Positions 1 through 64,000 of a stretch of DNA of 64,000 bases are shown one piece after another. The DNA lies in NCBI GenBank assembly GCA_051886655.1, contig JBJEYJ010000086.1, positions 38 through 64,037 of the forward strand, in the 5' to 3' direction. The notes beneath the pieces were generated by a model that was not told the origin of the DNA, did no database searches, and saw nothing but the letters and a program-made list of their open reading frames with translations. A program made the position numbers and the translations under genes. How positions within the stretch are numbered: position 1 is the stretch's first letter; each line of letters begins with the position of its first letter. The stretch comes from Bacilli bacterium. GTDB taxonomy: Bacteria > Bacillota_I > Bacilli_A > RF39 > UBA660.

Positions 1-1748
1 CCATTATTATAGTTAACAGTTAATGTTCCATCTTCAGCTAAAATAATACTATCAATTCATTTAATTTTGTTATTAGTATTAACATCTACATCTTCTCCAT
101 TTCCGCTATAGTGCAATGTAAGAAGACCATCTTCTGATAAACTAATATTATTAACTCATTTTAAATCTGTCTCATAAATATCATTATCTGTACCATTATC
201 TCTTTTAGTATTATAAGTTACAATTAAATGACCTTCATCAGTAGCTCCTTGAGTAGAAGATATTGCAACACTATTTATTCATCTTATTTTATTTTCAAAA
301 ATTTCATTTTTCTGTTCAATATTGTCTTTATAAGAATAAGAAAAAGTCATTGTTCCATTTTCATCAAGTGTAATATCTTTTATATATTGTAAATGAGTTT
401 CATAATGTGTTGTTGTATCTGGTATAGGAATTTTTTCTCCATTTACATCTAATATAAAATCTCCATTTTCATCTCTTTCATATTCTTGATCATAATTATA
501 ATCTATTTGTAATAAACCTGTCTCTGGATTTATTTGAATTCTATCAACAGCTTTTAAATAATTAGGATAATAATCTCTATGATTATGTGTATAATCAATA
601 ACAATAGTTCCATCTTCATCTATACGAAAATTATCTATCATATTATAATTACCTAAATAAATAGATATTGGATCTCCACTCGCATCTCTATCATAATTAT
701 AGTAATCATAAACTAAAATTTGTTTTTTATATGTTTCTGATGTATCTCTATAACTTTCTCCTGGATCTTGACCTTCATCAGTTCCAAAATGGATACCATT
801 TTCACTATTATCTATATCTACTGCTTGAACTACTCTAAAATTATTAAATGTTTCACCTTTTATTCCCTTTGGAATAGAAATATGTCATTTAGAGAAAAAT
901 GGATGTAGTAAGTCATCTGTTCTTTCAATTAATTCTGCATTATCAAAATCTGTAGTATTACCCTGTTCAGACCAGCCTTCTCAAGGTTTTCCTTTTCCTA
1001 CTTCTTCAGCTAAATATTTTGCATCATCCGTTCTATGATAATAAGGACTAACAGATTCAGCAGTATATTGAGGAACATGATAAGGAATTTTAAATCCAAT
1101 ATGAACTGTACTTTCATGTGATTCAAAATCTCTAATTGAACAAGCTATATATTCAATAGTATCATTAAATTTTTCTTCTCCATTTTCATAATATTGTCCT
1201 GGTAATAAATCACCAGAACCTTCTTCTGCACTTAATATATCTAAAGTTGCTTGAGTCTTTCTATATTGATTTAATTCTCCATCTTCAATAGTAGTTCCAT
1301 CATTTGGAATTACTAAACCATCTTCAGTTGTCATCTTTTGGATTGTGTCATAATTTTCTAATTCAGTATGAGGTGCCATTCCTGCAGGACCAACTATTTG
1401 TCCTATATAAACAGCTCCACCCATATCATTATTATATTCATATCCTCTACGATATACTTTTCCATTATCTATATCATTTTTATTATACGTATCTATTAAT
1501 ACATATTCATCATAGTTAACTGTTTTATATCCTCCAGCTTGACTAAAACAATAAACCATACAATTTTCTGCTAACCATTTATTTCTATTTTCAGAGGAAA
1601 TCTCTGCATCTTCTGGCAATTGTAAATCTTGTCTAATAATTTTATTAAAACCAAGATTATCTTCTGCTGGAGCTTTAATTGTTTTATATCTTTTTACTAT
1701 TACGAAGGAAGCACCTCGTCTTCCTCCATAGAAACTATTATATTCCAT
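1..1748 (-). CDS. tail fiber / host-recognition-like structural protein. Its 3' end is cut by the window start, so at least 580 aa lie inside the window. Frame is open only if TGA is sense.
   Basis: ATG at 1748 is preceded by AGGAGG. Track ORFs 981..1748 and 279..641 are in the same frame and separated only by TGA codons (981, 279, 156, 57). No in-frame TAA or TAG occurs down to position 1. Confidence 0.6.
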
Positions 1749-1762
1749 TTATGTGCCTCCTT

Positions 1763-2470
1763 CTAATATTGATAATCTAAAATAAAATATTTATTATCAT
1801 CTGGTGTTACTACAAAACCAATAAAATTAATAACTACTCCATTATTAATTTCATACAATCCGCTACGCCCTATTTTTATTTCTTCTCCATCTATACACAT
1901 TTGTAATCCTGGAGGTCCTTGCACTCCTATTTGTTTTAATTGTCCTTTGTTATCAATAGAAGAATTTAAAATATCTATTACATTATTAATTTCTTCTAAT
2001 CTATCTATTTCAAGTTTTACTATTCTCCCATAAGTTCCATCGCTATTTACAGTATTATAATCATCAACAATTCTATTTAAAGTAAATTCTATTCTATTAT
2101 ACACTGCGTTTGGAGGTATAACTATATCAAAAACTGAATAATCAGATTCATAACCTTGATCAACAGTAATAGTAGTTAATGTTTGAACATTATCAGTTTG
2201 TTTTAATGTATTTATTAATTTAATAGTAACTACTTGTGTAGTTTCTCACATTTTATAAACTTTATATTTTAAATAATAATTTTTTCTTTTTAATCCAGTT
2301 TCATCTACAAATTGCAATACATTATCTCCTGATAAATCAATTACTTGTTCATTAAAAATAACAGCTTTAGATAAAGGAGACTCTTCTTGAACACTTGTTA
2401 AATTATAATCTAACTTCTTTGAATAAGAATCATTTTGTCCACGTCTAAATTGACCAAATTTATAACTCAT
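1763..2470 (-). CDS. tail-associated structural protein, about 235 aa, with one in-frame TGA
   Basis: Track ORFs 2246..2470 and 1763..2104 are in the same frame and joined across a TGA at 2246. AAGGAG RBS lies upstream of the ATG at 2470. TAG stop is at 1763. Confidence 0.65.
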
Positions 2471-2490
2471 TTTAACACTCCTTTTCTATC

Positions 2491-4494
2491 CTAAAATCTT
2501 TCTAATGCTCTTGTTGCGGAAATTGTCATTGTTCCACTTATATCAAGAGGAATAGAAATCGTTGAGATCATATAATCTCCATAAATATTACTTTCTATAT
2601 CACGAACTCCAATTCTAGTATTAGGTTCTAAATGATAAATTGGCACTGATTGTAATGTAATACTTTCATTATAACTTGTATATTGATATAATAATTCACG
2701 AACTTTATTATAAGCAGAATTTTTACTTCCACCACCTGCTAACATACTATAAATTGAAGAATCTACTTGAATATAATTTTGTCCCTTTAATTCACATTCA
2801 TGACGTTTTTCTTCTGTATCATCTTTACCAAGTTCTATTAAAATAAAATCTGGTATATCTGGTTCAAATATACAGTTGATATCATTATCATTTATAACAA
2901 TTGTGCGTCGTCCAATATTAGAAATACTAAACTGTGATATTGCTGCGGTAGAATCAATAAAATCTAAATAATAATCAATGTTACTTGGAGTTTTTAATAC
3001 TTCAGGATAAAACTCTCCTAGTTGAACATCATATAATTTAGGTCATTCATTTAATAATTCAGTATAATAATAATTTGAATCAGTTCCAAAAGGTTCAGAT
3101 TGAACACCAGATAAATATAATTCTGTTCTTCAATCTTTAGTAGTAACTTCTGTCATGCCTATAGTATAAGGTATATATCCTTCTCCATTTCAAATATAAA
3201 TTATTCCTGTATCTTTAGCCATATAAAATACACCTGCGGCGCCCGCATTTTTATTAATTTCTTCAAAATTTTGATATATAATAGGGCATTTTGCTTTTAT
3301 TAATCCATCATCTGGATCTTCGTAAAAGAAACACTGATATGTATTTCCTATTTTAGGTTTACTGTCTATAGCTAAGTGATATCGAATAGGAACTTCATTT
3401 CCATTAGCATTTTCTTTAATTCCTCAAACTATAAAATCATTTTTTATCATATTATACTGAGGATTATTAGAATATGAAGTAATTAGATTGCTATTATCAA
3501 AGTTATATACGACTTTCCCTTTACTAATATCAATAATATAATCATCTTTAGTTAGTTTTTCTAATTCTATAGTTGCTTGTGATGTATTTAAATAATTTTT
3601 AATTTCTTGAAAATGAAAATTACCATCTATGTCATAAAAATATTCAAAATTACCTAGCGCATTTTTAATAGAATCTAATATAGTACAAACAGTACTTCCT
3701 GCGTCTCCAATTAGTTCATTTGGATAAATAAAGTCAGTATAAATAAAACCTATATCTTCTCCATATTCAAATGATTTATATGCTTTTCCTTGCGCTTCAG
3801 AATAGTTAGTTGTCATTGTATATGAACCGCTATCTTCAATTAAATATACAGGTGTATTTCCTATTCATTTCATAACTTGCTTTACTCTTGTGTCTAAATC
3901 ACTAATTAAAATTTTACTCAATTGTTCGCCTCCAAAGTGATTAACAACTTCTCTAATAATTTGAACAATTACTGGTTTTTCTATAATTCAATTTCCATTT
4001 TCATCAATAGTCTCATATTCATCAAACTGAGTTGAGGCTGGAATAGTACCTCCGCATTCACCATTTAATAAACACATTTTATCTTTTAATTGTAATGATA
4101 TTGAAGTTCCACTCGTACTATGTGAAATTGATGGATTAATAATTACAAAGATTCCTTGCGGAAATCATAACATATCATATTCTTTATATTTATCTGTAAT
4201 ATTCTTAAAACCTATTTCTAATCTAACTTTTTTGTTAATAGAAATTAAATTATCAACATTAGTAACTTTAGAATAATCTTCATCATGAATATAGACAGAT
4301 AAATTACAAGTTCTTCGTATTGAAGATTTACCATCTAATGTTAAATTTCCTCCTGTAATAATTCCTTGTATATCTTGTAAAGGTCTCTCTAATCAATCTA
4401 ATATGGTAATTTTAGCATACTGTTCTTGAATATGTAATTCATCTATATATTTTAAAAAATTTTCATCTTTTAAATATTTATATTCTTGTCTCAT
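2491..4494 (-). CDS. tail / baseplate structural protein, about 667 aa. The start is tentative; there are many in-frame TGA codons.
   Basis: Frame of track ORFs 3424..3816 and 2491..2745 is continuous when TGA is sense. First in-frame TAA upstream is at about 4510. ATG at 4494. TAG stop at 2491. Confidence 0.55.
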
Positions 4495-7256
4495 TATTCA
4501 TACCACCCTTTATAAATTTCACAAGTATAATCTATAATAGCTTCAACTGGACATAATAAATCATGAGTATCTGTAAATAACCATCATTTATCATTATATC
4601 ATATATATTTATTTTCTGTTAAGTTATCTGATAACATACTTGCAAAATTTTCATCATAAGATTGTAATATTAATTGAGAATAAACATCATTTTGAGATTG
4701 TTGAATTTTATCTATTGTTAAAATAGATACATCTTCTTCTAAAACAGAATTAGTATCAGTTAATATATATACTCCATTTTTTATTGGATTTATAATTTCA
4801 TTTAAATTAGATGTTTTTATTCCAGTTTCTATATATCTATAATCTGGTAATAAATCTCTAGATTGTTCCTCTATAGTCGCTTCTTCAAAATGTATTCCTG
4901 CAAAATATAATCCAATAATAATTGAATCTTCATCTTCAAAAGCTAATGTACAAGTAGGACCTATAATATGGCGTTCAAAATCACTCTCTTTAGTTTCTGC
5001 CACATACACAACTGTTCCTGGATCTGCTTCAATTCTTATACCATCTAGTGATAACATTGATTGAATATAAGTAGAATATTTTTCATAATATTTATTTCAT
5101 ATATTTTTAAATATAGAATCTTTATATCCAAAAGTACCTCATTGCTGACCTACCTTTTTACTATATTCAATAGTTTTAGGAAGTTGAGACTTATCTTCTA
5201 CTTGACTTATAGAAACATGATAAGTTAAATTTATTTTTGTATCAATAGGAAATACTATTGATGTAATTTTTACTCCTTCATTTTTTAACTCATAAATACC
5301 TTCTGGATTTATTACAATATTTTCTCCATTTATTTTTACTATATATCCTAAATATGATGAAATTGGATTAGCATCTACATCTGGATATTCATCATCTATA
5401 GGATAAGGCTCTCCAGCATTATCTTCTTTAATTAGATAAGGATCTTCTTCCATTTCTATCCTTAAATAATCTAAATAATCTGCAGTACAGATAAACCCTT
5501 CTTTCATTAATTTATTATATTTTTCTTGAATTAAATCTAAAACATCTACTCCTGTGGAAATAGTCTCTTCTAATTGTCCCATAAATTCTTCTGTATATGC
5601 TAATTCTGTATCTACTTCTCCAAGAGGCTGAATATTATATAAATTACAATTTTCCGTTGTAAATTCAGCTATTTCATAAGCATTACAAGAAAAACTATAA
5701 ACTAATCTTCCTAATGTCTGCTCTGGTGTAAAACTAATATCCATTAGTTTTACTAATATATTTCCTTCAGTTGGAGAACGAAATAATTTTACATTATTAT
5801 CATATAAAAACTCCATAACTTTTTCTCTAAAATCTCTTTCATATGTATAATCATTAAATGGAGTTATTCTATTTTCTGAATTATAATTATCATATAACTC
5901 TAATATTTCTTCATTATATAACTCTTCTCTAGAAGTTAACAATCCATCCTGGTCAGTAAAGTGAGATATTAATCCATTAATTGGAAATTGTCTATAATAC
6001 ATATATCCATTTCTTTTTATATAAGGATATTTAGAGCCAATTGTATCTGTCTTCGTTTCTGATACTGCATATTTAAAATTAGAAATTTGTGGATTAAATT
6101 TAATATTTAGTTGCTTTCCTTGAGTAGTTAAAAACATATTATCAAATACTACCATAACTGGATTTTTTAATTCTGTAACGACTCCTCTATTTCCTAAACT
6201 ATCTCTCTTTTGAGCACAATATTTATATCATACTCCACTTTTTATAGTGCAATCATATCATGTAATATCTAGCATTTCATTTTCAATAGATAAAGTATAA
6301 ACATCTTCTCATAAAGTAAAATTATTCTCACTTGACGTTCTTCTTATAGTTACGTTTCCTGTAAATCTATCAGTAGTATTACCTTTTATATTAATTCCAA
6401 TTCTACCACCTTCTTCATCTTTGATTGCAGAAAGAGTAGCATCCATTCTTCCAGAAGTTCCTACCATTACCATAAAAGTATATGTAACTACATCGCTATA
6501 TGCATTATTTGTAATATATTCAATAGTAACAGAATAGGTTTCTCCATCTTGAAAAGCGTATTTAAATGTATAATTAATCTCATTAATATTTACATAATTA
6601 TTAGTATATATTATATCACTATCTGTTAATAATTTTCCTAAATCATTATATAGTTTAATTCTATAACTTTTTAAAGTTTCAGTTTCTTCTGCATTTACAA
6701 AAGAAAGTTTTCCTGCAATAGTGATTAAATCAGTTGTCCATACTGTGTATTCTGCGGCGGTCTCAAACCCAGGAATCTTTAATGTTGGAGTACTTATTCC
6801 TCTAACTAAACAAACTGTAGACCATTCTGAGAACATTGATAAATTTGCTGCTAATCAACTGTCTATTGCTTGTGGAGTAGTCATACTGATAGAAGAAGCA
6901 TTTACTGATGTAAATCTAATTTGAACTTTATAATATTGATTAATTTCAAACTGATTATTCATCATATCTGTTTTCTTTATTTCAATATAATATTTATCAT
7001 CTGATTCTCTTTCTCTATCTATATAAATATTCGTTAACATTATTCCACAAGGATATTTTTCTTCATTTAATACTGAAGTGTTTGTATTTTGATTACATAT
7101 AGTAACTTGCGCATTTTGTATATCTGAATAACTATTATATAATGAAATAGAAAAATATATTTTACAAGTATTTTTTGATGTATTAATACTATCAATTAAA
7201 AAAGCTGGCGCATATGTATTTACAATTGGTGGATAAAGATTATTTAATATTGCCAT
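4443..7256 (-). CDS. large tail fiber / baseplate protein, about 937 aa
   Basis: Track ORFs 6855..7256, 6309..6836, 5139..6155 and 4599..5057 share one frame and are separated only by TGA. First real stop is TAG at about 4443. AAGGAGAG RBS precedes the ATG at 7256. Confidence 0.65.
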
Positions 7257-7287
7257 ATATTTTTCTCTCCTTTTCTCTCTTATATTT

Positions 7288-7794
7288 TTATTCTTTAAAT
7301 TCTTCCTCTTGTTCTTGTTCTTGAGGAATTACAGAAACCTTTGGTAGTCTTCTGATTTCTCTCATTAAATCTTCTATAAAGCTATTGCCGCCTTCATCTT
7401 TATAATGAGAATATCTTTTTTCAATACAATCTAAACTATAATCATCAATATATTTTAAGTCATAACAAAAATGATGATGTTGTTGTGTTATTCAAGACTT
7501 TATATCATCTTTATCTGAAGTTATAAGTAAATTAATAGTCTCTTTCATATTTAAAATTTCTGACATTAAATTACTTTGTTGCTCTAAAATTTGTTTAACT
7601 TGAGCATTACTTTGTTGAATATGAATATCTAATGCTTCTTTTTCTAATTGAGTTTTCATTTCTTTATTAAAAATCTTTTTAAGTCTATCTACCGCTCAAT
7701 CAAAAAAAGTTACAACACCTTTTAAAGCTAAAGCAAAAATTACCAAAAAAGTAATAATTTCTGTAAAAGAATAATTAGTTAATAAATCTAACAT
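7288..7794 (-). CDS. membrane protein of about 168 aa with an N-terminal TM helix and a coiled-coil tail; candidate holin or lysis-associated protein
   Basis: Not in the track because two TGA codons split it. AGGAGG RBS then ATG near 7794, TAA near 7288. Translation begins MLDLLTNYSFTEIITFLVIFALALKGVVTFFDW... Confidence 0.45.
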
Positions 7795-7888
7795 TATTTT
7801 TGCCTCCTACTTTATTCTTTTATTTTTACTAATTTTATATTATTTTTGTATTTTGATAATGATAATAAATAGCCCAATAATTTAAATA

Positions 7889-7919
7889 TAAAAAAAAGAG
7901 GTCTATAATATATAGACCT
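7889..7919 (-). terminator. rho-independent terminator (AGGTCTATA..TATAGACCT plus U-tract) after the 35-aa gene
   Basis: Perfect 9-bp stem with a T-run on the minus strand immediately 3' of the stop at about 7920. Confidence 0.5.
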
Positions 7920-8027
7920 TTATTTTAAATATTCTTCCATTTCTGGATATCTTTCAAATACTTGTTCTTTTGATAATTTTCCTATATCTATCTGAATTTT
8001 TAAATATTTTTTTAATCCTTCACTCAT
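7920..8027 (-). CDS. small protein of about 35 aa
   Basis: GGAGGATATAAAA then ATG. Translation MSEGLKKYLKIQIDIGKLSKEQVFERYPEMEEYLK. TAA stop followed by a terminator. Confidence 0.35.
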   Translation of the reverse strand: MSEGLKKYLKIQIDIGKLSKEQVFERYPEMEEYLK

Positions 8028-8042
8028 TTTTATATCCTCCTA

Positions 8043-8324
8043 TTAAAATCCTAATAGTAAATTTACTGCATCTTCTAATGCAGAAACTTTTTCTTCTAGA
8101 GAATAATTTTCTTTATATCTAGGATTTAAATAAAAATTCTCTTCATTATTATAACAATACTTAATTGGTGCTACATCTTCAGGAATAGATTCAACAGAAT
8201 AAATTTCTTTAACTAAATTTTTTGGAATAATAATCCCTTCATCTAATTCTATTATATTACTATCTTCTCTAACATCTTTTGAAATAGCAATAATTATATC
8301 ATTATTTTTTGTAATAATTTTCAT
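8043..8324 (-). CDS. hypothetical protein, 93 aa
   Basis: Track ORF. AAGGAGG RBS; ATG overlaps the upstream stop (TAATG). TAA stop. Confidence 0.6.
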   Translation of the reverse strand: MKIITKNNDIIIAISKDVREDSNIIELDEGIIIPKNLVKEIYSVESIPEDVAPIKYCYNNEENFYLNPRYKENYSLEEKVSALEDAVNLLLGF

Positions 8325-8325
8325 T

Positions 8326-9507
8326 TTATTTTTCCTCCTTTGGACAAAGAATTCTTACTTGATTTCCGCTCATTAATTCATAATTACTAATACAAATTCC
8401 AGCAATATAATCTTCTGATTTCGTAACTTTAGCTATATTTAAAGTTCCTTTTTGTAAATTAAAAATAATTTTTTTATTATTAAATAAAATAATTAATTTA
8501 TCTATATCTTGATATAATAATGTATAAGTAATTATATTAGATGCTAATAAAGAATTATTATATATTTCTCCATTATATGTAATGAAATGTATTGAATCAT
8601 CCATATAATCTTGATATATAATTCCTATTTTTTCTTCTAAATCATATACTTCATAATGATAAGTATTATTTAAATCAACTTGTAAAATATTATCTCTCAA
8701 AATATTGTTCTCATAATTTTGATTTATAATAAGCTCATGTAATACATTATCTGTTTCATAATAAATATGATATGTATCTTCAGTATTTCTTTCTTTTTTT
8801 GCAAGCTTAATTTTTCCATTTTTTAAATTACTTTTAATTAACATACCATTATAATATAAATCATTTGTATCAGTAATATAATAAATATTATCATTTTTTT
8901 CATCATAATAAAAATCTATTATATCTGATAATAGATATTTATCAATTTTAATTATTTCATTATTTTGAATAATTAAATTATTATTTTTAATTCCAAGAAT
9001 TTTTCCTTCTTGTTTATCTATAATAGAAATATTATTTTTTTCTATTAAAGTTTTATAATAATAATTATCTTTATTATACAAAATAACTATATTATCATCT
9101 TTCTTTATTACTTGTTTTAGCTCTATATAATTATTAGCTTCATCTAATAAATAAGTTTTTCTATCATAATAGAAATATAAATTATTGTCATTATCTGTAT
9201 ATAAACTACAAATTTTTTTATCGTTACTAACACAGTTGCTATATAATTTTATATTACTATCCATTTCTTCTTCTGTATATTGATAACTATTTGCTATCTT
9301 TATAAAATCTCCAGCTTTTAATTTTCCATTATATATACTATTATATTTATGTTCAATATAACTATTAGTTATATCTAAACCATTTTCTATTTTTTCAATA
9401 TTTTTAGCAATATTATCAACAGATAAGTCATTTATATCTGGTAATTTACTTCTTATAGCATTTCTAATTTTTTGAAAATATTCTTTAATTTTTTCAGTAT
9501 TAGTCAT
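8326..9507 (-). CDS. Asn/Tyr/Ile-rich repeat protein, 393 aa (tail-associated?)
   Basis: Uninterrupted track ORF. GGAGG RBS. Degenerate YY/ND repeats. TAA stop. Confidence 0.6.
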   Translation of the reverse strand: MTNTEKIKEYFQKIRNAIRSKLPDINDLSVDNIAKNIEKIENGLDITNSYIEHKYNSIYNGKLKAGDFIKIANSYQYTEEEMDSNIKLYSNCVSNDKKICSLYTDNDNNLYFYYDRKTYLLDEANNYIELKQVIKKDDNIVILYNKDNYYYKTLIEKNNISIIDKQEGKILGIKNNNLIIQNNEIIKIDKYLLSDIIDFYYDEKNDNIYYITDTNDLYYNGMLIKSNLKNGKIKLAKKERNTEDTYHIYYETDNVLHELIINQNYENNILRDNILQVDLNNTYHYEVYDLEEKIGIIYQDYMDDSIHFITYNGEIYNNSLLASNIITYTLLYQDIDKLIILFNNKKIIFNLQKGTLNIAKVTKSEDYIAGICISNYELMSGNQVRILCPKEEK

Positions 9508-9508
9508 T

Positions 9509-9814
9509 TTACACCTCCATACATGATGGAATTATAACTTCAATTTCAGTATCTGAAATTCTAGTTCCAGATATTCCAAAAAATCCTAAATTTTTATGGT
9601 ATTTTACAATTTTACCATCTCTATCCAAAGATACAAAATATTGTTCTGGTAATTCAGTATCTAATGTTTCATAAATTTTTTTAATTCCATTTATATTATG
9701 GTATTGTATAGAAGAAATAGCATCGGCCATTTCTTCTATTTTATATTTTTTATTAGAGCCTAATTTTAATCTAAGAATATTTCCTATATCTAAAAAAACC
9801 CTAATCAAATCCAT
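9509..9814 (-). CDS. hypothetical protein, 101 aa
   Basis: Track ORF. AGGAGG RBS 8 nt upstream. In-frame TAG and TAA lie just upstream, so the start is well defined. TAA stop. Confidence 0.6.
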   Translation of the reverse strand: MDLIRVFLDIGNILRLKLGSNKKYKIEEMADAISSIQYHNINGIKKIYETLDTELPEQYFVSLDRDGKIVKYHKNLGFFGISGTRISDTEIEVIIPSCMEV

Positions 9815-10134
9815 TAATAACTACCTCCTATTATGTTATCTAAGGTAGTATCAATTTTATTTTGCATTTGATATAATACTTCTTCTAAAGTCAAAGTTCC
9901 AGTTTGCTCTCCACTTGTAATAACTGCCATATCAACATCTATATATTTAGCATCTGTACTATATGGAATAGCAGCTCCAAAAGTTCCATCAGCTTGTTTA
10001 ATCTTTACTTTTTTAGTAAGTGATGGTGGAATTCATCCTTTGTCTTGTAATGCTGCTTTTGAAACTGGATTAGATATTAAAAAAGAAATTTGTTCATCAT
10101 TAAAACCTAATATATTTTTTAAATCGTCTATCAT
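9814..10134 (-). CDS. small protein of about 106 aa with one TGA; absent from the track
   Basis: ATG near 10134. Translation MIDDLKNILGFNDEQISFLISNPVSKAALQDKGW... TAA overlaps the next ATG (TAATG). Confidence 0.4.
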
Positions 10135-11533
10135 TTTATTGAACTCCTTTCCATCGTACATATTTTCTTTCTGGTAACCATAAAGCTATATTTATTAAAC
10201 TATTATTTGATAAATTATAACAATTTGCAAACGCATTGTTCATTCAAATATTATTAAGAGTTTCATTAACAGAAGTAACGTTAGTTACAGATACCAAATC
10301 AACATCTCTTAAATTATAACAATTTCTAAACATATTTTCAAGAGAATCAAGTTCTACTTTTTGAATTCCATTTTCTGAAGGCAAACATCAATTCATTCTA
10401 GGAATACTAACAATATTGTGACAGTCTTGAAAAAAATCATAAGGTTCTGAATCTAAAGGAAATTGAATTTCTTCAACTCCTTCTAATAATTTTAAATTAT
10501 AGCAATTTAAAAAAGCAGAATCAGGATATCTTGTTGCTTTTCATATTTTTGGACACTTTATTTTTGTTAAAGAAAAATCATTATAAAACATTCATTCAGA
10601 TAATATAGGCATCTCTGTATTTATTTCTTTCAAATTATAACATTCGGAAAATGCTCAAAGCGTTTCTTCAACAGTATCAATATTTATATTCATTAAATTA
10701 TTTACATATTGTAAATTACTACACTCACAAAATAAAAATGTCATATTTTTTACATTAGATCCCGTAAAATTCCAATTTGGAACTTCTTTTAGTTTTAAGC
10801 AACCTTCAAATAAACAATCAGCTTCTTCACAATGAGATAAATTTTGTGTACCAAAATTTTCTAAATTTGTACAATAATCAAACATTGATTGTATATTTAT
10901 AGCATTATTTAGATTAATATTTGGCATTATAGATAGATTTGAACAATTAAAAAAAGTCATATATGCATATTTTATATTTTCAGAAAGTATATCTGGATAT
11001 TGAGAAAAAGATGTGTGTGCATACATCTTATATATATTTTCTGCATTAATCGTATTTATTTTTGGAATTTCATTGATATTATCTTGTCCATAAAACATTT
11101 CTGAAAAATCAGTTAGATTAAATGTACTATTTAAATTTATAAAATTAATATTATTAAGTTTTATAAGTGTTTGATTATAGCCTCATCTTTTAAAGTATAA
11201 AACATCTCATATTGGAGCTATTTGTAAATAAACATTCTCTTCATCTCCAACATATCTATATTCTTGTGCATATCAATTCTGATTAGAAGCATTTCATTTA
11301 TAGTTAAGCGTTTGTAATTTATCTGTTTTATTAATTCCATCTAAATCAATAGTAATACTATCCAAAGTTGCTTCTGCTTTTAATAAAGGAAGTAAAAAAT
11401 TTTGTGTTTCAGATCTCTCCATATTAAAAAAACTATTAATAGTTCTAGTATTATATGTTACTGGTTCTAAAAAAGTATTTATAACGCCAGAATAGCCATT
11501 ATTTAAAACATAACTTAAATTTAAAGTAGCCAT
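10100..11533 (-). CDS. BspA-type leucine-rich-repeat (LRR_5-like) protein, about 477 aa
   Basis: Track ORFs 11294..11533 and 10655..11098 share a frame and are joined by TGA. AGGAGG RBS. Repeats such as MF..C.NL..I are typical of BspA-like LRRs. TAA near 10100. Confidence 0.55.
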
Positions 11534-11542
11534 TTTTGCCTC

Positions 11543-12637
11543 CTATTTATTAATAATTAATTTTTGTCCAACATAAATTTTATTTGGATTACTTCCAATA
11601 ATTGATTTATTATCTTCATAAATTTTATTCCAAGTAGTGCCATATTTTTTAGCAATAGAACTTAAAGTGTCTCCAGATTTTACAATATAAGTTATACTAT
11701 TACTTACTTTTGTATCTGAATTAATTTTATTCTGTACTTCATTATATCTACTTCCAAGAACTATTTTTCTAGTATCTCCATTACCATATTTTCCAGCTTT
11801 TGTTTCTTCTACTAATGTACTTATAGAAACTGAAGCAATATGATTTATAAAATCTTGAACTTCATTATATCTTGAACCTAAATTATTTTTTCTATCTTCA
11901 CCATTACCATATTTTCCTTGCATAACTCCAACTGCTAGCTCTAATACAGTTCCAGTAGGATTATTTATTATAGGTTCAGGTTTAGAAGGAATAATTACAT
12001 CTCCAATTCTAAAACTATCTAGATAAGCATAATTTGTATCAAGATTTCCATTATATCCATTAAATCTTCCTGCAGAAGTAAATTGCCATAAGTGAATATC
12101 ACTTCTACTATTAGCATCTGTAGCTAATCCCTTTTGAGCTCCTCCTGATGTTGGTCATTGAGCAACTCATTTATCATATTTATCTAATTCGCTTCCCTTT
12201 AATTGATTATTAAATCAAGATTGAGAAGCATAAATTCCAGTATAATATCCTGCTGCTTCTACTTTAGAACAAAATTTTGCACATATACTTCTTAATGTTG
12301 CATTTGATGGCATTCCATTTCTTCTTTTATATCCATCAGCATCTTCCATATCAAATCATACACCCATAGAATAATTATCTTTATAAGGTGCAATAGCATT
12401 AATACAAGCATCTGCTTCTGCGGCAGCCCCTTTTTCATCTAAAGCATATGAATACCAATAAAAACCAAATGGAATTCCTAATGATTTACATAAATCAGCA
12501 TTTCTTTTAAATTTAGTATCTAAAGTTCCTTTTGTTCCATATCCAACTCTAATAATTACAAAATCAATTTGAGATTTCAAACTATTTAAATCAATATTTC
12601 CTTGATGAGCAGATATATCTATTCCTCTTTTTGCCAT
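11543..12637 (-). CDS. endolysin: GH25 muramidase domain, two CW_7 (Cpl-7-type) repeats and a C-terminal LysM
   Basis: GIDISAHQGNID...FVIIRVGYG is a GH25 signature. The duplicated GKYGNG(E/D)(D/T)RK..LGSRYNEVQ..IN is a CW_7 motif. The C-terminal ...YIVKSGDTLSSIAKKYG is LysM. Two track ORFs are joined across TGA at 12356. TAG stop. Confidence 0.85.
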
Positions 12638-12712
12638 ACTATTCTTTCACCTCTTCTTCATAATTTCTTGATAATTCTCCATTACCTTCAATTATTTCTT
12701 TTTCGTCTTCCA

Positions 12713-13042
12713 TTACTCTTCTCCTTTCTCCTGTTTAAGTTCATTAAAAGTTTGAGAGATAACTTTATTAATATCTTTCCCTTTTGTATTTATTGTAAAA
12801 GTTCCATCTTCATTTTCTACCCTCTCTACTTCTACATCTTCATCAGAATTTGTATCTAAATCATCTTCAATATCATTTTTAATTTTCTCTTCTTGTTCAG
12901 GCATATTTAAAAATTCTAAATATGCATCTGAAACTTGTCTAAATACACTTTGCATAATATAATATTTTGCTTCTATAGAAAGAGGCGAATCGTTAATTAT
13001 ATTATATAAATTAATTTCTAATTCTTTAAAAAAGCTTTTCAT
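12713..13042 (-). CDS. acidic hypothetical protein, 109 aa
   Basis: Track ORF. AAGGAG RBS. TAA stop. Confidence 0.55.
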   Translation of the reverse strand: MKSFFKELEINLYNIINDSPLSIEAKYYIMQSVFRQVSDAYLEFLNMPEQEEKIKNDIEDDLDTNSDEDVEVERVENEDGTFTINTKGKDINKVISQTFNELKQEKGEE

Positions 13043-13057
13043 TTTTTTTTCTCCTTT

Positions 13058-16000
13058 TTATCCATTGAAAGTATAATCTAATATTTTAACTGTACTACTA
13101 GTTTTAGTTCCAGATGTTAAAATTCCTTGATTAAAATATAATTTGACTGTACTTATACCTAAAGATATAGAAAAATATGTAATAGCCGAACCACCTAATG
13201 CTTGAGGATTTCCACTCATAGTACAACTAGCTGATTCTAAAGAACAAATCATTAATCCATCTGTTATAGTACTAGAACCATTAATTTTTAATCCTTGCGT
13301 AATATCTAAAGTACCAGCAGTTACAGTACCTAAATCAGCAGTTATTGCTGATAATGTACTAACATTAAGTTTATCTGCTGTTACTGCGCCAGCAGATATT
13401 TTACTAGCCGTTACCGCACCTGTAGATATTTTACTAGCCGTTACCGCACCTGTAGATATTTTACCACTAGTAACAGCTTCTGATGCAATATTAGCATTTT
13501 TTACAAAAGCTCCATCAACTCTTTCTCCACCAATAGTACAACTACCATTAATAGTACAATTACTAAAACTACCACTAGTAGCAGTAATAGCTCCAGAAAC
13601 ATTTACATTATTGAATGTTCCTCCATTAGCAGTAATATTCCCATTTGTGTCAACACTAAAATTGCCAAATTTTGAAGAGCCATCGCTATGAATATATCAT
13701 CCTTTTCCTCCAGTGCAGTCTATATTCCCATTACTACTTAAAGTAACTTTTCCTGCGCTAATAGTATTTCTAGTTAAAGTCCATCCACCAACAGTACCTT
13801 CTCTTGCTGTTAAAGTACCTGAACTGGTAACTTGAAACTTGCTTTCTCCATTGCTATTATGAGTTCCAAGAGCAATACCATCTGTTCCAATATAAAATCC
13901 ACTAGCATTTGAACTAAAAGAACTTTTCTTTCCGCTATAAATAGCGCTATAATTTGTATTACCAGTACTCTTTCCAATAAAAATTGGATTTGTTCCTGAA
14001 CCAATAGAAGCTTCATTTGCTTTTAAATATCCATCATGGGTAACAAAAAAGTTATCTGTTCCAGCTCAAAATGCAATTGCTTTAGATTCTGTTTTTCATC
14101 CACTATCTTGAGCACTATCTGGTAATTTAACATCTTTTTTAGTTACTCCAGAACTATTTATATCATATATAGAACTCATTCCTGTTTTACCTGTTACTGT
14201 ACTTGAAGTACCTTTATCAATAGAATCAATTCTATAATCATTTATTTTTCATCCAGCAATTTGTCCTCCACCTTTTGCATATATGAATCCGTTTGGCTCT
14301 ACTCTAAAATTTCCTGAACCAAATAAAATACGTGGCGTTGTTAAATCTATAATCATACCAGCATTTTTATCTTGCATATCACTAGTACTTGTATTTGCTT
14401 GACCATTATATTTATGTGTAGTCTCATTGTATACATAAGTTGTTTGCGGCAATCCATTCTTTGTAGTATCTGTATTATCATCATGATATTTTTCTCAAAA
14501 ATTATTACTATATATCATTGCTTTTGAACTAGTTGGATCTAATATAATTTGACCAGGTCCATTTTTTCCAAAAATACCATAACCATCATATGCGCTAAGA
14601 TAAATAGTTCTTTGACCTTTATGATACCCAACTAAGCCTATATCCGCTTTTGATTGTCCAGCCTCTTTAACTTGACCAATTAGCATACCAGTAAAACTAT
14701 TATCTGTTTCTTTCTTTCCTGCTCCAACTTGAGGAGCTAAAATAACTCCATTACCATTTGCATCAATACTCACACTATTACCATCTCATGAATTAATTGC
14801 TGCTTGACCATATTTATTTAATAATAAATGAATTGGGATATGAATTCTAGCAATTTCAATATCATTTTGTTTTACTATACATTCTAATCCATTATTTACG
14901 CATTCTCCATTATAGTCATCTAATGGTTTAAAATCTAATGGGTTAATATTATATCCATTATTTGCTTTTACTAATCCTAAATTTATATTAAAATCTCACA
15001 TTTTTGTAACTGGATTATAAATTTTTCCTCTAATATTTCATTCATAAGTAACTGCATACTCATTACTTATTTGACTTATATCTTCTTCTATTCCATTAAT
15101 ATTTTGTTTTATAATTAATTCAAAAGGATTTGTATTATCATATTGAGGTCTACGTCCATCAGCACTATACGTAGCAAATCTAAAACCTGTATTCTCTTTT
15201 AATTTAATATTATATCCAGTATTTGAAGTTCCTGTTATAATTGGCATAGTTGCATAATATTGAACTCCATCATACAATAATGCACATTTAATTATATTTG
15301 CTGGAGTAGAATTATTTACATACCCTTTATAAGTACAAATTCCTGTTGTAGCATTAATTTCTATATCTGTATTATCTAAAATTGAAGTTGTATATTTATT
15401 TGCTAAAACACTTCATACAATAGCTAATGTTTTTCCTTCAGTAGTAGAACCACTTTCTGTTCCATCAAAAATTATTTCTCCATTATGTCATAATTGTACT
15501 TTTAATCATTTTCCAGATTGTTTTGGAGTATAATTTAATTGTCCATTTAATATCATAGGATAAGAAGAAAAATTTGTATCTACTGTATTAGGTACTAATC
15601 TACATAAAAATTCAGTTCCATTAGTACCAGGGTCTCCTTCTTTTGCAAAAGTAAAATTAGTCTTTGCAATTAAATTCATCCCTTTATAATTAACAATTAA
15701 CTGTATATTATTATTTGTTTTTGACACTGCATATTTTTCTTGAATTGTATAAGAAATACTTAATAAACTTGAATAAGTTTCTGTATTATTAATTAAGTCT
15801 ACATTTGTTTTATTAGCATCAAAAATACTAGGAATATTTATCATTGTATTTTGTGTAGGTACAATTCATTTAATATCACATTTTTCAATTATATCATCTG
15901 AAATTTTATTTCCTAGATTATCGTAAACTGTAAAACTTAATGGAGGTATTTCATATGGATTTTCAACAGTTTTGCTTGTTGGAGAAATTCCATTTTCATT

Positions 16001-17737
16001 GTATTTAAATACTTGAGCTCCATTATTTATAATTAATGAATATACATTTTCTGCTTCTAAACTATTTGTTAATACAATAGAAGATGTACCTATAAATATT
16101 CCTTTATAAAAAACAGAACATTTAAAATTACTAAAATTTGTAATTGTATTTATTTGTATTTTATGTAATTTATTTTTCTCTACTCTTAAGATTGTATCAT
16201 ATTTTTTGATTATTGTCAAATATTCATCCAATTTTTGCTGACTTGCTGCTGGCATAGCTATTTGAGCCTCTATATCAGCTTTTAATGCATTATACGCGGC
16301 AACCGCATTATTATATTCTTGATTTTCTTCTATTGTCTCAGATAAACCAAAAAAATTATTGTTACTATCTATTTCTGCCCATACATAAGTATAATCAGAA
16401 TTAATTAGTTCTTGATTATTAATCTTACAAGTTAAAGTAGGTGTTCCTATATCATAATAAAATTTAGTTCCTACATCAGATTCAATAGAAATTAAATAAT
16501 TAGATGAAAAATTAATAATCGTAATTTCTTTTGATAGAACTAAACTATCATAAATTACAACACATTTATATCTAGTTTCTTTTGCTGCAGAATCACTTTT
16601 TTTAATTTGACATTGATAAGTACCTGGAATTCATTCAACTACTGGAGCAATATTGTCTTCTCTTTGTTTAATAATATTATGAGAATTCAAACATTGTCAT
16701 CCTTGGCCTCCATACTTATTATATTGTTCACTCATTGTAGTAATTCCTACATTTTCAACAAATCAATAATAAGAAAGAGATTGAGAATTATTATCAATAA
16801 CTTTGCCTTTTACTCTAACCTGTGCTTGAATAGTTCTAATATCTGAATCTAAATCATTATCATCAAAATATATTCCTTGAGGAGTAATAAGAGTTAATGC
16901 ACAAGCAGATAATTCTTCTTGTGATAATATATTTGCACCACTTAATTCTAAATTACTTATAAATATATCTGTAGGTTTATCTGTAGCTCTATTTGGAAAA
17001 TCATAAACAAATAAATAAATTCTATTTACATCTATAAAATTATTATTATCTATATTAAAAATACCATATTGTCTAGTATCTTGTGGAATCTTATATGGGT
17101 TTCCGCGCATTTGATTAACATCTACAACATAATTTTTAGTATTAATTTTTCCTGTTGCGTTATCAGCAAAATTTAATTCAAATACAATTCCATAATTTCC
17201 TCTAAATTGCTGTTCAACTGGTAATTTTGTTCTAAAAACTCCACCACAAATAATTGAAGAAGATTGTTTTATATATGTTTCTACATTTTTTAAATCTAAA
17301 CCAATTTCATTAATAGAATTTTCTTTATCATAGATAACTTGTACTTTATTACTTAAATATGAACATAATTCATATTTATTATTTGAAGTTATACAATTTG
17401 TTCCTACTATTTCATAAGCTTCGTCACCTTCAGCATTATTAGTATAATTGACTCCAAGTTTTTTTGTAGTTCCTAAAATAGTTTTATCTCTACTCATATC
17501 GTTACCTGGAATTAAAATATATACTTCAGAACCTTTTGTATATGTAACATCTATACTTTGTGCATAAGCATAAAAAGAACTATCTTGATATTTTACTTTA
17601 TATTTACCAATAGTAGCATCAATACATTCTATTATATTAGCTTGAATAGTTTTATCATAACTTGCACTTTCAACAGCATGATTTACTATATACTCAATAG
17701 CTTCACATATATTATTTTCAATATCAGTACTTGCCAT
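13058..17737 (-). CDS. very large tail structural protein, about 1559 aa (distal-tail / tail-associated / host-recognition candidate)
   Basis: Nine track ORFs (16763..17737 down to 13058..13252) share one frame and are separated only by TGA. I scanned the 1-kb gap 13253..14248 and found no TAA or TAG. GGAGG RBS. TAA at 13058. Confidence 0.7.
13381..13490. repeat. 30-bp tandem repeat inside the large tail gene: unit TTACTAGCCGTTACCGCACCTGTAGATATT, two perfect copies plus degenerate flanking copies
   Basis: Seen directly at 13401-13430 and 13431-13460. Encodes a repeated decapeptide, so length variation is possible. Confidence 0.8.
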
Positions 17738-17804
17738 CTTTATTTCCTCCTTTTTTCTCTTTTAAATATATAACTTTTATTAAAATACAATTATTCATTA
17801 ATAC

Positions 17805-17838
17805 CCATAAAAAAAGAAGGCAGTTATAAAACTGCCTA
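17805..17838 (-). terminator. rho-independent terminator after the tape measure gene
   Basis: AGGCAGTT..AACTGCCT hairpin followed by a U-run on the minus strand, just 3' of TAA at 17839. Confidence 0.5.
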
Positions 17839-20800
17839 TTAATTTTTCTTTCTATATGTTCTTTGACTTGCTCGATTAACAAGATTATTAAGAGCATCTT
17901 CTATTTCTTTTGCATTTTGTACTCCTGGGAATGTAGCATCAATATGTACATTTTGCTCAATAGTATCTGTTGATGCGGCAATTGCTCCTGTAGGAGCATT
18001 TATTCCAGAACCAAGTTGTGCTAATCTAGATAACATAGAGCTTCCTACGGTATCAATAATACCTCTTAATGCATAAACTGCATTTAACATATTAGGAGTA
18101 TCATCTGAATTTAATACTAATTCTTTCTTATGTAATAATGCTAATTTACCAGAATTATCTCCTCAATTTCCAGTATATCCACCAGTATCATATCCAGATA
18201 ATTGAGATTTCTTTAACCAACCATATGCAGAATCTTTTGATTGAACATGAATTGGATAAGGACGACCATCTTCTTTTACTTGAGTAACGGTTACTTGTTT
18301 TCCTGGTCCTCTGTTACCAGAAGGTGATGTTCCATAAGAATCATAATAATAAGTTCCTCCAGTGTATGTACAAACATCTCCTACTCTTAATACTCCATCT
18401 CCATTTCCATAACCAGAAGTAGATGAACTAGAATTTGAAGCATTTGTATTATTAGTAGAGTTAGTATTACTAGAACTAGATTGAGCATTCTCTTTAGCAG
18501 CGACTGCCGCAGCTTCTCTTTCTTGTTCTTGCCAGTATTTAAAAGCAGCTTCTGATGCTGCTAATGCCGCATCTCTTGCTGCATTATATTTAGTAATTAA
18601 ACTTCCTAATTCAGCAATTATATCTCTTATTGCTTGTAATTGGTCACCATAACTTTCTATTAATTCATCATTTTTTCATAATAAATCTTCTGTTTGAATT
18701 ATAGTATTATCAGTTCCATTTGCAATATCATCAAATACTATTCCTGCAATATCTAATGTATCATTTAAACTATCTTCATAATCTTCAGTAGCTTGTTTTA
18801 ATTCTTCCATAGCTTCTTTACATACATTAGCAAATCCACCTTCGCCAGCAAATACATCTGCCATTTGTTGTACTCCAGAGCTCCACTGAGGAATCATATC
18901 GTTTAATAATATATCTTGTTCATCTTGTGTCAATTGTTGAAAATTAGCTAAATCAGTATTATATAAATCTGCTAATTCTGTAAATGCAGATTCATGTAAA
19001 TTTAATCTTATTGTTTCATTTTGTTCAACTAAACCATTAATTAATTCTCCATATTGTTCATTTAAAAGCAATTCTCTTTCTGCTCTTTTTTCTGGATCAT
19101 TAATCTGTGCAGCTTCCGCCATTTTTTCTTGATATTCTTCTCAAGCAGAATAGATTTGATCTAAATTATCTTTATATCTATCTAAATCAAAATTATATAA
19201 TTGATTATATAAATCTGCTAATTCATCTTTTAGAGTTCCTATTTCATCTTCGTCTGTAACAAATTGATAACTGTAATTACCTTGACTATCTCTTCTTAGT
19301 CTCATAGTAGATTTATTTTGTTGAGCTTCTTCAAGAGCAATCTGTTTTAATGCAATCTCATATTTCATATTAGCTCTATCTATATCATATTGGGTTAATT
19401 TATCTTTTTGTTCTAAAGCTGCTAATTCTTCTTGCATTAAAGCATTTAATTTTCTTTGAGCGGCAATATTGTCTGTTTGGTCTATTGCATCCAAATATTT
19501 ATTTTGTAAACTTTGAATACCATACATAGAATTAATAGTATCTAAATATTGTTCTGCATTTTGATTAATTAAATCTCATTCTTCAGAAATATAATCTAGT
19601 CCTGCGCCATTAGTTACTTTATCATTTAATTTTTCAAAAATTAAATTAATAGCATTTATATATTTATCCGTAATATTATCAACAGCATCTTCTACTGAAG
19701 AACGTCAATCTTCTACTGCATCCATTCAATTTTCTTTTGCGGCTTGTCATTCCTCAGATCCTTCTTCCGCAAGTTCCATTTGTTGTCTTCAAAAATCTAC
19801 TTGTTGTCTTTGGAAATCTAATTGTTTATTATAATTTTCTTCTTGTTTTTCATAATACTGAACTAATTCTTTATAACTATTATCTTCTCCATTTAATAAT
19901 TGAATTAATTTTATATCATGTTCAATTAAACTACTAATCTGTTCATATGTATCTAATTGTTCATCAAATTTTTCTTGAGCTTCATCTATCATATCTATAT
20001 AAGCATCATGAATTTCTTCTTGTAAATCTTCAATATCCTTTAAATCAGACATTAATTGTTGATAATATGTTTGTAAATCTTCTAATGCCTGAGCTCTATT
20101 GTCTCCATAAACATCAGATCAACCAGTTTCATCCATTTGTTTTAATTGAGATAATATATCTTCTACATGAGTAGTATTTCTTTGAATAATTCCTGTTTCA
20201 TCATCTTTATAATATGAATAAAAATCTTGTAATTTTGCTCTTGCGTTACCAAGAATATCATCATCTTTTATTTGATCTATTACTTTTCGTTTAAATTCAT
20301 TTCAATCTCTTTCTGCTTCTGCTAAATCTAAACGAATTTCAATTTCCATATTAAATTTTTCAATTTGTAATTCAATTTTCTCATCAATAGCATCTTGAAT
20401 ATCATTTTCTAATTCTGGAATAGTTTCAGTAATTAAAGTATCATAATTATTAATATCATCTACAAATTTATCAAAACTATCTTTTGCAGCTTCTAATGTA
20501 TCTTTAAAACTTTCTTGTGCTTCTGAGCTCATATTATTGTATTGAGTAATTAAACTATTTACATAAGCTAATTGTGCATCGTAAACTGCAGAATAATTTG
20601 CAATTGTTCCATCAGAATTAAAAGTTACTCCTTTTTGTGCTAATGCAGATCGTAACTCTAAGGCCTCTCCTTTAGCTATATTAATTTTTTCATTTGTTTT
20701 ATCAATTTGTTTATTTAATAATGTTAACTGCTTATTTAGATTATCTATTAAATCTTGACCGAATAATTTATCTTTTTGTTTTTGAATTCTGTCTAATTCA

Positions 20801-23800
20801 TTAGAAATTTGTTCAAGTTCAATATTAATATCATGATATCTATCTTTTTCATTTTCTAAATAATCTTCTTTATCAGGCTCTTTATCACTACCAGATCCTC
20901 CAATTTTAGCATCTCTTTGTGCTTTATCTAATGAATTACTTGCACTTTTTAATGCGGCAATACCAGCATCTGCAGCACCTATTTGAGCTTCAATACTATT
21001 TATTTCAGCTTGAGTAGATTTTATTAATGATTGTATTGTTGCATCATATTGAGCTTTATTATTATTAAATAAATCTTGAGTTTTTTGTTTTAAATCTGTA
21101 ATATCAATTTGATTAGCAGTTTGAGAAGTAGATTCAATATTAGTAGAACCAGTAATACCAAGGCTTACTCCTCCCGAACTAGCAGATTCATCTCCTACTT
21201 TAATTACTTCTCCACTTTCACTTGCAGCAATTTGTCTCGCTAAATTACTATAAGCTTGATGTAATTGATGAACATTATTAATTCTAGCTTGTATATTAGC
21301 TTGTTGATTGTTAGTAGCATCCTCTTCTGCTTGTTCTTCATTTTTTGCATCCTGTTCATACATCCCACCTAAAGCATTATATAATTCTGCATTAATATTT
21401 TGATTTTCTGTTGCTCCATCGGCTTCATCTTGTAATGATTGATTTAATGCTTCTGTTGCTGCTTCATATTCAAGATTTGCATTATTTACTTTTTCCATTG
21501 CAGTAGCTGCATCAACTGCAGTTTCTGCACTTGCCGCCTCTTGTAATGCAGATAATTTATTTTGTAAAGCATCTTTTTGAGCTTGTAATAAAATTTTTTG
21601 ATTTTCTAATTGGTCTATTTTAGCATTTTTATCAGCTTCAATTTCTGCTTGCTTATTATCTATAAATGAATTTAAAACATCTTTGTTTACTTGAATAGTA
21701 TTTTCTGCAGTTTCTTTCGCATTAGTAAATATTTCTCCATAACCTTTAGCAATTAATTCTTGAGCTTCTTCAAAAGTATATGTTAAATCATCTGACACTG
21801 CATTTTGTAATTGTTCTAATTCATTTGCTAATCCAAAAGCATCTTCAACATCTGATGCTAAATCTGTATCAATTTGTACTGTAATTTGATAATTAGTATC
21901 CTGTAATTTTTCTAATGCTTCTTCTACTTCTTCAGTTTTAGCTACTATTTCTATTTCTAATTTATTTTTCTTAGCTTCATCTTGTTCAGTATCATATTGT
22001 TCTTTTAACTGATCTAATTTTTCAATATTAGTTTGTAAATCTTCTTCTTGTTGTTTTTTAGAATTTTTCAATGCCGTTGCTGCATTTGTTTCTTGTTGTT
22101 CTTTAATTTCTCTTAATGTTTGTAAATATTCATGAGATGTTCTATCTTGAATTTTTCCAAGTTCTTCATATTCACTTTCTAATTGTTTTAAATAATTTAA
22201 TTGGTCATCATCTAAATCTGATTCATCACCTTTAGAAAGAATATTTAATACATCTTGTGATTGTTGAGCATATTTTGCATTTGTTTGATATTCTAAATCT
22301 CAATTTGGTTTATAATTTTCAATACCCTCTTGAATTTTACTAATATATTCTTCTGCATTGCTAATTCCCATAGATGTTCATTCTTCATCAGTAACATCTT
22401 TTAAATCATTTAATAATTCACCAGATTGAATTTTTTGTTTTAATTTATCTATTTGATCTTGAGTAACTTGAGTAGCATCAAAAGTTGTATCTTTTCCTGT
22501 TACAAATCCTAATAATTCAGTTTCTATATCAGAACTTACTTCAGCTCCAACTTTAGATATTTTTTGAATACCAGACATCATTTTATCTAATGTTTCTTCA
22601 TCATATTTACCAATTTGTTCTGAAATATCTCTTTGAACTAAATATGCACGAGCTGCATCATCTGTGATTTCATGTTCATTTCCTTCTGAATCTACATAAA
22701 TTGCTTTATCTCCTAATTTATCTTCTGATAGTGTTCATCCTCTAACGGCAGCATATTCACTATGAACTACATCTTCATTTCCACCACCAAAAATAGCGGC
22801 AGCATCTTGATATCACTTATCTCTAGCTTTCTGTTCTATATCTGCTTTTCTTTCTTCAGTTAGACCTTCTCCATAAATTTCTGCAACTGCATTTTTTTCT
22901 GCATCTGTCATTCCTGCATATGTAGTATTATTTTCTAAACTTGTACGTAAAGCTTCGTCTAAAAGCAACTGATTTGTATCATTTAATAATTTTGTATTAT
23001 TTGCTAATTCAATTAATTCTTCTCTATTATCGGTTTCCATTAAAGTATTAATTAAACTTTTATTACTTCCAACAATACTTTTTAAATCACTTTCTGTTAG
23101 TCCACCTGTTGTATTTATTACTTCAATAATTTTTTGTAATTGATCATCATTAAGAGCATCTCCAGTAAAAAATGCTTTTAAATCTCACCATCAATCCATA
23201 TTATTACTTCTAATAAATTCAGTTCTTTGACTTTTTAAACTAGCAGTATTAGCTTGTGTTTGTGCTATATTTGCAGCTCCTTCTGCAATATTTACATTTT
23301 TTAAAGACTGTTGTAATAATGTTTCAGTATCAATACCTTCAAATTCAATTAATCCTTGTGCATTTCTTTGTGCTTTTGAAATTAATTCTGGATTATTTTT
23401 CATTAATTCCATTGCTGCATCATTAGCTTCTTTTAATGCATCTGTATATTCTTGAGTTCCATAAGTTAAATCTTTCATTGCATCAACAGCATCATCATAA
23501 GCAGTAACGCTATCTTTTAATTCTTCGTAAGCATCTTTTGCTTCTTCTGCTGCAGTTGCCGCATCTTTGCTTGCCTGTGCTGCTTCTTTTGCAGCATTTG
23601 CATCTGCATTATAAGCATTAGATAAAGCACTTATACTTGCTACTAATGCTACAATAACAACTCCAATTGCAGCTAAAATTATTCATAATTCTCAAGTAGC
23701 TAATTTAAAACCTAAAACAGAAACTTTTGCAGTATTAAATCCTAATGAAATACCTTCTCCTGCAGTAGTTCCAACTGTTGCAGTAATAGGTAAAATTGCA

Positions 23801-26244
23801 TTAATACTTGATAAATTACTAATTAACATTGGTAATGTAAATAATAAAGTAGAGCCAATATTAACAAATTTTTCTCAACCAGTTAAACTATCATCATTTA
23901 ATGTTTTAACAATTCCTACAAACTGTTGTGTAATACTTACAAGAGCTGTTATTCCTTGAACTGTTTGTTGTACTGTAGCAATCCTTTCTTCTCCTGATAA
24001 TCCTTGTTTTAATTGACTTTCTTCTTGTTTTATACGTTTTTCAAGTTTTTCTGTCTCTCCACTTTCTATAGCTTGTTGCATTTCTTGCTCATATCTAATA
24101 TCTTTTTCTATATTTAACTGACGTTCTAAAGCTTGATTAATTGTTTCTTGTAATTTTAAGGTATCTTGCTCACTAAGCTCATCGTTTTCAAAATCTTTTA
24201 ACATTTTTTGAACTACTAATGATTCTTTTTTATCTAATAGTTGTTGTTTCATTAATCTTTCTGCTGCGTCTAAAATATCTACTTGTAAATCTAAAGCATT
24301 ATTTATATCATCTTGAGTTTCATAACCTTCATTTATATATAATTGTAATTGTTTAAATATTGGCACTAATTTAGTAGCTTCTTTTTGAATTGTTTGAGTA
24401 TGTTGCTTTTGAGCATTTAATTTAGTTGTAATAGAAGAAAGTGTTTGATTATTATCTTTAGTTGCTTCTTCATAATCATAAATGGCAGCTACTCTTAATT
24501 CATCTTGTGCTAAATTATGTTTTAAAGTATTTAATTCATTATATCTTTCTGTTGATAACTCTTTTGATAATGCTAATAATCTTTCTGAATATTCTATTTC
24601 TCTTTCATATACTTCAATTTCATTTTGACTACCAGCTTGAGACACTCCTTGCTGAGCAAGATTTAATGCAGCTTGAGCATTTTGTTCATTAAGAGTATTT
24701 ATATCTCTATTATTTAACATCTGTCCTATGCCAGAACCAATTTGTTTACTAAAAATATTACCTAACATTAAACCAATATTTGTTAAACTAGATAATCCTC
24801 CACCAGTTGTATCTAAAAAATTATTAAATATTGATAATACATTTGTTAAAGCATCTGAAAAATCATTTACTGTATCCATATTAAATAAAGTATCATAAGT
24901 TCTTTCTGCTTCAGTTTTTAATTGTTGTAAATGAGCTTCTGTGCTTTCCATATAAATATCTTGTTGTTCTTGTAGTGTTCCAACTGCGTTTTGAGAATCT
25001 TCTAAAGCTTGAGTATACATATCTCAGCTATCAAATAATGCAATTAAACGTGAATATTGCATTTTTCCAGCCATTGCTACTGCCGCAGCTTGTTTTTGAG
25101 CCTGAGTTCATGTTTGTCATTTTTCAGCTGTATCTTCAATAACATCACCCATATCACGCATATTACCTTGTTCATCAAGAATTTCAATTCCTAATTCGTG
25201 TAATTTACTTGATACATTTCCTAGAGTTACACCATATTCATCTTCTCCATCAAGAGCTAAATCACCCATACGGGCATAAATTGTCTTAAATGCAGAACCA
25301 ACAGTTTCTGGAGCTTCTCTAGTTACAGAAATAACTGTAGCAAGAGTAGCGTTTAATTGATCAATATCAACGCCTGCACTATTTGCGGCTGATGCTACTT
25401 TACTCATACCAGTTGCCATTTCTTCTAAATCTGCAGCTGTATTTGCAGCAACTTTAGCTACTTTATCTATATATAATTCAGTTTCTTCTGCAGAAACTTT
25501 ATAACCATTTCAAATAGCTGTTAATTGCTCTGATACGTCTTCACCTGTTTGTGCAGTAACATTTGCAGCTTTTAAAGTAACTTCTGTTCTTGCTGCAGTT
25601 TCTGCATCACTTAAACCTTGTTGATAGTAAATTGTAGATGCTTGAGTATAATCTAATGTACTACTTCCTAATGCTTTTGCTGCTTTATTAGCTTGAACTG
25701 CAAAACGTTCCATATCATCGGCAGATTTATTAGAAACAATTCTAATTTCATTTAAACTTGTATCTAATTTTACTGAATATTCATAAGCTTTTTGAATTTC
25801 ATTAGTTATTCTATTAAAAACACTTGATGAAATCCCAAATCTTACTGTATTAGCAAATGTGGTTGCCATATCATCTAATAATTTATTTGATTGTTTTAAT
25901 TGTAAATTTGTACTTAATAATTCAGATTGTAATTTATTAAAAACATTTCCTTGACCTAATGATTCTAATTTGGTTTTCATTTGATCTATACTACCATATG
26001 TTTTAGTTATAGATTGATTAACTTTACTTAAGTCTCATTGATTAAGTTTAGAATTTCAAGCTGAATTTAAAATTGATTCTAGTTTTTTAGCTTCTATTGA
26101 AGCTTGAGATAATTCATCTGTTAAAGTTCCTAATGAACCAGCTTTATTAGCTTCTATCTGAATATTTTTTAAAATATTATAAATATCATTTAATCCAGAT
26201 TTATCAGCAGAAAAACCAATCTGAACATTAATTTTATTTGCCAT
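17839..26244 (-). CDS. tail tape measure protein, about 2801 aa, containing more than 30 in-frame TGA codons
   Basis: Twelve consecutive track ORFs (26056..26244 through 17839..18090) are all in one frame. Every boundary I checked is TGA, and the gaps contain no TAA or TAG. Coiled-coil repeats, a hydrophobic TM segment, a G-rich C-terminus and a TMP-like motif (...GSAFKTIYARM...). Strong RBS at 26245-26265. TAA at 17839. Confidence 0.8.
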
Positions 26245-26345
26245 CTCCTTATTCCTCCTTTTTTATTTCAAAAATAAAAACCTCTATTATTATATTATAA
26301 TAATAGAGGCTAAAAAATTATTTTATCTTGACCTTGCAAAAAATT

Positions 26346-26882
26346 TTATTTAATTGGTCTGTTTCCATTAGCAGCTTCAGCAAAATTTTTTACAGCTGAA
26401 AATTTCTCTGGATCAAAATTATCAACAATTTTTAGTGCTGCTTCTGCCTGAGCTGGTAAATCGTTTACAAATTTATTTAATACACTTGCTGCAGTTGTAG
26501 TATATTTCATTTCATTTTCAATTTGTTCTTCTAAAAAAGTGATTAAATCATTGTATTCTTCTTCTTTTATATTTTCCAAAATCAAACTAATTAATCCATT
26601 ACTTTTTAAACAATCATATAATTTACTTTCATCTTCTCTTTGTTTATCTGTAAAAGATAAATTTGTATACATATATATTAGATATAAATGAAAATACATA
26701 TCTATTTTAATTGGATTGTATATTCCATTTTCTTTACTATTTTGTAAAGTAATCATTACTAAATCATATTTATCTTCAATTGGTAGATAATTTAATAATT
26801 CAATTTCATTATCATTGAATTTTATTTTAGTTACTGAATTATCCACTTTTAATTTTAAATTTGCATAACTTACTTTTGCCAT
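26346..26882 (-). CDS. tail assembly chaperone-like protein, 178 aa
   Basis: Uninterrupted ORF immediately upstream of the TMP gene. Function inferred from position only. Confidence 0.45.
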   Translation of the reverse strand: MAKVSYANLKLKVDNSVTKIKFNDNEIELLNYLPIEDKYDLVMITLQNSKENGIYNPIKIDMYFHLYLIYMYTNLSFTDKQREDESKLYDCLKSNGLISLILENIKEEEYNDLITFLEEQIENEMKYTTTAASVLNKFVNDLPAQAEAALKIVDNFDPEKFSAVKNFAEAANGNRPIK

Positions 26883-26948
26883 TTTTAACTCTCCTTTTCT
26901 CTCTTTTTCTTATAATAATTATAACATTAATTTTTATCATTGTCAAGT

Positions 26949-28382
26949 TTAATGCTCATATTGAATTTGAGTTATTAAATTATTTAAGTTTTTAATTACT
27001 TGTCTAGAACGTACAAATGCCATTACATTTTTATCTTTTACTGTTAAATCTTCAAAACCTGACTCTGTATTAAAAATTTTCTTTAATTGTTGTCCTTTAT
27101 ATTCAACTCTAGAAGAGGCAATTCCTTGAATACTTAATCCAGGAAGCTTATCAGGTGTTGTTGTAGCTAATTCTTCAAAAAATTCATCAATTCTAATTAA
27201 ATCATCTAAATATTGTATAAACAAAACATTTTCTCCTTGATTTAATCCTGTTGTTGCATTTAAAAAATTTTGTGCAGATATTTTTCTTCTTATATAATAA
27301 CTAAATCCATTTTTTCCATTATCTGTATTATGATATAAATTATTATAAAAAATATATTTTTCTAAGTTATTAATTTGATTTACAAAAACTCCTAATTTAC
27401 TAGTTTGAAATGTAGTAGTAACTTTTTTACCTTTATGTAAAGATTGTGCTTTAGCACTAATACCAAAAGTTAAATTTATAATTCCATCTTGAGAATTTAT
27501 AGAAATTTCATAATCTCCTTTTTTTGTTGTTCCATTTATTTGTTGAGTTCCAGTTCCTTCAAAAGAAACTTTCATTTTATCATTTTCAATAGTTCGTAAA
27601 AATTTTTCCAATTCTTGTAGTGCAAATAATGCTCCAACTCCTTCACCTATTCCCCCAAGAATATCAGAAAATAAATAGTGCATAGGATAAATAAAAGAAC
27701 TATAGGAAATTTTTTTCCCTTTATATTCTACAGTTCCATTCAAATCTCCACTTTGTATTTGTTTTTTAATATTTTCTAAATTTTTTACTCTTTGTCTTAA
27801 TGTATTAAATGCACTTAAAGCAGTTTTGTTAATTGCTAATAAATTCAATCCATTTTCAGTTTGAAATAATGTATTTATATTACTAATTATTGAACTATTA
27901 TTTTTGTATTTACTTAAAATATAGTTCATATAATCATCATTATTTTGATTGAATACATTAATTATATCTTTAATATATTCAATATATTTATCTAATATAG
28001 ATATTTTTTGATTTATATCAGATGTCTTATTTAAAATAGAAGCTGTCTTTTGTGATTCCATAATACCTATTCTAATCTTATCTGGTAAAGAAGATGCTAT
28101 TTCTTGTTCTATATTAGATAAAGTATTATTAGAGTTAAGATCTTTCAAAATTCCTAATGCAGAAGCTATTGTTTCACCATCTTTATTTGATATCTGTAAA
28201 AGTTCTGACATGCGTCCTTTTAAAATATTCGCATCTTGTTTATAAATATTGCTGATAGTATCTCAATTCATATCTATCATTCCATTAACATATTTTTTTC
28301 TATAATTTAAATAATTTTCTTTTTTATAATGAATATAAATTTCTTGTGCTAAATTAATATCTTTTTTGGCTATATCTGCCAT
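26949..28382 (-). CDS. tail-associated protein of about 477 aa (track ORF extended at the N-terminus)
   Basis: Track ORF 26949..28211 extends in frame to an ATG near 28382 preceded by AAGGGGGAG, with one TGA in the extension. Confidence 0.5.
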
Positions 28383-28399
28383 ATAAACTCCCCCTTAAT

Positions 28400-28428
28400 A
28401 ACAAAAAAGAGGGAGGCAATAGCCTCCC
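28400..28428 (-). terminator. rho-independent terminator after the major tail gene (GGGAGGCTATTGCCTCCC plus U-tract)
   Basis: Perfect GC-rich hairpin followed by a T-run on the minus strand. Confidence 0.55.
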
Positions 28429-28480
28429 ATTAATATATTTTTAATTAAATATTTCCATTTGTAGTTTTTGTATTAGTAGA

Positions 28481-29407
28481 TTATTCTGCTTCTCCAGAAA
28501 CTTCTGTTGAGTCTGCAGCAGCTTCATCAATATCAAATCCAGCTGGATGTGGCATTACACTCTTATTCATTGTAGAACCAGCTTTAGCATCTTCAATAAC
28601 TTGCATTACACATAAAACTTTTTTAGTTCTATCAAACATTGTGTATCCTGGGAAAGCATCCATTGTAAATGTAAATGTAGATGGATCTCCTGTAGAAGCC
28701 ATTGAGAATGTAAAGTTAGATTGAATTTTTACGTTAGGTAATGTAATTTCAGCAGGCATATCAACACCATCAGATTGTCTTCTAAATAATGTACTTGCTT
28801 CAACATAGTAATATCCAGCAAAGTTAGCTGCATCGATTTGTAATTCAGAAACATTTGCGCTTGATTTTACAACATAGAAATCTACAAATACTGTTTTACC
28901 AGCTGCTGTAGTTCCTCCTGTTAAAGATTTACCATCTTCAGCAACTACTAATGCATCTAATATTTCTCCTGTTATAGAACCATCATCTTCAGTAATTACT
29001 ACAAATACTGGAGCTGTAGCATCTATTTTTTCAGCTTCTTCTAATGCGTCTGTTAAATCAATTTTTCCATCAGCACCAACATATGCTGTAGCTGTTGTAT
29101 GAACATGAACTTGTTGTTCTGCATCTTTAAATAATCCTGCACCAGATAAAATTGCAAATCCAATAGGTGATAATAAAGCATCTTCAACTGTAAATGTTAA
29201 AGTTTTTTCACCTTCCCATGCAATTAATCTTGTATTTCCTTTTCCACCTTGTGCATATACTGTTGTTGCAGCACCTTCAATAGTAGAAGTTTTAGCTGTA
29301 TCTATATAAAGAACTGGTTGACCTTTTTTAAATGTAGTGTTACCAATTTTAGTATCAGCTTTTGCTTTAAAAACAACGTCACATATTTCACGTACACCAA
29401 ATTTCAT
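28481..29407 (-). CDS. major tail protein, 308 aa, with no TGA codons
   Basis: Uninterrupted ORF located upstream of chaperone and TMP, followed by a strong terminator. Composition is typical of siphovirus major tail proteins. TAA stop. Confidence 0.65.
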   Translation of the reverse strand: MKFGVREICDVVFKAKADTKIGNTTFKKGQPVLYIDTAKTSTIEGAATTVYAQGGKGNTRLIAWEGEKTLTFTVEDALLSPIGFAILSGAGLFKDAEQQVHVHTTATAYVGADGKIDLTDALEEAEKIDATAPVFVVITEDDGSITGEILDALVVAEDGKSLTGGTTAAGKTVFVDFYVVKSSANVSELQIDAANFAGYYYVEASTLFRRQSDGVDMPAEITLPNVKIQSNFTFSMASTGDPSTFTFTMDAFPGYTMFDRTKKVLCVMQVIEDAKAGSTMNKSVMPHPAGFDIDEAAADSTEVSGEAE

Positions 29408-29456
29408 TTATGCGTATCCTCCTTTTTAAATTTTATAATTAATAATTATATAAGAT

Positions 29457-30200
29457 TTATGAATGAATATCTTTCATTCAATCGTCTACTTCTTTTAAGT
29501 CCTTTGCTCCTGCTAATTTTGCTTGTAAATAAATATCATAATTCATTTTTAACTCATAGCGCTTGAATTCATCAAATAATTGATAAACTGTATATTGCAA
29601 TAAAGTATTTATATCTTTATGTTCTCCAACTGCTAAAATAGATACATATCTACTTAATATATCTACTTTTTGATTATATTCTGCAGGCTTATCTTCTGCT
29701 AATTTTTGATGTCTTTTTTTTAATTTATCAGCAATTCTTTTAGCTAAGTCACCTTTTGGATTATAATCTAAATTAGATCCTTCACTTAAACAAAACATTG
29801 AATTTAAAATTTGTAAAAATTCATCATAGTTATTTTTATCAATAATAAATATCTCATTTGTTTCAATGTCTGTCAAAGAGATATTATTTATTTTAAAATC
29901 AATTTTATATTTAGGGAATAACATAGTAAGGACCATAAAAACGCATACTTTATTTTTTTGAACAATTGCATTTTGTTCTTTTATTATTGACATTATTATT
30001 TCAAAATTTGATAGATTTTCTAAATTAATTCTGTCCTCTTCATTTAAATTATCTTTTGAAAATCTTAAAAATTCGCATCCAGTATAAAAACTCTCTTCTC
30101 CAATATAAGCAATTTCTTTAATTGTAGGTTGATGAATAATTAATTTTGCTTTTTCAAATGGAATATCATTACCTGATAATAATAATAAATCATTTAACAT
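29457..30200 (-). CDS. neck / tail-completion-like protein, about 247 aa
   Basis: Track ORF 29478..30200 continues through TGA to TAA at about 29457. Position lies between head and tail genes. Confidence 0.45.
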
Positions 30201-30793
30201 TAAATCACCTACTCTTTAGGTTCTATAATATCATCACTACCATGAATTGCTCTATAAGAAAGAGTATAACCAGATAAATTTTCATCTAAAATAATTTGAT
30301 TACAACTTAAAAAATTAAAAGTTCCTATTCCAGATAGTTTACAATTATTTAAAATACCATCTATATAACCAGCAATTTTTAAAGGTCTTAATCTATAATT
30401 ACCTATATCTCAATAATCTGTATTACAAATGATATCAAAATTAACAGTACAATCTCTAAATTGAGGATTTGTTGCATTCATTGTAAAATTATCAAAAGAA
30501 ATTAATAAATAAGATTTAACCTCTTCATGCTCTGGAAAACGAATTTTAGGTTCTAATTTAATATATCCTTCTCTTTTTAATTTTTCAACCGTCATTTCTT
30601 TTATTTTATTTTTATAAATCTCACTTTCCATATTATCAAGACAATCATTTGTATTTATAACTAAAAGTCTTTTTAATATATCACTATGAGGTTGACTACT
30701 TGTAAATAATTTTCTTAAAATAGCTTCAGCATCTTTCTCACATGATAAAAATGATGACTCTATTTGTGGTATCATTACTAAATTACGTTTCAT
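30200..30793 (-). CDS. head-tail joining / tail terminator-like protein, about 197 aa
   Basis: Track ORF 30410..30793 continues through TGA to TAA near 30200 (TAATG overlap with the next gene). AAAGGAG RBS. Confidence 0.45.
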
Positions 30794-30814
30794 CTTTTTC
30801 TCCTTTTATCTCTT

Positions 30815-31780
30815 TTATAAAGATTTTATTATAAGTGATAGTATAATAGGTTCTTCATTTTCTATATTATAAATTAAATCAATATTGCCACTTCTACCTG
30901 TTATAACCTCAAGAGCAACATCAGTCTCAGTTTGACTAATAATTCTTGCTTTATTATTACTTAAACTTCAAGAACCACCTAATTTATTTACTATTGAATA
31001 TTGTTTTATATCATAAGGATAAACAATAGTATCACCAGCAATATGCGGCAATGACGGATCTATTTCTTCTATTTTTGGAATATTATTTTCTTTTTCTTCT
31101 TGTTCTATAGAATTTTGAAAAGTCTCTTGTAAAAATACTGTAATAATTCCATCAGAAGTAAGATTATCTATAGCTACAACCTCTCAAGGTTTATTTTTTA
31201 AAATAATTTTACTAAATCTATGAAAAAAAGCTTCTGTTTCTTCATTTTTAGTAATATATAGTTCTAAATCATAATTCATATCACTTCATGAACCAAAACT
31301 TCTTCTACTATGCCATAACAAAGTATGCGCTCTTGGTCCATGTACATAAACTTTATATTTGTTTTGATTAATTTCAATTTCATAATTACACTTTCTGATT
31401 TCTGCTCTAAAATAAGCATCTTCTTCAAGCATTTGTAAATAAACTAGCCAATAAGTATTTGTTTCTTTTCATTCAAAAATATCTCCTACTTGTAAATTAA
31501 TTTCTTCTTCACCTTTTGAAGTCTTATCTTCTAATTTATCTTTATTCAAACAAATATCTTTATATGGAATTGAAATAATTTTATCTTCATAATCAATTTT
31601 ATTTTTATCTGGATTAATTAAACATCTAAATTCTCTACCATCCTCTAAAATCGCGGTCGCCGCCTGATAAGAATATAGTAAAGCCTTTTTTAAACTTCTT
31701 AACTTATCTGACTGCATTCGACCTTCTTGATTTCCGCCATTATATAAAAGTCTGGCTTTTAAATTATCTAATCCTGACAT
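30815..31780 (-). CDS. structural protein of about 321 aa with several TGA codons
   Basis: Track ORF 31469..31780 continues in frame through five TGA codons to TAA near 30815. The track shows no ORF of 60 aa or more here because of the TGA codons. Confidence 0.5.
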
Positions 31781-31950
31781 TGTTTCATTAAACTATTCAT
31801 TAAACTTAAACATTCAAAAATTGTTCTTCTATATAAGAAAAAATCTTCTTGTTCTGTTAATGTAAATAGTCCTTCTAATTTATTTAATAATGGAAAAAAG
31901 ATTTCTTGTTGGTCGATTAACATTCTATCCATTCCAGCTAATTCTTCCAT
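31768..31950 (-). CDS. small protein of 60 to 68 aa
   Basis: Track ORF. Possible upstream TTG start with a GAAGG RBS. TAG stop. Confidence 0.4.
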   Translation of the reverse strand: MEELAGMDRMLIDQQEIFFPLLNKLEGLFTLTEQEDFFLYRRTIFECLSLMNSLMKQCQD

Positions 31951-32075
31951 AATTGTTGATAATGGAATTTTTCAATCAATTCCTTCTTCTCTATTTGGAA
32001 GTAATTTATATATTTGATTTGTAATCTTTTTTAAATTATTTTTTATTATTTCGTTATCTATCTCTATATTATATT

Positions 32076-32654
32076 TTAATTCCATATCTTATTAGCCCCC
32101 TCATTCTTCATAGGAGCCATAATTATGTCCATTGTAGAAAGCATTCTTCCAGTATCTTTATCTGCCACTCTACGTTTATATAATCTTTGTAAATGAAAAC
32201 CCTCTCTCTCATAATCTTTTTTTATCGTTAATAATTTTTGCATATGATTTGCTTGTGAAGTAAATTTAAAATCAGAACCGCTATATTTCATTCTTGTATT
32301 TTCAACACTAGCTAATTGTTGACCAAGTCATTCTACAACCATGTATGTAGTAATAATATTAATTTCTTCCTGGGTTAATATAATATTAAAATGACCGCCG
32401 CCAAAAATAAATGCTTTTACTTCTTTTTTATCACTTTCTACTCCTGCATAAGTAGTTTCTTCTTCTACATATTCTAATTCATAATTATTGATATCCTGCC
32501 TAGGAAATTCAAATTTAGGTAATGCAGAAATTAATAATTCTTGCAATAATCTAAAAGTATCTAATTCATTTAATTCCATATACATATCATCAGTTATTTT
32601 TGATAAAAAGTTATCATAAATATTAGAGAAAGGTGTAGTATTTATATTATCCAT
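32076..32654 (-). CDS. head-tail connector / head completion-like protein, about 192 aa
   Basis: Track ORFs 32328..32654 and 32076..32291 are joined across TGA at 32328. TAA at 32076. Confidence 0.5.
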
Positions 32655-32674
32655 ATTACACCTCTACTTTCTTT

Positions 32675-33316
32675 TTATTTAATGATTTTATATTTAGAGT
32701 TTGCTGCTGTAGTTACTGGTGTACTACGTCTTCCAGTAGCGTTTTGATCGTTGACAACTGGAGTTGCTCTTCTTACTTTTGTTTCATCAGAAGTATCATT
32801 ATTTTCTGTTTCTTTATTAATTTCTATAGCTTTAGTAACATTAAATCCTGTTTTTTCTAAAATTACTTGACGTTTTGCAACATCATTTAATTCAGTTTTT
32901 ACAGCTAAATCTTTAATTAAATCAATGACTCCTTTTGGAGCAAAGTCTAAAGTATCTTTAAATTGATCTAATGTTCCATTAGATAATAAATACTTTATTT
33001 CTTTTTCACTATATTTATATTCTGGTTCAACAGAACCTAGTAATTCAGCAATAGCTTCATCATTTTCAATCATTAGGCAATCCTCTAAAATAACTTTTCC
33101 GCCAGGTATATATGATAATTTTCTTAATTCTTCCATCGTAACTTCTTTAGTTTCTCCAACACTAAAGTCACGATGTAAATTTCCTAAATCTGGAATAGTA
33201 TAACCAACTCTTCCATTATCTCTATTTCTAACTTTTATTAATGTATCTTTGTCTAACATATTTTTATTCTCCTTTTCTCTCCTTAATATATTTACAAAAA
33301 AATTGGGGAAGAGCAT
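32675..33316 (-). CDS. hypothetical head-associated protein; probable start is at MLDKD... near 33259
   Basis: Track ORF. An internal ATG is preceded by AAAGGAGAA. Confidence 0.5.
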   Translation of the reverse strand: MLFPNFFVNILRREKENKNMLDKDTLIKVRNRDNGRVGYTIPDLGNLHRDFSVGETKEVTMEELRKLSYIPGGKVILEDCLMIENDEAIAELLGSVEPEYKYSEKEIKYLLSNGTLDQFKDTLDFAPKGVIDLIKDLAVKTELNDVAKRQVILEKTGFNVTKAIEINKETENNDTSDETKVRRATPVVNDQNATGRRSTPVTTAANSKYKIIK

Positions 33317-33370
33317 AATTAAAATCCTCTATTCAATTATACTATAATCTTCCCCTATATTTTTAAACTA

Positions 33371-34396
33371 TTATCTAGTTAAAGATGTATTTCTATATAC
33401 ACAGATATTATTTGTAATAATAGCTGCAACACCCATTTTCTTATAAACTTGAACTTCTCTACTTCTGTCATAGTTTTGATATTCATTTACAATTGTAGAA
33501 CCTTCAAATGCAACTCTAACTGGTTTACTAGCTCCTGTAGGGATAATCCATGCATATGCTGGATCGATTACTTTAACTTCATTAGTTTCATCTTCATAAG
33601 ATTGTGGTAATACAATTACATTATGTCCTTTATAATTAGCTAAGTATCCATTATTCCATCTTTGATCTTTCATATCATTGCTTCTCCATCCTTCTTCAGG
33701 AACCATTGTAGCAGCAAATTCGAAAGTACAGTAAATAGTAGATTGACCATAAGAGTCAGCAATACTAATTAGTCTATCCATTTCATTTTCTACGAAACTT
33801 GTTTGAGATGTTTGGTTAGCAGCTGGTAAATTTGTAACAGCTCCTTTTAAAGCTCTTTCAATTTCAATATAAACACATCTGTCTAAACCTTCCATAACGA
33901 TGTCTAAAACATCTGCAAAATCTACTCTTCCATCTAGAAACTCTTCAAAACCAATTTGAGCAGCTCCACCGAAAGCTGATGTTGGTACTTCAAATGTTTT
34001 TCCATCTAATTTAAATACTTCATAAATACCAGCTAATCCAACTTTAGTAATAAATTGTTTAGCACGTCTTTTAGATGCTTCTGTAATTCTTTGTGTAAAT
34101 ACAGGTTTGTCTCCTTGAGCAAAAGTTTTTACTTCAGCAAATTGTCCATATTGTTCCATAACTTTTCTTGGTAATACATCATCAATTGTTTCTTCAATTA
34201 ATGAAAATACTGTATTTTTATTTTCTCTATATAATTGATATGTTCCAGCAATTTCTTTAAGTTCATTTCTTAAAGTTTCATTTAAATCTGAGTAGCTAAA
34301 TTTATCTTCTCCAAAAGAATAAGCAACTTGTGAAGAAGGATTTGCATTTGCTACTGTTTTAGCTAATTTAATTAAATCTGATTTATTTAAACTCAT
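33371..34396 (-). CDS. major capsid protein, 341 aa. All 3 Trp are TGG and there is no TGA.
   Basis: Uninterrupted ORF with AAGGAGG RBS. It follows scaffold and head-protein genes. Size and composition are MCP-like. TAA stop. Confidence 0.65.
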   Translation of the reverse strand: MSLNKSDLIKLAKTVANANPSSQVAYSFGEDKFSYSDLNETLRNELKEIAGTYQLYRENKNTVFSLIEETIDDVLPRKVMEQYGQFAEVKTFAQGDKPVFTQRITEASKRRAKQFITKVGLAGIYEVFKLDGKTFEVPTSAFGGAAQIGFEEFLDGRVDFADVLDIVMEGLDRCVYIEIERALKGAVTNLPAANQTSQTSFVENEMDRLISIADSYGQSTIYCTFEFAATMVPEEGWRSNDMKDQRWNNGYLANYKGHNVIVLPQSYEDETNEVKVIDPAYAWIIPTGASKPVRVAFEGSTIVNEYQNYDRSREVQVYKKMGVAAIITNNICVYRNTSLTR

Positions 34397-34411
34397 TATA
34401 TCCTATCCTCC

Positions 34412-34975
34412 TTACGCAATTCTCATTACCTTTACGGCAGCTTGACCGTCAGCTAATGTATAAATTTTTACTACTTGGAATTTAATTGATCCATCACCAG
34501 TTTTAGATAAATATCCTTTAGCATTTGGAGATAATTCATCTCCTACTGATAAATCTTCTGTTCCTGTTATTTCTGCTTTTCCATCTGTATTTCCAGCTTC
34601 TAAGCAGTTTGTTGTGTAAATGTCTCCTATATTTGTTTTTATAACTCTAGGAACCATTTGACCTTTGAATGGTCCATAACCTTCATGAGTATAGTCAGAA
34701 CCTTTTGTATAATTTTCTTTAATCATGGCGAAATCTTTATATGTTTCTCTCCATCTATCATCATATAATTTTACTTCGTTGAATACCATCATCCATTCGC
34801 CTTTACCTGTAAAATTAACTTCACTATTAGCGTAGTCATATTTTACATATTGACCATTTTCAAGAACTTCAATATCTTCTGCTGCAGGTAATTGAGCATA
34901 AATTTGAGCTGTTCTTTGAGCTGATAAATGATTAGGTTCAACTTGACCAAAACCAATTCTATTAATTGTAGCCAT
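34412..34975 (-). CDS. head protein, 187 aa (decoration or auxiliary capsid protein?)
   Basis: Uninterrupted ORF between the scaffold and MCP genes. Confidence 0.5.
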   Translation of the reverse strand: MATINRIGFGQVEPNHLSAQRTAQIYAQLPAAEDIEVLENGQYVKYDYANSEVNFTGKGEWMMVFNEVKLYDDRWRETYKDFAMIKENYTKGSDYTHEGYGPFKGQMVPRVIKTNIGDIYTTNCLEAGNTDGKAEITGTEDLSVGDELSPNAKGYLSKTGDGSIKFQVVKIYTLADGQAAVKVMRIA

Positions 34976-35001
34976 TATGTATCCTCCTTATTTTTATTAA
35001 A

Positions 35002-36375
35002 TTAATTCTCTCTACTTTTTTGAGTATTTTTTAATGCTGTAACCCATGCTGGCACAGAACTCTCTGTATTTTCAAGAGTATAAGTTGTAACTTCTTTATC
35101 TTCTACTGTATTATTATTTTTTGAAGAATTGTCTAAATCAAAATTAACCTTTTTTCTAACACAAATTATAGATAATTTTGCTTCAATGTCTTCTAATGAA
35201 TAATTAGCTTTATTTGCAATAACATCTGCTTTATCTTCATCTGATAACATATAGAAAGATTTAATTAATTCATCTTTTTGTTTATTTTCAATTTCTTGTT
35301 TAAATTGAACAAGTGCTTCATATTTTTCATTTAATTCAGCATATTGAATTTTTAAACTTTCATTTTCTTCAACTAATAAAGAATATTTTTTAGATTCATC
35401 GTCTTCTTCTTCTTTATCATCATTTTTTTCTTTTTTGTCATCTTCTTCAGAATTATCTTCTGCATGTTTAGTTTTTTCTTTCTTAGAACTTCCTCCTCCA
35501 CATGCATTTTTTGTAACATCTTCTTCTTCATCATCTTCATTTTTAGCAAATGTATCTTGAGCAGATTGAGCCTCTGTAGAATCTTGATTTTCAATTATTG
35601 GAGTTTCATTTGTTAATTCTTCTTCATTATTAACAATTTCTTCTTCAATATTTTCTTTATCATTATCCATATTGTTTTGTCCTCCTTCTAATGCAAATTT
35701 TAATTCTTGCATCATAGTATACAATGTTTTCTTAAAAGTATCATCTACTTTTGTAAATGAAGTACTTATTTCTGGTGCGGTAACACTTGCGCCTTCAAAA
35801 CAAGGCTCAACATCATCACCTAAAATACATAATTTTGAAAATATTGCATCATTTATAATGAAAAAATCCATACCAGTTTTACTATTTGTTGACCAATTTC
35901 CATCTAAAGAATCTTCATCTAATTCCATAGATTGAGGTCTACCTTCTTGTAATGCTAGCTGACATTCTTCATATTGTTTTGTCCATAAATATCCAGTAGT
36001 CATTAAATACTCTCTAGTTACTGTATTTCCAAAATCATCTGTATCTTCAAATTTTTGAAATCAAACTTTTGCGTCAGGAGCTACAAATCCATAAGGTTTA
36101 GTTAAACATTCAAATTTAATTCCTTCATCATCAAAAATAACTCTTTCTCCATGATCTGCAAAGTCTTCTTTTTCCTCTTTATAATACCCAACAATAGGAG
36201 CACCTCTAAGAGTTTTTGCCATATCACTAGCTACTTCTTTTGTTATATAGCTATGATTACGATTTTCTCCAATATATAAAACTTTTATTTCACAACTAGA
36301 CATTAATGGATTAATATCTAATGGTTGTAAGTTAATAAATTCTGGAGAATCAATAGTTGCTATAGATTGATGCAT
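35002..36375 (-). CDS. capsid scaffolding protein, about 457 aa, with a highly acidic coiled-coil C-terminal half
   Basis: Track ORFs 36061..36375 and 35002..36003 are in frame and joined by TGA at 36061. The D/E/K-rich low-complexity region is typical of scaffold proteins. TAA stop. Confidence 0.55.
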
Positions 36376-36451
36376 TGTATAATTCTCCTCTCTCTTAATA
36401 ATTAACTATAATAATATGATTTCTTACTTAATCAAATTATTATTTTTTGTC

Positions 36452-38050
36452 CTAATTTTCACTTTCTTTATTTTGTATTGTTTTTTCTGTAACATCTTTT
36501 CCTTTAGACTCATTAGTAGGTCTTCCGCCTTGACTATCTGAATCACTTGTTTTATTTCTATTAGCTAATACATCTGCATTCATTGTATTAGAAGACATTG
36601 GTGGTATGAATACATTTACCAAGTCTAATATATCATTTTCAAAATATGCATTTGCCAATATTGAACTTTGAGATTGACCCAACGCTATCTGCGGCAACAT
36701 TTTTGAATATCCTAATTGAGTTTGTTCTTTATAAAGTTTAGCCATTTCTTTATAATTATATATTGTAGTAGTTAAAATAGAAATTCTATAATATAATTTT
36801 TTTGGAGATGTATTAAATTTATCATTAATAACATAATTTAAAAAATCTTCAAATTGAAGAAGTAAATTATACATTGCTGCTTCATCATTTAATATAGATT
36901 TTTCTAATGCTATATTTCCATCTGTATTAAATTGCATTTGAGAAACACCAGCTTCATTATATACAGTTCTTTCTACTTTTTCTAATTCGTCTACTGTTGT
37001 TGTAGTGCTATTATCAGCCATGTCCGCAACATCAACATCAGCAAAAGTAGTTAATACATCTATACCAATTGCTTTACCCAACATTCTTACTGCATTATTA
37101 TGTAATTGTTGTGCTTCATCAACATCAAAAACTAAATCTCCATTTTTATCTACTGGCATTTTTTGAATAATAATTTTTAAAAGTTTTTGAGCCATTTTTT
37201 TTCTATCTAATTCTTGAGCTTCATCCAAATCTATTATAGATGGTATAACTGAAATAAAAGCAGGAAAATCCTCTCCATTTATATTAAATTTTATAACGTT
37301 TTTTGTTTCTAATAAGTACCATCCTATTGTATCTCCAGCGAAATCAGGTTTTAATTTATCTTCTTTATAAGCAATGTAACCTTTTCTAAATTCTTCTGGA
37401 AATAATTTTAACATTTTTATTCTTTGAGTTGTATCTCTAAACATTTCATCAAAAAATTTCATATTAAATTCAACTGCAGGACGTCCATTTACACTAAATC
37501 TAGAACGACAATACGCAGCAGGTAATTCTTGAATAGTAATTCTATTATCATTAGGAATAATATATCCATAATAACATCCATTTCTAATAACTTTTAAAGC
37601 TACCTCTCCAAAATATCTTTTTATATCTGAATTATCTAAATAATTTAATACTTTATCAAAAGTACTAAGTATTTTTTCATTTTTTACAGAATCTGAATTT
37701 ATATAAGGTGTAACCATTCAATCATATCTATATAAATATGCCATATAACGGCACAATCTTGAATAAATACCACTAGTTTTATAAAAGAAATTAGAAACAT
37801 CTCTCATAGTATCATAATCAGAATTATTAATCGCTCTTAATACTTCTTTTTTATCTCCTAATCTAGAATTGATTTTTTTATAATTACTTAAATCAACAAC
37901 AGCATCATCTAAAGTTTTTACTCCAACTTTAATTTTTGAAAAATCAATTTGATTAAAAGGAATATTATTATTAAAATTATTTCCGGTGTCATTAATAGTT
38001 TCCATTGAAAACCCTTTTTTCTTAATTTCTTGCATTCTTCTATTAATCAA
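36452..38050 (-). CDS. portal protein, about 532 aa
   Basis: Track ORFs 37718..38050 and 36452..37717 abut at an in-frame TGA. Position is between terminase and scaffold. Size is portal-like. TAG stop. Confidence 0.6.
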
Positions 38051-38088
38051 AGATAGACACCTTACCTTTCTTCTCTATTTTTTGTATA

Positions 38089-38457
38089 TTAAAAACCTCC
38101 TGCCGCATAATAAGCATTCATTATATAATCATAATTGATTCTTCCTTCATCCGTATATGGAATTGCAATTAAAATAATATTATGTTTTCTACAATAATCT
38201 CTTTTTTGCATATCATTATACTGTTGTTTTCTTAATCCAGAAAAACCACCAAACTTACTTTTAGGTTGATAATGTTGAATACCTTGATATTCAATTAAAA
38301 AATCTAAATCATTATTATCATCGAATACAGCAAAATCAAATCTTAAAGGTCTACCATTCGAACTAATCAAATCAGGAAATGAATATTCTTCTATAAAATT
38401 TAAGTTTGCTTCTTTTAAAATTTCTTCTATTTTTATTTCACCACGACTAGCTCTCAT
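38089..38457 (-). CDS. PD-(D/E)xK-type endonuclease, 122 aa (free-standing homing-endonuclease-like insertion between terminase and portal)
   Basis: D...(D/E)xK-like motif FDFAV...DFLIEYQG. A small gene in the classic homing-endonuclease location. Confidence 0.45.
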   Translation of the reverse strand: MRASRGEIKIEEILKEANLNFIEEYSFPDLISSNGRPLRFDFAVFDDNNDLDFLIEYQGIQHYQPKSKFGGFSGLRKQQYNDMQKRDYCRKHNIILIAIPYTDEGRINYDYIMNAYYAAGGF

Positions 38458-38537
38458 AAAACCTCCTTTTAATATACTTTTTGAAATCTATAATTATTTT
38501 ATTTTTTATGTATAAAAATATTCCAAAATTGTCCATT

Positions 38538-40271
38538 CTATGAAAAGAACATCATAGCAGCAATATTTCTTTGTTTTTTTCTTTTCTTTTTATCCTCTTC
38601 TTGTTTTATATAATATAGTCCATATTCAAAAGCAGAAAACTTATCTTTTTTTATTCCTCTTGAAGATTGCTTTAAAATAATATTAACACCTTCATTTTCT
38701 TCTACCAAATTTAACATTTGTTCTCTTAAAATAGTTGTTAATGTAAATGGTTTTAAGTACTCTGCTCTTTTATCTGCGTCCATATTCTGTCCCATTTTTG
38801 TACCCATTAATTTAGTTTTTGCTTGATTTTCATCTATTAAAAACTTTATCTTTCCGCTGGCTAGTTGAGTTTGTACATACGTATGGGCTTCAGTATTTAT
38901 TGGTGCATTTGCTTTAATTAAAAATAATGCATCTATTTCTGTTTCTCCAGTTTTATATTTTTTATAAAATCCTTCTTCATCATTTTCTACTCCAAAATCT
39001 GGTAATATTTCTCCGCTATCAGGATCTATTTGTGATTTAACCATATAATCTATTAATCCAATACCAAGTCCATTAGCATCAATTGCAATTTTTCTAGCTT
39101 TATATTTATAAAATAATCTTTTAATGTTAATAGCCTGTTCTTCAAAATGCTCTTCTTCTCAAGAGTACAAATTAACTAAAGTTTTTAATGAAGTTCCTTG
39201 CGCTTGCGGCGTTACTTTAAAAACACAAACTTCAGTTGTGCAACCCTTACGGCCAACGTCAACTCCAAGCACATAATATGCAGTTTTTGATGACCTTCCG
39301 CTAAATTCATATTCAGGTTGTAATAATACTCTATGTTTATCAAATTTTTCCGCAGAGAAAAATGCGTTTTCAGCATCACCACTTCATTCTGATTCATACT
39401 CTCTTGCAAAAGAACTATCATTATAAGTTCCATCTAATTTCAATTCTTCAATAAAACTTTTTCTTAATAACTTTTCCATAACAGGAACTCTTCAAGTTCC
39501 ACCTAATACAATAGCTTGTTCTGGATCAATTATTTGTTGAATTAAAGTTTGAATTAATTTTTCATAAGCAAAAGAATTTTTTCAACCAGCAGTAGTAACA
39601 AAAATTTGAGATTTATTAATTACTTCTTCCTCATGTCTACTTCCATCTGATAATCTTCTATCAACGTTCATAGTAGGAATAATAACTTCATTTAACATTG
39701 TTTGGTCTACTAGTATACACTCTTCAACTAATCCACCAGTAGCACGCTTACCTCTTGAAGATTGTTGAGCTGCCATAATATCTAACTTACTACCATTTTT
39801 AAATAAATATTCAACCATATTTTTAGAGGCTTTAGACGCTCCTCTTGACCAATCAATTTCATTCTTTAGTCCCGGAATTAATTTGCATAATTCTTCAGCT
39901 TTCTCTCTTGCAATACCTGCCGCCTGTTCTTTTCCTCCAGTAGTAACAAATAAATGAGCTCCTGGATATAAAACACATCTCAACATTAAAATTAATACTG
40001 ATAAAAATGACTTAGAATAAGCACGAGGAAAAGTTGCATAAGCATATCTATGACGCATTACCGCCCTTAAAAATAATCTTTGATAAAAAAACAAATGAAA
40101 ATTCTCTGGATTATTTCCGCATAAAAATTCAACAAACATATCTGGATATTCTCTTCAATATGCAATATACTGTCTAATTAATGGCATTTGTTGTCTAATT
40201 CTTTCTTCTGAAATACCTGTCTTTTTAGTCATCATAGAAGAAGATAATTTCATTAAATCTGCTAATGCCAT
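38538..40271 (-). CDS. terminase large subunit, about 577 aa
   Basis: Track ORFs 39582..40139 and 38538..39044 plus unlisted in-frame segments are joined by several TGA codons. ATG at 40271 overlaps the upstream TAG. ATPase and nuclease-like regions present. TAG stop at 38538. Confidence 0.8.
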
Positions 40272-40273
40272 GA

Positions 40274-41458
40274 CTAATCATCCCCTTTATATATTTCTTC
40301 ATCATTTTGTTTTTGTTCTTCTATACTATTATAAAATTCTTCAATATGTTCATCGATTAATTCACTTGGTTCTCCTGTTTCAAACTCTTGATCACTAGCT
40401 TCATTTAATTCTTGTTGAATTTGAATTTTCTTTAATGCATCTTCAATTTGTTGTCCAAAACCTAAATCTTGTGTAACAAGTTTATAAACATAATTATTCA
40501 TATCTTTTAATGTTAAGTCTACTTTATCTTGAGGAATATCTGTCGCAAAACGTGGAATAAAACCTTCTCTTTCACACATTGCAACTAGCTCTCCAACACA
40601 ATCAACAAAATCATTTTTTTCCTCTTTATTTTGAGCTGCAGTGAACTTTGCTGATTTTCTTAATGATTCGGATACTCTAGATAATTTTTGAAATCCATCT
40701 AAATCTCCTATATCTATTGCTTGATTCATTTTTAAATTTGTTTTACAAATCAAAATTAGAGTATTTATTGTATCCGCATCTTGAATATCAAAAGAAGCCA
40801 TCATTTCTTCATACATTTTTTCTAACTCTATTCATTCATTAGGTTTATATAATCTTCCTCATTTCATAGCTAAATATAATTTATCATCTTCTGTTAATTC
40901 TGCCGCAGGACCGCTTAATTCATCTTCATCTATGAAAGAAACATTTGAAGCAAATGGATTTCCAGATTCACTAGGAGATTGAGTAGGGGCAGCCGCATAT
41001 AATTCATTTTGTGCTTTTGCGCTTACTAAAGTTTTATATTCTGCTTCACTAATTTCTCCATTAGCGTATCTTTCTTTTGTCATTTTTTCTAATTCTTCTC
41101 ATTCTTTAGTTTTATTTAAATTTGTTTCTATATTTTTAGCTTGTAATTTTTCTGAATCACTCCATCTAAAATCTTTTCATTGCTTTAGTTTCATTTTTGA
41201 TATATACTTACCAAATACAGACATTCCATTTAAATTAGGATTTTTTGCAAAAGCTCTATCTCTTAAAACATTTCATTCCTCTGGAATATAAGGAACATCC
41301 ATTTTTTCTAATAATCATAAAAATGTGTCTGGATTAAAATTATCTATATGCATAGTTAAACATTTTTTACATAATTCTGTTTTTCTTCCATCTTTATATG
41401 TATAAAATTGATTTTCATCCATTGTCTTTCCACATTTTTCACAAACACATGTAGACAT
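40274..41458 (-). CDS. DNA-packaging / terminase small subunit-like protein, about 394 aa, with an N-terminal C4 zinc ribbon
   Basis: AAAGGAG RBS. CVCEKCGK...CKKC motif. Five in-frame TGA codons. Lies immediately upstream of terL. Confidence 0.4.
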
Positions 41459-41475
41459 ATTCTTCATCTCCTTTA

Positions 41476-42573
41476 TTTATTTTTATTATTTCTACAATCT
41501 TTACAAATTGAATAAAATCCATCTTTAGATGTTTTATTCTTTGAAAAGAATTTATTATTAGCTAGTTTAATTTGGCCGCATCTTGAACATTTTTTTCATT
41601 TGCCATATTCTCTTTCTGTATAATACCAAATTAAATAATCTTTTTTTGCGTATTCGGCTAATAATTTTGGAATTTTATTACGCCATAAAGAAGATATATA
41701 CTCTACTGAATGTTTTATACCATATTTCATTTCTAATAGCATTTGAATTTCTACATTTTGTTTACCGTCAATTTTATATATTAATAAATCATAATATAAA
41801 GGATACTCATCTTTTAATGTATCTTCAATTAAATTATCTAAATCTTCCATTAAATAATATATATCATTAATAAAATTTCCATAAGCTTCTTCCTTTAATG
41901 TAGAATAGTTGCATAATAAAGCAGATAAATGTTTAGGATTAAAAAATGACACTAATCCATCATTATGAGGCTCACCATTCTCATCGATGGTAATTTTATC
42001 TGCAAAATCAGAACGTGCAAAACTTTTTATCATATTTGAACCATAAATAGGTTGTTTATATTCTCCTTTGATTGTATATTGACTTTGACACATTTCAATT
42101 AATTGTTTTTTAAGTAAAAATTTCTTTTTTCCTGTTGCCTGTTTTTCTTGCTCTTTTACAATATCTATTGCTTCTTTTAAATCTCTTAATGGTTTAATTT
42201 CTTCTAAATCTTTTTCTGTAATTGAAACTTTTGGAGTTAAAATAACATTTTTATCTTCATGAATTAAATTATAAAGACCATCTTCTCCATTCTCAAATTT
42301 ACTTACTAATCCTTGATAAGATGTTTCTCTTTTATTTACAGTTATCATTCTATTTTCAGTTAATATATTTCTTTGTTTTCTTTCTTCTTTATCCATTGCA
42401 AAAATAATATAATCAGACAATATTTCTATATATTGATTTGTAAGTTTTTCTGGTGGTAATTCTTTTATAATTTTTGCTACAAAATCACTACGTTCTTCAG
42501 GAGACTTTAAAGTATAATCTAACTTTTTTGCGGTATTATTATTCTCTTGTTTTTCTACTTCCGCGTCATTCAT
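41476..42573 (-). CDS. hypothetical protein of about 365 aa with a C-terminal zinc ribbon (CSRCG...CKDC)
   Basis: Track ORF 41596..42573 continues past TGA to TAA near 41476. First gene of the leftward operon. Confidence 0.55.
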
Positions 42574-42638
42574 TTATACAATTTCGCTCCTTTCTTAAGA
42601 TAATTATTAAAATTTAATTATCTTTGACCTTTAATTAT

Positions 42639-42667
42639 ATTTTACCATAAAAAATTTTATTTGTCAA
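42639..42667 (-). promoter_or_regulatory. leftward promoter for the late/packaging operon (TTGACA, 17 nt, TAAAAT)
   Basis: Read on the minus strand; divergent from the early promoter. Confidence 0.4.
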
Positions 42668-42688
42668 GAGCGTTTCATGCATTTTTAA

Positions 42689-42717
42689 TTGATTAATTAT
42701 AAAAAATATAATATAAT
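42689..42717 (+). promoter_or_regulatory. rightward early promoter (TTGATT, 17 nt, TATAAT)
   Basis: Consensus spacing upstream of the first early gene. Confidence 0.45.
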
Positions 42718-42751
42718 ATATATAGAAAAAAATAAAGGAGTTGATATTATT

Positions 42752-43681
42752 ATGATAATAGATTTTACTTCAACAATAGTAGGAATAATTGGATATATAA
42801 TTATTTTATTCATTCTTGCTATTTTATGTAGTAAAATAGATGCGGGAAACCAGCCTAAAGATGCCATAGAGCGACGTCTCCGCGCCCATTATAAAGAATT
42901 AGAAAAAAGAGGATATGAAATTGTATGTTTATGTTTACAGGGAAGTCAAAACTATGGTTTAGATGAATATTCAAATGAATATCAATCTGATGTAGATTCT
43001 AAAGCTATTGTTTTACCAACATTTAAAGATTTTGTTTATAATAAAAGTCCTGTAAGTACAACGATTGTATTAGATAATAATGAACATATTGATGTAAAAG
43101 ATATTAGAGTTATGTTTGATATGTTTAAAAAAGAAAATATTAGTTATATTGAATTATTATATACAAAATATAAAATTATTAATCCTAAATATAAAAAATA
43201 CATTACTCCAGTCTTTGAGAACCGTGAAGCCATTGCCGCATTAAATACAAATCAATTTGTAAGATGTATTGCTGGCATGAGTATGGAAAAAAGAAAAGCG
43301 CTTTGTCATCCTTATCCAAATTTAATAGAAAAAATAGAAAAATATGGATTTGATGGAAAACAATTAAGTCATTGTGTAAGATTAAACAACTTTTTGTATA
43401 AATATATGAATAATTGCACAATAGCAGATTGTTTTGATGCGGATAGTAAAGAGGAATTAATGAATTATAAAAAACAATTAGTTAAAGATGGTTCTAGAAT
43501 TATGACAAAAGAAGAAGCAATTGAATTATGCGATGCTATGGATCAAAGTACTGCCGCAATGAAAGAACTTATTATAAGTTCGCATGAAGAAAAAATTGAT
43601 TATAATACTATTGATTTTTTAAATAAAATTAAATATAATATTTTAAAGAAAAAATTTAAGGAGGATTTAAAATGGTTATAG
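42752..43681 (+). CDS. Pol-beta-superfamily nucleotidyltransferase-fold protein with an N-terminal TM helix, about 309 aa
   Basis: AAAGGAG RBS then ATG at 42752. GS-x13-SDVD motif (LQGSQNYGLDEYSNEYQSDVD). Hydrophobic N-terminus IVGIIGYIIILFILAIL. TAG stop. Confidence 0.6.
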   Translation: MIIDFTSTIVGIIGYIIILFILAILCSKIDAGNQPKDAIERRLRAHYKELEKRGYEIVCLCLQGSQNYGLDEYSNEYQSDVDSKAIVLPTFKDFVYNKSPVSTTIVLDNNEHIDVKDIRVMFDMFKKENISYIELLYTKYKIINPKYKKYITPVFENREAIAALNTNQFVRCIAGMSMEKRKALCHPYPNLIEKIEKYGFDGKQLSHCVRLNNFLYKYMNNCTIADCFDADSKEELMNYKKQLVKDGSRIMTKEEAIELCDAMDQSTAAMKELIISSHEEKIDYNTIDFLNKIKYNILKKKFKEDLKWL

Positions 43682-43986
43682 TTACATCTAGTCAAATGAG
43701 AGAGAAAACTGAAAATGGTCTTAAAAATAAAGCTAAAGAGACTCTTGAAGTATTGTTGCCTGAGTTAGAAAAAAGTGCGGCGGATGGCAAATATGAGCTA
43801 TTTTATCGCGGAACATTAAATCAAGAAGCAGTTGATATTTTGAAAAGAGCTGGATATAAAGTTAAATATACGAGTGGAGAATTTGATGATTTTGGTAATT
43901 ATTATCAAGGATTCTTTTATATTAATTGGAAAGGGAAAAGAAAATTAAAAACAAAAATTAAGAATTTATTTTGTGGAGGATATTAA
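43672..43986 (+). CDS. hypothetical protein, 104 aa
   Basis: Track ORF. GGAGG RBS. ATG overlaps the upstream stop. Confidence 0.55.
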   Translation: MVIVTSSQMREKTENGLKNKAKETLEVLLPELEKSAADGKYELFYRGTLNQEAVDILKRAGYKVKYTSGEFDDFGNYYQGFFYINWKGKRKLKTKIKNLFCGGY

Positions 43987-44099
43987 TGGATAGTGTTGTT
44001 GCAGCTTTATTAACGATAGCTTGGGCTAGTACCAAAAATAGAGATGTTAGTCAACAAGAAATAAAATCTGTTTATAAGAATATGAAAGATAGTTTGTAA
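43986..44099 (+). CDS. small protein of about 37 aa
   Basis: TAATG overlap with the upstream gene. Translation MDSVVAALLTIAWASTKNRDVSQQEIKSVYKNMKDSL. Confidence 0.3.
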   Translation: MDSVVAALLTIAWASTKNRDVSQQEIKSVYKNMKDSL

Positions 44100-44665
44100 A
44101 ATATGTTATCGTATTTAGATTTTAAAAATGGATTTGGAGATTTTTAAAACGAGGGCAAATTAATTTTCAATATTTAAAAAAATTTTTTCCCAAAACATAC
44201 TCCCCCCAGAAAAAGAAATAAGTACGTTCAGTAGATTAGACAAAATAAAAAAATGCACAATCGCTCAATAGCCCCAGATAAAAAAGATTTAAAATAAAAC
44301 TATTTAAATCTTTTTTCTTTGCTTAATGATGCGATAATCAAATGCGTCGGCTTGCCAGCGGCCAAGGCAAGCCGCTTTGAGGTTAATATAATAGCTTTGC
44401 AAATTTTTTTATAGCTTTCATGCAAACAGATGTTCATGTGATGTTCCTATAACTCAGTTGCATCAAGCACTACAGCTGTTTCCTTACAGTGTCAACAGAT
44501 CCAGATCTACAAGGCGCAAAAAATGAACAAATGTTTACATTCCTTGCAAGCCTTGATACTGTAGGGCTCTAGCTGCTGCCGCAAACATTTGTTTACCTCT
44601 TGTAGAAGTTTACATAATCACTTGCAAATAAAATAAAAAAAAATAAAAAATTTTAATCAAAATGC

Positions 44666-44694
44666 TTGACAAATAAACACAATGGGTGTATAAT
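44666..44694 (+). promoter_or_regulatory. early promoter cassette (TTGACA, 17 nt, TATAAT) preceded by an A/T-tract UP-like element
   Basis: Perfect consensus hexamers with 17-nt spacing. Confidence 0.6.
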
Positions 44695-44726
44695 AAGTAT
44701 GAAGATAAGGAAAGGAGCTGATTGGT

Positions 44727-45044
44727 ATGATAGAGTTACAAATAACACTATTTGATAAGAATAAAAAGTATAAGCCAATGAGTACAATAGTAAAGATAGA
44801 AAGTATTGATTATTACAATACACACAAAGCAGAAGTACAAAAAAGAGCAATAGAGAACATAGCACATCAAAGGAAGATGTTACCAAGTGAGATAATAAAA
44901 GCAGGTTATACACAAGTTAAAACAAGAGTGTATGACAAAGAAAAGATAAAAGAACAACAAGAACTACAACATAAAATAAATTTAATTAAATACATTGAAA
45001 GAAAAAGAGAAGAAAGAAAGGAAAGTGATAATCTATGAGAATAA
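44727..45044 (+). CDS. hypothetical protein of 103 to 105 aa
   Basis: Track ORF. Ends at TGA (45036) that overlaps the next ATG and is followed two codons later by in-frame TAA. Confidence 0.55.
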
Positions 45045-45367
45045 CAAAAGTAATAAAAATGGTAAAAAAAAGTAATGTATTAACAAAGCAAGAGAAAAGA
45101 GGACTAATCATAAAAGGACTAATAGAAACTATAGTCAATGTCTATAAGACTATAGTCAAAGTACCTTTTGCTATAATAGGAATGATACTTGTTACACTTG
45201 AAACACTATTACATACAATAGCAGAAGGAATAGAACTAATAGAACAAGTGTTTAGTTGTATAGTAATACTACTTGACGAGAAATTACCAGAATGTAGTTT
45301 AACAAAAGGTCAAGCAAGAGATAAATTGATAAAAGAAATAAAAACAAACACTTTTAAAGTAAAATAG
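45035..45367 (+). CDS. small membrane protein, 110 aa
   Basis: Track ORF with a hydrophobic core (FAIIGMILVTLETLL). Confidence 0.55.
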   Translation: MRITKVIKMVKKSNVLTKQEKRGLIIKGLIETIVNVYKTIVKVPFAIIGMILVTLETLLHTIAEGIELIEQVFSCIVILLDEKLPECSLTKGQARDKLIKEIKTNTFKVK

Positions 45368-45382
45368 AAAGGGTTGATAAAA

Positions 45383-45550
45383 ATGAAAAAATTTTTAATT
45401 TTAGTTATTTGTTTATTATTAGGATTTATAAGTGGCATTGTTTATACAATAGAAACAATGCAAGTAGACATAGTAAGTGAAACTAGCAAAGGTGCAGTTA
45501 TAAGAATAATAGTATTAAATCAATGGTTTAATCATTATGTAGAAAAATAA
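45383..45550 (+). CDS. small membrane or secreted protein of about 55 aa
   Basis: ATG after GGGTTGATAAAA. Translation MKKFLILVICLLLGFISGIVYTIE... Confidence 0.4.
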   Translation: MKKFLILVICLLLGFISGIVYTIETMQVDIVSETSKGAVIRIIVLNQWFNHYVEK

Positions 45551-45571
45551 AATAAAAAAATAAAAAAACTA

Positions 45572-45600
45572 TTGACAAAATACCTTTTAGGGTGTATAAT
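45572..45600 (+). promoter_or_regulatory. early promoter cassette (TTGACA, 17 nt, TATAAT)
   Basis: Consensus hexamers with an upstream A-tract. Confidence 0.6.
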
Positions 45601-45629
45601 AATTATAGAAAAAGGAAAGGTGATTTAAA

Positions 45630-46106
45630 ATGAAAAAAATATTTTTAGATTTAGATGGAACAGTAGCAAAGTTCAATGTGAGAAATGCTTTAAAAAGATT
45701 TGAAACAGAAAAAGGGTTCTTCGCAAAGTTAGGAGCATACAAAGGAATTGAAAAAATTAATGAAATGGCAAAATGCGGAAATGTTTACATAATTAGTGCA
45801 AGTCCTAATGAACAAGCAGATAGCGACAAAATGGAATGGATAGAAAAATACTTAAATAATGTACCAATGGAAAATAGACTAATTTGCAGATGTGGAGATA
45901 ATAAGGCAGAGTTCTTAAAAGCAAAAGGAATTGAAATTGACAAGAATTGCTACTTATTAGATGATTACACAAAAAACTTAATAGAGTGGGAAGAAGTTGG
46001 CGGAATTGGTATAAAAAGAATTACAAAAGTAGCAGACAATAGCAGAAAACTTTGGAAAGGTTTAGAAGTGAAAAATTTAGGCAACCTAGCAACAGTGGTT
46101 GCCTAA
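45630..46106 (+). CDS. HAD-superfamily 5'(3')-deoxyribonucleotidase-like phosphatase, 158 aa
   Basis: N-terminal FLDLDGTVAKF (DxDGT motif I). Size matches NT5C-type phage dNMP phosphatases. Confidence 0.65.
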   Translation: MKKIFLDLDGTVAKFNVRNALKRFETEKGFFAKLGAYKGIEKINEMAKCGNVYIISASPNEQADSDKMEWIEKYLNNVPMENRLICRCGDNKAEFLKAKGIEIDKNCYLLDDYTKNLIEWEEVGGIGIKRITKVADNSRKLWKGLEVKNLGNLATVVA

Positions 46107-46121
46107 TAGATAGGAGGAAAA

Positions 46122-46325
46122 ATGGAAGAAGTTTATCATTGCAAAAAATGTGGTAAAGAATTAGAGTGGGCTGATACAATAGACCATGAGGGAGGAATAC
46201 AAGAGGGTTACATAATAGAAAGACAAATTTGGACTTGTGAAGATTGCGACACCTCTTATGTAATAGAGCAAAGAGCGGATTTTCAAGAGCAAGATGTATC
46301 AACAATTTATTTTGAAGAAAGTTAA
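46122..46325 (+). CDS. zinc-ribbon protein, 67 aa
   Basis: CKKCGK...CEDCD four-Cys motif. Confidence 0.5.
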   Translation: MEEVYHCKKCGKELEWADTIDHEGGIQEGYIIERQIWTCEDCDTSYVIEQRADFQEQDVSTIYFEES

Positions 46326-46336
46326 TAGATTATGTA

Positions 46337-46364
46337 AACTGCGGCAACCGCAGTTTTTATTTTA
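46337..46364 (+). terminator. rho-independent terminator (AACTGCGG-CAAC-CCGCAGTT plus T-run), itself embedded in an inverted pair of ATTATGTAAAC / GTTTACATAAT
   Basis: Seen directly. Confidence 0.65.
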
Positions 46365-46462
46365 CATAATCTAGGGTAAACTAATTATGTAAACTATTCG
46401 CTGGCGCGCGTGCGGTTGTGGCGCGCCGTTTGACAGTTAACATAATCACTTGCAATAATTTG

Positions 46463-46496
46463 CGAACAAATGTACGCTTTTTCGAACAAATGTTCG
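46463..46496. promoter_or_regulatory. two tandem LexA 'Cheo' boxes: CGAACAAATGTACG (one mismatch) and CGAACAAATGTTCG (perfect Gram-positive SOS box)
   Basis: Firmicutes LexA consensus is CGAAC-N4-GTTCG. Centres are 20 bp apart. Confidence 0.55.
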
Positions 46497-46603
46497 CATC
46501 CCAAAACTCTTGATACTCTAGCGTTTGATCGGATCGCCGCAATCCTTACAGCCTCAAGGCATTGCCGCTCTTGAAAAAAATAAAAATTTTTTTTAAAAAA
46601 TGC

Positions 46604-46632
46604 TTGACAAACAATACAAATGGTAGTATAAT
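46604..46632 (+). promoter_or_regulatory. early promoter cassette (TTGACA, 17 nt, TATAAT)
   Basis: Consensus, with UP-like A/T tracts. Confidence 0.6.
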
Positions 46633-46663
46633 AATTACAGAGTTAAGGAAAGAGGGTATAAAA

Positions 46664-47362
46664 ATGAAAGTTGATAAAAGAAAAAAATATTTAATGGTTT
46701 TAGATGTAGAAACTACAAACAATATTATGGAAAAAGGAGCTCCAAACGATGGTTTGGTTTATGATATAGGTTTTACAATTATTGATAAACAAGGAAACAT
46801 TTACGCAAAAAGAAGTTTTGCAATTAAAGAAATATTTGATTGGAAAGAACTTATGTCTACTGCTTATTATGCTAAAAAATTACCTATTTATTATGAAAGA
46901 CTTAAACAAGGAAAAATGGAAAAGATTACAATTTGGCAAGCAAGAAAAAGAATACACCAAGCAATAGAATACTTTGGAATAAAAGAAGTGTATGCCTACA
47001 ATGCAAATTTTGATTATACAACATTAAATAATACAGTTAGATATTTAAGTGGAAGTGCTTGTCGTTGGTTTTTTCCTTATGGAACACAAATTTGTGATAT
47101 TTGGCACATTGCTTGTCAAACATTATGTCTACAAAAAACTTTCCAATGGGAAAATGTAAGAAATGCAAACAATAATTTAATTACAAATGCAGAAAGAGTG
47201 TTTGGCTATTGTGAACAAACAGATTTTGAAGAAGAACACACAGGGCTAGCCGATGCAATAGTAGAAAGTCAAATTTTAGCAAGATGTTTTAAATCACATA
47301 AAAGCATTGATAAAAAAATAAATAGGGCTTGTTGGAGAATACCACAACAAGCCACTGCCTAA
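46664..47362 (+). CDS. DEDDh-family 3'-5' exonuclease (DnaQ / RNase T-like), about 232 aa
   Basis: Exo I LVLDVETT, Exo II YAYNANFDY and Exo III HTGLADA motifs. RBS AAGGAAAGAGGG. All 6 Trp are TGG. Confidence 0.75.
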   Translation: MKVDKRKKYLMVLDVETTNNIMEKGAPNDGLVYDIGFTIIDKQGNIYAKRSFAIKEIFDWKELMSTAYYAKKLPIYYERLKQGKMEKITIWQARKRIHQAIEYFGIKEVYAYNANFDYTTLNNTVRYLSGSACRWFFPYGTQICDIWHIACQTLCLQKTFQWENVRNANNNLITNAERVFGYCEQTDFEEEHTGLADAIVESQILARCFKSHKSIDKKINRACWRIPQQATA

Positions 47363-47392
47363 AAAAAAAATAAAAATTTTTTTAAAAAAGTA

Positions 47393-47421
47393 TTGACAAA
47401 TAATACAAATGGTAGTATAAT
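47393..47421 (+). promoter_or_regulatory. early promoter cassette (TTGACA, 17 nt, TATAAT)
   Basis: Consensus. Confidence 0.6.
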
Positions 47422-47454
47422 AATTATAGAAGTTAGGAAAGAGGAGGAAAACAA

Positions 47455-47619
47455 ATGAAAGAGTTAGTAAAAAATTTAATAGGTGGAATAATTTTAACAG
47501 GTTTAGTACTAGGGTTCTTCTATTTACTAGGAATAGTAGAAATGATAATAGAAAGACATTTTTGGTTAATGATACCACTAACAATTTATGTAATCTATTT
47601 AATATTAAAAGAAATTTAA
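47455..47619 (+). CDS. small membrane protein of about 54 aa
   Basis: GAGGAGG RBS. Two predicted TM segments. Not in the track because it is shorter than 60 aa. Confidence 0.45.
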   Translation: MKELVKNLIGGIILTGLVLGFFYLLGIVEMIIERHFWLMIPLTIYVIYLILKEI

Positions 47620-47628
47620 AAAAAAGTA

Positions 47629-47657
47629 TTGACAAATATTAAAAAATAGAATATAAT
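47629..47657 (+). promoter_or_regulatory. early promoter cassette
   Basis: TTGACA, 17 nt, TATAAT. Confidence 0.55.
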
Positions 47658-47684
47658 ATAATAAAGAAAGGGAAGGTGATAACA

Positions 47685-47915
47685 ATGATAACTTTTAAGT
47701 CAATAACAGTTTTAAAGTTAATCCAAGAAAAACTTTTTAATCAAACAGAGGATTTTGAAGAAGAATATTACTTTATTGTAAATGATATTTTCTTTCCTAT
47801 TCAAGAAATATTTGTTTTTGAAGGTGGGATAGAAGTAAAAAATACATCTTATGATATAGACATTGAAATAAAAGCAAATGAAAAAGACTTGATCTGGAAA
47901 AAAGAAGAAGAATAA
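47685..47915 (+). CDS. hypothetical protein of about 76 aa
   Basis: GGAAGGTG RBS then ATG. Confidence 0.5.
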   Translation: MITFKSITVLKLIQEKLFNQTEDFEEEYYFIVNDIFFPIQEIFVFEGGIEVKNTSYDIDIEIKANEKDLIWKKEEE

Positions 47916-47941
47916 AAAATAAAAATTTTTTCAAAAAAGTA

Positions 47942-47970
47942 TTGACAAACAAAAGAAAAAGTAGTATAAT
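47942..47970 (+). promoter_or_regulatory. early promoter cassette
   Basis: TTGACA, 17 nt, TATAAT, followed by a long structured leader. Confidence 0.55.
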
Positions 47971-48058
47971 AAAAGTACAATAAGGGTAGGGTAAAAAGTT
48001 GATAATAACCTACGGTAGCAACTCATAAATAAAATTTTTGAAAGGTTAGGTGGTAGTT

Positions 48059-48427
48059 ATGGCAAACAAAGTAACTAAAAAAGAAAGATTTATGGAGTTA
48101 TTAAACATTAGAGAGGTAGCAGAAAATGCGGAAATGGTAGAGTTCATTAATCACGAACTAGAACTATTAAATAAAAAAAGTGCAAAAAGTGGTATGACAG
48201 CAAATCAAAAAGTAAATGAAGGACTAAAAGAGGTTATTACAGAACATTTAAAACTAGCAGGAAGAGCAATGACAATTACAGAACTACAAAGCGAAATTAA
48301 AGAAATTGCAGAATTAAGTAATCAAAAAGTAAGTGCATTACTAACACAACTTGTAAATACTAATGTAATCATTAGAGAGAAAGACAAAAAGACAACATTG
48401 TTCAAATACAACGATGAACAAATATAG
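48059..48427 (+). CDS. paralog family A member 1: small protein with a C-terminal winged-helix-like region (regulator?)
   Basis: Shares ELELL.KK.AKSGMTANQKVNE and a C-terminal SNQK.SALL..LV.T...KDKK.T.F block with 50242..50607 (plus strand) and 55363..55719 (minus strand). Confidence 0.6.
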   Translation: MANKVTKKERFMELLNIREVAENAEMVEFINHELELLNKKSAKSGMTANQKVNEGLKEVITEHLKLAGRAMTITELQSEIKEIAELSNQKVSALLTQLVNTNVIIREKDKKTTLFKYNDEQI

Positions 48428-48556
48428 ATAGAGGGCGAAAGCCCTTTATTTTTATGTTAAGTGCAGAAACAGATGTTTGGTTTCCAGTATGCAACTGATT
48501 ATGTAAACCAAAATTTTGTTCGCCGGCGCGTCGTGGATTGTGACGCGCCGTTTGAC

Positions 48557-48570
48557 AGAACAGTTGTTCG
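48557..48570. promoter_or_regulatory. LexA Cheo box AGAACAGTTGTTCG (perfect GAAC-N4-GTTC core)
   Basis: Intergenic, next to a GTTTACATAAT motif. Confidence 0.5.
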
Positions 48571-48630
48571 GTTTACATAATTTTTTTTCCAATTTTTTCC
48601 AGTTTACATAATCTGTTGACTCCTAAAACT

Positions 48631-48642
48631 GAACATCTGTTC
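48631..48642. promoter_or_regulatory. LexA Cheo box GAACATCTGTTC (perfect core)
   Basis: Lies 70 bp upstream of an early promoter -35. Confidence 0.5.
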
Positions 48643-48710
48643 ATACTAAATCTCGCAGATCAGCTTGGGAGTAAGGATCGCCGCATTATAAAGAATTTTT
48701 TAAAAAAATG

Positions 48711-48739
48711 CTTGACAAACACGCTATAAAGTAGTATAA
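48711..48739 (+). promoter_or_regulatory. early promoter cassette
   Basis: TTGACA, 17 nt, TATAAT. Confidence 0.6.
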
Positions 48740-48758
48740 TAATTATAGTAAAGGAAAG

Positions 48759-49223
48759 GTGATACAAATGAACTTGATTAAAAAATTTTATGTTAAACAA
48801 TTCGTACATTCTATTGATAAAAATATTAAAGTTAAATTTGGAAAAAATTTACAATGCGACATAGAAAATCAAACAATTTATGTAACTAATAAAACTGATA
48901 AAATAGATATTCAAACTTTTAAAGAGTATGTAAGAGAATTGAATAGTAAATGTTTTTTTAATACTTTTATTTTAGGAATATTACACGAAATAGGACATAT
49001 TTACACTTATGATGAAAGAGATGAGGAAGAATATTTTAGAGATAACGAACTATTAACACTACTTTTTCAAGAGAAAAAAATTGATGCCGTAGATTTTAAT
49101 AAATTCTATCTAAGATTAGAAATGGAGAAAAAAGCAACTCAATGGGCTATTGATTTTTCAATGTTAAATAAAGATTTTTGTAAAAAATATCAAAAAAAAT
49201 TAGGCAAAGAAATTTATAAATAG
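48759..49223 (+). CDS. HExxH metallopeptidase-like protein (ImmA/IrrE/DUF955-like?), 154 aa
   Basis: GILHEIGHIYTYDERDEEE: an HEIGH zinc-binding motif in a protein of about 150 aa, the size of ImmA-type anti-repressor proteases. Confidence 0.5.
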   Translation: MIQMNLIKKFYVKQFVHSIDKNIKVKFGKNLQCDIENQTIYVTNKTDKIDIQTFKEYVRELNSKCFFNTFILGILHEIGHIYTYDERDEEEYFRDNELLTLLFQEKKIDAVDFNKFYLRLEMEKKATQWAIDFSMLNKDFCKKYQKKLGKEIYK

Positions 49224-49226
49224 GGG

Positions 49227-49255
49227 TTGACAAAAGCCCCTAACTATGTTATAAT
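49227..49255 (+). promoter_or_regulatory. early promoter cassette
   Basis: TTGACA, 17 nt, TATAAT. Confidence 0.55.
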
Positions 49256-49281
49256 AGTATTATAGAAAGGAAGATGTAAAA

Positions 49282-49500
49282 ATGAGAAAAGATATTTTTA
49301 AAAATGCTAATCAAGTAAGAGCAACAGCCGAAGACTATAATGCAAAATGTTGTAAAAGATATAAAGGACAAGGAAAAATATTAAGAAGATACGCAAGACA
49401 CAAATTAAATGAACATGATAAAGAAGAAATAAGACAGGTATTAGCATTTCAAAAAAATATAAATTTTTACAAAATTAAAAAGGAAAGGAATTGATAATTA
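49282..49500 (+). CDS. basic small protein of about 71 aa
   Basis: Track ORF. Ends TGA then TAA (TGATAA). Confidence 0.45.
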
Positions 49501-49838
49501 TGAAAAAAGAACCAATGCAAATTTTGTATATTTTAAGAAATGGAGAAACAAATCAGTATAAAATAGGAATTACAGATAATCTAAATAGAAGATTATCTCA
49601 ACTACAAACTGGTTGTCCAGAAGAATTACAGATAATTAAATTATGGAAACATTATCAAAGAAACATAGTCAAAAGATATGAAAGAGTGTTGCATAGATAT
49701 TTTACAAAATGTGGTTGTAGAATAAGACCAAATGGAGAATGGTTTAATTTAAAACAAGTTGATATAAATTATTTATGTAAACCAAATACAATAGCAGAAC
49801 AAAATGAGATAATAGAAAATTTATTAGAAATGATGTAA
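49500..49838 (+). CDS. GIY-YIG / T5orf172-type domain protein, about 112 aa
   Basis: ILYILRNGETNQYKIGITDNLNRRLSQ matches the Y..L....-YKIG.T.N...R pattern. Confidence 0.5.
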   Translation: MKKEPMQILYILRNGETNQYKIGITDNLNRRLSQLQTGCPEELQIIKLWKHYQRNIVKRYERVLHRYFTKCGCRIRPNGEWFNLKQVDINYLCKPNTIAEQNEIIENLLEMM

Positions 49839-49872
49839 AGTGCGGGCTTCCGCACTTTTTCTACATAACTCT

Positions 49873-49990
49873 AGAACAAATGTTTCCACGAACGATCGTT
49901 TGGAGCCCGTTTCGCAGGTTTACATAATAACTTAACATTTTTCATTATGAAAAATTATTTTCAGATCGAACATTTGTACTCCTAAAACTC
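49873..49990. promoter_or_regulatory. cluster of three one-mismatch Cheo-like boxes (AGAACAAATGTTTC, CGAACGATCGTTTG, CGAACATTTGTACT) interleaved with GTTTACATAAT motifs
   Basis: Intergenic region upstream of the double promoter at 50045 to 50164. Confidence 0.35.
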
Positions 49991-50044
49991 GTCGCAGTTT
50001 ACATAATGTATTGCAAATAAAATAAAAATTTTTTTTAAAAAGTA

Positions 50045-50073
50045 TTGACTTTTTATAATAATTATAGTATAAT
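50045..50073 (+). promoter_or_regulatory. promoter (TTGACT, 17 nt, TATAAT)
   Basis: First promoter of a tandem pair. Confidence 0.5.
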
Positions 50074-50135
50074 AATTATAGTCAAAAGGAAATAGAAAAT
50101 CTTAAAAATTAATTTTAAGAAATTTTAAAAAACTC

Positions 50136-50164
50136 TTGACAAACAAAACAAAAAATGTTATAAT
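50136..50164 (+). promoter_or_regulatory. promoter (TTGACA, 17 nt, TATAAT)
   Basis: Second promoter of the tandem pair. Its leader contains a GAAC..GTTC hairpin. Confidence 0.55.
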
Positions 50165-50241
50165 AATTATAACAAAGGAAGATAAAAAACCTTGAGAACT
50201 TCCTGTAAAGGTTCATAAAAATAAAAATAAAAAATTGAAAG

Positions 50242-50607
50242 GTGGAATGTATTATGGCAAACAAAAAAACAAAAAGAGAATTATTTGGAGAAATCAGAGA
50301 AATTGTAGTAGGAAATGAAGAACTTGTAAACTTCATAGACCACGAATTAGAACTATTAGACAAGAAACACGCAAAAAGTGGAATGACAGCAAATCAAAAA
50401 GTAAATGCTGAAATAGTTGACAAATTATACAGTGCATTAGTTGAAGTTGAAACAGCCCTAACAATAAATGAAATCCAAGAACAATTTGATTTTACCAAAG
50501 AATTAAGTAATCAAAAAATAAGTGCATTATTAAAGAAATTAGTTGATACTGGAAAAGTTGAAAGAATAAAAGACAAAAAAGTTACAAGATTTCAAGCAAT
50601 AGTATAG
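50242..50607 (+). CDS. paralog family A member 2, 121 aa
   Basis: See 48059..48427. C-terminus is SNQKISALLKKLVDTGKVERIKDKKVTRF. Confidence 0.6.
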   Translation: MECIMANKKTKRELFGEIREIVVGNEELVNFIDHELELLDKKHAKSGMTANQKVNAEIVDKLYSALVEVETALTINEIQEQFDFTKELSNQKISALLKKLVDTGKVERIKDKKVTRFQAIV

Positions 50608-50661
50608 AGTAAGGGGCAAATGCCCCTACTCAAAAAAAAATAAAATTTTTTCAAAATACTA

Positions 50662-50690
50662 TTGACAAATTTTCTCAATAGTAGTATAAT
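50662..50690 (+). promoter_or_regulatory. early promoter cassette
   Basis: TTGACA, 17 nt, TATAAT. Confidence 0.55.
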
Positions 50691-50714
50691 AATAATAGAA
50701 AAGGAGTTGATAGT

Positions 50715-51125
50715 ATGATAGTAAAAATTAAAAATAAGGAAGTAAAAATTCCAGAAGAAGAAATTAAAAAGAATATGAAAATACTTGACATAACAGAAGA
50801 AGAAGCAATACAAATGTATTTAGAAGATGAAGGTTATGAGGTTAATGAAGAAGTAGAAAAGTTGACTAAAAAGGCAAAAGAAAATAATATAAAAATAAGG
50901 GGCGACAGTGATAAACCTAGAGCCAAGCGAAATATAGAACGCAAAACAAATCCAGTTAAAGAAGAAGTTATACAAATATTAGCACAGACACTAGCAAATT
51001 ATGGAAACCTTAATATTCATAATGTAAAAGTGGAAAATATTGGAAAACTTATTACTTTTAATGTAGGAGAGCGTCAATTCAAACTAGATTTAATAGAAAA
51101 AAGACCTCCAAAAGCCTCAAAATAG
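50715..51125 (+). CDS. paralog family B member 1, 136 aa
   Basis: Shares LTKKAKEN...DKPRAKR...NIGKLI.F...KLDLI with 54038..54439 on the minus strand. Confidence 0.6.
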   Translation: MIVKIKNKEVKIPEEEIKKNMKILDITEEEAIQMYLEDEGYEVNEEVEKLTKKAKENNIKIRGDSDKPRAKRNIERKTNPVKEEVIQILAQTLANYGNLNIHNVKVENIGKLITFNVGERQFKLDLIEKRPPKASK

Positions 51126-51353
51126 GGCTTTTTACAAAAGAAAAAGGCTAAAAGGCTTGAAAAATCTTGTCTTTTGGTTGAAAATGGCGGAAATGAGCGA
51201 ATAATCGCTCATTTTTTCGCGTTTTAGGCGAACTTTTGTTTAAATTTACATAAAATAATGTAAATTTTTGTAAAAAATGGTTGAAAGTGTTGCGGCTGTA
51301 GGGATTTAGCAGGTTTACATAATTTGCCGGCTCGGCGTGGAGCGCCTTTGAGC

Positions 51354-51367
51354 CGAACACGCGTTCT
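51354..51367. promoter_or_regulatory. LexA Cheo box CGAACACGCGTTCT
   Basis: Perfect GAAC-N4-GTTC core in a long non-coding region. Confidence 0.45.
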
Positions 51368-52032
51368 AAAATACCTATATGCGATTTTTTCGTAGGTTTT
51401 GGGCTTTATGCTCTTTTTCTCTAGCTTCCTGAAACCTCTTAGGTTTACATAATAACTTTACAGGCGCGATTCCAGATTCTTTTAACCTACATCCGCGCAA
51501 TATGCAAAATTGCCATAGTTTCAGGCTTCTTTATGACTTGATTTTTTTAAAAATTTTTGATATAATACTAAAAAAACTTAAAATATTGCCGCATAAAACC
51601 AAAAATAAAGTTGACATTTTAAGCCAACTTTTTTCTTTAAAATCATTCTCATGCTTTCATATTTGCCCCATCTACTTTTAACTAAAATTTTAAACAAAAG
51701 CAAATGTATCTGCCTAATAAAAAATTTTACTTCCATCTCTATACTTTAACTAACTGGGGGCCGCGCTCTTTTTAAGGACAGACTTTCCATTATATCATCT
51801 TTATTATATTATATCAAATTTTTTATAAAATATCAACTTTAATAAAATTTGCCACAATTTTTTAAATTATTTTCCTTGATCCTTCCTATTTCACATGAGT
51901 GCAATAGTCAAGCAAAATGAGAAGCAAAATAATATCTCTAACTTTTACAAATTAAAAAAAGAAGAAAAAAATATTCTTTTCTTTTATTGCGGAGACGGAG
52001 ATACGAGGATCTGTTAACCCAGGTCGCCGCAT

Positions 52033-52061
52033 TTGCAAATTATAAAAAAATATGATATAAT
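52033..52061 (+). promoter_or_regulatory. promoter (TTGCAA, 17 nt, TGaTATAAT extended -10)
   Basis: Preceded by a GGTCGCCGCA element. Confidence 0.5.
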
Positions 52062-52087
52062 AAATATATAAATAGTAAGGAGGAAAA

Positions 52088-52474
52088 GTGAAAATAATGA
52101 AAAATATGAATGTCAAAGATATGTTAAAAGCAGGTGTATCTGCAAAAGACTTAAGAAATAAACTAGAACAAGAAATAGAAAAAGCAACAGCCGCAATAAA
52201 AGAAGAAGCTGAAGATAAAAAAGTTGGTTTAATGAGAAAAAGATTAGTTGATGCGGCAATTGATTATATGCAAGCTATGGACTGGTTAGAAGAAGGATTA
52301 AATGAAGAAGACAGGCAAGACTTAGTTGAAGTATTAAAAGATTTAGAAGATGAGCTTGGAACTTATGTAGATATTATAAAATTATTGATTAGAAAAGAAA
52401 CTAATAAAAATAAAAAGAAAGATAATGGTTCTACTGCTGAAGATATAATCAATAAATTTTTAGGTACACTATAA
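52088..52474 (+). CDS. helical hypothetical protein, 128 aa
   Basis: Track ORF. AAGGAGG RBS. Confidence 0.6.
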   Translation: MKIMKNMNVKDMLKAGVSAKDLRNKLEQEIEKATAAIKEEAEDKKVGLMRKRLVDAAIDYMQAMDWLEEGLNEEDRQDLVEVLKDLEDELGTYVDIIKLLIRKETNKNKKKDNGSTAEDIINKFLGTL

Positions 52475-52489
52475 TATATATAATATAAT

Positions 52490-52527
52490 ATAAAAAAAGA
52501 AGAGGTTTTATACCTCTTCTTTTTTGC
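52490..52527. terminator. bidirectional rho-independent terminator (GAAGAGGT-TTTA-TACCTCTTC flanked by A- and T-runs) between convergent units
   Basis: Seen directly. Confidence 0.6.
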
Positions 52528-52617
52528 TTTGTTTTTTGAGTAGCGGAATATAATAAAAAATAGTACGAATTCTATTTTTATAAGGATTGAGAAATAAAAC
52601 ATTTAAAACGCGCTCGG

Positions 52618-52740
52618 GCCACCACAAATTCCACAAATGCCACATATCTACAAATCTACATATCTATATACTCGCATATCTACACTATATACTACATATC
52701 TACATATCTATATACATACATTATATCTCCATATACTTGC
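52618..52740. repeat. array of short direct repeats: CCACAAAT x3 followed by about six ATATCTA(C/T)A units
   Basis: Seen directly: ccacaaattccacaaatgccacatatctacaaatctacatatctatatactcgcatatctacactatatactacatatctacatatctatatacat... Confidence 0.75.
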
Positions 52741-52797
52741 ACGCACCTTATTTCTCTATCTCTCCAATTCCTCATTTCTATTTTCAAAAAGTAATTC

Positions 52798-53508
52798 TTA
52801 ATTTTTCACTTCAATTAACGCATTTCTTTCTACAAGAGTTCCTCTTACTACTTGACAACCAATCTTCTCCTGCAATTCCTTTAAAAATGTTAAAAAGTTC
52901 ATATCCGTCATATTTGTCATCTCTTCTAATACATCTCACGCCTCATCTTTTGTTATCTCTCCTGCCGCAACCATTCCCTTTACTAATATCTGCTTTTCAG
53001 TTGTATCTCCAAAATATTTAGTTTGTAAATTCTTTTTTATTTGCTCTTCCTCAGGAGTTAAAAAACTATATTCTCCAGTTTCTTTATCTCTTTTACATCA
53101 CAAATAAATACATTTACCTAATTTTCCTCCACTCATAAAAGGTTTTCCATATAATTCATTTCTACCTTCTCTTGTATATTTTACAATAGTATCAGGTTGT
53201 CTAGTTACCCCCTCTTTATTTAATAATTCACATATCTCATTTCCAACCCTTGTACAACTATCTAATCCATTTTCGCTTCAAACCTCATCAATTTTTTTAA
53301 CAACCATCTGCTTTGTTTTTGCTTGCTGCTTTTGATAAACAGGTTCATAAATTTCTGTAATAACAACTTTACCTTTTTCTTCGTAAAAATCAGCAAATAA
53401 TTTCAATTCCTCTAATTTTTTTTCTTTATTATTTCTAAAAGTTGCATAACTAATTCCAAATCATTCAGCAAGTTCTTTAGAAGATATTTTTCCAATTTGT
53501 AATTGCAC
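52798..53508 (-). CDS. HTH DNA-binding protein of about 236 aa containing four in-frame TGA codons (candidate late-gene regulator or replication-organiser)
   Basis: GAGAGGAGAG RBS then GTG start. N-terminal KISSKELAEWFGISYATFRNN HTH-like segment. TAA near 52798. Absent from the track because of the TGA codons. Confidence 0.5.
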
Positions 53509-53588
53509 TTTTTTATCTCTCCTCTCAATAATATATAAATTTTTTACTAATTAAATATTACAAAATTAACCAAATGTCATAAAAAATT

Positions 53589-53646
53589 TTGTAACATTTT
53601 TTTCCGCCCATAGAAATAATATTATGGGCGGAAAAAAATGTTACAA
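53589..53646. repeat. 58-bp near-perfect palindrome: 24-bp arms TTGTAACATTTTTTTCCGCCCATA and its reverse complement, separated by a 10-bp spacer
   Basis: Seen directly. Confidence 0.8.
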
Positions 53647-53860
53647 AATAATAAAAGTAATAGGCGGTTGGGGGAACCTCCATATCCGAGCTTCGCTCTC
53701 CATGGAGTCACCCAACCGATAGGTAGGTAAGAGTAATCCGTAAAAAGTATATTTAGTTTCGTTTTTTCGTTAGATAAAGATTTTTTTAAAAGTAGCTTTT
53801 TTTTATATGATGCGGCAATTCTTGCTCTATGGCCCGCCTAATCGAGTTCCCGCATAATAA
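53640..53860 (-). ncRNA. GC-rich structured non-coding island with a long imperfect hairpin (CGGTTGGG...CCCAACCG); candidate ncRNA
   Basis: No ORF. Local GC is much higher than background. Nested stems. Shares a GGAACTCG(A)TTAGG motif with 55160..55362. Confidence 0.3.
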
Positions 53861-53863
53861 AAG

Positions 53864-54031
53864 GGACTAATTGTCCCTTATAATAACCTTATCAGATTTA
53901 AAGAAATTTCTTATAATCTTTTCAGCTTCGCTTTTATCTATTTCTATAATATATTCTCCACCGTCATAATATCCTGCATATTTATGGATATCTATTAAAT
54001 TTTTCGTTTCTTCTATTTGATTAAAATTATA
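53864..54031 (-). CDS. small protein of about 55 aa
   Basis: AAAGGAGGAAATAGGGG then TTG start. Translation MYNFNQIEETKNLIDIHKYAGYYDGGEYIIEIDKSEAEKIIRNFFKSDKVIIRDN. Confidence 0.35.
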
Positions 54032-54037
54032 CAACCC

Positions 54038-54439
54038 CTATTTCCTCCTTTGAATTAAATCTAATTTATATTTATTACCGTCACATTCAAATTCTATAAG
54101 TTTACCAATATTAGTTATTTTTAAATGTTCTACACCATCTAAATTAGTTAGCATTTGAGCAACTGCGGCAATTATTCTTTCTTTTGTTGGATTTTCCTTT
54201 CTAGTAACTTCTCTCTTTGCTCTTGGCTTATCTTCAGCTTTTGCTTCATGAATTGTTGCGGTAATCCTATTTTCTTTTGCTTTTTTAGTTAATCTTTCTT
54301 CTTGTTCATTTTTAATATAATCATTATCGGCTAACCATGTATCTATGGCTTCTTGCATTGATATTTCAAGAGTATCAACTAATCTATCTATTTCCTCATC
54401 TGGAATTTCAATTATTTTATTTTCAAATTTATATTTCAT
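54038..54439 (-). CDS. paralog family B member 2, 133 aa
   Basis: See 50715..51125. Driven by a TTGACT, 17 nt, TGaTATAAT promoter near 54470. Confidence 0.6.
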   Translation of the reverse strand: MKYKFENKIIEIPDEEIDRLVDTLEISMQEAIDTWLADNDYIKNEQEERLTKKAKENRITATIHEAKAEDKPRAKREVTRKENPTKERIIAAVAQMLTNLDGVEHLKITNIGKLIEFECDGNKYKLDLIQRRK

Positions 54440-54605
54440 AAATAACCACCCTTCCTTTTTATTATTTATATAATAATTATATCATATTTTTTTTAAAAAG
54501 TCAATAGACAGGTTAAACCTATACACCAAAAATTTTTAAGGAGCGGCAACCGATGGTATATAGATACATTACTCACGAATAAAAAAGCGACATACATGCC
54601 GCCAG

Positions 54606-54917
54606 CTATTTATTAAATAATACTGTATTATATATTGAAGTTAAATATTGTTTTCCATCTTTACTCTTGATCTTAATTTTACCATCGTCTAAACTATTCC
54701 AAGTATCAACGTCAACTTCTATATATTCACTTCCTATTGTTATATATGCTTTTGTATATAATGTATTTACATTTGTCATATCCATATTACTTGTCATAGA
54801 TGGCGGAACCACTATAATATATGCTATTCCTCCAATAAGTATAAAAACTACTAATGCTATTGCAATAATTCCAATTGCATCTAACACATCATAATACATT
54901 CTAATTAACCTCCTCAT
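54606..54917 (-). CDS. membrane protein, 103 aa
   Basis: TM segment IIAIALVVFILIGGIAYIIVV. Confidence 0.55.
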   Translation of the reverse strand: MRRLIRMYYDVLDAIGIIAIALVVFILIGGIAYIIVVPPSMTSNMDMTNVNTLYTKAYITIGSEYIEVDVDTWNSLDDGKIKIKSKDGKQYLTSIYNTVLFNK

Positions 54918-55104
54918 ACATAATCAATAAAGTTAAGTATATTCCAGTTTCAGTCTTCTTTTCTATAATATTATCTTCTATTGTTGTAACAATAGTATCT
55001 GTACTCATTTTTATATCTATAATCTTTTTATCTAGCATCCATTTATTGATAACATCTTTTGCTTTAACATCATTTGGTGCTATTGTAAAATATTCTATTT
55101 TCAT
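54901..55104 (-). CDS. hypothetical protein of about 67 aa; start at MKIEY...
   Basis: Track ORF 54901..55155, with an internal ATG preceded by AAAGAAAGGAATG. Confidence 0.45.
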   Translation of the reverse strand: MKIEYFTIAPNDVKAKDVINKWMLDKKIIDIKMSTDTIVTTIEDNIIEKKTETGIYLTLLIMYEEVN

Positions 55105-55159
55105 ATTTTCATTCCTTTCTTTAATAAATAAGAGATAGAATGATTCCCCGCTCATCCTA

Positions 55160-55362
55160 TCTCTACCTAAGTTTGTGCTACTTGGGAAGCTGTTCTTTAT
55201 TTATCCTCGCATCCCCTAACGAGTTCCTATATTTTACTAGCTGTAACACTAGGAGGCTTTTACTATCGGTTAGAGACCATACCTCAACGGTATTATTTAT
55301 ACTCGACTCAAGTGTCCGCAGACCTTAAGCCCCGAGTTAGAGTGCGGCAATCGCCGCATCTC
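55160..55362 (-). ncRNA. GC-rich structured 3' region between two genes (GCGGCGATTGCCGC hairpin and others, ending in an 8-bp-stem terminator-like hairpin); candidate ncRNA
   Basis: About 200 nt with no ORF. GC content far above background. Shares a motif with 53640..53860. Confidence 0.3.
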
Positions 55363-55719
55363 TTATTCACTCTCTTTTATAGAGAATAATGTAACCTTTT
55401 TGTCTTTTACTCTTACTACTCTATTAGTATCTACTAATTTCTTTAAAAGAGCAGACATTTTTTGATTTGAGAAATCAGCTATTGTTTCATCTTCAGCTTG
55501 GATTTCAGCAACAGTAGCAGGTTTTCCTAATCTTGCTAATGCTTCATATACAACTTCTACTAATCCTTCATTTTCTTTTTGTGTTTTTGTTTGAGCAAAT
55601 TTTCTATTTGCTAATCTTTCAATTTCTTTTTCGCAGAATTCTACTGCTCCTTGTTCTCCAGCCTCAACAGCTAAATCTCTTAAAACTCCTAAATAATCTT
55701 TTTTTGTCATTTTTTCCAT
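55363..55719 (-). CDS. paralog family A member 3, 118 aa
   Basis: C-terminus SNQKMSALLKKLVDTNRVVRVKDKKVTLF. Preceded by two tandem TTGATT, 17 nt, TATAAT promoters (55773..55801 and 55858..55886). Confidence 0.6.
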   Translation of the reverse strand: MEKMTKKDYLGVLRDLAVEAGEQGAVEFCEKEIERLANRKFAQTKTQKENEGLVEVVYEALARLGKPATVAEIQAEDETIADFSNQKMSALLKKLVDTNRVVRVKDKKVTLFSIKESE

Positions 55720-55857
55720 AATAAATCACCTCATTTAACCTTTCTTTATATTTTTATTTTTTCTATACTTATATTATATAATAATTTTTTTATATAATCA
55801 ATTATTATTTCTTTAAGGTGCATAGAAACCTTTTTTTCTTTTTCTTTTGTTAATATA

Positions 55858-55886
55858 ATTATATAATATTTTTTTTATATAATCAA
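55858..55886 (-). promoter_or_regulatory. module-2 promoter (TTGATT, 17 nt, TATAAT on the minus strand)
   Basis: One copy of a roughly 45-bp cassette repeated at least 11 times. Confidence 0.5.
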
Positions 55887-55899
55887 CTTAGTGGTACTT

Positions 55900-56376
55900 A
55901 TGTTATTTTACAAGTCCTATATGCCCCACTAAGTATTATGTAGGCGACTTGGTATTCCTTTCGCACTTTAAGGTATGCTGCCAGGGTTACTCAGGCTACC
56001 TTTGATATATATTAGCCTATCAAAAAAATAGTTACCAACTACAACCACGAGGAGGTTTATATCGTATGTAGTTATCTATAGATGGAAGCTTTGCTCACTG
56101 GTTTACCAACCTTTATATATAAGAGCGGCGGATGAGGAAATAATAATTTAATTTTTAGAAAGGAATTTTTACTATAACAGACCGCCGCATAATTAGGAAG
56201 GGGGGCAAAGAGTGTTTTCACCAAATCTATAAACTATCACCAAATTTCTTCGGTGAGATGAGACTCGAACTCATCTTCTCTCTTACCAATAGGATTTTAT
56301 AAGCTCTTGCCTTTTGTTCCTATCTTCAACGATTATCTCTAAACCGTCAACATTTATATTTTTCTTTTCTTTTTCT
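55900..56376 (-). ncRNA. non-coding transcript candidate of about 470 nt, driven by the module-2 promoter at 56383..56411. GC-rich hairpins and a tRNA T-arm-like element (GATGAGTTCGAGTCTCATC).
   Basis: No ORF longer than about 12 codons on the minus strand. Consensus promoter at its 5' end. Multiple stems (GCGGCGG..CCGCCGC, CTTAGTGG..CCACTAAG). Confidence 0.35.
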
Positions 56377-56382
56377 ATATAT

Positions 56383-56411
56383 ATTATATAATAATTTTTA
56401 AAAATTATCAA
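56383..56411 (-). promoter_or_regulatory. module-2 promoter (TTGATA, 17 nt, TATAAT)
   Basis: Seen directly. Confidence 0.5.
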
Positions 56412-56575
56412 TTAAATCGGCGGGAGGAGGCTTTTCACCTTACCACTCTGGGAATTATGGATTTCACAACCTTGTTTAAGCTTGATCAGCTCTAGGAGTT
56501 GGTCCTCCAAGTGTTCCATTGATTCACTTCATTTATTATCTTCACACCTATATACTTTGGCTATCCCGCTAATAT

Positions 56576-56947
56576 TTAATCCATATCTATACCTCTATAA
56601 TAATGTATTATATCACAAGAATAATCATCTCCGCTTTCACCAAATACTTTTCTTTCTTCAATATCTGATAGCTCTTCTCCTAATCTTACAAAACTATATG
56701 GTTTACCATTCTCTTGTATCTCTATTAAATAATTTTCTATATATTGCACATCTTCATTATCTTGATACCATTTAACCCAATCCCAGTATAAAATAACTAC
56801 ATTATCACTAGGATTTCTAACTTCACCATAATCTATTAAATCTATAACATCTTGCCTATTATTTATTTTTGCTCTCTCAACTAATTCCTCATAATCACTT
56901 TTTTTCATTGCTATTGCAACTTCTGATCTATATCCCATAACAATCAC
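56576..56947 (-). CDS. hypothetical protein, 123 aa
   Basis: Track ORF. Promoter at 56966..56994. Confidence 0.55.
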   Translation of the reverse strand: MIVMGYRSEVAIAMKKSDYEELVERAKINNRQDVIDLIDYGEVRNPSDNVVILYWDWVKWYQDNEDVQYIENYLIEIQENGKPYSFVRLGEELSDIEERKVFGESGDDYSCDIIHYYRGIDMD

Positions 56948-56994
56948 TTTCCTTTCTATACTTATATTATATAATATTTTTTAATAATTATCAA

Positions 56995-57201
56995 TTATCT
57001 TTTTTGTACTATTTCAAATTTATCTTCACTTTTAATAATTTCTGCATTCTCATAGTCTTCAAGTACTCTTCTTTGCATTTCATCAATAGCTCCAATTCCT
57101 TCTATAATTTCACCTGCAATTCTATCAATTACTTTCATATACATACCTTCTTTCTTTTCTTTTTCTATATATATTATATAATAATTTTTAATTATTATCA
57201 A
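56995..57201 (-). CDS. hypothetical protein, 68 aa
   Basis: Track ORF. Confidence 0.4.
   Translation of the reverse strand: MIIIKNYYIIYIEKEKKEGMYMKVIDRIAGEIIEGIGAIDEMQRRVLEDYENAEIIKSEDKFEIVQKR
57173..57201 (-). promoter_or_regulatory. module-2 promoter (TTGATA, 17 nt, TATAAT)
   Basis: Overlaps the 3' end of the upstream gene. Confidence 0.5.
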
Positions 57202-57551
57202 TAAAGAAAATAATCTTCATCATTTATAGTATAAGTATAGTTTCTTATTTTTAGTTTTTTGGCTATTGCGGCAACCGCCTTATTTAGATAAAATTTTCTT
57301 TCTTTTTCATTTTTAAATCTAGAATCGCTTTCTATGCCTAAATATAATAATAGTTCTTTACCATAGTCTGGATAATAGCATGTAAATCCATGATTTCTTA
57401 ATCTTAAATATCCTACTTGTTCATCATCTAAAAAAACATCATATTGCTCTGGACATGCATAACTAGTTAATTTCAATAAAAAAATACTTTTATTCTTTTT
57501 TCTCATCTTTATTTCCTTTCTTTGTAAAAAATACAGTATGATAATCTTCAT
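57198..57551 (-). CDS. hypothetical protein, 117 aa; ends TGA then TAA
   Basis: Track ORF. Confidence 0.5.
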   Translation of the reverse strand: MKIIILYFLQRKEIKMRKKNKSIFLLKLTSYACPEQYDVFLDDEQVGYLRLRNHGFTCYYPDYGKELLLYLGIESDSRFKNEKERKFYLNKAVAAIAKKLKIRNYTYTINDEDYFLY

Positions 57552-57735
57552 TAGAATAATAATATATCAATCCATAATCAAATTGAACTTTGTGTTTTAT
57601 GGTATCTATATTAACTAATTTATGTCCTCTAAACCAATATTCATTTTCTTTATAAAAATCTTTAACATCTTTGTAATTCTTTAATTGCTTTAGCACTCTA
57701 TATAAACTTATTCTTTCCATAAAACACACCTCCAA
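57490..57735 (-). CDS. hypothetical protein, 81 aa
   Basis: Track ORF. Overlaps the start of 57198..57551 in another frame. Confidence 0.45.
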   Translation of the reverse strand: MEVCFMERISLYRVLKQLKNYKDVKDFYKENEYWFRGHKLVNIDTIKHKVQFDYGLIYYYSNEDYHTVFFTKKGNKDEKKE

Positions 57736-58095
57736 TTAAACTAATTTATTAAAACAATTCAAATAATAATCTTGTTTTGGATCATACCTTTCTGGATCAT
57801 TATGATATTTACTCCAAAAATCAGAACGAACTATAAAATCATTTACTTCTTCATAAAATTCACTAACTAAAAACTGTGAGCTTCCCCATATCCATCCTTT
57901 TGAAAATAAAGTGTCTCTATTAGGTTCTAATCTATCTTTTAATTCATAAAGATAATAGAAACAACCTTCATAATCTCCTCTTTGTCTAGCAACTTGTTTA
58001 ATCCAGAATCTATCCCCAAAAACATCTTTTTTTAACTCTCTATTTAATCGTTTTGCTATTCTGTTTATTTTTTTATCAACTTTATTTTTAGCCAT
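57736..58095 (-). CDS. hypothetical protein, 119 aa
   Basis: Track ORF. AAGGAGTG RBS. Promoter at 58129..58157. Confidence 0.55.
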   Translation of the reverse strand: MAKNKVDKKINRIAKRLNRELKKDVFGDRFWIKQVARQRGDYEGCFYYLYELKDRLEPNRDTLFSKGWIWGSSQFLVSEFYEEVNDFIVRSDFWSKYHNDPERYDPKQDYYLNCFNKLV

Positions 58096-58165
58096 AGTTA
58101 AACACTCCTTTCTTTATTTTCTATATATATTATATAATAAATTTTATAAATTATCAATAAATATA

Positions 58166-58456
58166 TTATTCAAGAAACAAATATCCTATTTCTAATGGGA
58201 TAATTTTTAAATGATATGCATAACATTCATTTATATTTTTAGGGGCTATAAAAGATTCAACTACAGCCCCTATTTCTTTTATTACATCAAAAGTGTTATC
58301 TTTTTCATATGGAAATATAGTAGCTTTAAGAGCGGCAACCGCATCTTCATAAGTATTATATGGACTTATAAAAGATTGTCTTATAATTTCATTTGAATTT
58401 TCTAAAAACATATAACATTCTGCTTTTATACCAAATACATTAAGCATTCTCATCAT
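58166..58456 (-). CDS. hypothetical protein, 96 aa
   Basis: Track ORF. Overlaps the upstream gene by 17 nt. Confidence 0.5.
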   Translation of the reverse strand: MMRMLNVFGIKAECYMFLENSNEIIRQSFISPYNTYEDAVAALKATIFPYEKDNTFDVIKEIGAVVESFIAPKNINECYAYHLKIIPLEIGYLFLE

Positions 58457-59990
58457 CCTCCATATTTGTAATTATATTCCAATTACATAAATAATTTGTT
58501 GCATATGGAGAAATTGTTGTAGTAATTCCTTCTGTTAATGCTGACTCCACTTGTTTATCTACTATTTTTTTAATCTCAGTATTAAGATCTTCAGTAGTAA
58601 AATGTGTAACTAAGCTATCATTATTTTCTGATTCTTCTTCCATTTCCTCTTTATATCTAGGACAATCCTTACAATGGTCATAATTACTACACATAACTCC
58701 ATCATCTATATAACGAAAACTTGGATTATCACATTCTTCATTATCTAAATCACATTGAGGATGTTCATCTTGCCAATATCCACAATCAGAGCAATTACAT
58801 TCACAACATGAAGTACATCCTTCTCTACAATAGTCATCAGCTAAATCACACCAATATCTCATATTAAAATGTTCTGCTACAAACCCTTCTCCATTATAAT
58901 CTGCTTCTGCTTCATCATCTGGATATGTTGGTGGTAAAAAGTCTCCACATCCGCAAGGACATAGTATTTCTTCATTAAATACTGTAAATTCTGTTTCATT
59001 TTTTGTATCTTTTAAAGTCCAAATTCTTTCATCAGAATACTCAGAATATCCATATCCATGTTCTCTATAACAATTGCAATCCCAATTCTTTTTCCATTTA
59101 TTTTCTTTATTATGACATTTTGCTACTACTTCTTCAACTATTTCTCTTAATTCTTTTTCAAAATCTTCATCATAATCTTTGCCAGGATATATACAGTTGA
59201 AATGTATTGATGTCATATTTGGAGATAAAGCAATCCATTGACGCATTCTTTTATATCTTATATTTTTAAATTTATAAGTATCATATAAATCAAATTTTCC
59301 TTCATTATTCCAAACATAAGTAATTAAGCTAGCATTATCTAAAACTGCGGCAAGGCATCCATCTGCATGAGAGTCATCTCTATTTAATTCTAGTCTATAA
59401 CAAGAGGTCCAATCATATGGATTTTCTGAAGCTAACATCATATCAACTGGATCGATAGAAATAGTGTAATTAGCTTTTACCTTTTGATTTTCAAAAATCT
59501 TTCCTATTTCTGTTACTAACTCATCTGGTGCATTTAAACAAGATTTAAAAAAATGTGTAATTGAACTTCCATCTAATCTATATTGTGGAAATAGATCTTT
59601 TATAGCGTCTCTTACTTCATATCCAATTTTGTATGCTTCTATTTTATTATTTATTTGTCTTGTGAAACCTTTTAACCAAAGTGCAAAAATTGGAAATTTT
59701 TTAGAAATATCATTTATTTCATTTTCAATATCTTGTCTTTGTCTATTATATTCAAAAGCAACATCTAATCTAGTTTTATTACCAAGCATTTTATAAAAAT
59801 TATATTTATTTGTAGCCCAAGTAATTAAATAACTTTTTATTACTGCATCTGGAATTTTAGAAATATTTAATCCAGAAAATTGAGCTATACATTTTGTAAA
59901 ATCTGGAATATTAACTTCCTTTAACATTGATATATATTTTTCTGATTCCGTTCCTTCCATATTATCTATTAAATCACAAGTTTTTAACAT
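58440..59990 (-). CDS. large hypothetical protein, 516 aa, with a Cys-rich (about 25 Cys) acidic C-terminal region
   Basis: Uninterrupted ORF. CPCGCGD...CREGCTSCCECNCSDCGYW...CDNPS...CKDCPRY cluster. Promoter at 60039..60067. Confidence 0.6.
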   Translation of the reverse strand: MLKTCDLIDNMEGTESEKYISMLKEVNIPDFTKCIAQFSGLNISKIPDAVIKSYLITWATNKYNFYKMLGNKTRLDVAFEYNRQRQDIENEINDISKKFPIFALWLKGFTRQINNKIEAYKIGYEVRDAIKDLFPQYRLDGSSITHFFKSCLNAPDELVTEIGKIFENQKVKANYTISIDPVDMMLASENPYDWTSCYRLELNRDDSHADGCLAAVLDNASLITYVWNNEGKFDLYDTYKFKNIRYKRMRQWIALSPNMTSIHFNCIYPGKDYDEDFEKELREIVEEVVAKCHNKENKWKKNWDCNCYREHGYGYSEYSDERIWTLKDTKNETEFTVFNEEILCPCGCGDFLPPTYPDDEAEADYNGEGFVAEHFNMRYWCDLADDYCREGCTSCCECNCSDCGYWQDEHPQCDLDNEECDNPSFRYIDDGVMCSNYDHCKDCPRYKEEMEEESENNDSLVTHFTTEDLNTEIKKIVDKQVESALTEGITTTISPYATNYLCNWNIITNMEDDENA

Positions 59991-60077
59991 AATACCGACC
60001 TCCTACAATCTTATTATATTATTTTCTTTTCATATATATATTATATAATAATTTTAATAAAAAATCAAAAAGGATTA

Positions 60078-60461
60078 TTAATCCTTTTTCAAGTCTAATA
60101 ATCCAAATTTAGTATTTGTATGTCCCCATATAAATTCATTAAAATCATTATGCGAAAAATCTATCTGATTTAAATCTATTAACAATAATACTTGAGGTTG
60201 TATATGTTCTACACCAGTAACTTTCCCAGTTTCATATTCGTATTCACTTATTGGGCGGCGGCTAGTGATATCAAGCATATAAAATCCAGTTCTTTTTTCT
60301 TCTAATTTAGTTATATCATATCCAGAATCTTCTACTACTGTTTTTAAAGTTTCATTTCCATAAAACCCAACTTCTGTACTAAAATAATATCTTTCATGAT
60401 ATACTAATATTGCTATCCAATTACTTTTTTTATTTATTTCCAATATTTGCAACCTCCCCAT
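60078..60461 (-). CDS. hypothetical protein, 127 aa
   Basis: Track ORF. TAA stop. Confidence 0.5.
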   Translation of the reverse strand: MGRLQILEINKKSNWIAILVYHERYYFSTEVGFYGNETLKTVVEDSGYDITKLEEKRTGFYMLDITSRRPISEYEYETGKVTGVEHIQPQVLLLIDLNQIDFSHNDFNEFIWGHTNTKFGLLDLKKD

Positions 60462-60667
60462 TCTTTTTCTTCATTTATAAGATTTCCATATATTTGTTGT
60501 AATTTATAAAATTCTTCATCAGAAATTAATTCCATTTCATCATTAAAATTTGTATCTTGAAATTTTTGAATAATCTCAGAAAAAATCTGTTCTATTCTTT
60601 GTAATTCTTTTCTTCTTTCTGTTCTTCTAAAATCACAATAAATAATATTATTTTTCATAGCATCCAC
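60434..60667 (-). CDS. hypothetical protein, 77 aa
   Basis: Track ORF. Promoter at 60705..60733. Confidence 0.45.
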   Translation of the reverse strand: MDAMKNNIIYCDFRRTERRKELQRIEQIFSEIIQKFQDTNFNDEMELISDEEFYKLQQIYGNLINEEKEWGGCKYWK

Positions 60668-60756
60668 CCCTTAAAATAAATGTTTAATATTTTATTACAT
60701 TTATATTATATAATAATTTTATATAATAATCAATAAAAAATAGAAGCATTTAGCTT

Positions 60757-62301
60757 CTATTTTATTACTTCATATCTTTCACTCATTAGTTTTTCATACA
60801 TTATATCTATTCCTTTTACTCCACGAATTATTTGTTCAAATAAAACTGGTGTGCATCCTGATACAAATGATACATTTGGTCCAGAATCAAGAATAGTATT
60901 ATCTCTCGCATCAACATTCCAATATACTAGATGTGGAAGTATTAAACCATCTTCCGCCCATTCTTGTCTTATTTTTTCCATTTCTGTTGCTGTATTTTCT
61001 TTTGTCCAACAATCGTCATCATCATCATACCAATATCTTCCTGAACCAGATCCACTATCTATTTCCATATCAGAAATTACTATAAGTGTAGTAGGAATGT
61101 CTTCTTCTCTTATGCCATCTTTAAGTATCATATTTTTTAGCATATTAAACACTGCTGGTAAATTAGTATTTTCACATTGATTTCTTCTATATACTCTTGC
61201 TACTTTATCTGCAAAATCTACTCCTTCAAATTTTATTAATTCAGGATGTTGTGAGAATGTAATAAAATAATCTTTGAAAGGACCGCCTATTCTTTCAGCG
61301 CAGTACATACCTAATGATAATGCAACATCTATTGGCTTAGTAGAACCATTATAAGAATCCATACTTCCAGATGTATCTATAATTGTCATTATTTTACAAG
61401 CCTCTCCTTTTAAATAATCTGGTAAATTTTCCCAATATTTTTCTACCATTTTTCTATCAGTGTCAGACATATCTATATCATCATTCCAATATCCAATATT
61501 ATTAGTTACTTTATTTACTACTTCATATGGGAATAAAGTCTTAGCATTTACTTTTGTATCTTTATCTTTTGCAAAAGTTTCATATTTTTTAGCAATTATA
61601 TCTCTTCTTGCAAAAGCATTCTTATATATTAATCCAGCTTTTGAAGGAATTTTGTCAAATTCAATTTCGTCCCATCTATTTTCACTCATTAATCTTTCAA
61701 CAATATTTATTTTCTTTCTTAATATAGCTAATACTTTTCTATATTGTTTATGAGTCATCTTTAAGTATTTTCTTACTTTATTTGCCATTTTTTTAGTGTG
61801 ATGTGCAGAAGCATTTTCAGATGGTAACCATTTTCCTAAAAGTGAAGGTGTTTTGCTTTCTAAGTCAAGAGCTAATTGTTCTCTTACTAAAAATAAAGCA
61901 TAATCTTCCATTTTAGTTCCATCAGTTGCATATAATAAATCATCCCATCTGCCATACTCAGATAATTGATTTAAGTTTCTTTTTGCGGCATCTGGATAAT
62001 TATCGCATAACCATTTAAAACATATACGGAAAAATCTTCTTTCGCCTTGACCTCCACGAATATCTCTTAAATAAAATAAACATTTTAAAGCCATAATTTC
62101 ATCTTCTTCTATTGCATTTTTAAACAATAGAATGCAATCAGCTTCACTTCTTTTTCTATAAGCTCCACCAAGAGCAAACATATCATATACAGCTGAGTTA
62201 GTTGCTTTATGAGCTACTGCTCCATTTTCTGTATATTTATAATTTGTTATGTCTTTTAAACTGTTTATAAAACTATTACAATTTTCAAACATTTTTTCCA
62301 A
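60757..62301 (-). CDS. TROVE-like (DUF2828-type) plus von Willebrand A domain protein, 514 aa; Ro60-like architecture
   Basis: C-terminal vWA MIDAS motif IIDTSGSMDS. The N-terminal ~300-aa region preceding the vWA MIDAS motif matches the domain order of Ro60/TROVE and DUF2828 proteins (TROVE-like assignment by architecture only; HHpred needed). TAG stop followed by a hairpin terminator. Promoter at 62356..62384. Confidence 0.55.
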   Translation of the reverse strand: MEKMFENCNSFINSLKDITNYKYTENGAVAHKATNSAVYDMFALGGAYRKRSEADCILLFKNAIEEDEIMALKCLFYLRDIRGGQGERRFFRICFKWLCDNYPDAAKRNLNQLSEYGRWDDLLYATDGTKMEDYALFLVREQLALDLESKTPSLLGKWLPSENASAHHTKKMANKVRKYLKMTHKQYRKVLAILRKKINIVERLMSENRWDEIEFDKIPSKAGLIYKNAFARRDIIAKKYETFAKDKDTKVNAKTLFPYEVVNKVTNNIGYWNDDIDMSDTDRKMVEKYWENLPDYLKGEACKIMTIIDTSGSMDSYNGSTKPIDVALSLGMYCAERIGGPFKDYFITFSQHPELIKFEGVDFADKVARVYRRNQCENTNLPAVFNMLKNMILKDGIREEDIPTTLIVISDMEIDSGSGSGRYWYDDDDDCWTKENTATEMEKIRQEWAEDGLILPHLVYWNVDARDNTILDSGPNVSFVSGCTPVLFEQIIRGVKGIDIMYEKLMSERYEVIK

Positions 62302-62384
62302 TTCAAATCACCTAATTATCTCTGTCGAGATACCTTTCTTATTTTTTCTATATATATTATATCAAAAATTTTTATAGAAATCAA

Positions 62385-62957
62385 TTAGATTTCATATTCT
62401 TCATCAATTAATTGTTGTAATTCTCTCTTTTTCATCGCACGAGTTGGATTTTTTAATCTTTGATATTTTTCTGATTTTTGTTTTTCTTTTCTTTTTTCTT
62501 CGATGAAAGCATTTTGTTCTGGTGTATTATCATATAATGGTATTACTAAATATTCTGCGGCGGTCGTAGGTTCAATGCTTGTTGAATCAAGAATCTCTCT
62601 ATTTCCGCGCATTGCAATTATATTTATTTTAAATTCTCTTAACATATCATTTATTTTTTCTTCATCATCTCTTGGTAAACTATGTGCGTATTGATGTGCA
62701 ATCTCAGCAATAACTGCACAATTCTCTTCTGTTGTTTCTCCACCTTCACTAATGTGCTTTAAATGATGAACTGTTAATTGATAACTAATAGCTTTACCCT
62801 TATATCTTTTTTCTTCAACAAAAATCCTAAAAGTTTTTATACCACCCATAGCTTCTATTCTTTCTGCAATATGAGCTCTCTCAAAAAAGCACCCTTTTCC
62901 ATAGATAGTTTGTAATTTTCTTTTCATTTTTTGATTTTTTGCATTATTTTTACTCAT
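62385..62957 (-). CDS. HNH endonuclease, 190 aa
   Basis: LTVHHLKHISEGGETTEENCAVIAEIAHQYAH (an H-N-H motif). Promoter at 62996..63024. Confidence 0.7.
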   Translation of the reverse strand: MSKNNAKNQKMKRKLQTIYGKGCFFERAHIAERIEAMGGIKTFRIFVEEKRYKGKAISYQLTVHHLKHISEGGETTEENCAVIAEIAHQYAHSLPRDDEEKINDMLREFKINIIAMRGNREILDSTSIEPTTAAEYLVIPLYDNTPEQNAFIEEKRKEKQKSEKYQRLKNPTRAMKKRELQQLIDEEYEI

Positions 62958-63118
62958 TAGTTATCAAATCCTTTCTTTTTAATAACTTTATTTATATTAT
63001 ATAAAATTTTATTTTAAAAATCAATCTATATACTTATAGGTCAAGTTACAAAAATCTTATAATAGATTTTTTCATAGTTTTTTAGTGAATAAAAAATAAG
63101 AAAGGCAGGTATTATTTT

Positions 63119-63301
63119 ATGTATAGATTATATAAACAAAATGACGATATTCAAGCTTATGTTACTGAATATGTTGCAGATACAGATGCTGATGTTGCTG
63201 ACCTACCTACCAATGTTTATCCAGGAAGTACTTGTATAGTTGCAGATAGCGCAAGTGTATATATATTAAATGCTTCTAAACAATGGATAAAATTAGGATA
63301 A
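63119..63301 (+). CDS. hypothetical protein, 60 aa
   Basis: Track ORF. Start of a new rightward unit. Confidence 0.4.
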   Translation: MYRLYKQNDDIQAYVTEYVADTDADVADLPTNVYPGSTCIVADSASVYILNASKQWIKLG

Positions 63302-63316
63302 AAGGAGGAATGAACC

Positions 63317-63787
63317 GTGGATGTAGTAGTATATGCATTATGTAAAAAAATGATTAGTCAAGGCATTTCTGTTATTGGCAATATTTTTACTTTAAAAGGT
63401 TCTGTTTCTTCTAAAGATAACTTACCAACTACTGGAAATAATAATGGTGATATATATCTAGTAGGACCAAAAACTGATGGTTCTTATGATGAATATTATT
63501 GGATTGATCCAGGTAGATGGGAACTCATGGGAACTACTTCTACAGATTTAGGTGAATGTATTACAATTAATACATTATATGCTGGTGAAGATGGAACTGG
63601 AACTATTGAAAATCCTGCTTCTAATACAATTTTAGCAATAGTAAATTCAAAAAATCGTGAAAATTTTTTAGCAAAAGATAATGAAATTGAATATACTCCT
63701 ACAGAAAATTATCATCCAGCAACTAAAAAATATGTAGATGATATAAGGGCAGAAATAGAAAAAAATAATGAGTTAGAAATCATTTAG
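63317..63787 (+). CDS. hypothetical protein, 156 aa
   Basis: Track ORF. GGAGG RBS. Confidence 0.55.
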   Translation: MDVVVYALCKKMISQGISVIGNIFTLKGSVSSKDNLPTTGNNNGDIYLVGPKTDGSYDEYYWIDPGRWELMGTTSTDLGECITINTLYAGEDGTGTIENPASNTILAIVNSKNRENFLAKDNEIEYTPTENYHPATKKYVDDIRAEIEKNNELEII

Positions 63788-63808
63788 AAAGGAGAAAAAT
63801 CAAATAAT

Positions 63809-64000
63809 ATGAAATTTATTGCAACAACTAGTGATAAAATAGATAGTATATCTGTTGTATCTGGACAATTGATTTTCTCCAGAGATGATAGAGTTATTTA
63901 TCTAGATACCGATGTCAGAACATCATTTCAGCAAATCATTACTCTTATAAATGATGAGCAAAGATTGGCAATTCAATTTCCTTTACAAGGATATTATTTT
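63809..64000 (+). CDS. hypothetical protein, 3' end truncated by the window
   Basis: GGAGAAAAATCAAATAAT then ATG at 63809, open to the window end. Confidence 0.45.
   Translation, partial: MKFIATTSDKIDSISVVSGQLIFSRDDRVIYLDTDVRTSFQQIITLINDEQRLAIQFPLQGYYF

What the first reader, a model, noticed from the sequence alone, without database searches (positions are those of the whole stretch)
1..42573. TGA is a sense codon (probably Trp) throughout the structural/lysis module but absent from the early genes: stop-codon recoding restricted to late genes
Every boundary I checked between consecutive minus-strand track ORFs is TGA. These include 25117, 23875, 20302, 19789, 16763, 15866, 14495, 6309, 5139, 4599 and 39582. 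True gene ends are TAA or TAG followed by an RBS and ATG. Reading TGA as sense gives full-length phage proteins: a 2801-aa tape measure protein, a 1559-aa tail protein, TerL and portal. In the endolysin, a TGA falls at the W of the GH25 W[IV]AQ[YW] motif (..DKYDK-TGA-VAQW..), favouring Trp over Gly. In the plus-strand early genes (42752 to 52474) every Trp is TGG, none contains TGA, and all stops are TAA/TAG. Late-restricted recoding of this kind has been reported for some metagenomic phages (I cannot verify the citation here) but remains little studied. The strong SD sequences and LexA boxes here argue for a standard-code host rather than a native code-4 Mollicute.
Basis: partly seen in the sequence, partly recalled or inferred. 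Interest (0 to 1): 0.9.

Follow-up and report, generated by a model that had tools for sequence, protein, structure and literature searches.

The report
Phage late genes read TGA as tryptophan
This is part of a large gut phage genome whose late (virion, packaging and lysis) genes use the stop codon TGA as a tryptophan codon, while its early genes use the standard code. The case is real and clean, but this kind of recoding was already described in 2021-22.

Summary
All 11 quoted ORF boundaries are TGA. Reading TGA as sense turns the minus strand 3..42573 into 31 gap-free genes with about 100 in-frame TGA against 35 TGG. Twenty-five early genes have 0 TGA against 50 TGG (Fisher p = 7e-23).

TGA means Trp. 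All 22 TGAs in 15 late genes align to TGG in a standard-code relative (TerL 92% identical), which also uses TGA as a true stop.

Three corrections:
- One gene outside the module (52798..53508) has all four of its conserved Trp positions as TGA.
- Two early genes do end in TGA, each with a TAA close behind.
- Ten late-module genes have no TGA, including the major capsid and tail tube proteins. Every recoded relative shows the same avoidance.

No tRNA, release factor or TrpRS lies in the window. The agent that switches the code was not found.

The phage is SPbeta-like. Its relatives have ~127-141 kb contigs and use code 11, code 4 or code 15. This matches the 'Agate' phages of Borges et al., so I rate it a new member of a known kind.

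The parts
3..42573 (-). Late structural, packaging and lysis module. It holds 31 contiguous ORFs when TGA is read as sense, and 21 of them contain in-frame TGA. The ORF at the left end runs off the window.
   Evidence: About 100 in-frame TGA against 35 TGG. All stops are TAA or TAG.
41473..42573 (-). First gene of the module: a sigma-factor-like protein with a C-terminal Zn-ribbon. It has one TGA at codon 326 of 366, just before the Zn-ribbon.
   Evidence: PHROG 5767 'sigma factor', E = 6e-51. The TGA aligns to W in relatives. This gene is the first to acquire TGA in barely recoded relatives.
42639..42667 (-). Near-consensus sigma-A-type promoter (TTGACA, 17 nt, TG-n-TAAAAT) upstream of the late module.
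   Evidence: 11 of 12 positions, extended -10. This is a consensus match only; function is not shown.
40274..41467 (-). YonG-like protein, 6 TGA and 1 TGG.
   Evidence: PHROG 3314. The L001 ortholog carries PF27269 YonG_N. All 6 TGAs align to TGG in L001.
38538..40271 (-). Terminase large subunit (YonF-like), 5 TGA and 1 TGG.
   Evidence: PHROG 2, plus two 'unknown' PHROGs that each match one half of the protein. The TGA positions are W in 119-120 of 120 homologs. All 5 align to TGG in L001.
36452..38050 (-). Portal protein, 1 TGA and 1 TGG.
   Evidence: PHROG 2739, E = 1e-79.
33371..34396 (-). Major capsid protein (YonB-like), 0 TGA and 3 TGG.
   Evidence: PHROG 4088. The L001 ortholog carries PF27364 YonB. 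No TGA in this gene in any recoded relative.
28481..29407 (-). Tail tube protein (YomU-like), 0 TGA and 1 TGG.
   Evidence: PHROG 2729. The L001 ortholog carries PF27173 YomU_Tube. No TGA in any recoded relative.
17839..26244 (-). Tape measure protein, 2801 aa, 25 TGA and 4 TGG.
   Evidence: Identified from its size and its position after the tube and chaperone genes.
13058..17737 (-). Tail protein of 1559 aa, 15 TGA and 2 TGG.
11543..12637 (-). Endolysin with GH25, two CW_7 repeats and LysM. Four TGAs lie in the GH25 domain, and there are 3 TGG.
   Evidence: Pfam PF01183, PF08230 and PF01476. Alignment to PDB 2ww5 and 4jz5.
7288..7794 (-). Protein with an N-terminal transmembrane helix (candidate holin or lysis regulator), 2 TGA and 0 TGG.
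   Evidence: Sequence. Conserved in relatives. It resembles the 'strongly recoded TM protein' of Agate lysis cassettes.
52798..53508 (-). Stand-alone gene outside the module ('gene X'), 236 aa, 4 TGA and 0 TGG. It is predicted to be a protein of tandem winged-helix domains. It is convergent with the early operon.
   Evidence: The 4 TGAs fall exactly on the 4 conserved W columns, which are W in 118-120 of 120 homologs. AlphaFold model pLDDT 91.5. Only weak winged-helix matches in PDB. Terminators flank it.
42689..52474 (+). Early block in standard code. No in-frame TGA, and 10 perfect sigma-A promoters. Genes include NT5C-like nucleotidase, exonuclease and T5orf172.
54038..62957 (-). Second TGA-free block with 35 TGG. 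Genes include DUF2828/DUF7788 (vWA) and HNH.
44727..45038 (+). Early gene that ends in TGA. The TGA is part of an ATGA overlap with the next gene's start codon, and a TAA lies two codons downstream.
57198..57551 (-). TGA-free-block gene that ends in TGA immediately followed by TAA (tandem stop).

Best explanation
The window is roughly half the genome of a large SPbeta-like siphophage. Its host is probably a low-GC Gram-positive gut bacterium that uses the standard code.

The phage writes its early genes in the standard code. Each sits behind a consensus host sigma-A promoter, has no in-frame TGA and encodes every Trp as TGG. It writes most late genes, plus one stand-alone winged-helix gene, with TGA as the main Trp codon. 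The late genes cover a sigma-like factor, terminase, portal, tape measure, tail and baseplate proteins, endolysin and a membrane protein.

Proposed sequence of events:
1. Early in infection the host ribosome and RF2 read TGA as stop. Any late mRNA then yields only short truncated products. TerL would stop at codon 39, the tape measure protein at codon 63 and the endolysin inside its GH25 domain.
2. A code-switching agent made from standard-code genes accumulates. This is most likely a phage opal-suppressor tRNA-Trp (anticodon UCA) encoded outside this window.
3. TGA-containing messages are then translated in full. This couples packaging, tail assembly and lysis to the switch.

The most abundant virion proteins (capsid, a 187-aa head protein, tube) keep TGG, presumably because suppression is less efficient than normal decoding.

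Shown: TGA is a sense codon meaning Trp; its distribution among genes; standard-code early genes; close standard-code relatives. Inferred: the timing of expression, the suppressor tRNA and the regulatory purpose.

The confidence of 0.85 is for the overall picture. TGA = Trp in late genes alone is about 0.97. The suppressor-tRNA step alone is about 0.6.
For: - ORF structure and codon counts.
- 22 of 22 TGAs align to TGG in the standard-code relative L001, which itself uses TGA as a stop.
- W is conserved at the TGA positions of TerL, gene X, the sigma-like protein and GH25.
- Functional annotation of the late genes.
- 10 perfect sigma-A promoters lie in the TGA-free plus-strand block; 0.17 are expected by chance.
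- The IMG/VR relatives form a graded series from no in-frame TGA in any scored gene (L014, L018, L019), through 1 (L006) and 5 (L005), to most Trp codons in several late genes (L008, L023). TAG-recoded members also occur.
- MCP, the 187-aa protein and the tube protein have no TGA in any recoded relative, whereas TerL, the YonG-like and the sigma-like genes are heavily recoded.
- TGA is rare as a stop: 2 of the 55 complete genes tallied, both backed by a nearby TAA.
- The same pattern and model were published for 'Agate' phages.
Against: - No suppressor tRNA is present in the 64-kb window. ARAGORN, Rfam at gathering and E-value thresholds and a relaxed custom scan for UCA anticodon loops all found none.
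- No RF1, RF2 or TrpRS was found among the proteins scanned.
- A TGA-recoded relative (IMGVR_UViG_3300031992_000032, the same phage as Ga0247610_10000100) was sampled over about 89 of 127 kb. It has a 10-tRNA cluster with an amber suppressor (CUA) but no UCA tRNA.
- The rest of this phage's own genome could not be retrieved.
- Expression timing is inferred from promoters and gene functions only.
- A near-consensus sigma-A promoter also precedes the late module, so 'late' is not proven at the level of transcription.
- The host is unidentified.
Confidence: 0.85

Rival explanations
1. The code switch does not use a canonical phage opal-suppressor tRNA. The phage might weaken RF2 and let host tRNA-Trp (CCA) read UGA. 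Alternatively it might use a non-canonical RNA encoded in its long non-coding regions.
For: - No tRNA of any kind lies in the 64 kb.
- About 70% of a TGA-recoded relative's genome shows no tRNA(UCA), although it carries 10 other tRNAs.
- Borges et al. detected opal suppressors in only 35% of code-4 phage genomes.
- The window has an 840-nt non-coding stretch with a tRNA-like T-arm/acceptor element and an HDV-like ribozyme.
Against: - More than half of this phage's genome is unseen, and 30% of the relative's.
- The tape measure gene has 25 TGAs, so decoding must be very efficient at each site. Near-cognate reading is not expected to achieve that.
- The tRNA-like element has no UCA anticodon loop.
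- Agate reference genomes are reported to carry suppressor tRNAs.
Confidence: 0.1
2. The host itself uses code 4 (TGA = Trp), as Mollicutes do. The phage would simply share its host's code.
For: Low GC content of about 27%. TGA is the majority Trp codon in late genes.
Against: - 25 genes have 0 TGA against 50 TGG, and two of them use TGA as a stop.
- Relatives with TerL 92% identical use TGA as a stop and TGG for every Trp.
- The endolysin has peptidoglycan-targeting GH25, CW_7 and LysM domains, which serve no purpose against wall-less Mollicutes.
- Borges et al. report that phages of natively recoded (code 25) hosts carry in-frame TGA in about 90% of genes.
Confidence: 0.03
3. The TGAs are damage or artefacts: a decaying prophage, sequencing errors, or a chimeric assembly of a code-4 phage with a standard-code phage.
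For: Under code 11 the module looks like a row of broken genes.
Against: - Only TGA interrupts the frames, never TAA or TAG.
- The TGAs fall on conserved Trp columns: 22 of 22 against L001, and 4 of 4 in gene X.
- Many independent contigs show the same pattern.
- The junction at 42.6 kb is syntenic with single contigs of relatives. L001 and L162 both span it.
Confidence: 0.01
4. TGA encodes glycine (code 25, as in Gracilibacteria and Absconditabacteria and their phages) or selenocysteine.
For: None specific. This is the other known bacterial reassignment of TGA.
Against: TGA positions align to W, or to Y, F or L in distant GH25 homologs. G appears only once, at a single position in one of 120 gene X homologs. 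With about 100 sites, selenocysteine is not plausible.
Confidence: 0.005

Closest known systems
'Agate' clade of stop-codon-recoded gut phages (Borges et al., bioRxiv 10.1101/2021.08.26.457843; later in Nature Microbiology, from my own knowledge)
   Same: - Large genomes: a ~127-kb TGA-recoded lineage and a clade mean of 154 kb.
- Codes 11, 4 and 15 occur within one clade.
- TGA-recoded and standard-code members are very closely related.
[quoted passage not shown]
- A recoded transmembrane protein sits in the lysis region.
- TGA is depleted as a stop codon and GC content is low.

The relatives found here have the same sizes and the same mix of codes.
   Different: Membership could not be tested directly, because no Agate reference genome is in the collections I could search. 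Several details seen here are not mentioned in that preprint: avoidance of TGA in capsid and tube genes, the fully recoded stand-alone winged-helix gene, and tandem TAA back-up behind the TGA stops of early genes.
phAss-1 / proposed Phassvirus (PMC10607447)
   Same: A ~136-kb gut siphophage with a very long tape measure protein. Its TerL matches at 45% identity. It is compared with Spbetavirus. Stop-codon recoding affects TerL, portal, TMP and tail genes. The predicted host is in the Clostridia.
   Different: phAss-1 recodes TAG to Gln and carries 36 tRNAs, three of them amber suppressors. The window recodes TGA to Trp and has no tRNA.
Bacillus phage SPbeta and SPbeta-like phages (Geobacillus E3, Enterococcus H1/EF1, Lactococcus 949)
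   Same: The structural module is shared. Orthologs carry the YonB, YonD, YonG, YomU, YomV and YomW Pfam families. TerL is 31-46% identical to their YonF-type terminases. Genome size is about 130-140 kb.
   Different: In the TerL search, these phages' terminase genes are annotated as single continuous features, unlike the three fragments in recoded phAss-1.
crAss-like and Jade phages with late-gene recoding and 'code change modules'
   Same: Early genes are in standard code and late structural and lysis genes are recoded. The proposed role is to time lysis.
   Different: These are unrelated lineages with different predicted hosts for crAss-like phages (Bacteroidetes). Most use TAG to Gln. Jade phages carry a suppressor tRNA, TrpRS and RF1 next to the lysis genes, and none of these is present in this window.

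Membership tests
Code-4 (TGA to Trp) recoded phage with recoding biased to late genes | In-frame TGA breaks conserved phage genes under code 11, and reading TGA as sense restores full-length genes. | tested here: met
   TerL, portal, TMP and others become full length. In one search, two separate PHROGs of unknown function each match one half of TerL.
Code-4 (TGA to Trp) recoded phage with recoding biased to late genes | TGA positions correspond to Trp in standard-code homologs. | tested here: met
   22 of 22 against L001. TerL: 119-120 of 120 homologs at each of 5 positions. Gene X: 4 of 4 positions. W of WVA in GH25.
Code-4 (TGA to Trp) recoded phage with recoding biased to late genes | Recoded codons are concentrated in structural and lysis genes, and early genes are compatible with the standard code. 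| tested here: met
   103 TGA in the late module against 0 in 25 early genes. The one exception is gene X at 52798..53508.
Code-4 (TGA to Trp) recoded phage with recoding biased to late genes | The host uses the standard code. | tested here: inconclusive
   Indirect evidence only: TGA stops in close relatives, TGA-free early genes, and a peptidoglycan-directed endolysin. No relative was found in 185,579 GTDB species genomes, so the host is not identified.
Code-4 (TGA to Trp) recoded phage with recoding biased to late genes | Phage-encoded code-change machinery: tRNA-Sup(UCA), RF1 or TrpRS. This is frequent but not universal (35% of code-4 genomes in Borges et al.). | tested here: not met
   None in the 64-kb window. 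The rest of the genome is not available.
Agate clade (Borges et al.) | Genome of about 127-154 kb, and a clade that contains code 11, code 4 and code 15 members. | tested here: met
   Relatives' contigs are 125-143 kb. Standard-code, TGA-recoded and TAG-recoded TerL loci were all found. The window itself is only 64 kb.
Agate clade (Borges et al.) | Terminase phylogeny or ANI places the phage with Agate reference genomes. | not testable with these tools
   Reference genomes such as GiantTortoise_AD_1_scaffold_344 and pig_ID_3053_F60_scaffold_12 are not in the searchable collections.
SPbeta-like structural module | Orthologs of YonB, YonD, YonF, YonG, YomU, YomV and YomW in conserved order. | tested here: met
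   Pfam labels on L001 orthologs that are 76-94% identical and collinear with the window. TerL matches YonF-type terminases.
Phage of a native code-4 host (Mollicutes) | TGA is used as Trp in essentially all genes, and TGA is never a stop. | tested here: not met
   0 TGA in 25 genes holding 50 TGG. Two genes use TGA as a stop.
Code 25 (TGA = Gly) phage | TGA aligns to Gly in homologs. | tested here: not met
Theta (tRNA-associated HDV-like) ribozyme (PMC10879173), for the element at 56003..56072 | An HDV-like double-pseudoknot core, with a tRNA ending within about 5 nt of the cleavage site. | tested here: inconclusive
   The core is present: RF02682 at 38.8 bits, below the gathering score of 44. 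P1 to P4 can be drawn by hand. No tRNA abuts it. A relative has the same core motif directly 5' of a tRNA-Met.

The most novel reading that the evidence does not exclude
This lineage may decode about 100 UGA codons as Trp without a canonical phage opal-suppressor tRNA. Two routes are conceivable. One is a non-canonical RNA from the non-coding, tRNA-like and ribozyme-bearing regions. The other is disabling RF2 so that host tRNA-Trp reads UGA.

Supporting facts: the 64-kb window has no tRNA at all. A TGA-recoded relative, sampled over 70% of its genome, carries 10 tRNAs including an amber suppressor but no UCA tRNA.
Probability: 0.1. Interest if true: 0.75.

Novelty: new member of a known kind. 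Interest (0 to 1): 0.33.

Why it matters
Annotation: under code 11 this phage's TerL, tape measure, tail and lysis genes are cut into meaningless fragments. Two PHROG families of 'unknown function' match only the front and back halves of TerL.

Biology: this is a clean case of a virus using a codon reassignment as a translational gate between early and late genes.

The relatives found here form a graded series. Some have no in-frame TGA in the scored genes, one has 1, one has 5, and others have most Trp codons as TGA in several late genes. All keep TGA out of the capsid and tube genes. This series could be used to study how a codon reassignment starts and which genes tolerate it.

None of this changes the published picture. 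It adds detail to it.

Tried and rejected
**Retrieving the rest of this phage's genome (failed)**
- An exact 40-mer from the window's right end is absent from IMG/VR, GTDB genomes and JGI metagenomes.
- Exact-protein look-ups found only one 5,965-bp Logan contig or nothing.
- The nearest DUF2828 homolog on a long contig is only 66% identical.

**Finding a suppressor tRNA (none found)**
- In the window: ARAGORN, Rfam at two thresholds and a custom scan for UCA loops all found nothing.
- In 16 loci from TGA-recoded relatives: nothing.
This reached a 10-tRNA cluster without a UCA tRNA.
It returned only unrelated contigs.

**Other attempts**
- Host identification by prophage search in GTDB found no relatives.
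- The left-end tail-fibre protein found no relatives in IMG/VR.
- A fold search for gene X gave only weak winged-helix matches.

**Readings rejected**
- Native code-4 host, code 25, selenocysteine, pseudogenes and chimeric assembly (see the rival explanations).
- I considered whether the T-arm/acceptor element at about 56240..56290 is a split or permuted suppressor tRNA. I rejected this because it has no UCA anticodon loop.

Full report
**1.

The window has about 27% GC with a strand-skew switch near 42.6 kb. Under the bacterial code, the minus strand from 1 to 42.6 kb is a row of short ORFs.

With only TAA and TAG as stops, the same strand becomes 31 contiguous genes. They include a 2801-aa tape measure protein, a 1559-aa tail protein, a 577-aa TerL and a 532-aa portal. 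Long-ORF coverage of 1..42600 rises from 0.61 (code 11) to 1.09 (code 4), but only to 0.62 under code 15.

The late module has 103 in-frame TGA and 35 TGG. About two of these TGAs probably lie upstream of the real starts of the endolysin and baseplate genes. Twenty-five genes between 42689 and 63787 have 0 TGA and 50 TGG (Fisher p = 7e-23). TGA plus TGG makes up 1.0% of late codons, close to the 1.18% TGG in early genes. TGG alone would give an implausibly low 0.26% Trp.

**2. TGA means tryptophan**

- I queried TerL with X at its five TGA positions. All 120 listed homologs have W at four of these positions and 119 of 120 at the fifth.
- These W residues are independent evidence. The contig of one such homolog (L001, ENA ERZ16268222 scaffold_58, 141 kb, TerL 92% identical) has no in-frame TGA in 23 genes, uses TGG throughout, and ends four genes with TGA.
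- Codon-level alignment of 15 orthologous late genes (69-94% identity) shows 22 of 22 window TGAs opposite TGG, and 16 of 16 window TGGs opposite TGG.
- In the GH25 domain of the endolysin, the TGA in ..DKYDK-TGA-VAQ.. aligns to the W of WVA in PDB 2ww5. The other TGAs align to Y, L or F, never to G.
- Glycine (code 25) and selenocysteine are therefore excluded.

**3. What the element is**

PHROG and Pfam searches identify the following:
- a sigma-factor-like first gene;
- a YonG-like protein;
- TerL;
- the portal;
- a capsid protein;
- a virion or tube protein;
- an endolysin with GH25, two CW_7 repeats and LysM.

The collinear orthologs in L001 carry the SPbeta families YonG, YonD, YonB, YomW, YomV and YomU. 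TerL is 31-46% identical to the YonF-type terminases of Geobacillus E3, Enterococcus H1/EF1, Bacillus and Lactococcus 949-like phages. It is 45% identical to that of phAss-1, a TAG-recoded gut phage (PMC10607447).

Thousands of relatives exist, on contigs of about 125-143 kb. The window is therefore about half of a ~130-140-kb SPbeta-like siphophage genome. The cell-wall-binding endolysin points to a Gram-positive host. No relative was found in 185,579 GTDB species genomes, so the host is unknown and integration is not evident.

**4. Early versus late**

The TGA-free plus-strand block (42.7-52.5 kb) contains 10 perfect TTGACA-N17-TATAAT promoters, against 0.17 expected by chance. It also has canonical Cheo/LexA boxes, including a tandem pair at 46460..46497.

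The late module has one perfect consensus promoter inside it, at 26918..26946 on the minus strand. A near-consensus one lies at its head, at 42667..42639. Lateness at the level of transcription is therefore inferred, not shown. If the head promoter is active early, the TGA codons themselves would be the gate.

**5. Corrections and additions to the finding**

(a) Recoding is not strictly confined to the structural/lysis module. Gene 52798..53508 (-) is a stand-alone unit, convergent with the early operon and bracketed by terminator-like hairpins. It has 4 TGA and 0 TGG. These fall exactly on the four conserved W columns, which are W in 118-120 of the 120 full-length homologs. Its model (pLDDT 91.5) is a set of winged-helix-like domains with no close solved relative.

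(b) Two TGA-free genes end in TGA. One sits in an ATGA overlap with TAA two codons later. The other is TGA-TAA. After a code switch, these proteins would grow by at most two residues.

(c) Ten late-module genes lack TGA. The capsid protein (3 TGG), the neighbouring 187-aa protein (2 TGG) and the tube protein (1 TGG) use only TGG. The same is true in every TGA-recoded relative examined. In contrast, TerL and the YonG-like, sigma-like and 321-aa proteins are mostly TGA. The Borges preprint does not mention this. It fits suppression being less efficient than ordinary decoding.

(d) Relatives form a graded series:
- L014, L018 and L019 have no in-frame TGA in any of the genes scored.
- L001 has none within its called genes.
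- L006 has a single TGA, in the sigma-like gene.
- L005 has five, in the first two genes.
- L026 and L015 are intermediate.
- L008 and L023 are heavily recoded.
- A GC-richer branch has in-frame TAG instead.

The closest relative of the window by nucleotide identity is the standard-code L001, at 82% over the late module. The recoded IMG/VR genomes are 71-75% identical.

**6. Mechanism**

Shown: TGA is a Trp sense codon in about two thirds of late genes and in gene X. TGA is absent from sigma-A-driven genes. It is nearly abandoned as a stop: 2 of the 55 complete genes tallied, against 4 of 23 genes in L001.

Inferred: early genes are translated under the host's code. A code-switching agent then accumulates and allows full-length synthesis of terminase, tail, lysis and other proteins. 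Before that point, TGA truncates them early. The 25 TGAs in the tape measure gene require efficient decoding at each site, which argues for a dedicated suppressor.

The agent itself was not found:
- The window has no tRNA.
- It has no release factor or TrpRS among the proteins scanned.
- In most relatives, the DUF2828/vWA gene lies directly downstream of an array of 5-30 tRNAs, often with an amber suppressor. The window has an HNH gene and a divergent module at that position instead.
- I walked one TGA-recoded relative (IMGVR_UViG_3300031992_000032, identical to Ga0247610_10000100) over about 89 of 127 kb. It has a 10-tRNA cluster (Asn, Sup-CUA, Met, Met, Glu, Val, Lys, Leu, Leu, Tyr) and no UCA tRNA.

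This leaves a modest chance that decoding in this lineage is unconventional. Unsampled sequence is the simpler explanation. Borges et al. also detected opal suppressors in only 35% of code-4 genomes.

**7. Comparison with what is known**

Borges et al. (bioRxiv 10.1101/2021.08.26.457843) describe eight clades of recoded gut phages. Their 'Agate' clade has these features:
- genomes averaging 154 kb, with a well-sampled ~127-kb TGA-recoded lineage;
- codes 11, 4 and 15 within the clade;
- a TGA-recoded genome and a standard-code genome above 90% ANI;
- a strongly recoded transmembrane protein in the lysis cassette;
- depletion of TGA stops in low-GC relatives.

The window and its relatives match every one of these features. 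Direct placement with Agate reference genomes was not possible with the collections at hand. The finding is therefore a new member of a known kind. Suppressor-tRNA-linked HDV-like 'theta' ribozymes (PMC10879173) and the TAG-recoded phAss-1 group (PMC10607447) are related published context.

**8. Verdict**

The phenomenon is not new. Interest is moderate to low for novelty. The added details are TGA avoidance in abundant virion proteins, a fully recoded stand-alone winged-helix gene, tandem back-up stops, a graded onset series, and the missing suppressor.

Noticed in passing
window 56003..56072 (-), within the non-coding stretch 55735..56575: An HDV-like self-cleaving ribozyme candidate. It matches Rfam RF02682 at 38.8 bits, below the gathering score of 44, with E = 1.7e-5 in a local search. 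P1, P2, P3 with a UCCUCGU loop, and P4 can all be drawn by hand. No tRNA abuts it, unlike published theta ribozymes. The strict core pattern occurs once in the window and in none of the 285 loci fetched by then.
   Followed up: partly
window ~56240..56290 (-); L287 19623..19840 (-): A tRNA-like element with a T-arm (GTTCGAG loop) and an acceptor-like hairpin, but no anticodon arm. It lies about 170 nt upstream of the ribozyme. A TGA-recoded relative has the same order: a permuted tRNA-like element, then a CCUCCUCGUGG ribozyme core, then directly a tRNA-Met. It could be a Y-RNA-like or processing-related RNA. No Rfam family matches it.
   Followed up: partly
L288 2359..2550 (-) (Ga0247610_10000100, same phage as IMGVR_UViG_3300031992_000032): A reduced (~190 nt) RNase P class-B-like RNA (45.6 bits, E = 4e-10, below the gathering score of 97). 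It sits inside the 10-tRNA cluster of a TGA-recoded relative. The same cluster carries an amber suppressor tRNA (CUA). That relative's baseplate gene also shows in-frame TAGs, which hints at dual recoding.
   Followed up: partly
window 60757..62301 (-); loci L046-L125: The DUF2828/DUF7788 (vWA-type) gene lies directly downstream of arrays of 5-30 tRNAs in most relatives. Some arrays also hold a tmRNA and amber suppressors. The window and the TGA-recoded relative L061 have no array there.
   Followed up: partly
window 44666..50690 (+) and 26918..26946 (-): Eleven perfect TTGACA-N17-TATAAT promoters, against 0.17 expected by chance. Ten lie in the early plus-strand block, within an ~80-nt repeated unit that has an A/T-rich upstream element and an extended -10. 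One lies inside the late module, upstream of the chaperone and tape measure genes.
   Followed up: yes
window 46460..46497, 48558..48569, 48631..48642, 51355..51366: Cheo/LexA-type boxes (GAAC-N4-GTTC): 4 exact matches against 0.23 expected. They include a tandem pair, CGAACAAATGTACG and CGAACAAATGTTCG. They lie in unusually GC-rich intergenic segments of the early region.
   Followed up: partly
window 48050..48427, 50242..50607, 55363..55719 (family A); 50715..51125, 54038..54439 (family B): Two small early gene families are each present in several diverged copies on both strands. The same families recur in relatives next to a sigma-70 gene, which the window lacks (L162).
   Followed up: partly
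window 53586..53649: A near-perfect palindrome with a stem of about 24 bp and a GC-rich core flanked by A and T runs. It lies just upstream of the fully recoded gene 52798..53508. It is probably a bidirectional terminator, or possibly an operator.
   Followed up: no
L006 and L005 (IMG/VR relatives), sigma-like and YonG-like genes: Genomes that otherwise look standard-code carry 1 (L006) or 5 (L005) in-frame TGAs at Trp positions. These lie only in the first two genes of the late operon. They look like incipient recoding.
   Followed up: partly
PHROG families phrog_15503 and phrog_24618: Two PHROG families of 'unknown function' (245 and 230 positions) match the N-terminal and C-terminal halves of this TerL. 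They are probably built from terminase fragments mis-called under code 11 in recoded phages.
   Followed up: no

What the first reader, a model, noticed from the sequence alone, without database searches (positions are those of the whole stretch)
28481..34396. The most abundant virion proteins (major capsid, major tail) avoid TGA entirely while neighbouring late genes are full of it
MCP (341 aa, 3 Trp all TGG) and major tail protein (308 aa, Trp TGG) have zero TGA. TMP has more than 30, and the 1559-aa and 937-aa tail proteins about 10 each. In a native code-4 AT-rich genome TGA would dominate everywhere. Avoidance in the highest-expression genes suggests suppression is inefficient or regulatory, pointing to tRNA-suppressor-based recoding.
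Basis: seen in the sequence. Interest (0 to 1): 0.6.

Follow-up and report, generated by a model that had tools for sequence, protein, structure and literature searches.

The report
Bulk virion genes shun recoded TGA
In this gut phage, which reads the stop codon TGA as tryptophan in its late genes, the genes for the proteins made in largest amounts (capsid, tail tube and one neighbour) keep the ordinary tryptophan codon, and 31 related phages that recode either TGA or TAG do the same, which suggests that reading through a stop codon has a cost.

Summary
MCP (33371-34396, 3 TGG, 0 TGA) and the tail tube protein (28481-29407, 1 TGG, 0 TGA) lack TGA. The other late genes carry 102 TGA against 31 TGG (Fisher p=0.004). 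The TMP has 25 TGA, not more than 30.

TGA means Trp: window TGA positions align with W in standard-code relatives. The 24 early genes have 0 internal TGA and 41 TGG, and two of them end in TGA. So this is a dual-coded phage, not a native code-4 genome.

Four Trp codons are thin evidence, so I fetched 80 relatives. The clade holds standard-code, TGA-recoded and TAG-recoded members. In 20 of 20 TGA genomes and 11 of 11 TAG genomes, MCP, tube and an adjacent 187-aa head-module gene use the recoded stop less than the other late genes do (1:108 vs 337:393; 8:345 vs 499:1384).

The same three genes show the codon bias typical of highly expressed genes, and that bias correlates inversely with recoded-codon use. 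Recent gene transfer is excluded.

Best reading: selection against a costly codon, in proportion to expression. No suppressor tRNA is present on this partial contig, so that step is unproven. I found no report of this capsid/tube avoidance in the papers searched. New member of a known kind; moderate interest.

The parts
33371..34396 (-). Major capsid protein gene (341 aa): 0 TGA, 3 TGG
   Evidence: Counts. Precomputed Pfam PF27364 (YonB) on this exact protein. It sits after the portal, a scaffold-like gene and the 187-aa gene. A distant homologue in Bacillus phage vB_BsuS_PJN02 is annotated as major capsid protein. The AlphaFold model failed (pLDDT 36), so the fold is not confirmed.
28481..29407 (-). 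Tail tube / major tail protein gene (308 aa): 0 TGA, 1 TGG
   Evidence: Precomputed Pfam PF27173 (YomU_Tube) on this protein. PHROG 2729, virion structural protein. Homologues are annotated tail tube or major tail protein in Bacillus phages Izhevsk, Kirov, KoopaTroopa and Thrax. Weak PDB sequence hits to tail tube proteins, E=0.085.
34412..34975 (-). 187-aa head-module gene of unknown function, directly upstream of MCP: 0 TGA, 2 TGG, same codon-bias class as MCP and tube
   Evidence: Pooled over the TGA-recoded relatives 0:24, and over the TAG-recoded relatives 4:111. AlphaFold model pLDDT 77 and beta-rich, but no informative fold match. An abundant decoration or scaffold role is inferred, not shown.
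35002..36375 (-). 457-aa scaffold-like gene (YonD_N family): 1 TGA, 3 TGG, intermediate avoidance
   Evidence: Pooled 8:58 in the TGA-recoded relatives.
1..42573 (-). Late structural gene array read with TGA = Trp: 102 TGA, 35 TGG. GC3 is 4-14% in most genes (up to 17%). All genes end in TAA or TAG
   Evidence: TGA positions align with W in standard-code relatives (801 W, 111 Y, 79 F; Gly rare).
17839..26244 (-). Tape measure protein gene (2801 aa): 25 TGA, 4 TGG
   Evidence: Pfam PhageMin_Tail.
13058..17737 (-). 1559-aa tail protein gene: 15 TGA, 2 TGG
4494..7256 (-).
38538..40271 (-). 577-aa gene taken as the large terminase (TerL) from its size and its place upstream of the portal gene; no family match was obtained: 5 TGA, 1 TGG. 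All 5 conserved Trp sites are polymorphic TGA/TGG among the TGA-recoded relatives
   Evidence: One search lists no Pfam family for this product. Four of the five Trp codons shared with standard-code relative L350 are TGA here.
36452..38035 (-). 527-aa gene taken as the portal from its size and its place between the terminase-like and scaffold-like genes; no family match was obtained: 1 TGA, 1 TGG
   Evidence: One search lists no Pfam family for this product.
28411..28428 (-). Terminator-like G+C-rich hairpin with a T-run, directly downstream of the tube gene
   Evidence: GGGAGGC-TATT-GCCTCCC followed by TCTTTTTTGT. Consensus match only. It fits higher expression of the genes upstream of it than of those downstream.
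42752..64000 (.). Early/middle region in standard code: 24 genes, 0 internal TGA, 41 TGG
   Evidence: For example 58440-59990 (0:11) and 60757-62292 (0:10; DUF2828/DUF7788).
45036..45044 (+). Early gene 44727-45038 ends in TGA, with TAA two codons later
57195..57200 (-). Early gene ends in TGA, immediately followed by TAA (tandem stop)

Best explanation
The window is nearly all of a 64.3-kb contig of an SPbeta-like gut siphovirus. The phage uses two codes. Its early genes use the standard code, with TGA as a rare stop. Its late genes read TGA as Trp.

Once TGA could be read, the genome's strong A/T pressure converted most TGG codons to TGA in late genes made in small amounts. There, TGA reaches 83-100% of Trp codons, about the level expected for any A-ending synonym.

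In the genes translated most heavily (major capsid, tail tube, the adjacent 187-aa head-module gene, and partly the scaffold-like gene), every TGA costs something. The possible costs are competition with release factor 2, which gives truncated protein; slow decoding by a scarce suppressor; or misincorporation. Because the cost scales with the number of copies made, purifying selection keeps TGG in those genes.

What is shown: the dual code, TGA = Trp, the gene-specific avoidance, its repetition in independent TGA and TAG lineages, and its correlation with codon bias.

What is inferred: that codon bias reflects expression level, that the cost arises at decoding, and that a phage suppressor tRNA does the decoding.
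For: 1. Dual code. Late genes 102 TGA: 35 TGG; early genes 0:41, with two genes ending in TGA.

2. TGA = Trp. Window TGA positions align with W in standard-code relatives; several columns are W in 46/46 or 51/51 relatives.

3. Replication. The clade holds standard-code, TGA-recoded and TAG-recoded members, with at least 3-4 separate TGA lineages and at least 3 TAG lineages on an NJ tree. MCP + tube + the 187-aa gene use the recoded stop less than the other late genes in 20/20 TGA genomes and 11/11 TAG genomes. Pooled: 1:108 vs 337:393 (p=2e-25) and 8:345 vs 499:1384 (p=1e-31).

4. Independent events. On each gene's own tree, 6 of the 7 conserved Trp sites in MCP, tube, the 187-aa gene and g23 are fixed TGG, with 1 change. 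Of the 28 such sites in the ten other late genes (leaving out the scaffold-like gene), none is fixed TGG, and they show 135 changes. The 10 conserved Gln sites of MCP show 0 changes to TAG, against 20 changes at 18 sites in the portal.

5. Expression proxy. In all three code groups, MCP, tube and the 187-aa gene have NNC at two-fold pyrimidine-ending codons of 0.22-0.34, against 0.06-0.18 in most other late genes (two TAG-group genes reach 0.24-0.30). In the TGA group they have almost no G/C-ending four-fold codons and no CAG (0:219 in MCP). Spearman correlation of NNC with recoded fraction is -0.67 (TGA group) and -0.63 (TAG group), both p=0.006.

6. The avoidance is specific to TGA. The genes that most avoid G-ending codons are exactly the ones that keep TGG.

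7. Not a matter of time or gene transfer. The closest standard-code relative is L350 (MCP 92% identical). Synonymous codon differences at identical residues are 0.26 for MCP, 0.21 for tube and 0.22 for the 187-aa gene, within the 0.16-0.35 range of the other genes. Yet 0 of their 6 shared Trp codons became TGA, against 26 of 36 elsewhere.

8. Context. T follows sense TGA in 13-19% of cases and follows TGG in 26-37%. This fits avoidance of strong RF2 termination contexts; the link between +4 U and strong termination is established knowledge for E. coli.

9. A terminator-like hairpin lies just after the tube gene.
Against: - No tRNA, release-factor or Trp-tRNA synthetase gene is in the window, so the decoding machinery is unknown.
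- Expression is inferred from codon bias and from what such proteins usually do, not measured.
- The 187-aa gene has no assigned function.
- MCP identity rests on family membership and gene order; the structure model failed.
- Avoidance is not universal among recoded phages. Yutin et al. used stops in MCP to diagnose recoding in crAss-like phages (PMC7886860). Cook et al. could identify MCP in only 57% of table-15 phages under table 11 (PMC11210395).
- The relatives are not fully independent samples.
- The +4 context effect could partly reflect TGGG avoidance.
Confidence: 0.65

Rival explanations
1. Timing or regulation. MCP, tube and the 187-aa gene are kept free of TGA so that the bulk proteins can be translated before the code switch, or independently of it. 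Recoded stops then gate only the low-copy and dangerous late functions (packaging, tail tip, lysis).
For: Borges et al. propose recoding as a post-transcriptional timer, and they found integrase families depleted of recoded stops. TGA-free genes are translatable in standard code by construction. The early genes of this window are also TGA-free.
Against: The three genes are interleaved, on one strand and with short gaps, with genes that do carry TGA (g26 upstream; g18-g22 between MCP and tube; g16 downstream), so they are probably co-transcribed with them. Avoidance is graded and follows codon bias (scaffold-like gene 0.085-0.12, portal 0.24-0.26, TerL 0.60). A timer would predict all-or-none. 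Capsid and tube made without portal, terminase or tape measure have no obvious early use.
Confidence: 0.15
2. Accuracy rather than yield. The suppressor, or near-cognate reading, sometimes inserts a residue other than Trp. Lattice-forming proteins tolerate this least.
For: The avoided genes encode proteins that polymerise into the capsid and the tube. Some window TGA positions align with Y, F or L in relatives, mainly in TerL and TMP.
Against: Most TGA codons in other genes sit at strictly conserved Trp columns (46/46, 51/51 W), including in portal and TerL, which are also assembly-critical. The general codon-bias signature points to expression level. This is a variant of the best explanation, not an opposite.
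Confidence: 0.1
3. Mosaicism. The head genes and the tube gene were acquired recently from a standard-code relative and have not yet had time to accumulate TGA.
For: The clade mixes codes over short distances, and the closest long relative uses the standard code.
Against: Synonymous divergence of MCP, tube and the 187-aa gene from L350 equals that of their neighbours (0.21-0.26 against 0.16-0.35). GC3 is as low as elsewhere (0.08-0.14). MCP and tube are 4 kb apart, with TGA-bearing genes between them. The same pattern recurs in 31 genomes, which would need repeated transfer of the same genes.
Confidence: 0.03
4. Chance. There are too few Trp codons (4) for the pattern to mean anything.
For: Within the window alone p=0.004 after post-hoc choice of genes, and heterogeneity p=0.027.
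Against: Replicated in 20/20 and 11/11 related genomes, and at the level of independent substitution events.
Confidence: 0.02

Closest known systems
Alternatively coded (stop-codon-recoded) gut phages: TGA to Trp or TAG to Gln in late genes, standard code in early genes (Ivanova 2014, from my own knowledge; Yutin 2021, PMC7886860; Borges 2021 preprint, 10.1101/2021.08.26.457843)
   Same: Low GC. TAA-dominated stops. In-frame TGA confined to the structural block. Early genes in standard code. Code changes over short phylogenetic distances.
   Different: Those studies report enrichment in structural and lysis genes and depletion in integrases. I found no report that capsid and tail tube genes are spared within the recoded block ('capsid' occurs 0 times in the Borges preprint). 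No suppressor tRNA could be shown here.
phAss-1 / proposed Phassvirus and related ~135-kb siphoviruses (Babkin 2023, PMC10607447)
   Same: Same wider clade (MCP 52.6% identical), with a very long tape measure protein. phAss-1 MCP, tube and the 187-aa homologue also lack the recoded stop (0:21 against 33:162 elsewhere).
   Different: phAss-1 recodes TAG to Gln and carries three Sup(CTA) tRNAs. The window recodes TGA to Trp. The paper reports only TAG recoding in the group and does not mention the spared genes.
Bacillus phage SPbeta structural module (Pfam YonB, YonD_N, YonG_N, YomU_Tube, YomV_2nd, YomW)
   Same: The window's own proteins hit these families in the same order.
   Different: SPbeta uses the standard code. 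The window shares family-level similarity only. The host is unknown (the contig is binned as 'Bacilli bacterium').
Translational selection on synonymous codons in highly expressed genes, and avoidance of ambiguously decoded codons in such genes (general principle, from my own knowledge)
   Same: Gene-specific bias that rises with presumed expression. The disfavoured codon is the one read by the scarcer or competed decoder.
   Different: Here the disfavoured 'synonym' is a stop codon whose reading depends on the state of infection, and two different stop codons show the same effect in sister lineages.

Membership tests
Stop-codon-recoded phage, TGA to Trp in late genes | In-frame TGA in conserved late genes that would otherwise be fragmented | tested here: met
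   ORF coverage rises from 51 kb to 79 kb when TGA is read through, and the longest ORF from 666 to 2808 aa. 102 in-frame TGA in 31 late genes.
Stop-codon-recoded phage, TGA to Trp in late genes | TGA positions correspond to Trp (not Gly) in standard-code homologues | tested here: met
   801 W, 111 Y, 79 F; Gly rare (below every residue in the 12-residue tally). Many columns are 100% W. 26 TGA in the window pair with TGG in L350.
Stop-codon-recoded phage, TGA to Trp in late genes | A block of genes that stays compatible with the standard code | tested here: met
   24 genes at 42.7-64 kb: 0 internal TGA, 41 TGG, and two end in TGA.
Stop-codon-recoded phage, TGA to Trp in late genes | Phage-encoded suppressor tRNA with anticodon UCA | tested here: inconclusive
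   No tRNA in the window or in the Logan contigs of the same phage. The contig is only 64.3 kb. Relatives carry arrays of 17-27 tRNAs upstream of the DUF2828 gene, and about 46 of those 80 loci include Sup(CTA). I could not reach such an array in any TGA-recoded relative.
Stop-codon-recoded phage, TGA to Trp in late genes | Host uses the standard code | not testable with these tools
   The host is unknown. The contig is binned in an NCBI MAG named 'Bacilli bacterium'. The standard-code early genes argue for a standard-code host.
Native code-4 genome or prophage (Mycoplasmatales type) | TGA is the dominant Trp codon throughout, and TGA is never a stop | tested here: not met
   Early genes 0:41. 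Two early genes end in TGA. MCP, tube and the 187-aa gene are 0:6.
SPbeta-like siphovirus structural module | MCP in the YonB family, tube in YomU_Tube, with YonD, YonG, YomV and YomW in the same order, plus a long tape measure protein | tested here: met
   Precomputed Pfam hits on the window's own proteins in Logan contig SRR30616806_11778. The local Pfam copy lacks these newer families.
Highly expressed gene class under translational selection | Distinct synonymous codon usage compared with neighbouring genes on the same strand | tested here: met
   NNC at two-fold sites 0.17-0.25 in the window, against a median of about 0.06; 0.32-0.34 against 0.06-0.19 in the TGA group. The same signature appears in the standard-code relatives.
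Highly expressed gene class under translational selection | Measured high mRNA or protein abundance | not testable with these tools
   No expression or proteome data for this phage.

The most novel reading that the evidence does not exclude
Recoded stops act as multiplicative translational attenuators that set virion stoichiometry. If each TGA is read through with efficiency below 1, output falls with the number of TGA codons. The 2801-aa tape measure protein (25 TGA), tail tip proteins (8-15) and terminase (5) would then be throttled, while the proteins needed in hundreds of copies (capsid, tube, the 187-aa protein) carry none. On this reading, TGA density would be selected for, not merely tolerated, and would have evolved convergently with TAG in sister lineages.
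Probability: 0.12. Interest if true: 0.75.

Novelty: new member of a known kind. Interest (0 to 1): 0.5.

Why it matters
Recoded phages are usually described by blocks: early genes in standard code, late genes recoded. The usual explanation is a timing switch for lysis. This result shows structure inside the late block. The proteins made in bulk stay in standard code, in every recoded member of this clade examined, whichever stop codon is recoded.

That is evidence from sequence alone that reading a reassigned stop remains costly, so the reassignment is probably competitive or incomplete rather than clean.

There are practical consequences:
- Capsid and tail tube genes are the ones most likely to be called intact under table 11. 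Checks for recoding that rely on MCP would miss this clade.
- The ratio of recoded to standard codons per gene could serve as an expression ranking for uncultured phages.
- The clade offers natural triplets (standard, TGA, TAG) for testing how code change evolves.

Tried and rejected
**Search for the suppressor tRNA**
- ARAGORN and Rfam on the window found nothing.
- Loci around phAss-1 NAMPT and NrdD returned only phAss-like, TAG-recoding phages.
- Loci around the window's DUF2828 gene returned 80 relatives with tRNA arrays, about 46 of them with Sup(CTA), but no TGA-recoded genome and no Sup(TCA).
- Two anticodon-arm DNA patterns found many Sup(TCA) tRNAs, none on contigs of this clade's TGA group.
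- tRNA k-mers are too poorly conserved in the clade to use as probes.
- An exact 40-mer from the window is absent from the metagenome and genome collections.
The Logan contigs of the same phage add only about 1.7 kb on the left and 0.25 kb on the right, with no tRNA.

**Protein identity**
- Local Pfam and NCBIfam gave nothing for MCP, tube or the 187-aa gene.
- PDB sequence and profile searches gave only weak tail tube hits.
- AlphaFold of MCP with a shallow alignment failed (pLDDT 36).

**Readings considered and rejected**
- TGA = Gly (code 25): rejected.
- Native code 4: rejected.
- Recent horizontal transfer of the head genes: rejected.
- Chance: rejected.

Full report
**What the window is**

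The window is 64 kb at 27% GC. Reading TGA through raises ORF coverage from 51 kb to 79 kb and the longest ORF from 666 to 2808 aa.

Positions 1-42573 hold a tightly packed array of 31 genes on the minus strand. The precomputed Pfam families on these very proteins name them after the Bacillus phage SPbeta structural module: YonG_N, YonD_N, YonB (the gene called MCP), YomW, YomV_2nd, YomU_Tube (the gene called major tail protein) and PhageMin_Tail. No family hit was on record for the 577-aa and 527-aa genes that I call terminase and portal; those labels rest on size and gene order only.

Homologues of the tube gene are annotated as tail tube or major tail protein in several Bacillus phages. A distant homologue of the capsid gene is annotated as major capsid protein.

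The 187-aa protein encoded just upstream of MCP is 100% identical to an NCBI entry, 'MAG: hypothetical protein ACI4PE_03230 [Bacilli bacterium]', on a 64,298-bp contig. So the window is almost the whole contig, and it is a partial phage genome. The annotated relatives are 113-170 kb.

**Checking the observation**

- MCP (33371-34396): 0 TGA, 3 TGG.
- Tube (28481-29407): 0 TGA, 1 TGG.
- All late genes together: 102 TGA, 35 TGG.
- TMP: 25:4 (not more than 30). The 1559-aa protein: 15:2. The 920-aa protein: 8:4.

Fisher's test for MCP + tube against the rest gives p=0.0037. Heterogeneity among the late genes gives p=0.027 from 20,000 binomial simulations. On its own this is thin: four codons, chosen after looking.

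**What TGA means, and whether the code is native**

Where the window has TGA, standard-code relatives have W 801 times, Y 111 and F 79; Gly is rare. Many columns are 46/46 or 51/51 W. So TGA is Trp, not Gly.

The 24 genes at 42.7-64 kb have no internal TGA and 41 TGG. Two of them end in TGA, with a TAA one or two codons later. The genome therefore uses two codes, as described for alternatively coded gut phages (PMC7886860; the Borges preprint). It is not a native code-4 genome.

**Replication in relatives**

A search with MCP returned 80 IMG/VR loci at 63-85% identity, each with up to 10 kb of flank on either side. Counting in-frame stops inside BLAST alignments to the window's proteins sorted them as follows (after moving L004 to the TGA group and L081 to the TAG group, as was done from then on):
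- 50 standard-code genomes.
- 20 TGA-recoded genomes.
- 10 TAG-recoded genomes, or 11 with the published TAG-recoding phage phAss-1.

On an NJ tree of head proteins, TGA recoding falls in at least 3-4 separate lineages and TAG recoding in at least 3.

Pooled counts of recoded against standard codons (where L004 and L081 were still counted as standard code):

| Gene | TGA group (TGA:TGG) | TAG group (TAG:CAA+CAG) |
|---|---|---|
| MCP | 1:63 | 2:137 |
| Tube | 0:15 | 2:64 |
| 187-aa gene | 0:24 | 4:111 |
| TerL | 63:42 | 48:140 |
| g30 | 69:51 | 27:120 |
| TMP | 61:27 | 77:143 |
| Portal | 10:31 | 69:193 |

In every one of the 20 TGA genomes and 11 TAG genomes, the three genes use the recoded stop less than the other late genes. 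Pooled, this is 1:108 against 337:393 (p=2e-25) and 8:345 against 499:1384 (p=1e-31).

**Independence of the events**

These genomes are related, so I also counted changes by parsimony on each gene's own NJ tree.
- In the TGA group, 6 of the 7 conserved Trp sites in MCP, tube, the 187-aa gene and g23 are fixed TGG, with 1 change in all.
- Of the 28 conserved Trp sites in the ten other late genes (leaving out the scaffold-like gene, 4 sites and 2 changes), none is fixed TGG, and they show 135 changes.
- In the TAG group, MCP has 10 conserved Gln sites and no change to TAG. The portal has 18 sites and 20 changes.

**Why these genes**

In all three code groups, including the standard-code relatives, MCP, tube and the 187-aa gene share a distinctive synonymous usage.
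- C over T at two-fold pyrimidine-ending codons: 0.22-0.34, against 0.06-0.18 in most other late genes (two TAG-group genes reach 0.24-0.30).
- Lower use of G-ending four-fold codons in the TGA and standard-code groups (close to none in the TGA group).
- In the TGA group, no CAG at all (0:219 in MCP).

This is the classic signature of translational selection in highly expressed genes, and it cannot be mutational, because the genes are interleaved with ordinary ones on the same strand.

Across gene families, this index correlates inversely with recoded-codon use (Spearman -0.67 and -0.63, p=0.006 each). The scaffold-like gene and the portal are intermediate.

The genes that most avoid G-ending codons are exactly those that keep TGG. 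So TGA is not treated as just another A-ending synonym; it is specifically disfavoured.

**Excluding transfer or lack of time**

The closest long relative is L350 (ENA ERZ1767641 NODE_35, 115 kb; MCP 92% and TerL 85% identical). It uses the standard code.
- At residues identical between the two phages, the codon differs in 26% of cases for MCP, 21% for tube and 22% for the 187-aa gene. The range for the other genes is 16-35%.
- Yet 0 of the 6 shared Trp codons in these three genes became TGA, against 26 of 36 elsewhere (hypergeometric p of about 0.0015, my own arithmetic).
- A TGA stop of g22 in L350 corresponds to TGG-AAT-TAA in the window. This shows adaptation of late-gene stops to the new code.

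**Hints about the mechanism**

- T follows sense TGA in 13-19% of cases, and follows TGG in 26-37%. This fits avoidance of strong RF2 termination contexts, though it is not corrected for phylogeny.
- A G+C-rich hairpin with a T-run lies directly after the tube gene.
- No tRNA, release factor or aminoacyl-tRNA synthetase is present in the window.
- In relatives, an array of 17-27 tRNAs, about 46 of the 80 loci including Sup(CTA), lies immediately upstream of the DUF2828/DUF7788 gene. In the window that position holds an HNH gene and genes on the opposite strand, and the contig ends soon after.
- I could not reach a tRNA array in any TGA-recoded relative. The suppressor step therefore remains inferred.

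**Comparison with what is known**

The system is a known kind: a stop-codon-recoded phage with standard-code early genes. The clade was known to include TAG recoders (phAss-1, PMC10607447). TGA recoding in it is not mentioned in that paper.

Borges et al. tested protein families for depletion of recoded stops, and the preprint names only integrases as avoiding them. The word 'capsid' does not occur in the preprint. The phAss-1 paper does not note the spared genes.

Capsid genes in crAss-like phages do carry recoded stops. The avoidance is therefore not universal and may depend on how strongly the capsid gene is selected for codon usage.

**Verdict**

A timing role is the main rival. The suppressor tRNA is unproven.

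It is a new member of a known kind, with a within-block pattern that I found unreported in the literature I could search. Interest is moderate, because the explanation follows from general principles of codon selection. The pattern does give a direct, testable handle on how complete phage code switches are.

Noticed in passing
window 1-64000: The window is almost all of a 64,298-bp NCBI MAG contig binned as 'Bacilli bacterium' (protein ACI4PE_03230 is 100% identical to the 187-aa gene product). It is a partial phage genome inside a bacterial bin, so the binning is only a weak hint about the host.
   Followed up: partly
L002-L081, L350-L354 (relatives of window 23-44 kb): One clade of AT-rich SPbeta-like gut siphoviruses holds standard-code, TGA-recoded and TAG-recoded members, interleaved on the tree. 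The degree of recoding is graded, from 3 to 28 in-frame TGA per ~20-kb late segment. The window's nearest long relative (MCP 92% identical) uses the standard code.
   Followed up: yes
window 60757-62292 (- strand); L105-L184: A DUF2828/DUF7788 (vWA-like) gene lies directly downstream of arrays of 17-27 tRNAs in relatives, and next to tRNA arrays in two unrelated phages (L185, L225). In the window the array position holds an HNH endonuclease gene (62385-62957) and genes on the opposite strand instead.
   Followed up: partly
window 45036-45044 (+) and 57195-57200 (-): The only two early genes that end in TGA have a TAA one or two codons downstream. These look like back-up stops that would limit read-through once TGA is being suppressed.
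   Followed up: partly
window 32076-32085 (- strand) vs L350: The TGA stop of g22 in the standard-code relative corresponds to TGG-AAT-TAA in the window. The late-gene stop seems to have been moved to TAA after TGA became sense.
   Followed up: partly
window late genes; TGA-group loci: The base after sense TGA is T in 13-19% of cases and G in 29-33%. After TGG it is T in 26-37% and G in 9-15%. This may reflect avoidance of strong RF2 contexts, avoidance of TGGG, or both.
   Followed up: partly
window 8043-9814 (- strand): Three consecutive late genes (93, 393 and 101 aa) contain no Trp codon of either kind. The 393-aa gene is only 18% GC and matches no family in Pfam or NCBIfam.
   Followed up: partly
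window 58440-59990 (- strand): A 516-aa early protein with a Cys-rich C-terminal half and 11 Trp (all TGG). No Pfam or NCBIfam match.
   Followed up: partly
window 52642-52737: A degenerate tandem repeat (units of about 8, 20, 36 and 44 bases, ACATATCT-like) at the point where + strand and - strand early genes converge and the GC skew changes sign. Possibly an origin, a terminus or a regulatory array.
   Followed up: no
window 26918-26946 and 26279-26311 (- strand): A perfect TTGACA-17-TATAAT promoter match with an extended -10 TG lies upstream of g15. A long A/T-rich hairpin with a T-run lies between g15 and the tape measure gene.
   Followed up: no
TAG-recoded loci L071-L080, L001: In the TAG-recoded relatives MCP prefers CAG (100 CAG : 37 CAA), while most other late genes prefer CAA. 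So the gene with the most CAG codons, each one C-to-T step from TAG, has almost no TAG.
   Followed up: partly

Follow-up and report, generated by a model that had tools for sequence, protein, structure and literature searches.

A motif matching the XerD half of dif forms arrays among the early operons of a tailed phage

An 11-base motif, GTTTACATAAT, recurs between the early operons of a tailed phage represented by a 64-kb stretch of DNA (the window, analysed over its whole length). Read on the opposite strand, as ATTATGTAAAC(T), it is the arm bound by XerD in the Firmicutes dif site together with the adjacent base of the central region. Given this identity with the XerD half of dif, the early operons of this gut phage seem to be separated by arrays of sites that organise the host chromosome, a feature not previously described in such a phage. 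Our best explanation, which on the sequence evidence we hold with about even confidence, is that the arrays serve host XerD as landing pads that are independent of recombination and resemble the SMC-unloading XDS of bacterial chromosomes. This reading has its basis in the enrichment of the motif, its identity with the arm, the coincidence of the core boundaries, its conservation among phages and its arrays in chromosomes, two of them beside dif. From these observations we infer that XerD binds the sites and what its binding does to the phage.

Copies of the motif in the early region

The motif has 11 exact matches on the two strands of the whole window, starting at 44608+, 45783+, 46329-, 46384-, 48498-, 48571+, 48602+, 49918+, 49997+, 51313+ and 51443+. 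In 100 dinucleotide shuffles 0.16 copies were expected and none gave 11, in agreement with an earlier estimate of well under one copy by chance. When one mismatch is allowed, 24 sites are found in the window against 5.1 expected. All exact copies are confined to positions 44608-51453 and ten of the eleven are intergenic, while the rest of the window, with its middle and late genes, contains zero. These counts support a genuine, strongly over-represented 11-base motif that behaves like a protein-binding site. The preliminary description had counted at least 11 recurrences, at coordinates that agree within about 10 bp with the true starts. Its number stands, but the copy that it listed at 46359 is a one-mismatch site (TTTTACATAAT, at 46360) and the exact copy at 45783 had been overlooked.

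Ten perfect promoters of the form TTGACA-17-TATAAT drive the early cluster (44727..51125, + strand), which comprises about 14 small genes. Genes for a deoxynucleotidase and for a protein with a T5orf172 domain are also present here. Motif arrays are restricted to the long spacers that part its four operon-like units and to the non-coding DNA on either side of the cluster. The spacers are bounded by a terminator and the next strong early promoter, and the arrays keep company there with LexA boxes and a conserved GC hairpin.

The leftmost copy (44608..44618, +) has the extended form GTTTACATAATCACTTGCAAATAAAAT and lies 58 bp 5' of the -35 at 44666. The exact copy at 45783..45793 (+) is within the HAD/NT5C gene (45630-46106), where it codes for N-V-Y-I-I, and it is also retained in the homologous genes of two related phages, L009 and L002. 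Another exact copy (46329..46339, -) starts 4 nt past the stop of the ORF at 46122-46325, and contributes its AAAC end to the base of a terminator hairpin (46336-46356), across which it faces the inverted one-mismatch copy at 46360..46370 (+). A second inverted pair, made of an exact left arm (46384..46394, -) and a one-mismatch right arm, GTTAACATAAT (46436..46446, +), spans a GC-rich hairpin with the stem GGCGCGC/GCGCGCC and an 11-nt loop (46402..46428, +), whose stem is kept among related phages through compensatory changes. The third pair, exact in both arms (48498..48508, -, and 48571..48581, +), surrounds another GC-rich hairpin, CGGCGCG/CGCGCCG with a 13-nt loop (48524..48550, +). The inverted pairs noted earlier are real. 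Further copies lie at 48602..48612 (+), with TTGAC at +14 and 110 bp 5' of the -35 at 48712; at 49918..49928 (+), 127 bp 5' of the -35 at 50045; and at 49997..50007 (+), 48 bp 5' of the same -35. The last two exact copies are in the right-hand 0.95-kb non-coding region: one at 51313..51323 (+) is followed by a GC hairpin and the other, at 51443..51453 (+), has TTTAC at +14. The near-palindrome reported around 51245 is also present, as AAATTTACAT-AAAATA-ATGTAAATTT (51243..51268); its two arms are degenerate, and their spacing is too short for dif geometry.

LexA (Cheo) boxes, CGAAC-N4-GTTCG, are separately enriched (5 against 0.09 expected) and often adjoin the motif. They occur as a tandem pair, CGAACAAATGTACG and CGAACAAATGTTCG, at 46463..46496, as AGAACAGTTGTTCG abutting the motif copy 48571-48581 (box and motif together 48557..48581, +), as CGAACGATCGTTTG at 49889..49902 and as CGAACACGCGTTCT at 51354..51367. 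The motif, which is asymmetric and unrelated to these boxes, is distinct from them, as had been proposed.

Relation to promoters

In the preliminary description the motif stood 45 to 60 bp upstream of the -35 elements. Only the copies at 44608 and 49997 do so, and the motif is not a promoter element at a fixed distance. The remaining copies are 110-275 bp 5' of a -35 or belong to the right-hand non-coding region, where no consensus promoter follows them. Likewise, an extended form said to precede three promoters is exact, with TTGCAAATAAAAT, at 44608 and 49997, but degenerate at 46436, 168 bp from a promoter. The cluster has 11 strong promoters (the 10 perfect ones and TTGACT at 50045); seven have no upstream copy, and no copy overlaps a -35 or a -10. 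Of 33 promoter-proximal copies in the phage family, 15 are 40-64 bp 5' of the -35. The proximal copy is often placed immediately 5' of an UP element, and 66 copies are oriented along early transcription against 20 in the opposite sense. This strand bias and the promoter-proximal clustering suggest a link to transcription.

Such a link could mean that the motif is the operator of an early phage regulator, either the wHTH family A suspected in the preliminary description or another early protein, that tunes or shuts the strong early promoters; the identity with the XerD arm would then be coincidence or mimicry. We regard this as possible but unlikely. Two family A paralogs are encoded at 48059..48427 (+) and 50254..50607 (+), and the related phages L002, L003, L004 and L011 carry two to four each, in or beside the motif-bearing region. 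The predicted structure is a winged helix (mean pLDDT 84.7) with ArsR/PadR/MarR-like matches, although it is a generic one with no PDB match at E <= 0.001, and the recognition helix SNQK(I/V)SAL is fairly conserved. The co-orientation of copies with transcription and the position of the proximal one would also suit an operator. However, the family A proteins of different phages share only 28-47% identity, whereas over 100 copies of the site do not differ in a single letter. In addition, most consensus early promoters lack a copy, and the -35 and -10 elements are free of overlap. An unrelated phage contig, L038, in which palindromes of the motif occur along with small wHTH-like genes and consensus promoters, speaks in favour of an operator, but no homology between its protein and family A was found (hhalign probability 0.5%).

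It is very improbable that an RNA polymerase or a sigma factor encoded by the phage recognises the motif, whether as a promoter (of the middle class, for example) or otherwise. The letter-perfect 11-mer, an A at +17, a -35-like TTnAC downstream and one case of CATAAT 18 bp after TTGACA could be read in this way. Against this, no conserved partner hexamer was found at promoter spacing, about a quarter of the copies are oriented against the genes, and the motif stops at the early region despite the middle and late genes in the window.

Identity with the XerD arm of dif

We compared the motif with the dif sites of B. subtilis (ACTTCCTAGAATATATATTATGTAAACT) and S. aureus (ACTTCCTATAATATATATTATGTAAACT). 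Its reverse complement spans the last central base and arm positions 1-10: it reads A followed by TTATGTAAAC, and the 11-bp Firmicutes XerD arm is TTATGTAAACT. Of 90 non-redundant copies, 89% have T or C at arm position 11. Among 66 one-mismatch variants from the early regions of the family, TT.ACATAA is nearly unchanged; the change affects the central-region base in 26, the outermost base in 13 and one internal base in 14, of which 11 are T to A. The latter substitution gives TTATGTTAA, the E. coli-type XerD arm, as does the copy at 46436 (reverse complement ATTATGTTAAC). The constrained core is thus TT[T/a]ACATAA and, since the variants spare it, the constrained block corresponds to arm positions 1-9. 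An exact match of 11-12 nt with coinciding core boundaries is very unlikely to arise by chance, which argues against the coincidence that an operator would entail.

The sites lack the other half of dif. The best fit of the 16 upstream bases to the XerC arm and centre of B. subtilis or S. aureus is 9/16, the inverted partner nATAA at 5-6 bp spacing accompanies 2 of 107 phage copies, and TTAT is no commoner than background at all spacings between 0 and 10. As both the XerC arm and the inverted partner are absent, these are not recombination sites. A dif or Xer core site was rejected for want of a XerC arm across a centre of about 6 bp, and also because dif occurs once per replicon, at the replication terminus, whereas 7 kb of this phage contain 11 copies and each relative has 13-19. 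An attP of the IMEX type, dif-like with two arms or its equivalent in folded ssDNA, was rejected too, the XerC arm being absent and the inverted pairs lying 41-62 bp apart around a hairpin rather than 6 bp. Copies stand alone or in head-to-tail arrays. About half of them are followed 13 bp downstream by a degenerate direct second copy (TTnAC, +14 to +18), which is not a known XerD arrangement and is weak in chromosomal arrays.

Arrays in related phages and in bacterial chromosomes

Co-occurrence in related phages, a check proposed with the preliminary description, was borne out: related IMG/VR contigs carry 13-19 exact copies each, with early proteins only 28-88% identical, and the motif is kept in orthologous spacers while the flanks diverge. 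In these phages the copies are interleaved with LexA boxes, 14 of which are present in L002, or in L003 with parS, whose optimal sequence, TGTTTCACGTGAAACA, is matched there perfectly at two sites and nearly so at three. Chromosomal-type parS was seen in one of the six phages examined, and no parB gene was seen with it. In a scan of viral contigs the motif gave 53 loci and the reversed 11-mer used as control 35, with similar copy numbers, so that counts alone do not set its presence in unrelated viruses above background. In L038 the inverted five-base partner of the XDS type is present.

Pairs of the 11-mer 25-55 bp apart are found at at least 120 loci of bacterial genomes (raw count), about half of them in Lachnospiraceae and about three quarters in Clostridia from gut or rumen. 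These arrays sit between ordinary housekeeping genes, for example dapA and dapB, and have the same purine at -1 as the phage copies. In two metagenome-assembled genomes (L108 and L156), two or three isolated copies come within 25-100 bp after a canonical dif, ACGTCyGATAA-N6-TTATGTAAACT. L135 and L146 have palindromes of two XerD arms around a centre of 5 bp, as is reported for XDS. No homology to any window protein was found at the chromosomal array loci. The same arrays thus exist in chromosomes without any homolog of a window protein, which argues both against an operator and against an element for a phage polymerase. Together with the identity of the motif with the XerD arm, this makes XerD, a conserved host protein, a better candidate than family A. 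Overall, the earlier observation is partly confirmed and its interpretation partly supported.

If the arrays are landing pads, host XerD would bind the lone arms in the early spacers without XerC, and bound XerD would keep loop-extruding SMC off the heavily transcribed early DNA, or confined on it. More generally, the phage would dress its early DNA with host chromosome-organising proteins. A role that involves SMC seems the most likely because XDS activity is the only documented activity of isolated XerD sites; the parS of L003 does not fit a pure SMC-eviction role, since parS loads SMC.

The company of parS and LexA boxes could instead indicate that sites for host proteins serve maintenance of the phage as an episome, in a carrier state or by plasmid-like persistence, with parS engaging host ParAB for segregation, XerD sites acting with the terminus and FtsK, and LexA boxes coupling the phage to SOS. 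We consider this improbable. The perfect chromosomal parS of L003, the enriched LexA boxes and the XerD arm are consistent with it, and a single chromosomal parS can reportedly stabilise a plasmid in B. subtilis (Lin and Grossman 1998). However, parS is limited to that one phage, Xer could not resolve dimers because a complete dif is absent, the LexA boxes lie 70-170 bp from promoters without overlapping them, and no repressor, integrase or replication-partition gene was found in the 10 kb around the cluster.

The sites might also be decoys. Multiplied by phage DNA replication to hundreds or thousands and binding with high affinity, they would titrate XerD, LexA and ParB off the host chromosome, which would provoke SOS and derail segregation and division, a form of host takeover acting in cis. 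The 10-19 XerD-type sites and 5-14 LexA boxes per genome, in an early cluster of host-takeover style, and the fact that all three types of site belong to host chromosomal proteins would fit. This argument is purely inferential, and we find it distinctly improbable: the sites occupy ordered positions (past a terminator, next to a conserved hairpin, before an UP element), and this order points to a local role more than to titration in bulk.

Comparison with known systems

The closest counterpart of the proposed landing pads is the XDS of the B. subtilis and S. aureus terminus, described as blocking or unloading SMC-ScpAB (Karaboja et al. 2021, as cited in PMC9226527 and PMC11840125). According to these accounts, XDS works without XerC and an ectopic XDS array stops SMC translocation (PMC9226527, PMC11840125); its architecture is given as a XerD arm, a degenerate centre of 5-6 bp and the five innermost bases of an inverted second arm (PMC9226527). 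The phage sites resemble XDS, whose arrays are SMC barriers or unloaders, in having a XerD arm but no XerC arm, in being present in several copies and in not serving recombination. They differ in that the inverted five-base partner of XDS is nearly always missing, in lying between early operons instead of in the chromosome terminus, and in the degenerate direct copy that follows many of them.

The same XerD arm, TTATGTAAAC(T), is found in dif and in the dif-like attP of IMEX such as CTX-phi and TLC-phi. If XerD does bind here, both would be cases of a mobile element using a host Xer protein. The phage sites, however, have neither the XerC arm nor a 6-bp centre with inverted partner, and number 11-19 instead of one; moreover, IMEX are integrating filamentous elements, whereas this is a large (about 120-145 kb) tailed phage with a lytic-style early cluster.

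Phage T5 carries an array of DnaA boxes in the injection-stop (iss) region of its left terminal repeat (Davison, bioRxiv 10.1101/866236). By analogy only, the two phages may be alike in having conserved arrays of host-protein sites in untranslated pre-early or early DNA, among repeats, inverted repeats and palindromes, and in the deoxynucleotidase and T5orf172-domain genes. The sites are DnaA boxes in T5 and putative XerD, LexA or ParB sites here, in one block in T5 and in four or five spacers here. DnaA boxes (TTATCCACA) are not enriched in the window: one-mismatch ones are scattered, with none in the early spacers, and the sole one in the early region, at 44906, is inside an ORF.

The plasmid-prophage N15 has dispersed centromere sites near promoters that are bound by its own SopB. 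It shares with the present phages the scattering of partition-type protein-binding sites through a phage genome, near promoters. The N15 sites serve the phage's own protein, while the parS of L003 has the consensus of the host chromosome.

Results

The 64-kb window contains 11 exact copies of GTTTACATAAT, all of them between positions 44608 and 51453. Shuffles of the window gave a mean of 0.16 exact copies and a maximum of 3. When one mismatch was tolerated, 24 sites were found against 5.1 expected, 17 of them within 44608-51453. The preliminary description had reported at least 11 copies in 44600-51460 and well under one by chance, and both statements hold. Its list of copies is mostly correct, except that the site at 46359 has one mismatch and that an exact copy at 45783 was overlooked. 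The latter lies within the HAD/NT5C phosphatase gene, while the other 10 of the 11 exact copies are intergenic. They are restricted to long, relatively GC-rich spacers (46326-46603, 48428-48711 and 49839-50044), each of them downstream of a terminator and upstream of the next promoter, and to two flanking non-coding regions (44100-44665 and 51126-52080). A location 45 to 60 bp upstream of -35 elements had also been proposed; it applies to two copies (58 and 48 bp) and to none of the others, and most strong promoters of the early cluster have no motif copy. The motif itself is genuine, and its positional description was only partly right.

The early cluster consists of about 14 small plus-strand genes (44727-51125) surrounded by minus-strand DNA, and is equipped with ten perfect TTGACA-17-TATAAT promoters. 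It encodes a 5'-deoxynucleotidase-like HAD protein (45630-46106) and a T5orf172/MUG113-domain protein (49500-49838); together with the consensus promoters, these genes make the cluster reminiscent of the host-takeover modules in the pre-early regions or terminal repeats of T5-like and SPO1-like phages. The window also holds portal-like and further structural genes. The minus-strand late and structural genes (1-42573 and 52798-62957) require TGA as a sense codon, which yields ORFs of 2807, 1567 and 944 codons and raises ORF coverage from 75% to 89%, whereas the early cluster reads the same with or without recoding. The phage matches the TGA-recoded gut phages whose hosts are standard-code Firmicutes or Bacteroidetes (bioRxiv 10.1101/2021.08.26.457843). 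Given its sigma-70 consensus promoters and its Cheo boxes, the host is probably a member of the Firmicutes. No tRNA was found in the window by ARAGORN, nor any Rfam match at gathering thresholds. BLAST against annotated phages returned nothing useful: two unannotated fecal contigs and short promoter-like matches, one of which falls in the TreJ region of a staphylococcal phage. On the right-hand border of the non-coding region (52622-52737), an 8-bp unit, ACATATCT, is repeated in tandem about 9.6 times. This array also shows larger periods, from 16 to 44 bp, and a similar low-complexity array is present at 16900-16970 of the related phage contig L003.

Using the exonuclease gene of the early cluster as a query, we retrieved five IMG/VR contigs with 73-88% identity and full lengths of up to 144 kb. 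Another related contig, L011, was found separately by a motif-pattern scan. Each of these six contains 13-19 exact motif copies in the homologous region. Over the phage family, 66 copies are oriented along early transcription versus 20 against it. In 15 of 33 cases, 40-64 bp separate the promoter-nearest copy from the -35 element downstream of it, which places the copy just past an A/T-rich UP-like tract. The possibility that the motif is itself a promoter was rejected, as no conserved hexamer stands at -35 or -10 spacing around it.

A full-text literature search with the 11-mer led to papers on dif and Xer. The dif site is ACTTCCTAGAATATATATTATGTAAACT in B. subtilis and ACTTCCTATAATATATATTATGTAAACT in S. 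aureus. The reverse complement of the motif, ATTATGTAAAC, corresponds to the last base of the dif central region followed by positions 1-10 of the 11-base XerD arm, and 80 of 90 non-redundant phage copies continue with a T or C. We collected 66 one-mismatch variants from the early regions of the family. The core TT.ACATAA is nearly unchanged among them, and variation falls on the central-region base (26), the outermost base (13) and one internal base (14). Eleven of the 14 internal changes are T to A, producing TTATGTTAA, the arm of dif in E. coli and many proteobacteria. The ends of the selected block thus coincide with those of the XerD arm, and the positions at which it changes are those at which natural arms differ. 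Judged from these sequences, the motif is quite probably related to the XerD arm.

The phage copies are not complete dif sites. No XerC arm accompanies them: when the 16 bases next to a copy are compared with the XerC arm and centre of Firmicutes, at most 9 agree. Only 2 of 107 copies carry next to them the inverted partial arm that PMC9226527 gives as a feature of XDS, the XerD-binding sites of SMC unloading. About half have, 13 bp downstream and pointing the same way, a degenerate copy (TTnAC at +14 to +18), which in some cases is a complete second motif. Separately, the T5orf172-domain gene contains at 49756-49783 the sequence AGTTGATATAA-ATTAT-TTATGTAAACC, which looks like a full dif whose centre is 5 bp long and is retained in the homologous genes of L003 and of another relative, L002. 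This retention may be a mere effect of the conserved peptide QVDINYLCKPN.

We scanned IMG/VR for two motif copies 25-55 bp apart, with the reversed 11-mer as a control. The motif gave 53 loci and the control 35, with a similar copy-number distribution. The locus count by itself therefore proves nothing, and we dropped the idea of a motif widespread in unrelated viruses as evidence. The matches in four contigs (L025, L033, L041 and L057) are coding repeats or iterons. Others, on unrelated viral contigs, are informative for their groups of Xer-type sites. In L056, a stretch of about 700 bp (9600-10330) contains five complete dif-like sites (AGGTCCGATAA-N6-TTATGTAAACT) and a degenerate sixth, CGTCCGGTAAGAGGCATTATGTCAACT, at about 10325, and L054 and L043 have two complete sites of this form apiece. 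In L038, five XerD-XerD palindromes with 5- or 7-bp centres (10730-12060) stand amid small genes with consensus promoters.

The same pair scan over bacteria, with one genome per species, found at least 120 loci, the reversed-11-mer control applying to IMG/VR only. Among the matches listed, about half are from Lachnospiraceae and about three quarters from gut or rumen Clostridia. In a typical locus, two or three copies follow one another head to tail at distances of 33-63 bp, with a purine at -1 as in the phages (for example L111, 6519-6599). Such arrays are common between the genes of Lachnospiraceae and other Clostridia of the gut. These arrays stand among ordinary genes, such as in the dapA/dapB interval or beside a signal peptidase gene, and none of the 120 loci listed contains relatives of the window proteins. 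In a Nitrospirota and a Desulfobacterales MAG (L108, 4941-5049, and L156, 6988-7102), two or three isolated copies come within 25-100 bp after a canonical dif and point the other way. Two further loci (L135 and L146) show the architecture of XDS: the centre of their XerD-XerD palindromes is 5 bp long. Several genomes have two arrays on one contig, either next to each other or separated by up to about 65 kb. Lone-arm arrays are thus a feature of bacterial chromosomes, and where a dif is visible they are associated with it. We know of no earlier description of chromosomal arrays of lone XerD arms in gut Clostridia. The phage arrays look like copies of them.

The preliminary description had proposed that a second DNA-binding protein, perhaps the winged-helix paralogs of family A (48059-48427 and 50254-50607), recognizes the motif. 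The idea of a second DNA-binding protein is reasonable. Each phage has 2-4 family A paralogs, their recognition helix is fairly conserved, and a phage regulator that exploits or imitates the XerD arm is a less probable alternative. Yet these proteins are only 28-47% identical among phages that share a letter-perfect site, and they are unable to explain the chromosomal arrays; on both counts host XerD is the better candidate. Family A has 291 metagenomic relatives and no curated family. Its model is confident (mean pLDDT 84.7) and shows a winged helix of generic type, whose matches are ArsR/PadR/MarR-like and never reach E <= 0.001; FtsK-gamma is absent from the 50 fold-search matches listed, a comparison with PDB sequences gave no match, and no homology was found to a wHTH-like protein of L038. 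No Pfam match to a phage-encoded XerD, ParB or LexA was obtained among 20 proteins neighbouring the cluster. In both family A genes, a leader of about 90 nt separates the start codon from the promoter (47971-48058 and 50165-50253); the two leaders are alike in layout and could be an autoregulatory RNA element.

The motif shares its spacers with other sites. Five Cheo/LexA-type boxes (CGAAC-N4-GTTCG, at most one mismatch) are present in the window against 0.09 expected (46463-46496, 48557-48570, 49889-49902 and 51354-51367). All five are in motif-bearing spacers, some abutting the motif, and they stand 70-170 bp away from promoters rather than on them. L002 has 14 such boxes. L003 is nearly devoid of them. 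In their places, and interspersed with motif copies, it has TGTTTCACGTGAAACA twice in perfect form and three times with two mismatches (9078, 11899, 11929, 14017 and 14310); this 16-mer is the optimal B. subtilis parS (PMC4333373). The sharing of spacers by LexA boxes, parS and the motif indicates high-affinity sites for at least two conserved host chromosomal proteins, and probably for three. Maintenance of an episome or titration of host proteins would be alternative uses of such sites. Scans for DnaA boxes, Noc NBS, RacA ram, SpoIIIE SRS and RTP Ter sites showed no enrichment.

Between inverted motif pairs sits a GC-rich hairpin (46402-46428 and 48524-48550, with counterparts in L002, L003, L006 and L009), usually motif-flanked and followed by a T-rich stretch. 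It has a stem of 7-8 bp and a G/T-rich loop of 11-13 nt, as in GTGCGGTTGTG. In the alignment 98.6% of stem cells are paired, both sides change in 4 of 8 pairs, and the stem score was matched in 0 of 500 shuffles: the stem is maintained by compensatory changes. Two shorter repeats were also noticed. The element TCCCAAAAC / TCCTAAAAC / TCCCATAAC recurs in the spacers of the window (44188, 46499, 48621 and 49980), L002, L003 and L009, frequently just upstream of a LexA or parS palindrome. GAAGCGG, the S. aureus Chi sequence, within which lies the B. subtilis Chi AGCGG, is present in at least 12 copies over 20 kb of the related contig L004 (5485-14624; 28% GC), where well under one is expected; there are 6 copies in L003 and none in the window, and some lie within terminator stems.

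Discussion

We propose that host XerD would bind the phage copies as it does at XDS, without XerC and without recombination, the dif of the host being expected to carry TTATGTAAAC. XDS-type binding blocks and unloads Smc-ScpAB, and an ectopic XDS array acts as a boundary (PMC11840125). Since this is the only known consequence of such XerD binding, the arrays would fence loop-extruding SMC complexes off the early DNA. We give XerD binding combined with an XDS-like role about an even chance.

A broader version is that the phage would load its early DNA with host chromosome organisers, which the parS sites of L003, as expected SMC loaders, suit better than they suit SMC fencing alone. Large Clostridia gut phages would copy the cis grammar of the host chromosome (XerD/XDS arms, parS, LexA boxes and possibly Chi-like elements) into their early-region spacers, a generalization that we regard as rather unlikely. 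It is similarly doubtful that the spacer sites recruit host organisers while XerD evicts or fences housekeeping Smc-ScpAB or an SMC-family defence. That such spacers constitute a DNA-encoded, protein-free counter-measure and host-takeover device is speculative and, in our estimation, improbable. As a corollary of this reading, Lachnospiraceae and other Clostridia would widely carry a chromosomal element made up of lone XerD arms arranged head to tail.

Isolated XerD sites have hitherto been known, to our knowledge, only from the chromosome terminus, as SMC unloaders. If XerD binds the arrays, isolated XerD sites would for the first time be seen in use by a large tailed phage, and they would manage the host DNA-organising machinery on phage DNA rather than mediate integration, as the sites of IMEX elements do. 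The architecture of the phage early region would thereby be connected with SMC biology and SMC-family defence, and the persistence of a frozen 11-mer across phages with diverged proteins would be explained. On the bacterial side, a chromosomal feature of gut Clostridia is indicated, namely triplets of lone XerD arms, which lie beside dif in other phyla.

Among phages, the closest precedent is the DnaA-box array in the injection-stop region of T5, which is likewise a host-factor array in early untranslated DNA. Compared with XDS, the phage XerD-only sites are similar in lacking a XerC arm; the novelty is that they are placed in a phage and arranged otherwise than XDS.

What the first reader, a model, noticed from the sequence alone, without database searches (positions are those of the whole stretch)
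46463..51367. Gram-positive LexA (Cheo) boxes GAAC-N4-GTTC are concentrated in the early intergenic regions
Perfect cores occur at 46483 (CGAACAAATGTTCG, the textbook Bacillus-type box), 48557, 48631 and 51354. One-mismatch copies occur at 46463, 44525, 49873, 49888 and 49975, with two in tandem at 46463 to 46496. About 0.4 perfect cores are expected by chance in 64 kb at this base composition. All copies lie upstream of early promoters. This implies early transcription is wired to the host SOS response or to a phage LexA-like repressor. It also argues for a Firmicutes host, since most Mollicutes lack LexA.
Basis: partly seen in the sequence, partly recalled or inferred. Interest (0 to 1): 0.75.

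Follow-up and report, generated by a model that had tools for sequence, protein, structure and literature searches.

The report
LexA-type boxes in phage early spacers
Between its early genes, an uncultivated gut phage carries clusters of short DNA words identical to the docking sites of host proteins (the SOS repressor LexA and the chromosome recombinase XerD), which suggests it reads or manipulates its host's state, much as phage phi29 does with Spo0A and ParB.

Summary
Four perfect GAAC-N4-GTTC cores (0.23 expected) and ten GAAC-N4-GTT(C/T) sites all lie at 44.4-51.4 kb. Nine of the ten are in five GC-richer non-coding spacers of a plus-strand early module. Positions that were not searched for also match the LexA consensus (A/R at 6, T/Y at 9). 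Several copies equal the experimentally bound C. difficile recA operator core. Relatives share the motif, including a distant one with about one consensus box per spacer, but two lineages lack it.

The boxes lie 70-250 bp upstream of the ten consensus sigma-A promoters, not on them. Only two weaker promoter-like sites overlap boxes.

The boxes are one part of composite spacers. The dominant word there is GTTTACATAAT (11 copies, 0.16 expected), the XerD-binding arm of dif, and it often abuts a box with no gap. A sister phage carries perfect parS sites instead of boxes.

My best reading is that the spacers dock host DNA-binding proteins, with LexA as one client. The closest analogues are phi29 and GIL01. 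No LexA/S24, XerD or integrase gene was found in the sequence held. The host is probably a standard-code Firmicute, likely Clostridia. Binding remains untested.

The parts
42689..51125 (+). Early module of small genes that are compatible with the standard genetic code. It includes a nucleotidyltransferase-like gene, an NT5C/HAD 5'-nucleotidase, an exonuclease-like gene (phrog_20187), a T5orf172/MUG113 gene and two winged-helix paralogues.
44290..44665 (.). Spacer A (35% GC). LexA-type boxes at 44423-44436 (CAAACAGATGTTCA) and 44524-44537 (TGAACAAATGTTTA), a degenerate box at 44582-44595, and one XerD-arm word at 44608-44618.
46326..46603 (.). Spacer B (39% GC). Contains an intrinsic terminator inside a palindrome flanked by XerD-arm words (46326-46373), a second palindrome with a GC hairpin (46381-46449), and tandem boxes.
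46463..46476 (.). LexA-type box CGAACAAATGTACG (1 mismatch).
46483..46496 (.). Perfect 14-bp LexA-type box CGAACAAATGTTCG.
46430..46459 (+). Auxiliary sigma-A-like promoter TTGACA-18-AATAAT (11/12). The two boxes at 46463 and 46483 lie just downstream of it, in a GIL01-like geometry.
48428..48711 (.). Spacer C (37% GC). Terminator at 48426-48451, a degenerate box at 48466-48479, a 90-nt imperfect palindrome at 48495-48584, and a box at 48630-48643.
48495..48584 (.). Long imperfect palindrome. Order: XerD-arm word (minus strand, 48498), box-like CAAAATTTTGTTCG (48509), 10-bp GC hairpin, box AGAACAGTTGTTCG (48557-48570), XerD-arm word (plus strand, 48571). RNA fold z-score -5.7.
48552..48581 (+). 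Auxiliary sigma-A-like promoter TTGACA-18-CATAAT (11/12). Its spacer is filled by the box at 48557-48570, and its -10 lies inside the XerD-arm word.
48630..48643 (.). LexA-type box TGAACATCTGTTCA (perfect 12-bp core), 82 bp upstream of the -35 at 48712.
49839..50044 (.). Spacer D (32% GC). Terminator near 49841-49860, boxes at 49873-49886 (AGAACAAATGTTTC), 49889-49902 (CGAACGATCGTTTG) and 49967-49980 (CGAACATTTGTACT), and XerD-arm words at 49918 and 49997.
51126..51620 (.). Spacer E (34% GC), at the end of the plus-strand module. Boxes at 51229-51242 (CGAACTTTTGTTTA) and 51354-51367 (CGAACACGCGTTCT), a GC hairpin at 51329-51354, and XerD-arm words at 51313 and 51443.
44608..51453 (.). Eleven exact copies of GTTTACATAAT, the reverse complement of the XerD arm of dif (ATTATGTAAAC). 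Plus-strand copies: 44608, 45783 (inside the HAD gene), 48571, 48602, 49918, 49997, 51313, 51443. Minus-strand copies: 46329, 46384, 48498.
   Evidence: (0.16 expected)
44666..50690 (+). Ten 12/12 TTGACA-17-TATAAT promoters with A/T-rich upstream tracts. Their -35 starts are 44666, 45572, 46604, 47393, 47629, 47942, 48712, 49227, 50136 and 50662. No box overlaps any of them. Six carry the palindrome TATAAT-A-ATTATA.
48059..48427 (+). Winged-helix DNA-binding protein, paralogue 1. It is a candidate phage-encoded binder of a spacer or promoter palindrome.
50254..50607 (+). Winged-helix DNA-binding protein, paralogue 2.

Best explanation
The GAAC-N4-GTT(C/T) palindromes are genuine Firmicutes/Clostridia-type LexA operator sequences, kept by selection in the non-coding spacers between the transcription units of the phage's early module. 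They most likely dock the host's LexA dimer.

They are not the switch for the ten strong early promoters, because they do not overlap them. They are one component of composite spacers. The universal component of those spacers is the XerD-binding arm of dif (GTTTACATAAT), which often abuts a box with zero gap. In a sister phage the partner component is consensus parS.

I therefore read the spacers as docking platforms for host DNA-binding proteins that are already present when the DNA enters the cell. Locally, LexA occupancy would gate weak auxiliary promoters (46430-46459 with two boxes just downstream, 48552-48581 with a box in its spacer). It would also sit just behind upstream terminators, so that DNA damage (LexA cleavage) changes transcription across unit boundaries. 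In effect this is an SOS-sensing add-on rather than a master switch.

Shown: motif identity, enrichment, localisation, conservation, geometry and the co-motifs. Inferred: binding by LexA and XerD, the host clade, and every functional consequence.
For: Enrichment and confinement to the spacers:
- 4 perfect cores against 0.23 expected.
- 10 Clostridial-type sites, all at 44.4-51.4 kb.
- 14-mer with at most 1 mismatch: 5 against 0.086 expected. Ten of 13 hits fall in 2.6% of the window, P 3e-14.

LexA-likeness beyond the searched bases, from 82 instances:
- Position 6 is A in 70% and R in 85%.
- Position 9 is T in 76% and Y in 87%.
- The centre is unconstrained.
- Mismatches are only G-to-A at position 2 and C-to-T at position 13.

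Published operators:
- B. subtilis consensus CGAAC(n)4GTTCG.
- Clostridial GAAC-N4-GTTT/C on lexA, recA, ruvC and uvrB, and the SPR-validated recA operator AGAACAAATGTTTG.

Conservation:
- L002 has 14 copies with at most 1 mismatch against 0.083 expected. L004 has 5 against 0.08. L001 has 12 with at most 2 mismatches against 1.3.
- In the orthologous spacer upstream of the exonuclease gene, a box is kept in L002/L005 and shifted in L001.
- Distant relative L026 (proteins 25-38% identical) has 11 near-perfect (A/C)GAACATATGTTCG boxes, about one per spacer.

Composite architecture:
- 13 boxes abut GTTTACATAAT with gap 0.
- GTTTACATAAT occurs 11 times against 0.16 expected.
- It equals the XerD arm of B. 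subtilis dif and of many other dif sites.
- It forms tandem arrays in Clostridia chromosomes, 26 of 50 of them upstream of an operon encoding a XerD-like recombinase.
- The sister contig L003/L010 has 2 perfect and 3 near-perfect parS sites in its spacers.

Promoter geometry: two 11/12 promoters overlap or precede boxes, as at GIL01 P1, where LexA binds two sites downstream of the start.

Precedent for host-factor sites on a lytic Firmicutes phage: phi29 carries Spo0A boxes and five parS sites.
Against: - No binding data exist, and the host is unknown.
- The boxes lie 82-247 bp upstream of the strong -35 hexamers, an unusual place for a repressor.
- The -35 of the auxiliary promoter in spacer B is not conserved in L001 or L002.
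- Two related lineages (L003, L011) show no enrichment of the motif, so it is dispensable.
- Many copies carry CAAAC or GTTTG half-sites, which may bind LexA weakly.
- Some boxes are halves of long inverted repeats, so part of the count could reflect palindrome architecture.
- The phage encodes multi-copy winged-helix proteins that could be the true binders.
- The XerD-arm reading rests on sequence identity and genomic context only.
Confidence: 0.5

Rival explanations
1. Host LexA, or a phage LexA-like repressor, directly represses the early promoters, so early transcription is SOS-inducible. This would be a GIL01-like lysogeny or carrier switch.
For: - The boxes are confined to the early module.
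- Tandem boxes lie just downstream of a promoter-like site at 46430-46459, and a box fills the spacer of the site at 48552-48581. This geometry is similar to GIL01 P1.
Against: - None of the ten 12/12 promoters that actually precede the genes is overlapped by a box. Distances to them are 82-247 bp.
- In L026 the boxes lie 130-190 bp upstream of the promoters, directly after terminators.
- No S24/LexA-like, CI-like or integrase gene was found in the sequence held.
- The strong promoters carry a different palindrome, TATAAT-A-ATTATA.
Confidence: 0.12
2. The palindromes are operators for phage-encoded dimeric winged-helix proteins (48059-48427, 50254-50607 and their paralogues). These proteins either mimic or compete with LexA specificity. 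Host LexA is not the functional partner.
For: - Two to four paralogues of this winged-helix family sit in the same module in every relative.
- The confident model (pLDDT 85) has a winged-helix DNA-binding fold resembling ArsR, PadR, MarR and a plasmid centromere-binding protein.
- A 14-bp palindrome suits a dimer.
- The partner palindromes are lineage-specific (boxes, parS-like, or none), as expected for fast-evolving phage regulators.
Against: - It requires two independent exact coincidences with host consensus sites: a perfect 14-bp Cheo box with the right R/Y preferences, and perfect 16-bp parS sites.
- The family is present in L003, which lacks boxes.
- The fold search gives no specific link to the LexA DNA-binding domain.
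Confidence: 0.18
3. The sites act in trans as decoys. Ten to 26 high-affinity LexA sites per genome, plus 11-19 XerD arms or parS sites, are multiplied by replication. They titrate the host proteins, which induces SOS and disturbs dimer resolution, SMC handling and segregation as part of host takeover.
For: - The arrays are dense. L002 has 5 boxes in about 150 bp and 26 copies with at most 2 mismatches.
- Site positions are not tied to promoters.
- Three different host chromosome-maintenance proteins are targeted across the clade.
- The sites lie in a module that resembles host-takeover modules.
Against: - It is pure inference. Copy numbers of LexA, XerD and ParB in the host are unknown.
- The zero-gap box/XerD-arm composite and the one-box-per-spacer regularity suggest a cis role.
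- I know of no precedent for phage DNA acting as a LexA sponge, and none turned up in the searches.
Confidence: 0.15
4. The boxes are by-products of a repeated, recombinogenic or structural spacer element: long inverted repeats, terminators and cassette-shuffling junctions. They have no protein partner of their own.
For: - Spacers share several words and GC hairpins with compensatory changes.
- The box halves at 48517-48522 and 48558-48563 pair within a 90-nt palindrome with z-score -5.7.
- Gene order between spacers differs among relatives.
- The 82-nt promoter repeats occur 8 times.
Against: - The central N4 and the flanks differ between copies, while the LexA-contact positions are kept.
- Most boxes are not inside long palindromes.
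- The same 14-mer is kept in L026, whose spacers are otherwise different.
- A 4-bp stem with a 4-nt loop has no structural value of its own.
Confidence: 0.08

Closest known systems
Gram-positive LexA operator (Cheo/SOS box), including the Clostridial variant GAAC-N4-GTTT
   Same: The 14-bp palindrome is CGAACA-NN-TGTTCG, with R at position 6 and Y at position 9. GTTT variants occur as on C. difficile lexA, recA and ruvC. GAACAAATGTTT is identical to the core of the C. difficile recA operator.
   Different: The boxes are clustered in phage intergenic spacers. They mostly lie 80-250 bp upstream of the nearest strong promoter, or just after terminators, rather than on promoter cores. Many abut a XerD-arm word.
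Phage GIL01 dinBox1/dinBox1b (host LexA as phage repressor, assisted by gp7)
   Same: It is a Firmicutes phage that uses host-type LexA boxes. Two adjacent boxes lie just downstream of a promoter, as in spacer B at 46430-46496.
   Different: GIL01 is a small temperate tectivirus whose key lytic promoter is LexA-controlled. Here the phage is roughly 140 kb and resembles Herelleviridae, its main early promoters are box-free, and it has many boxes. No gp7-like partner was identified.
Phage phi29 Spo0A boxes and parS sites (a lytic phage exploiting host DNA-binding proteins for spore entrapment)
   Same: Consensus sites for host chromosomal proteins are placed on a lytic-type Firmicutes phage genome near early promoters. 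The sister phage L003 carries perfect parS sites.
   Different: The clients here are LexA and probably XerD rather than Spo0A. 0A boxes are not enriched in the window. The sites do not overlap the main promoters. No phenotype is known.
XerD-binding arm of dif and the XerD binding sites (XDS) that unload SMC in B. subtilis
   Same: GTTTACATAAT is the reverse complement of ATTATGTAAAC, found in B. subtilis dif (ACTTCCTAGAATATATATTATGTAAACT) and in many other dif sites. Isolated arms without a XerC arm resemble XDS, whose existence is cited. The XDS motif itself is recalled from memory only.
   Different: There is no XerC-type arm 6-8 bp away, so these are not recombination-competent dif sites (flanks). 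The words occur as 13-bp tandems, as inverted pairs around hairpins, and fused to LexA boxes.
SPO1-type host-takeover module and T4-type promoter/stem-loop (PeSL) cassettes (recalled from memory, not tested)
   Same: A run of co-oriented, near-identical strong sigma-A promoters each drives one or a few small genes. Repeated promoter-plus-hairpin units sit between variable gene cassettes.
   Different: To my knowledge those systems are not described as carrying arrays of host LexA, XerD or ParB sites.

Membership tests
Firmicutes LexA operator (Cheo/SOS box) | 14-bp inverted repeat CGAAC-N4-GTTCG (Clostridia: GAAC-N4-GTTT/C). | tested here: met
   There is 1 perfect 14-mer, 5 copies with at most 1 mismatch, and 10 GAAC-N4-GTTY sites.
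Firmicutes LexA operator (Cheo/SOS box) | Purine at position 6 and pyrimidine at position 9, with an unconstrained centre. | tested here: met
   Position 6 is R in 85% and position 9 is Y in 87% of 82 instances. These positions were not part of the search pattern. The reference consensus CGAACRNRYGTTYC is recalled from memory.
Firmicutes LexA operator (Cheo/SOS box) | Overlaps or immediately follows the core promoter it represses. | tested here: inconclusive
   This holds for two 11/12 promoter-like sites (46430-46459, 48552-48581). It does not hold for any of the ten 12/12 promoters. There are no TSS data.
Firmicutes LexA operator (Cheo/SOS box) | Bound by LexA, with expression induced on RecA-stimulated LexA cleavage. 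| not testable with these tools
   This needs EMSA, SPR or ChIP, plus SOS-induction experiments.
Firmicutes LexA operator (Cheo/SOS box) | The host encodes LexA with this specificity. | not testable with these tools
   The host was not identified. A Clostridia/Firmicutes host is inferred. Clostridial LexA uses this motif.
dif site (XerC/XerD recombination site) | XerD arm TTATGTAAAC(T). | tested here: met
   There are 11 exact copies of its reverse complement against 0.16 expected.
dif site (XerC/XerD recombination site) | A XerC-type arm in inverted orientation, 6-8 bp from the XerD arm. | tested here: not met
   The flanks of 118 copies show ...ATAAT-aaCTTtAC... and no TTATG/TTCTAGG-type arm. 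The words are therefore isolated XerD arms and not dif sites.
phi29-type exploitation of host DNA-binding proteins | Consensus sites for host chromosomal proteins on a lytic-type phage genome, near early promoters. | tested here: met
   LexA-type boxes and XerD arms occur in the window. Perfect parS sites occur in sister contig L003/L010.
phi29-type exploitation of host DNA-binding proteins | Host-state-dependent suppression of the lytic cycle, or use of host segregation machinery (spore entrapment). | not testable with these tools
   No cultured phage-host pair is available.
GIL01-type LexA-governed temperate switch | A temperate or episomal lifestyle with LexA as the maintenance repressor and a small LexA co-factor. 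| tested here: inconclusive
   No integrase, CI or S24 gene was found in the window or the loci held. Only about 64 kb of a genome of roughly 140 kb was seen, and small ORFs are uncharacterised.

The most novel reading that the evidence does not exclude
In this clade of TGA-recoded phages, the early-module spacers are arrays of docking sites for host chromosome-maintenance proteins. The XerD arm is the universal component. A LexA box or a parS site is the lineage-specific partner.

The arrays would work on the host or on the phage chromosome as a whole, through one or more of three routes:
- They tether or segregate the incoming genome, giving a carrier state or spore entrapment as in phi29.
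- They control loading (parS) and unloading (XerD) of SMC on phage DNA.
- They titrate LexA, XerD and ParB to trigger SOS and arrest the host cell cycle.

This would be a DNA-encoded, protein-free layer of host takeover.
Probability: 0.3. Interest if true: 0.85.

Novelty: new variant of a known kind. Interest (0 to 1): 0.68.

Why it matters
Host LexA boxes are known on temperate elements such as GIL01 and CTXphi, and host Spo0A and ParB sites are known on phi29. This case is different in four ways:
- The phage is large, resembles Herelleviridae and recodes a stop codon.
- It comes from a gut community.
- It carries regular arrays of LexA-type operators fused to XerD-arm words at every boundary of its early transcription units.
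- A sister lineage has swapped the boxes for perfect parS sites.

If the sites are bound as predicted, lytic-type phages of Clostridia read or manipulate the host's SOS status and chromosome-handling machinery through non-coding DNA alone.

The finding also gives directly testable reagents: 14-25-bp sites with purified LexA, XerD and ParB. In addition, it offers a sequence signature (GTTTACATAAT arrays) for finding such modules and for inferring Firmicutes hosts of uncultivated phages.

Tried and rejected
- Structured RNAs: Rfam found no family at gathering score in the window. In 42-54 kb it found only a sub-threshold palindrome hit. ARAGORN found no tRNA. I therefore did not pursue the spacers as known RNA genes.
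- Close relatives: a nucleotide search of GenBank phages with 44.1-51.7 kb found nothing close.
- Literature on GTTTACATAAT: a full-text search returned only primers, but those primers carried B. subtilis dif, which gave the XerD-arm lead.
- GTTTACATAAT as a promoter for the phage sigma-like factor (41596-42573): rejected. The word is absent from the other 57 kb, occurs in 13-bp tandems and inverted pairs, and is abundant in Clostridia chromosomes and in unrelated viral contigs.
- Full dif sites: no XerC arm is present.
- Other host-factor boxes: DnaA and Spo0A boxes are not enriched in the spacers.
- LexA and XerD homologues: tblastn in genetic codes 11 and 4 gave no XerD hit. It gave only a weak hit of the LexA C-terminal domain to 54038-54439. 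I rejected that hit because there is no PDB homologue and no Ser-Lys dyad in the alignment.
- Winged-helix paralogues: the fold is a generic winged helix with no specific link to the LexA DNA-binding domain. Homologues are all unannotated metagenomic proteins.
- Failed or unavailable steps: two shuffle-based scripts timed out and were replaced by an analytic first-order Markov expectation. The paper describing XDS (PMC7897262) is not held, so the XDS motif itself could not be compared.

Full report
**1. Observation**

- The four perfect GAAC-N4-GTTC cores are at 46484, 48558, 48631 and 51355. That is 4 against 0.23 expected, and none of 100 dinucleotide shuffles reached 4.
- With one mismatch allowed there are 26 matches against 10.35 expected.
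- Clostridial LexA operators are defined as GAAC-N4-GTTT or GTTC. By that definition there are ten distinct sites. All lie between 44424 and 51366, and nine are non-coding.
- For the 14-mer CGAAC-N4-GTTCG, five sites have at most one mismatch against 0.086 expected.
- Ten of the 13 sites with at most two mismatches lie in five spacers covering 2.6% of the window (P 3e-14). Measured against the spacers' own composition, the count is 10 against 0.38 expected.

**2. Setting**

- The sites lie in a plus-strand module at 42.7-51.1 kb, between minus-strand regions.
- The module has ten perfect TTGACA-17-TATAAT promoters with A/T-rich upstream tracts, most of them within an 82-nt repeat family.
- These promoters drive small genes: an NT5C/HAD nucleotidase, an exonuclease-like protein, a T5orf172/MUG113 protein and two winged-helix paralogues.
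- Five GC-richer spacers (32-39% GC against 27% for the genome) separate groups of genes.
- A sigma-factor-like gene lies next to the module.
- Structural genes on the minus strand are readable only if TGA is a sense codon, whereas the early genes contain none. That argues for a standard-code host.
- The nearest cultured relatives are Enterococcus Herelleviridae at 47-48% amino-acid identity.
- Metagenomic relatives sit on contigs of 118-144 kb.
- The same phage occurs in several sequencing runs and in an ENA scaffold labelled XIAO16.

**3. Is it a LexA box?**

- I collected 82 instances from the window and six related loci. Positions that were not part of the search pattern follow the LexA consensus. 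Position 6 is A in 70% (purine in 85%). Position 9 is T in 76% (pyrimidine in 87%). The two central positions are near background.
- Mismatches at position 2 are only G-to-A, and at position 13 only C-to-T.
- The B. subtilis consensus is CGAAC(n)4GTTCG.
- C. difficile lexA, recA and ruvC use GAAC-N4-GTTT. The recA operator that binds LexA in SPR is AGAACAAATGTTTG. Its core GAACAAATGTTT occurs at 44525 and 49874.
- At the sequence level, membership is therefore met. Binding cannot be tested here.

**4. Conservation**

- L002/L005 has 14 copies with at most 1 mismatch against 0.083 expected.
- L004 has 5 against 0.08.
- L001 has 12 with at most 2 mismatches against 1.3.
- L003 and L011 show no enrichment.
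- In the orthologous spacer upstream of the exonuclease gene, the second box is kept in L002/L005 and displaced in L001.
- A much more distant relative, L026, has proteins 25-38% identical and 37% GC. It carries eleven near-perfect (A/C)GAACATATGTTCG boxes in 11.5 kb. There is about one per spacer, 10-15 nt after the upstream terminator and 130-190 bp before the next consensus promoter.
- The motif is therefore old and selected, but dispensable in some lineages.

**5. Position relative to promoters**

- No box overlaps any of the ten 12/12 promoters. Distances to the next -35 are 82-247 bp.
- Two weaker sigma-A-like sites (11/12) do overlap boxes. The first, TTGACA(46430)-18-AATAAT(46459), is followed at once by the tandem boxes at 46463 and 46483. 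That geometry resembles GIL01 P1, where LexA binds two sites downstream of the start. The second, TTGACA(48552)-18-CATAAT(48581), has its spacer filled by the box at 48557.
- The -35 of the first site is not conserved in L001 or L002.
- Six of the strong promoters instead carry their own palindrome, TATAAT-A-ATTATA. It is a better candidate operator for early shut-off.

**6. The boxes are not alone**

- The most enriched word in the spacers is GTTTACATAAT. The window has 11 exact copies against 0.16 expected, ten of them in spacers and on both strands.
- Each related locus has 13-19 copies.
- Thirteen boxes abut this word with zero gap, forming CGAACAnnTGTTyG|GTTTACATAAT.
- Inverted pairs of the word flank GC hairpins and terminators. 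They form long imperfect palindromes at 48495-48584 (z -5.7) and 46326-46373 (z -8.3).
- The GC hairpin shows compensatory differences between relatives.

**7. What GTTTACATAAT is**

- Its reverse complement, ATTATGTAAAC, is the XerD-binding arm plus one central base of B. subtilis dif, ACTTCCTAGAATATATATTATGTAAACT. It is also found in many other dif sites.
Most of these were Lachnospiraceae, Oscillospiraceae and other Clostridia. My estimate of the chance expectation is about 8. Because the scan was truncated, it is not a census.
- In 26 of 50 tight tandems, the downstream operon encodes a membrane protein of about 210 aa. In L123 that protein is followed by a XerD-like recombinase and RuvC. 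This arrangement suggests XerD autoregulation.
- A cluster of the word also lies between dapA-like and dapB-like genes (my reading of the ORFs) in a Lachnospiraceae MAG.
- No XerC-type arm follows the word in the phage. These are isolated XerD arms, not dif sites.
- In B. subtilis, XerD bound at dedicated sites unloads SMC. The paper describing those sites is not held.

**8. A sister phage carries parS**

- Contig L003/L010 has almost no Cheo boxes. It has two perfect and three near-perfect copies of TGTTTCACGTGAAACA in its early spacers. I recognise this sequence from memory as the canonical Firmicutes parS.
- Across the clade, the spacers therefore carry consensus sites for at least three host chromosomal proteins. 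It is unlikely that both partner palindromes match host consensus sites by chance.

**9. Candidate phage binders**

- The window and the loci held contain no S24/LexA-like, XerD-like or integrase gene.
- A weak LexA C-terminal hit to 54038-54439 was rejected.
- The module does encode a multi-copy winged-helix family with two to four paralogues per phage. Its homologues are all unannotated metagenomic proteins, and its fold is a generic winged helix.
- These proteins remain the main rival binders.

**10. Interpretation**

- Most likely (about 0.5): the boxes dock host LexA as one client of composite host-protein docking spacers. Locally, LexA would gate auxiliary promoters and unit boundaries. 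This would be an SOS-sensing add-on, not the master switch of early transcription.
- The closest working analogues are phi29, which carries host Spo0A boxes and five parS sites for spore entrapment, and GIL01.
- Rivals are direct SOS control of early promoters (0.12), phage winged-helix operators (0.18), trans-acting decoys (0.15), and by-products of repeat architecture (0.08).

**11. Novelty and score**

- LexA boxes on phages, and host-factor sites on lytic phages, are already known kinds.
- Three features are new: regular arrays at every early transcription-unit boundary of a large recoded phage, fusion of the boxes to XerD arms, and lineage-specific replacement by parS.
- I rate it a new variant of a known kind, with interest 0.68.
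- The most novel reading not excluded is a DNA-encoded layer of host takeover or genome tethering acting through LexA, XerD and ParB. I give it probability 0.3 and interest 0.85 if true.

Noticed in passing
window 1700-42600 (- strand) versus 42689-51125 and 54000-63000: There is stop-codon recoding. With TGA read as sense, the structural genes fuse into long ORFs. For example, 17839-26244 becomes 2801 aa with 25 in-frame TGA and 4 TGG, and 13058-17737 becomes 1559 aa. Codons in ORFs of at least 100 codons rise from 16950 to 25573. Early genes and the 56-63 kb genes have no in-frame TGA and use TGG. No tRNA gene is in the window.
   Followed up: partly
window 44688-50172 (-10 regions of the strong promoters): Six of the ten consensus promoters carry the palindrome TATAAT-A-ATTATA, centred on the -10/+1 region (0.047 expected). 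It is a candidate operator for shut-off of the strong early promoters, possibly by the winged-helix paralogues.
   Followed up: no
L003 11899, 11929, 14017, 14310 (= L010 3192, 3222, 5310, 5603): The sister phage contig IMGVR_UViG_3300031867_000007 has two perfect and three near-perfect copies of the parS consensus TGTTTCACGTGAAACA in its early spacers. It has almost no LexA-type boxes.
   Followed up: partly
L083-L202 (bacterial genome contigs), e.g. L123 3358-3381, L145 6440-6610: Tandem GTTTACATAAT arrays with periods of 13-22 bp are widespread in Lachnospiraceae and Oscillospiraceae chromosomes. In 26 of 50 tight tandems they precede an operon whose first gene encodes a ~210-aa membrane protein, followed in L123 by a XerD-like recombinase and RuvC. 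This looks like XerD autoregulation or XDS-like clusters, and I do not know of a published description.
   Followed up: partly
L013-L082 (viral contigs), e.g. L023, L044, L056, L129, L137: The same 11-bp word forms direct-repeat arrays of 3-9 copies in many viral contigs, and similar arrays occur in bacterial MAG loci L129 and L137. Most of the viral contigs share no detectable early-module protein with this phage, and their GC content ranges from 24% to 64%. The arrays look like iterons or centromeres and may share a host factor.
   Followed up: no
window 45783-45793; L001 11046; L002 7274: One exact GTTTACATAAT lies inside the HAD/NT5C gene, encoding N-V-Y-I-I. It is conserved at the nucleotide level in orthologues that are 74-78% identical in protein.
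   Followed up: no
window 46499, 48621, 49980, 44188; also L001, L002, L003 and L004 spacers: A further spacer word, TCC(C/T)A(A/T)AAC, recurs next to boxes and XerD-arm words. It loosely resembles the CodV/XerC arm TTCCTAGAA of B. subtilis dif but is in the wrong orientation for a dif site. It remains unexplained.
   Followed up: partly
window 46403-46429, 48523-48551, 51329-51354; alignment A1: The GC-rich hairpins inside the spacers differ between relatives by compensatory changes (GGCGCGC...GCGCGCC against CGGCTCG...CGAGCCG). Their loops are rich in GTGG/GCGTG. Their function is unknown.
   Followed up: partly
window 50715-51125 (+) and 54038-54439 (-): Two paralogous genes of about 135 aa sit in inverted orientation around a largely non-coding stretch (51.1-54.0 kb). 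That stretch contains spacer E and a near-perfect palindrome of about 62 nt at 53586-53649, which gave sub-threshold Rfam mir-3747 hits on both strands.
   Followed up: no
L026 1939-10951: The spacers of this distant relative have a strict grammar: terminator, LexA-type box, GC segment, CACTTTAGC...TAAAG repeats, TTGTTAA-N(0-6)-TTAACAA palindrome, A/T tract, consensus promoter.
   Followed up: partly
window 62385-62957 and 49500-49838: There is an HNH endonuclease-like gene and a free-standing T5orf172/MUG113 (GIY-YIG-related) gene. Either could be a homing endonuclease.
   Followed up: no
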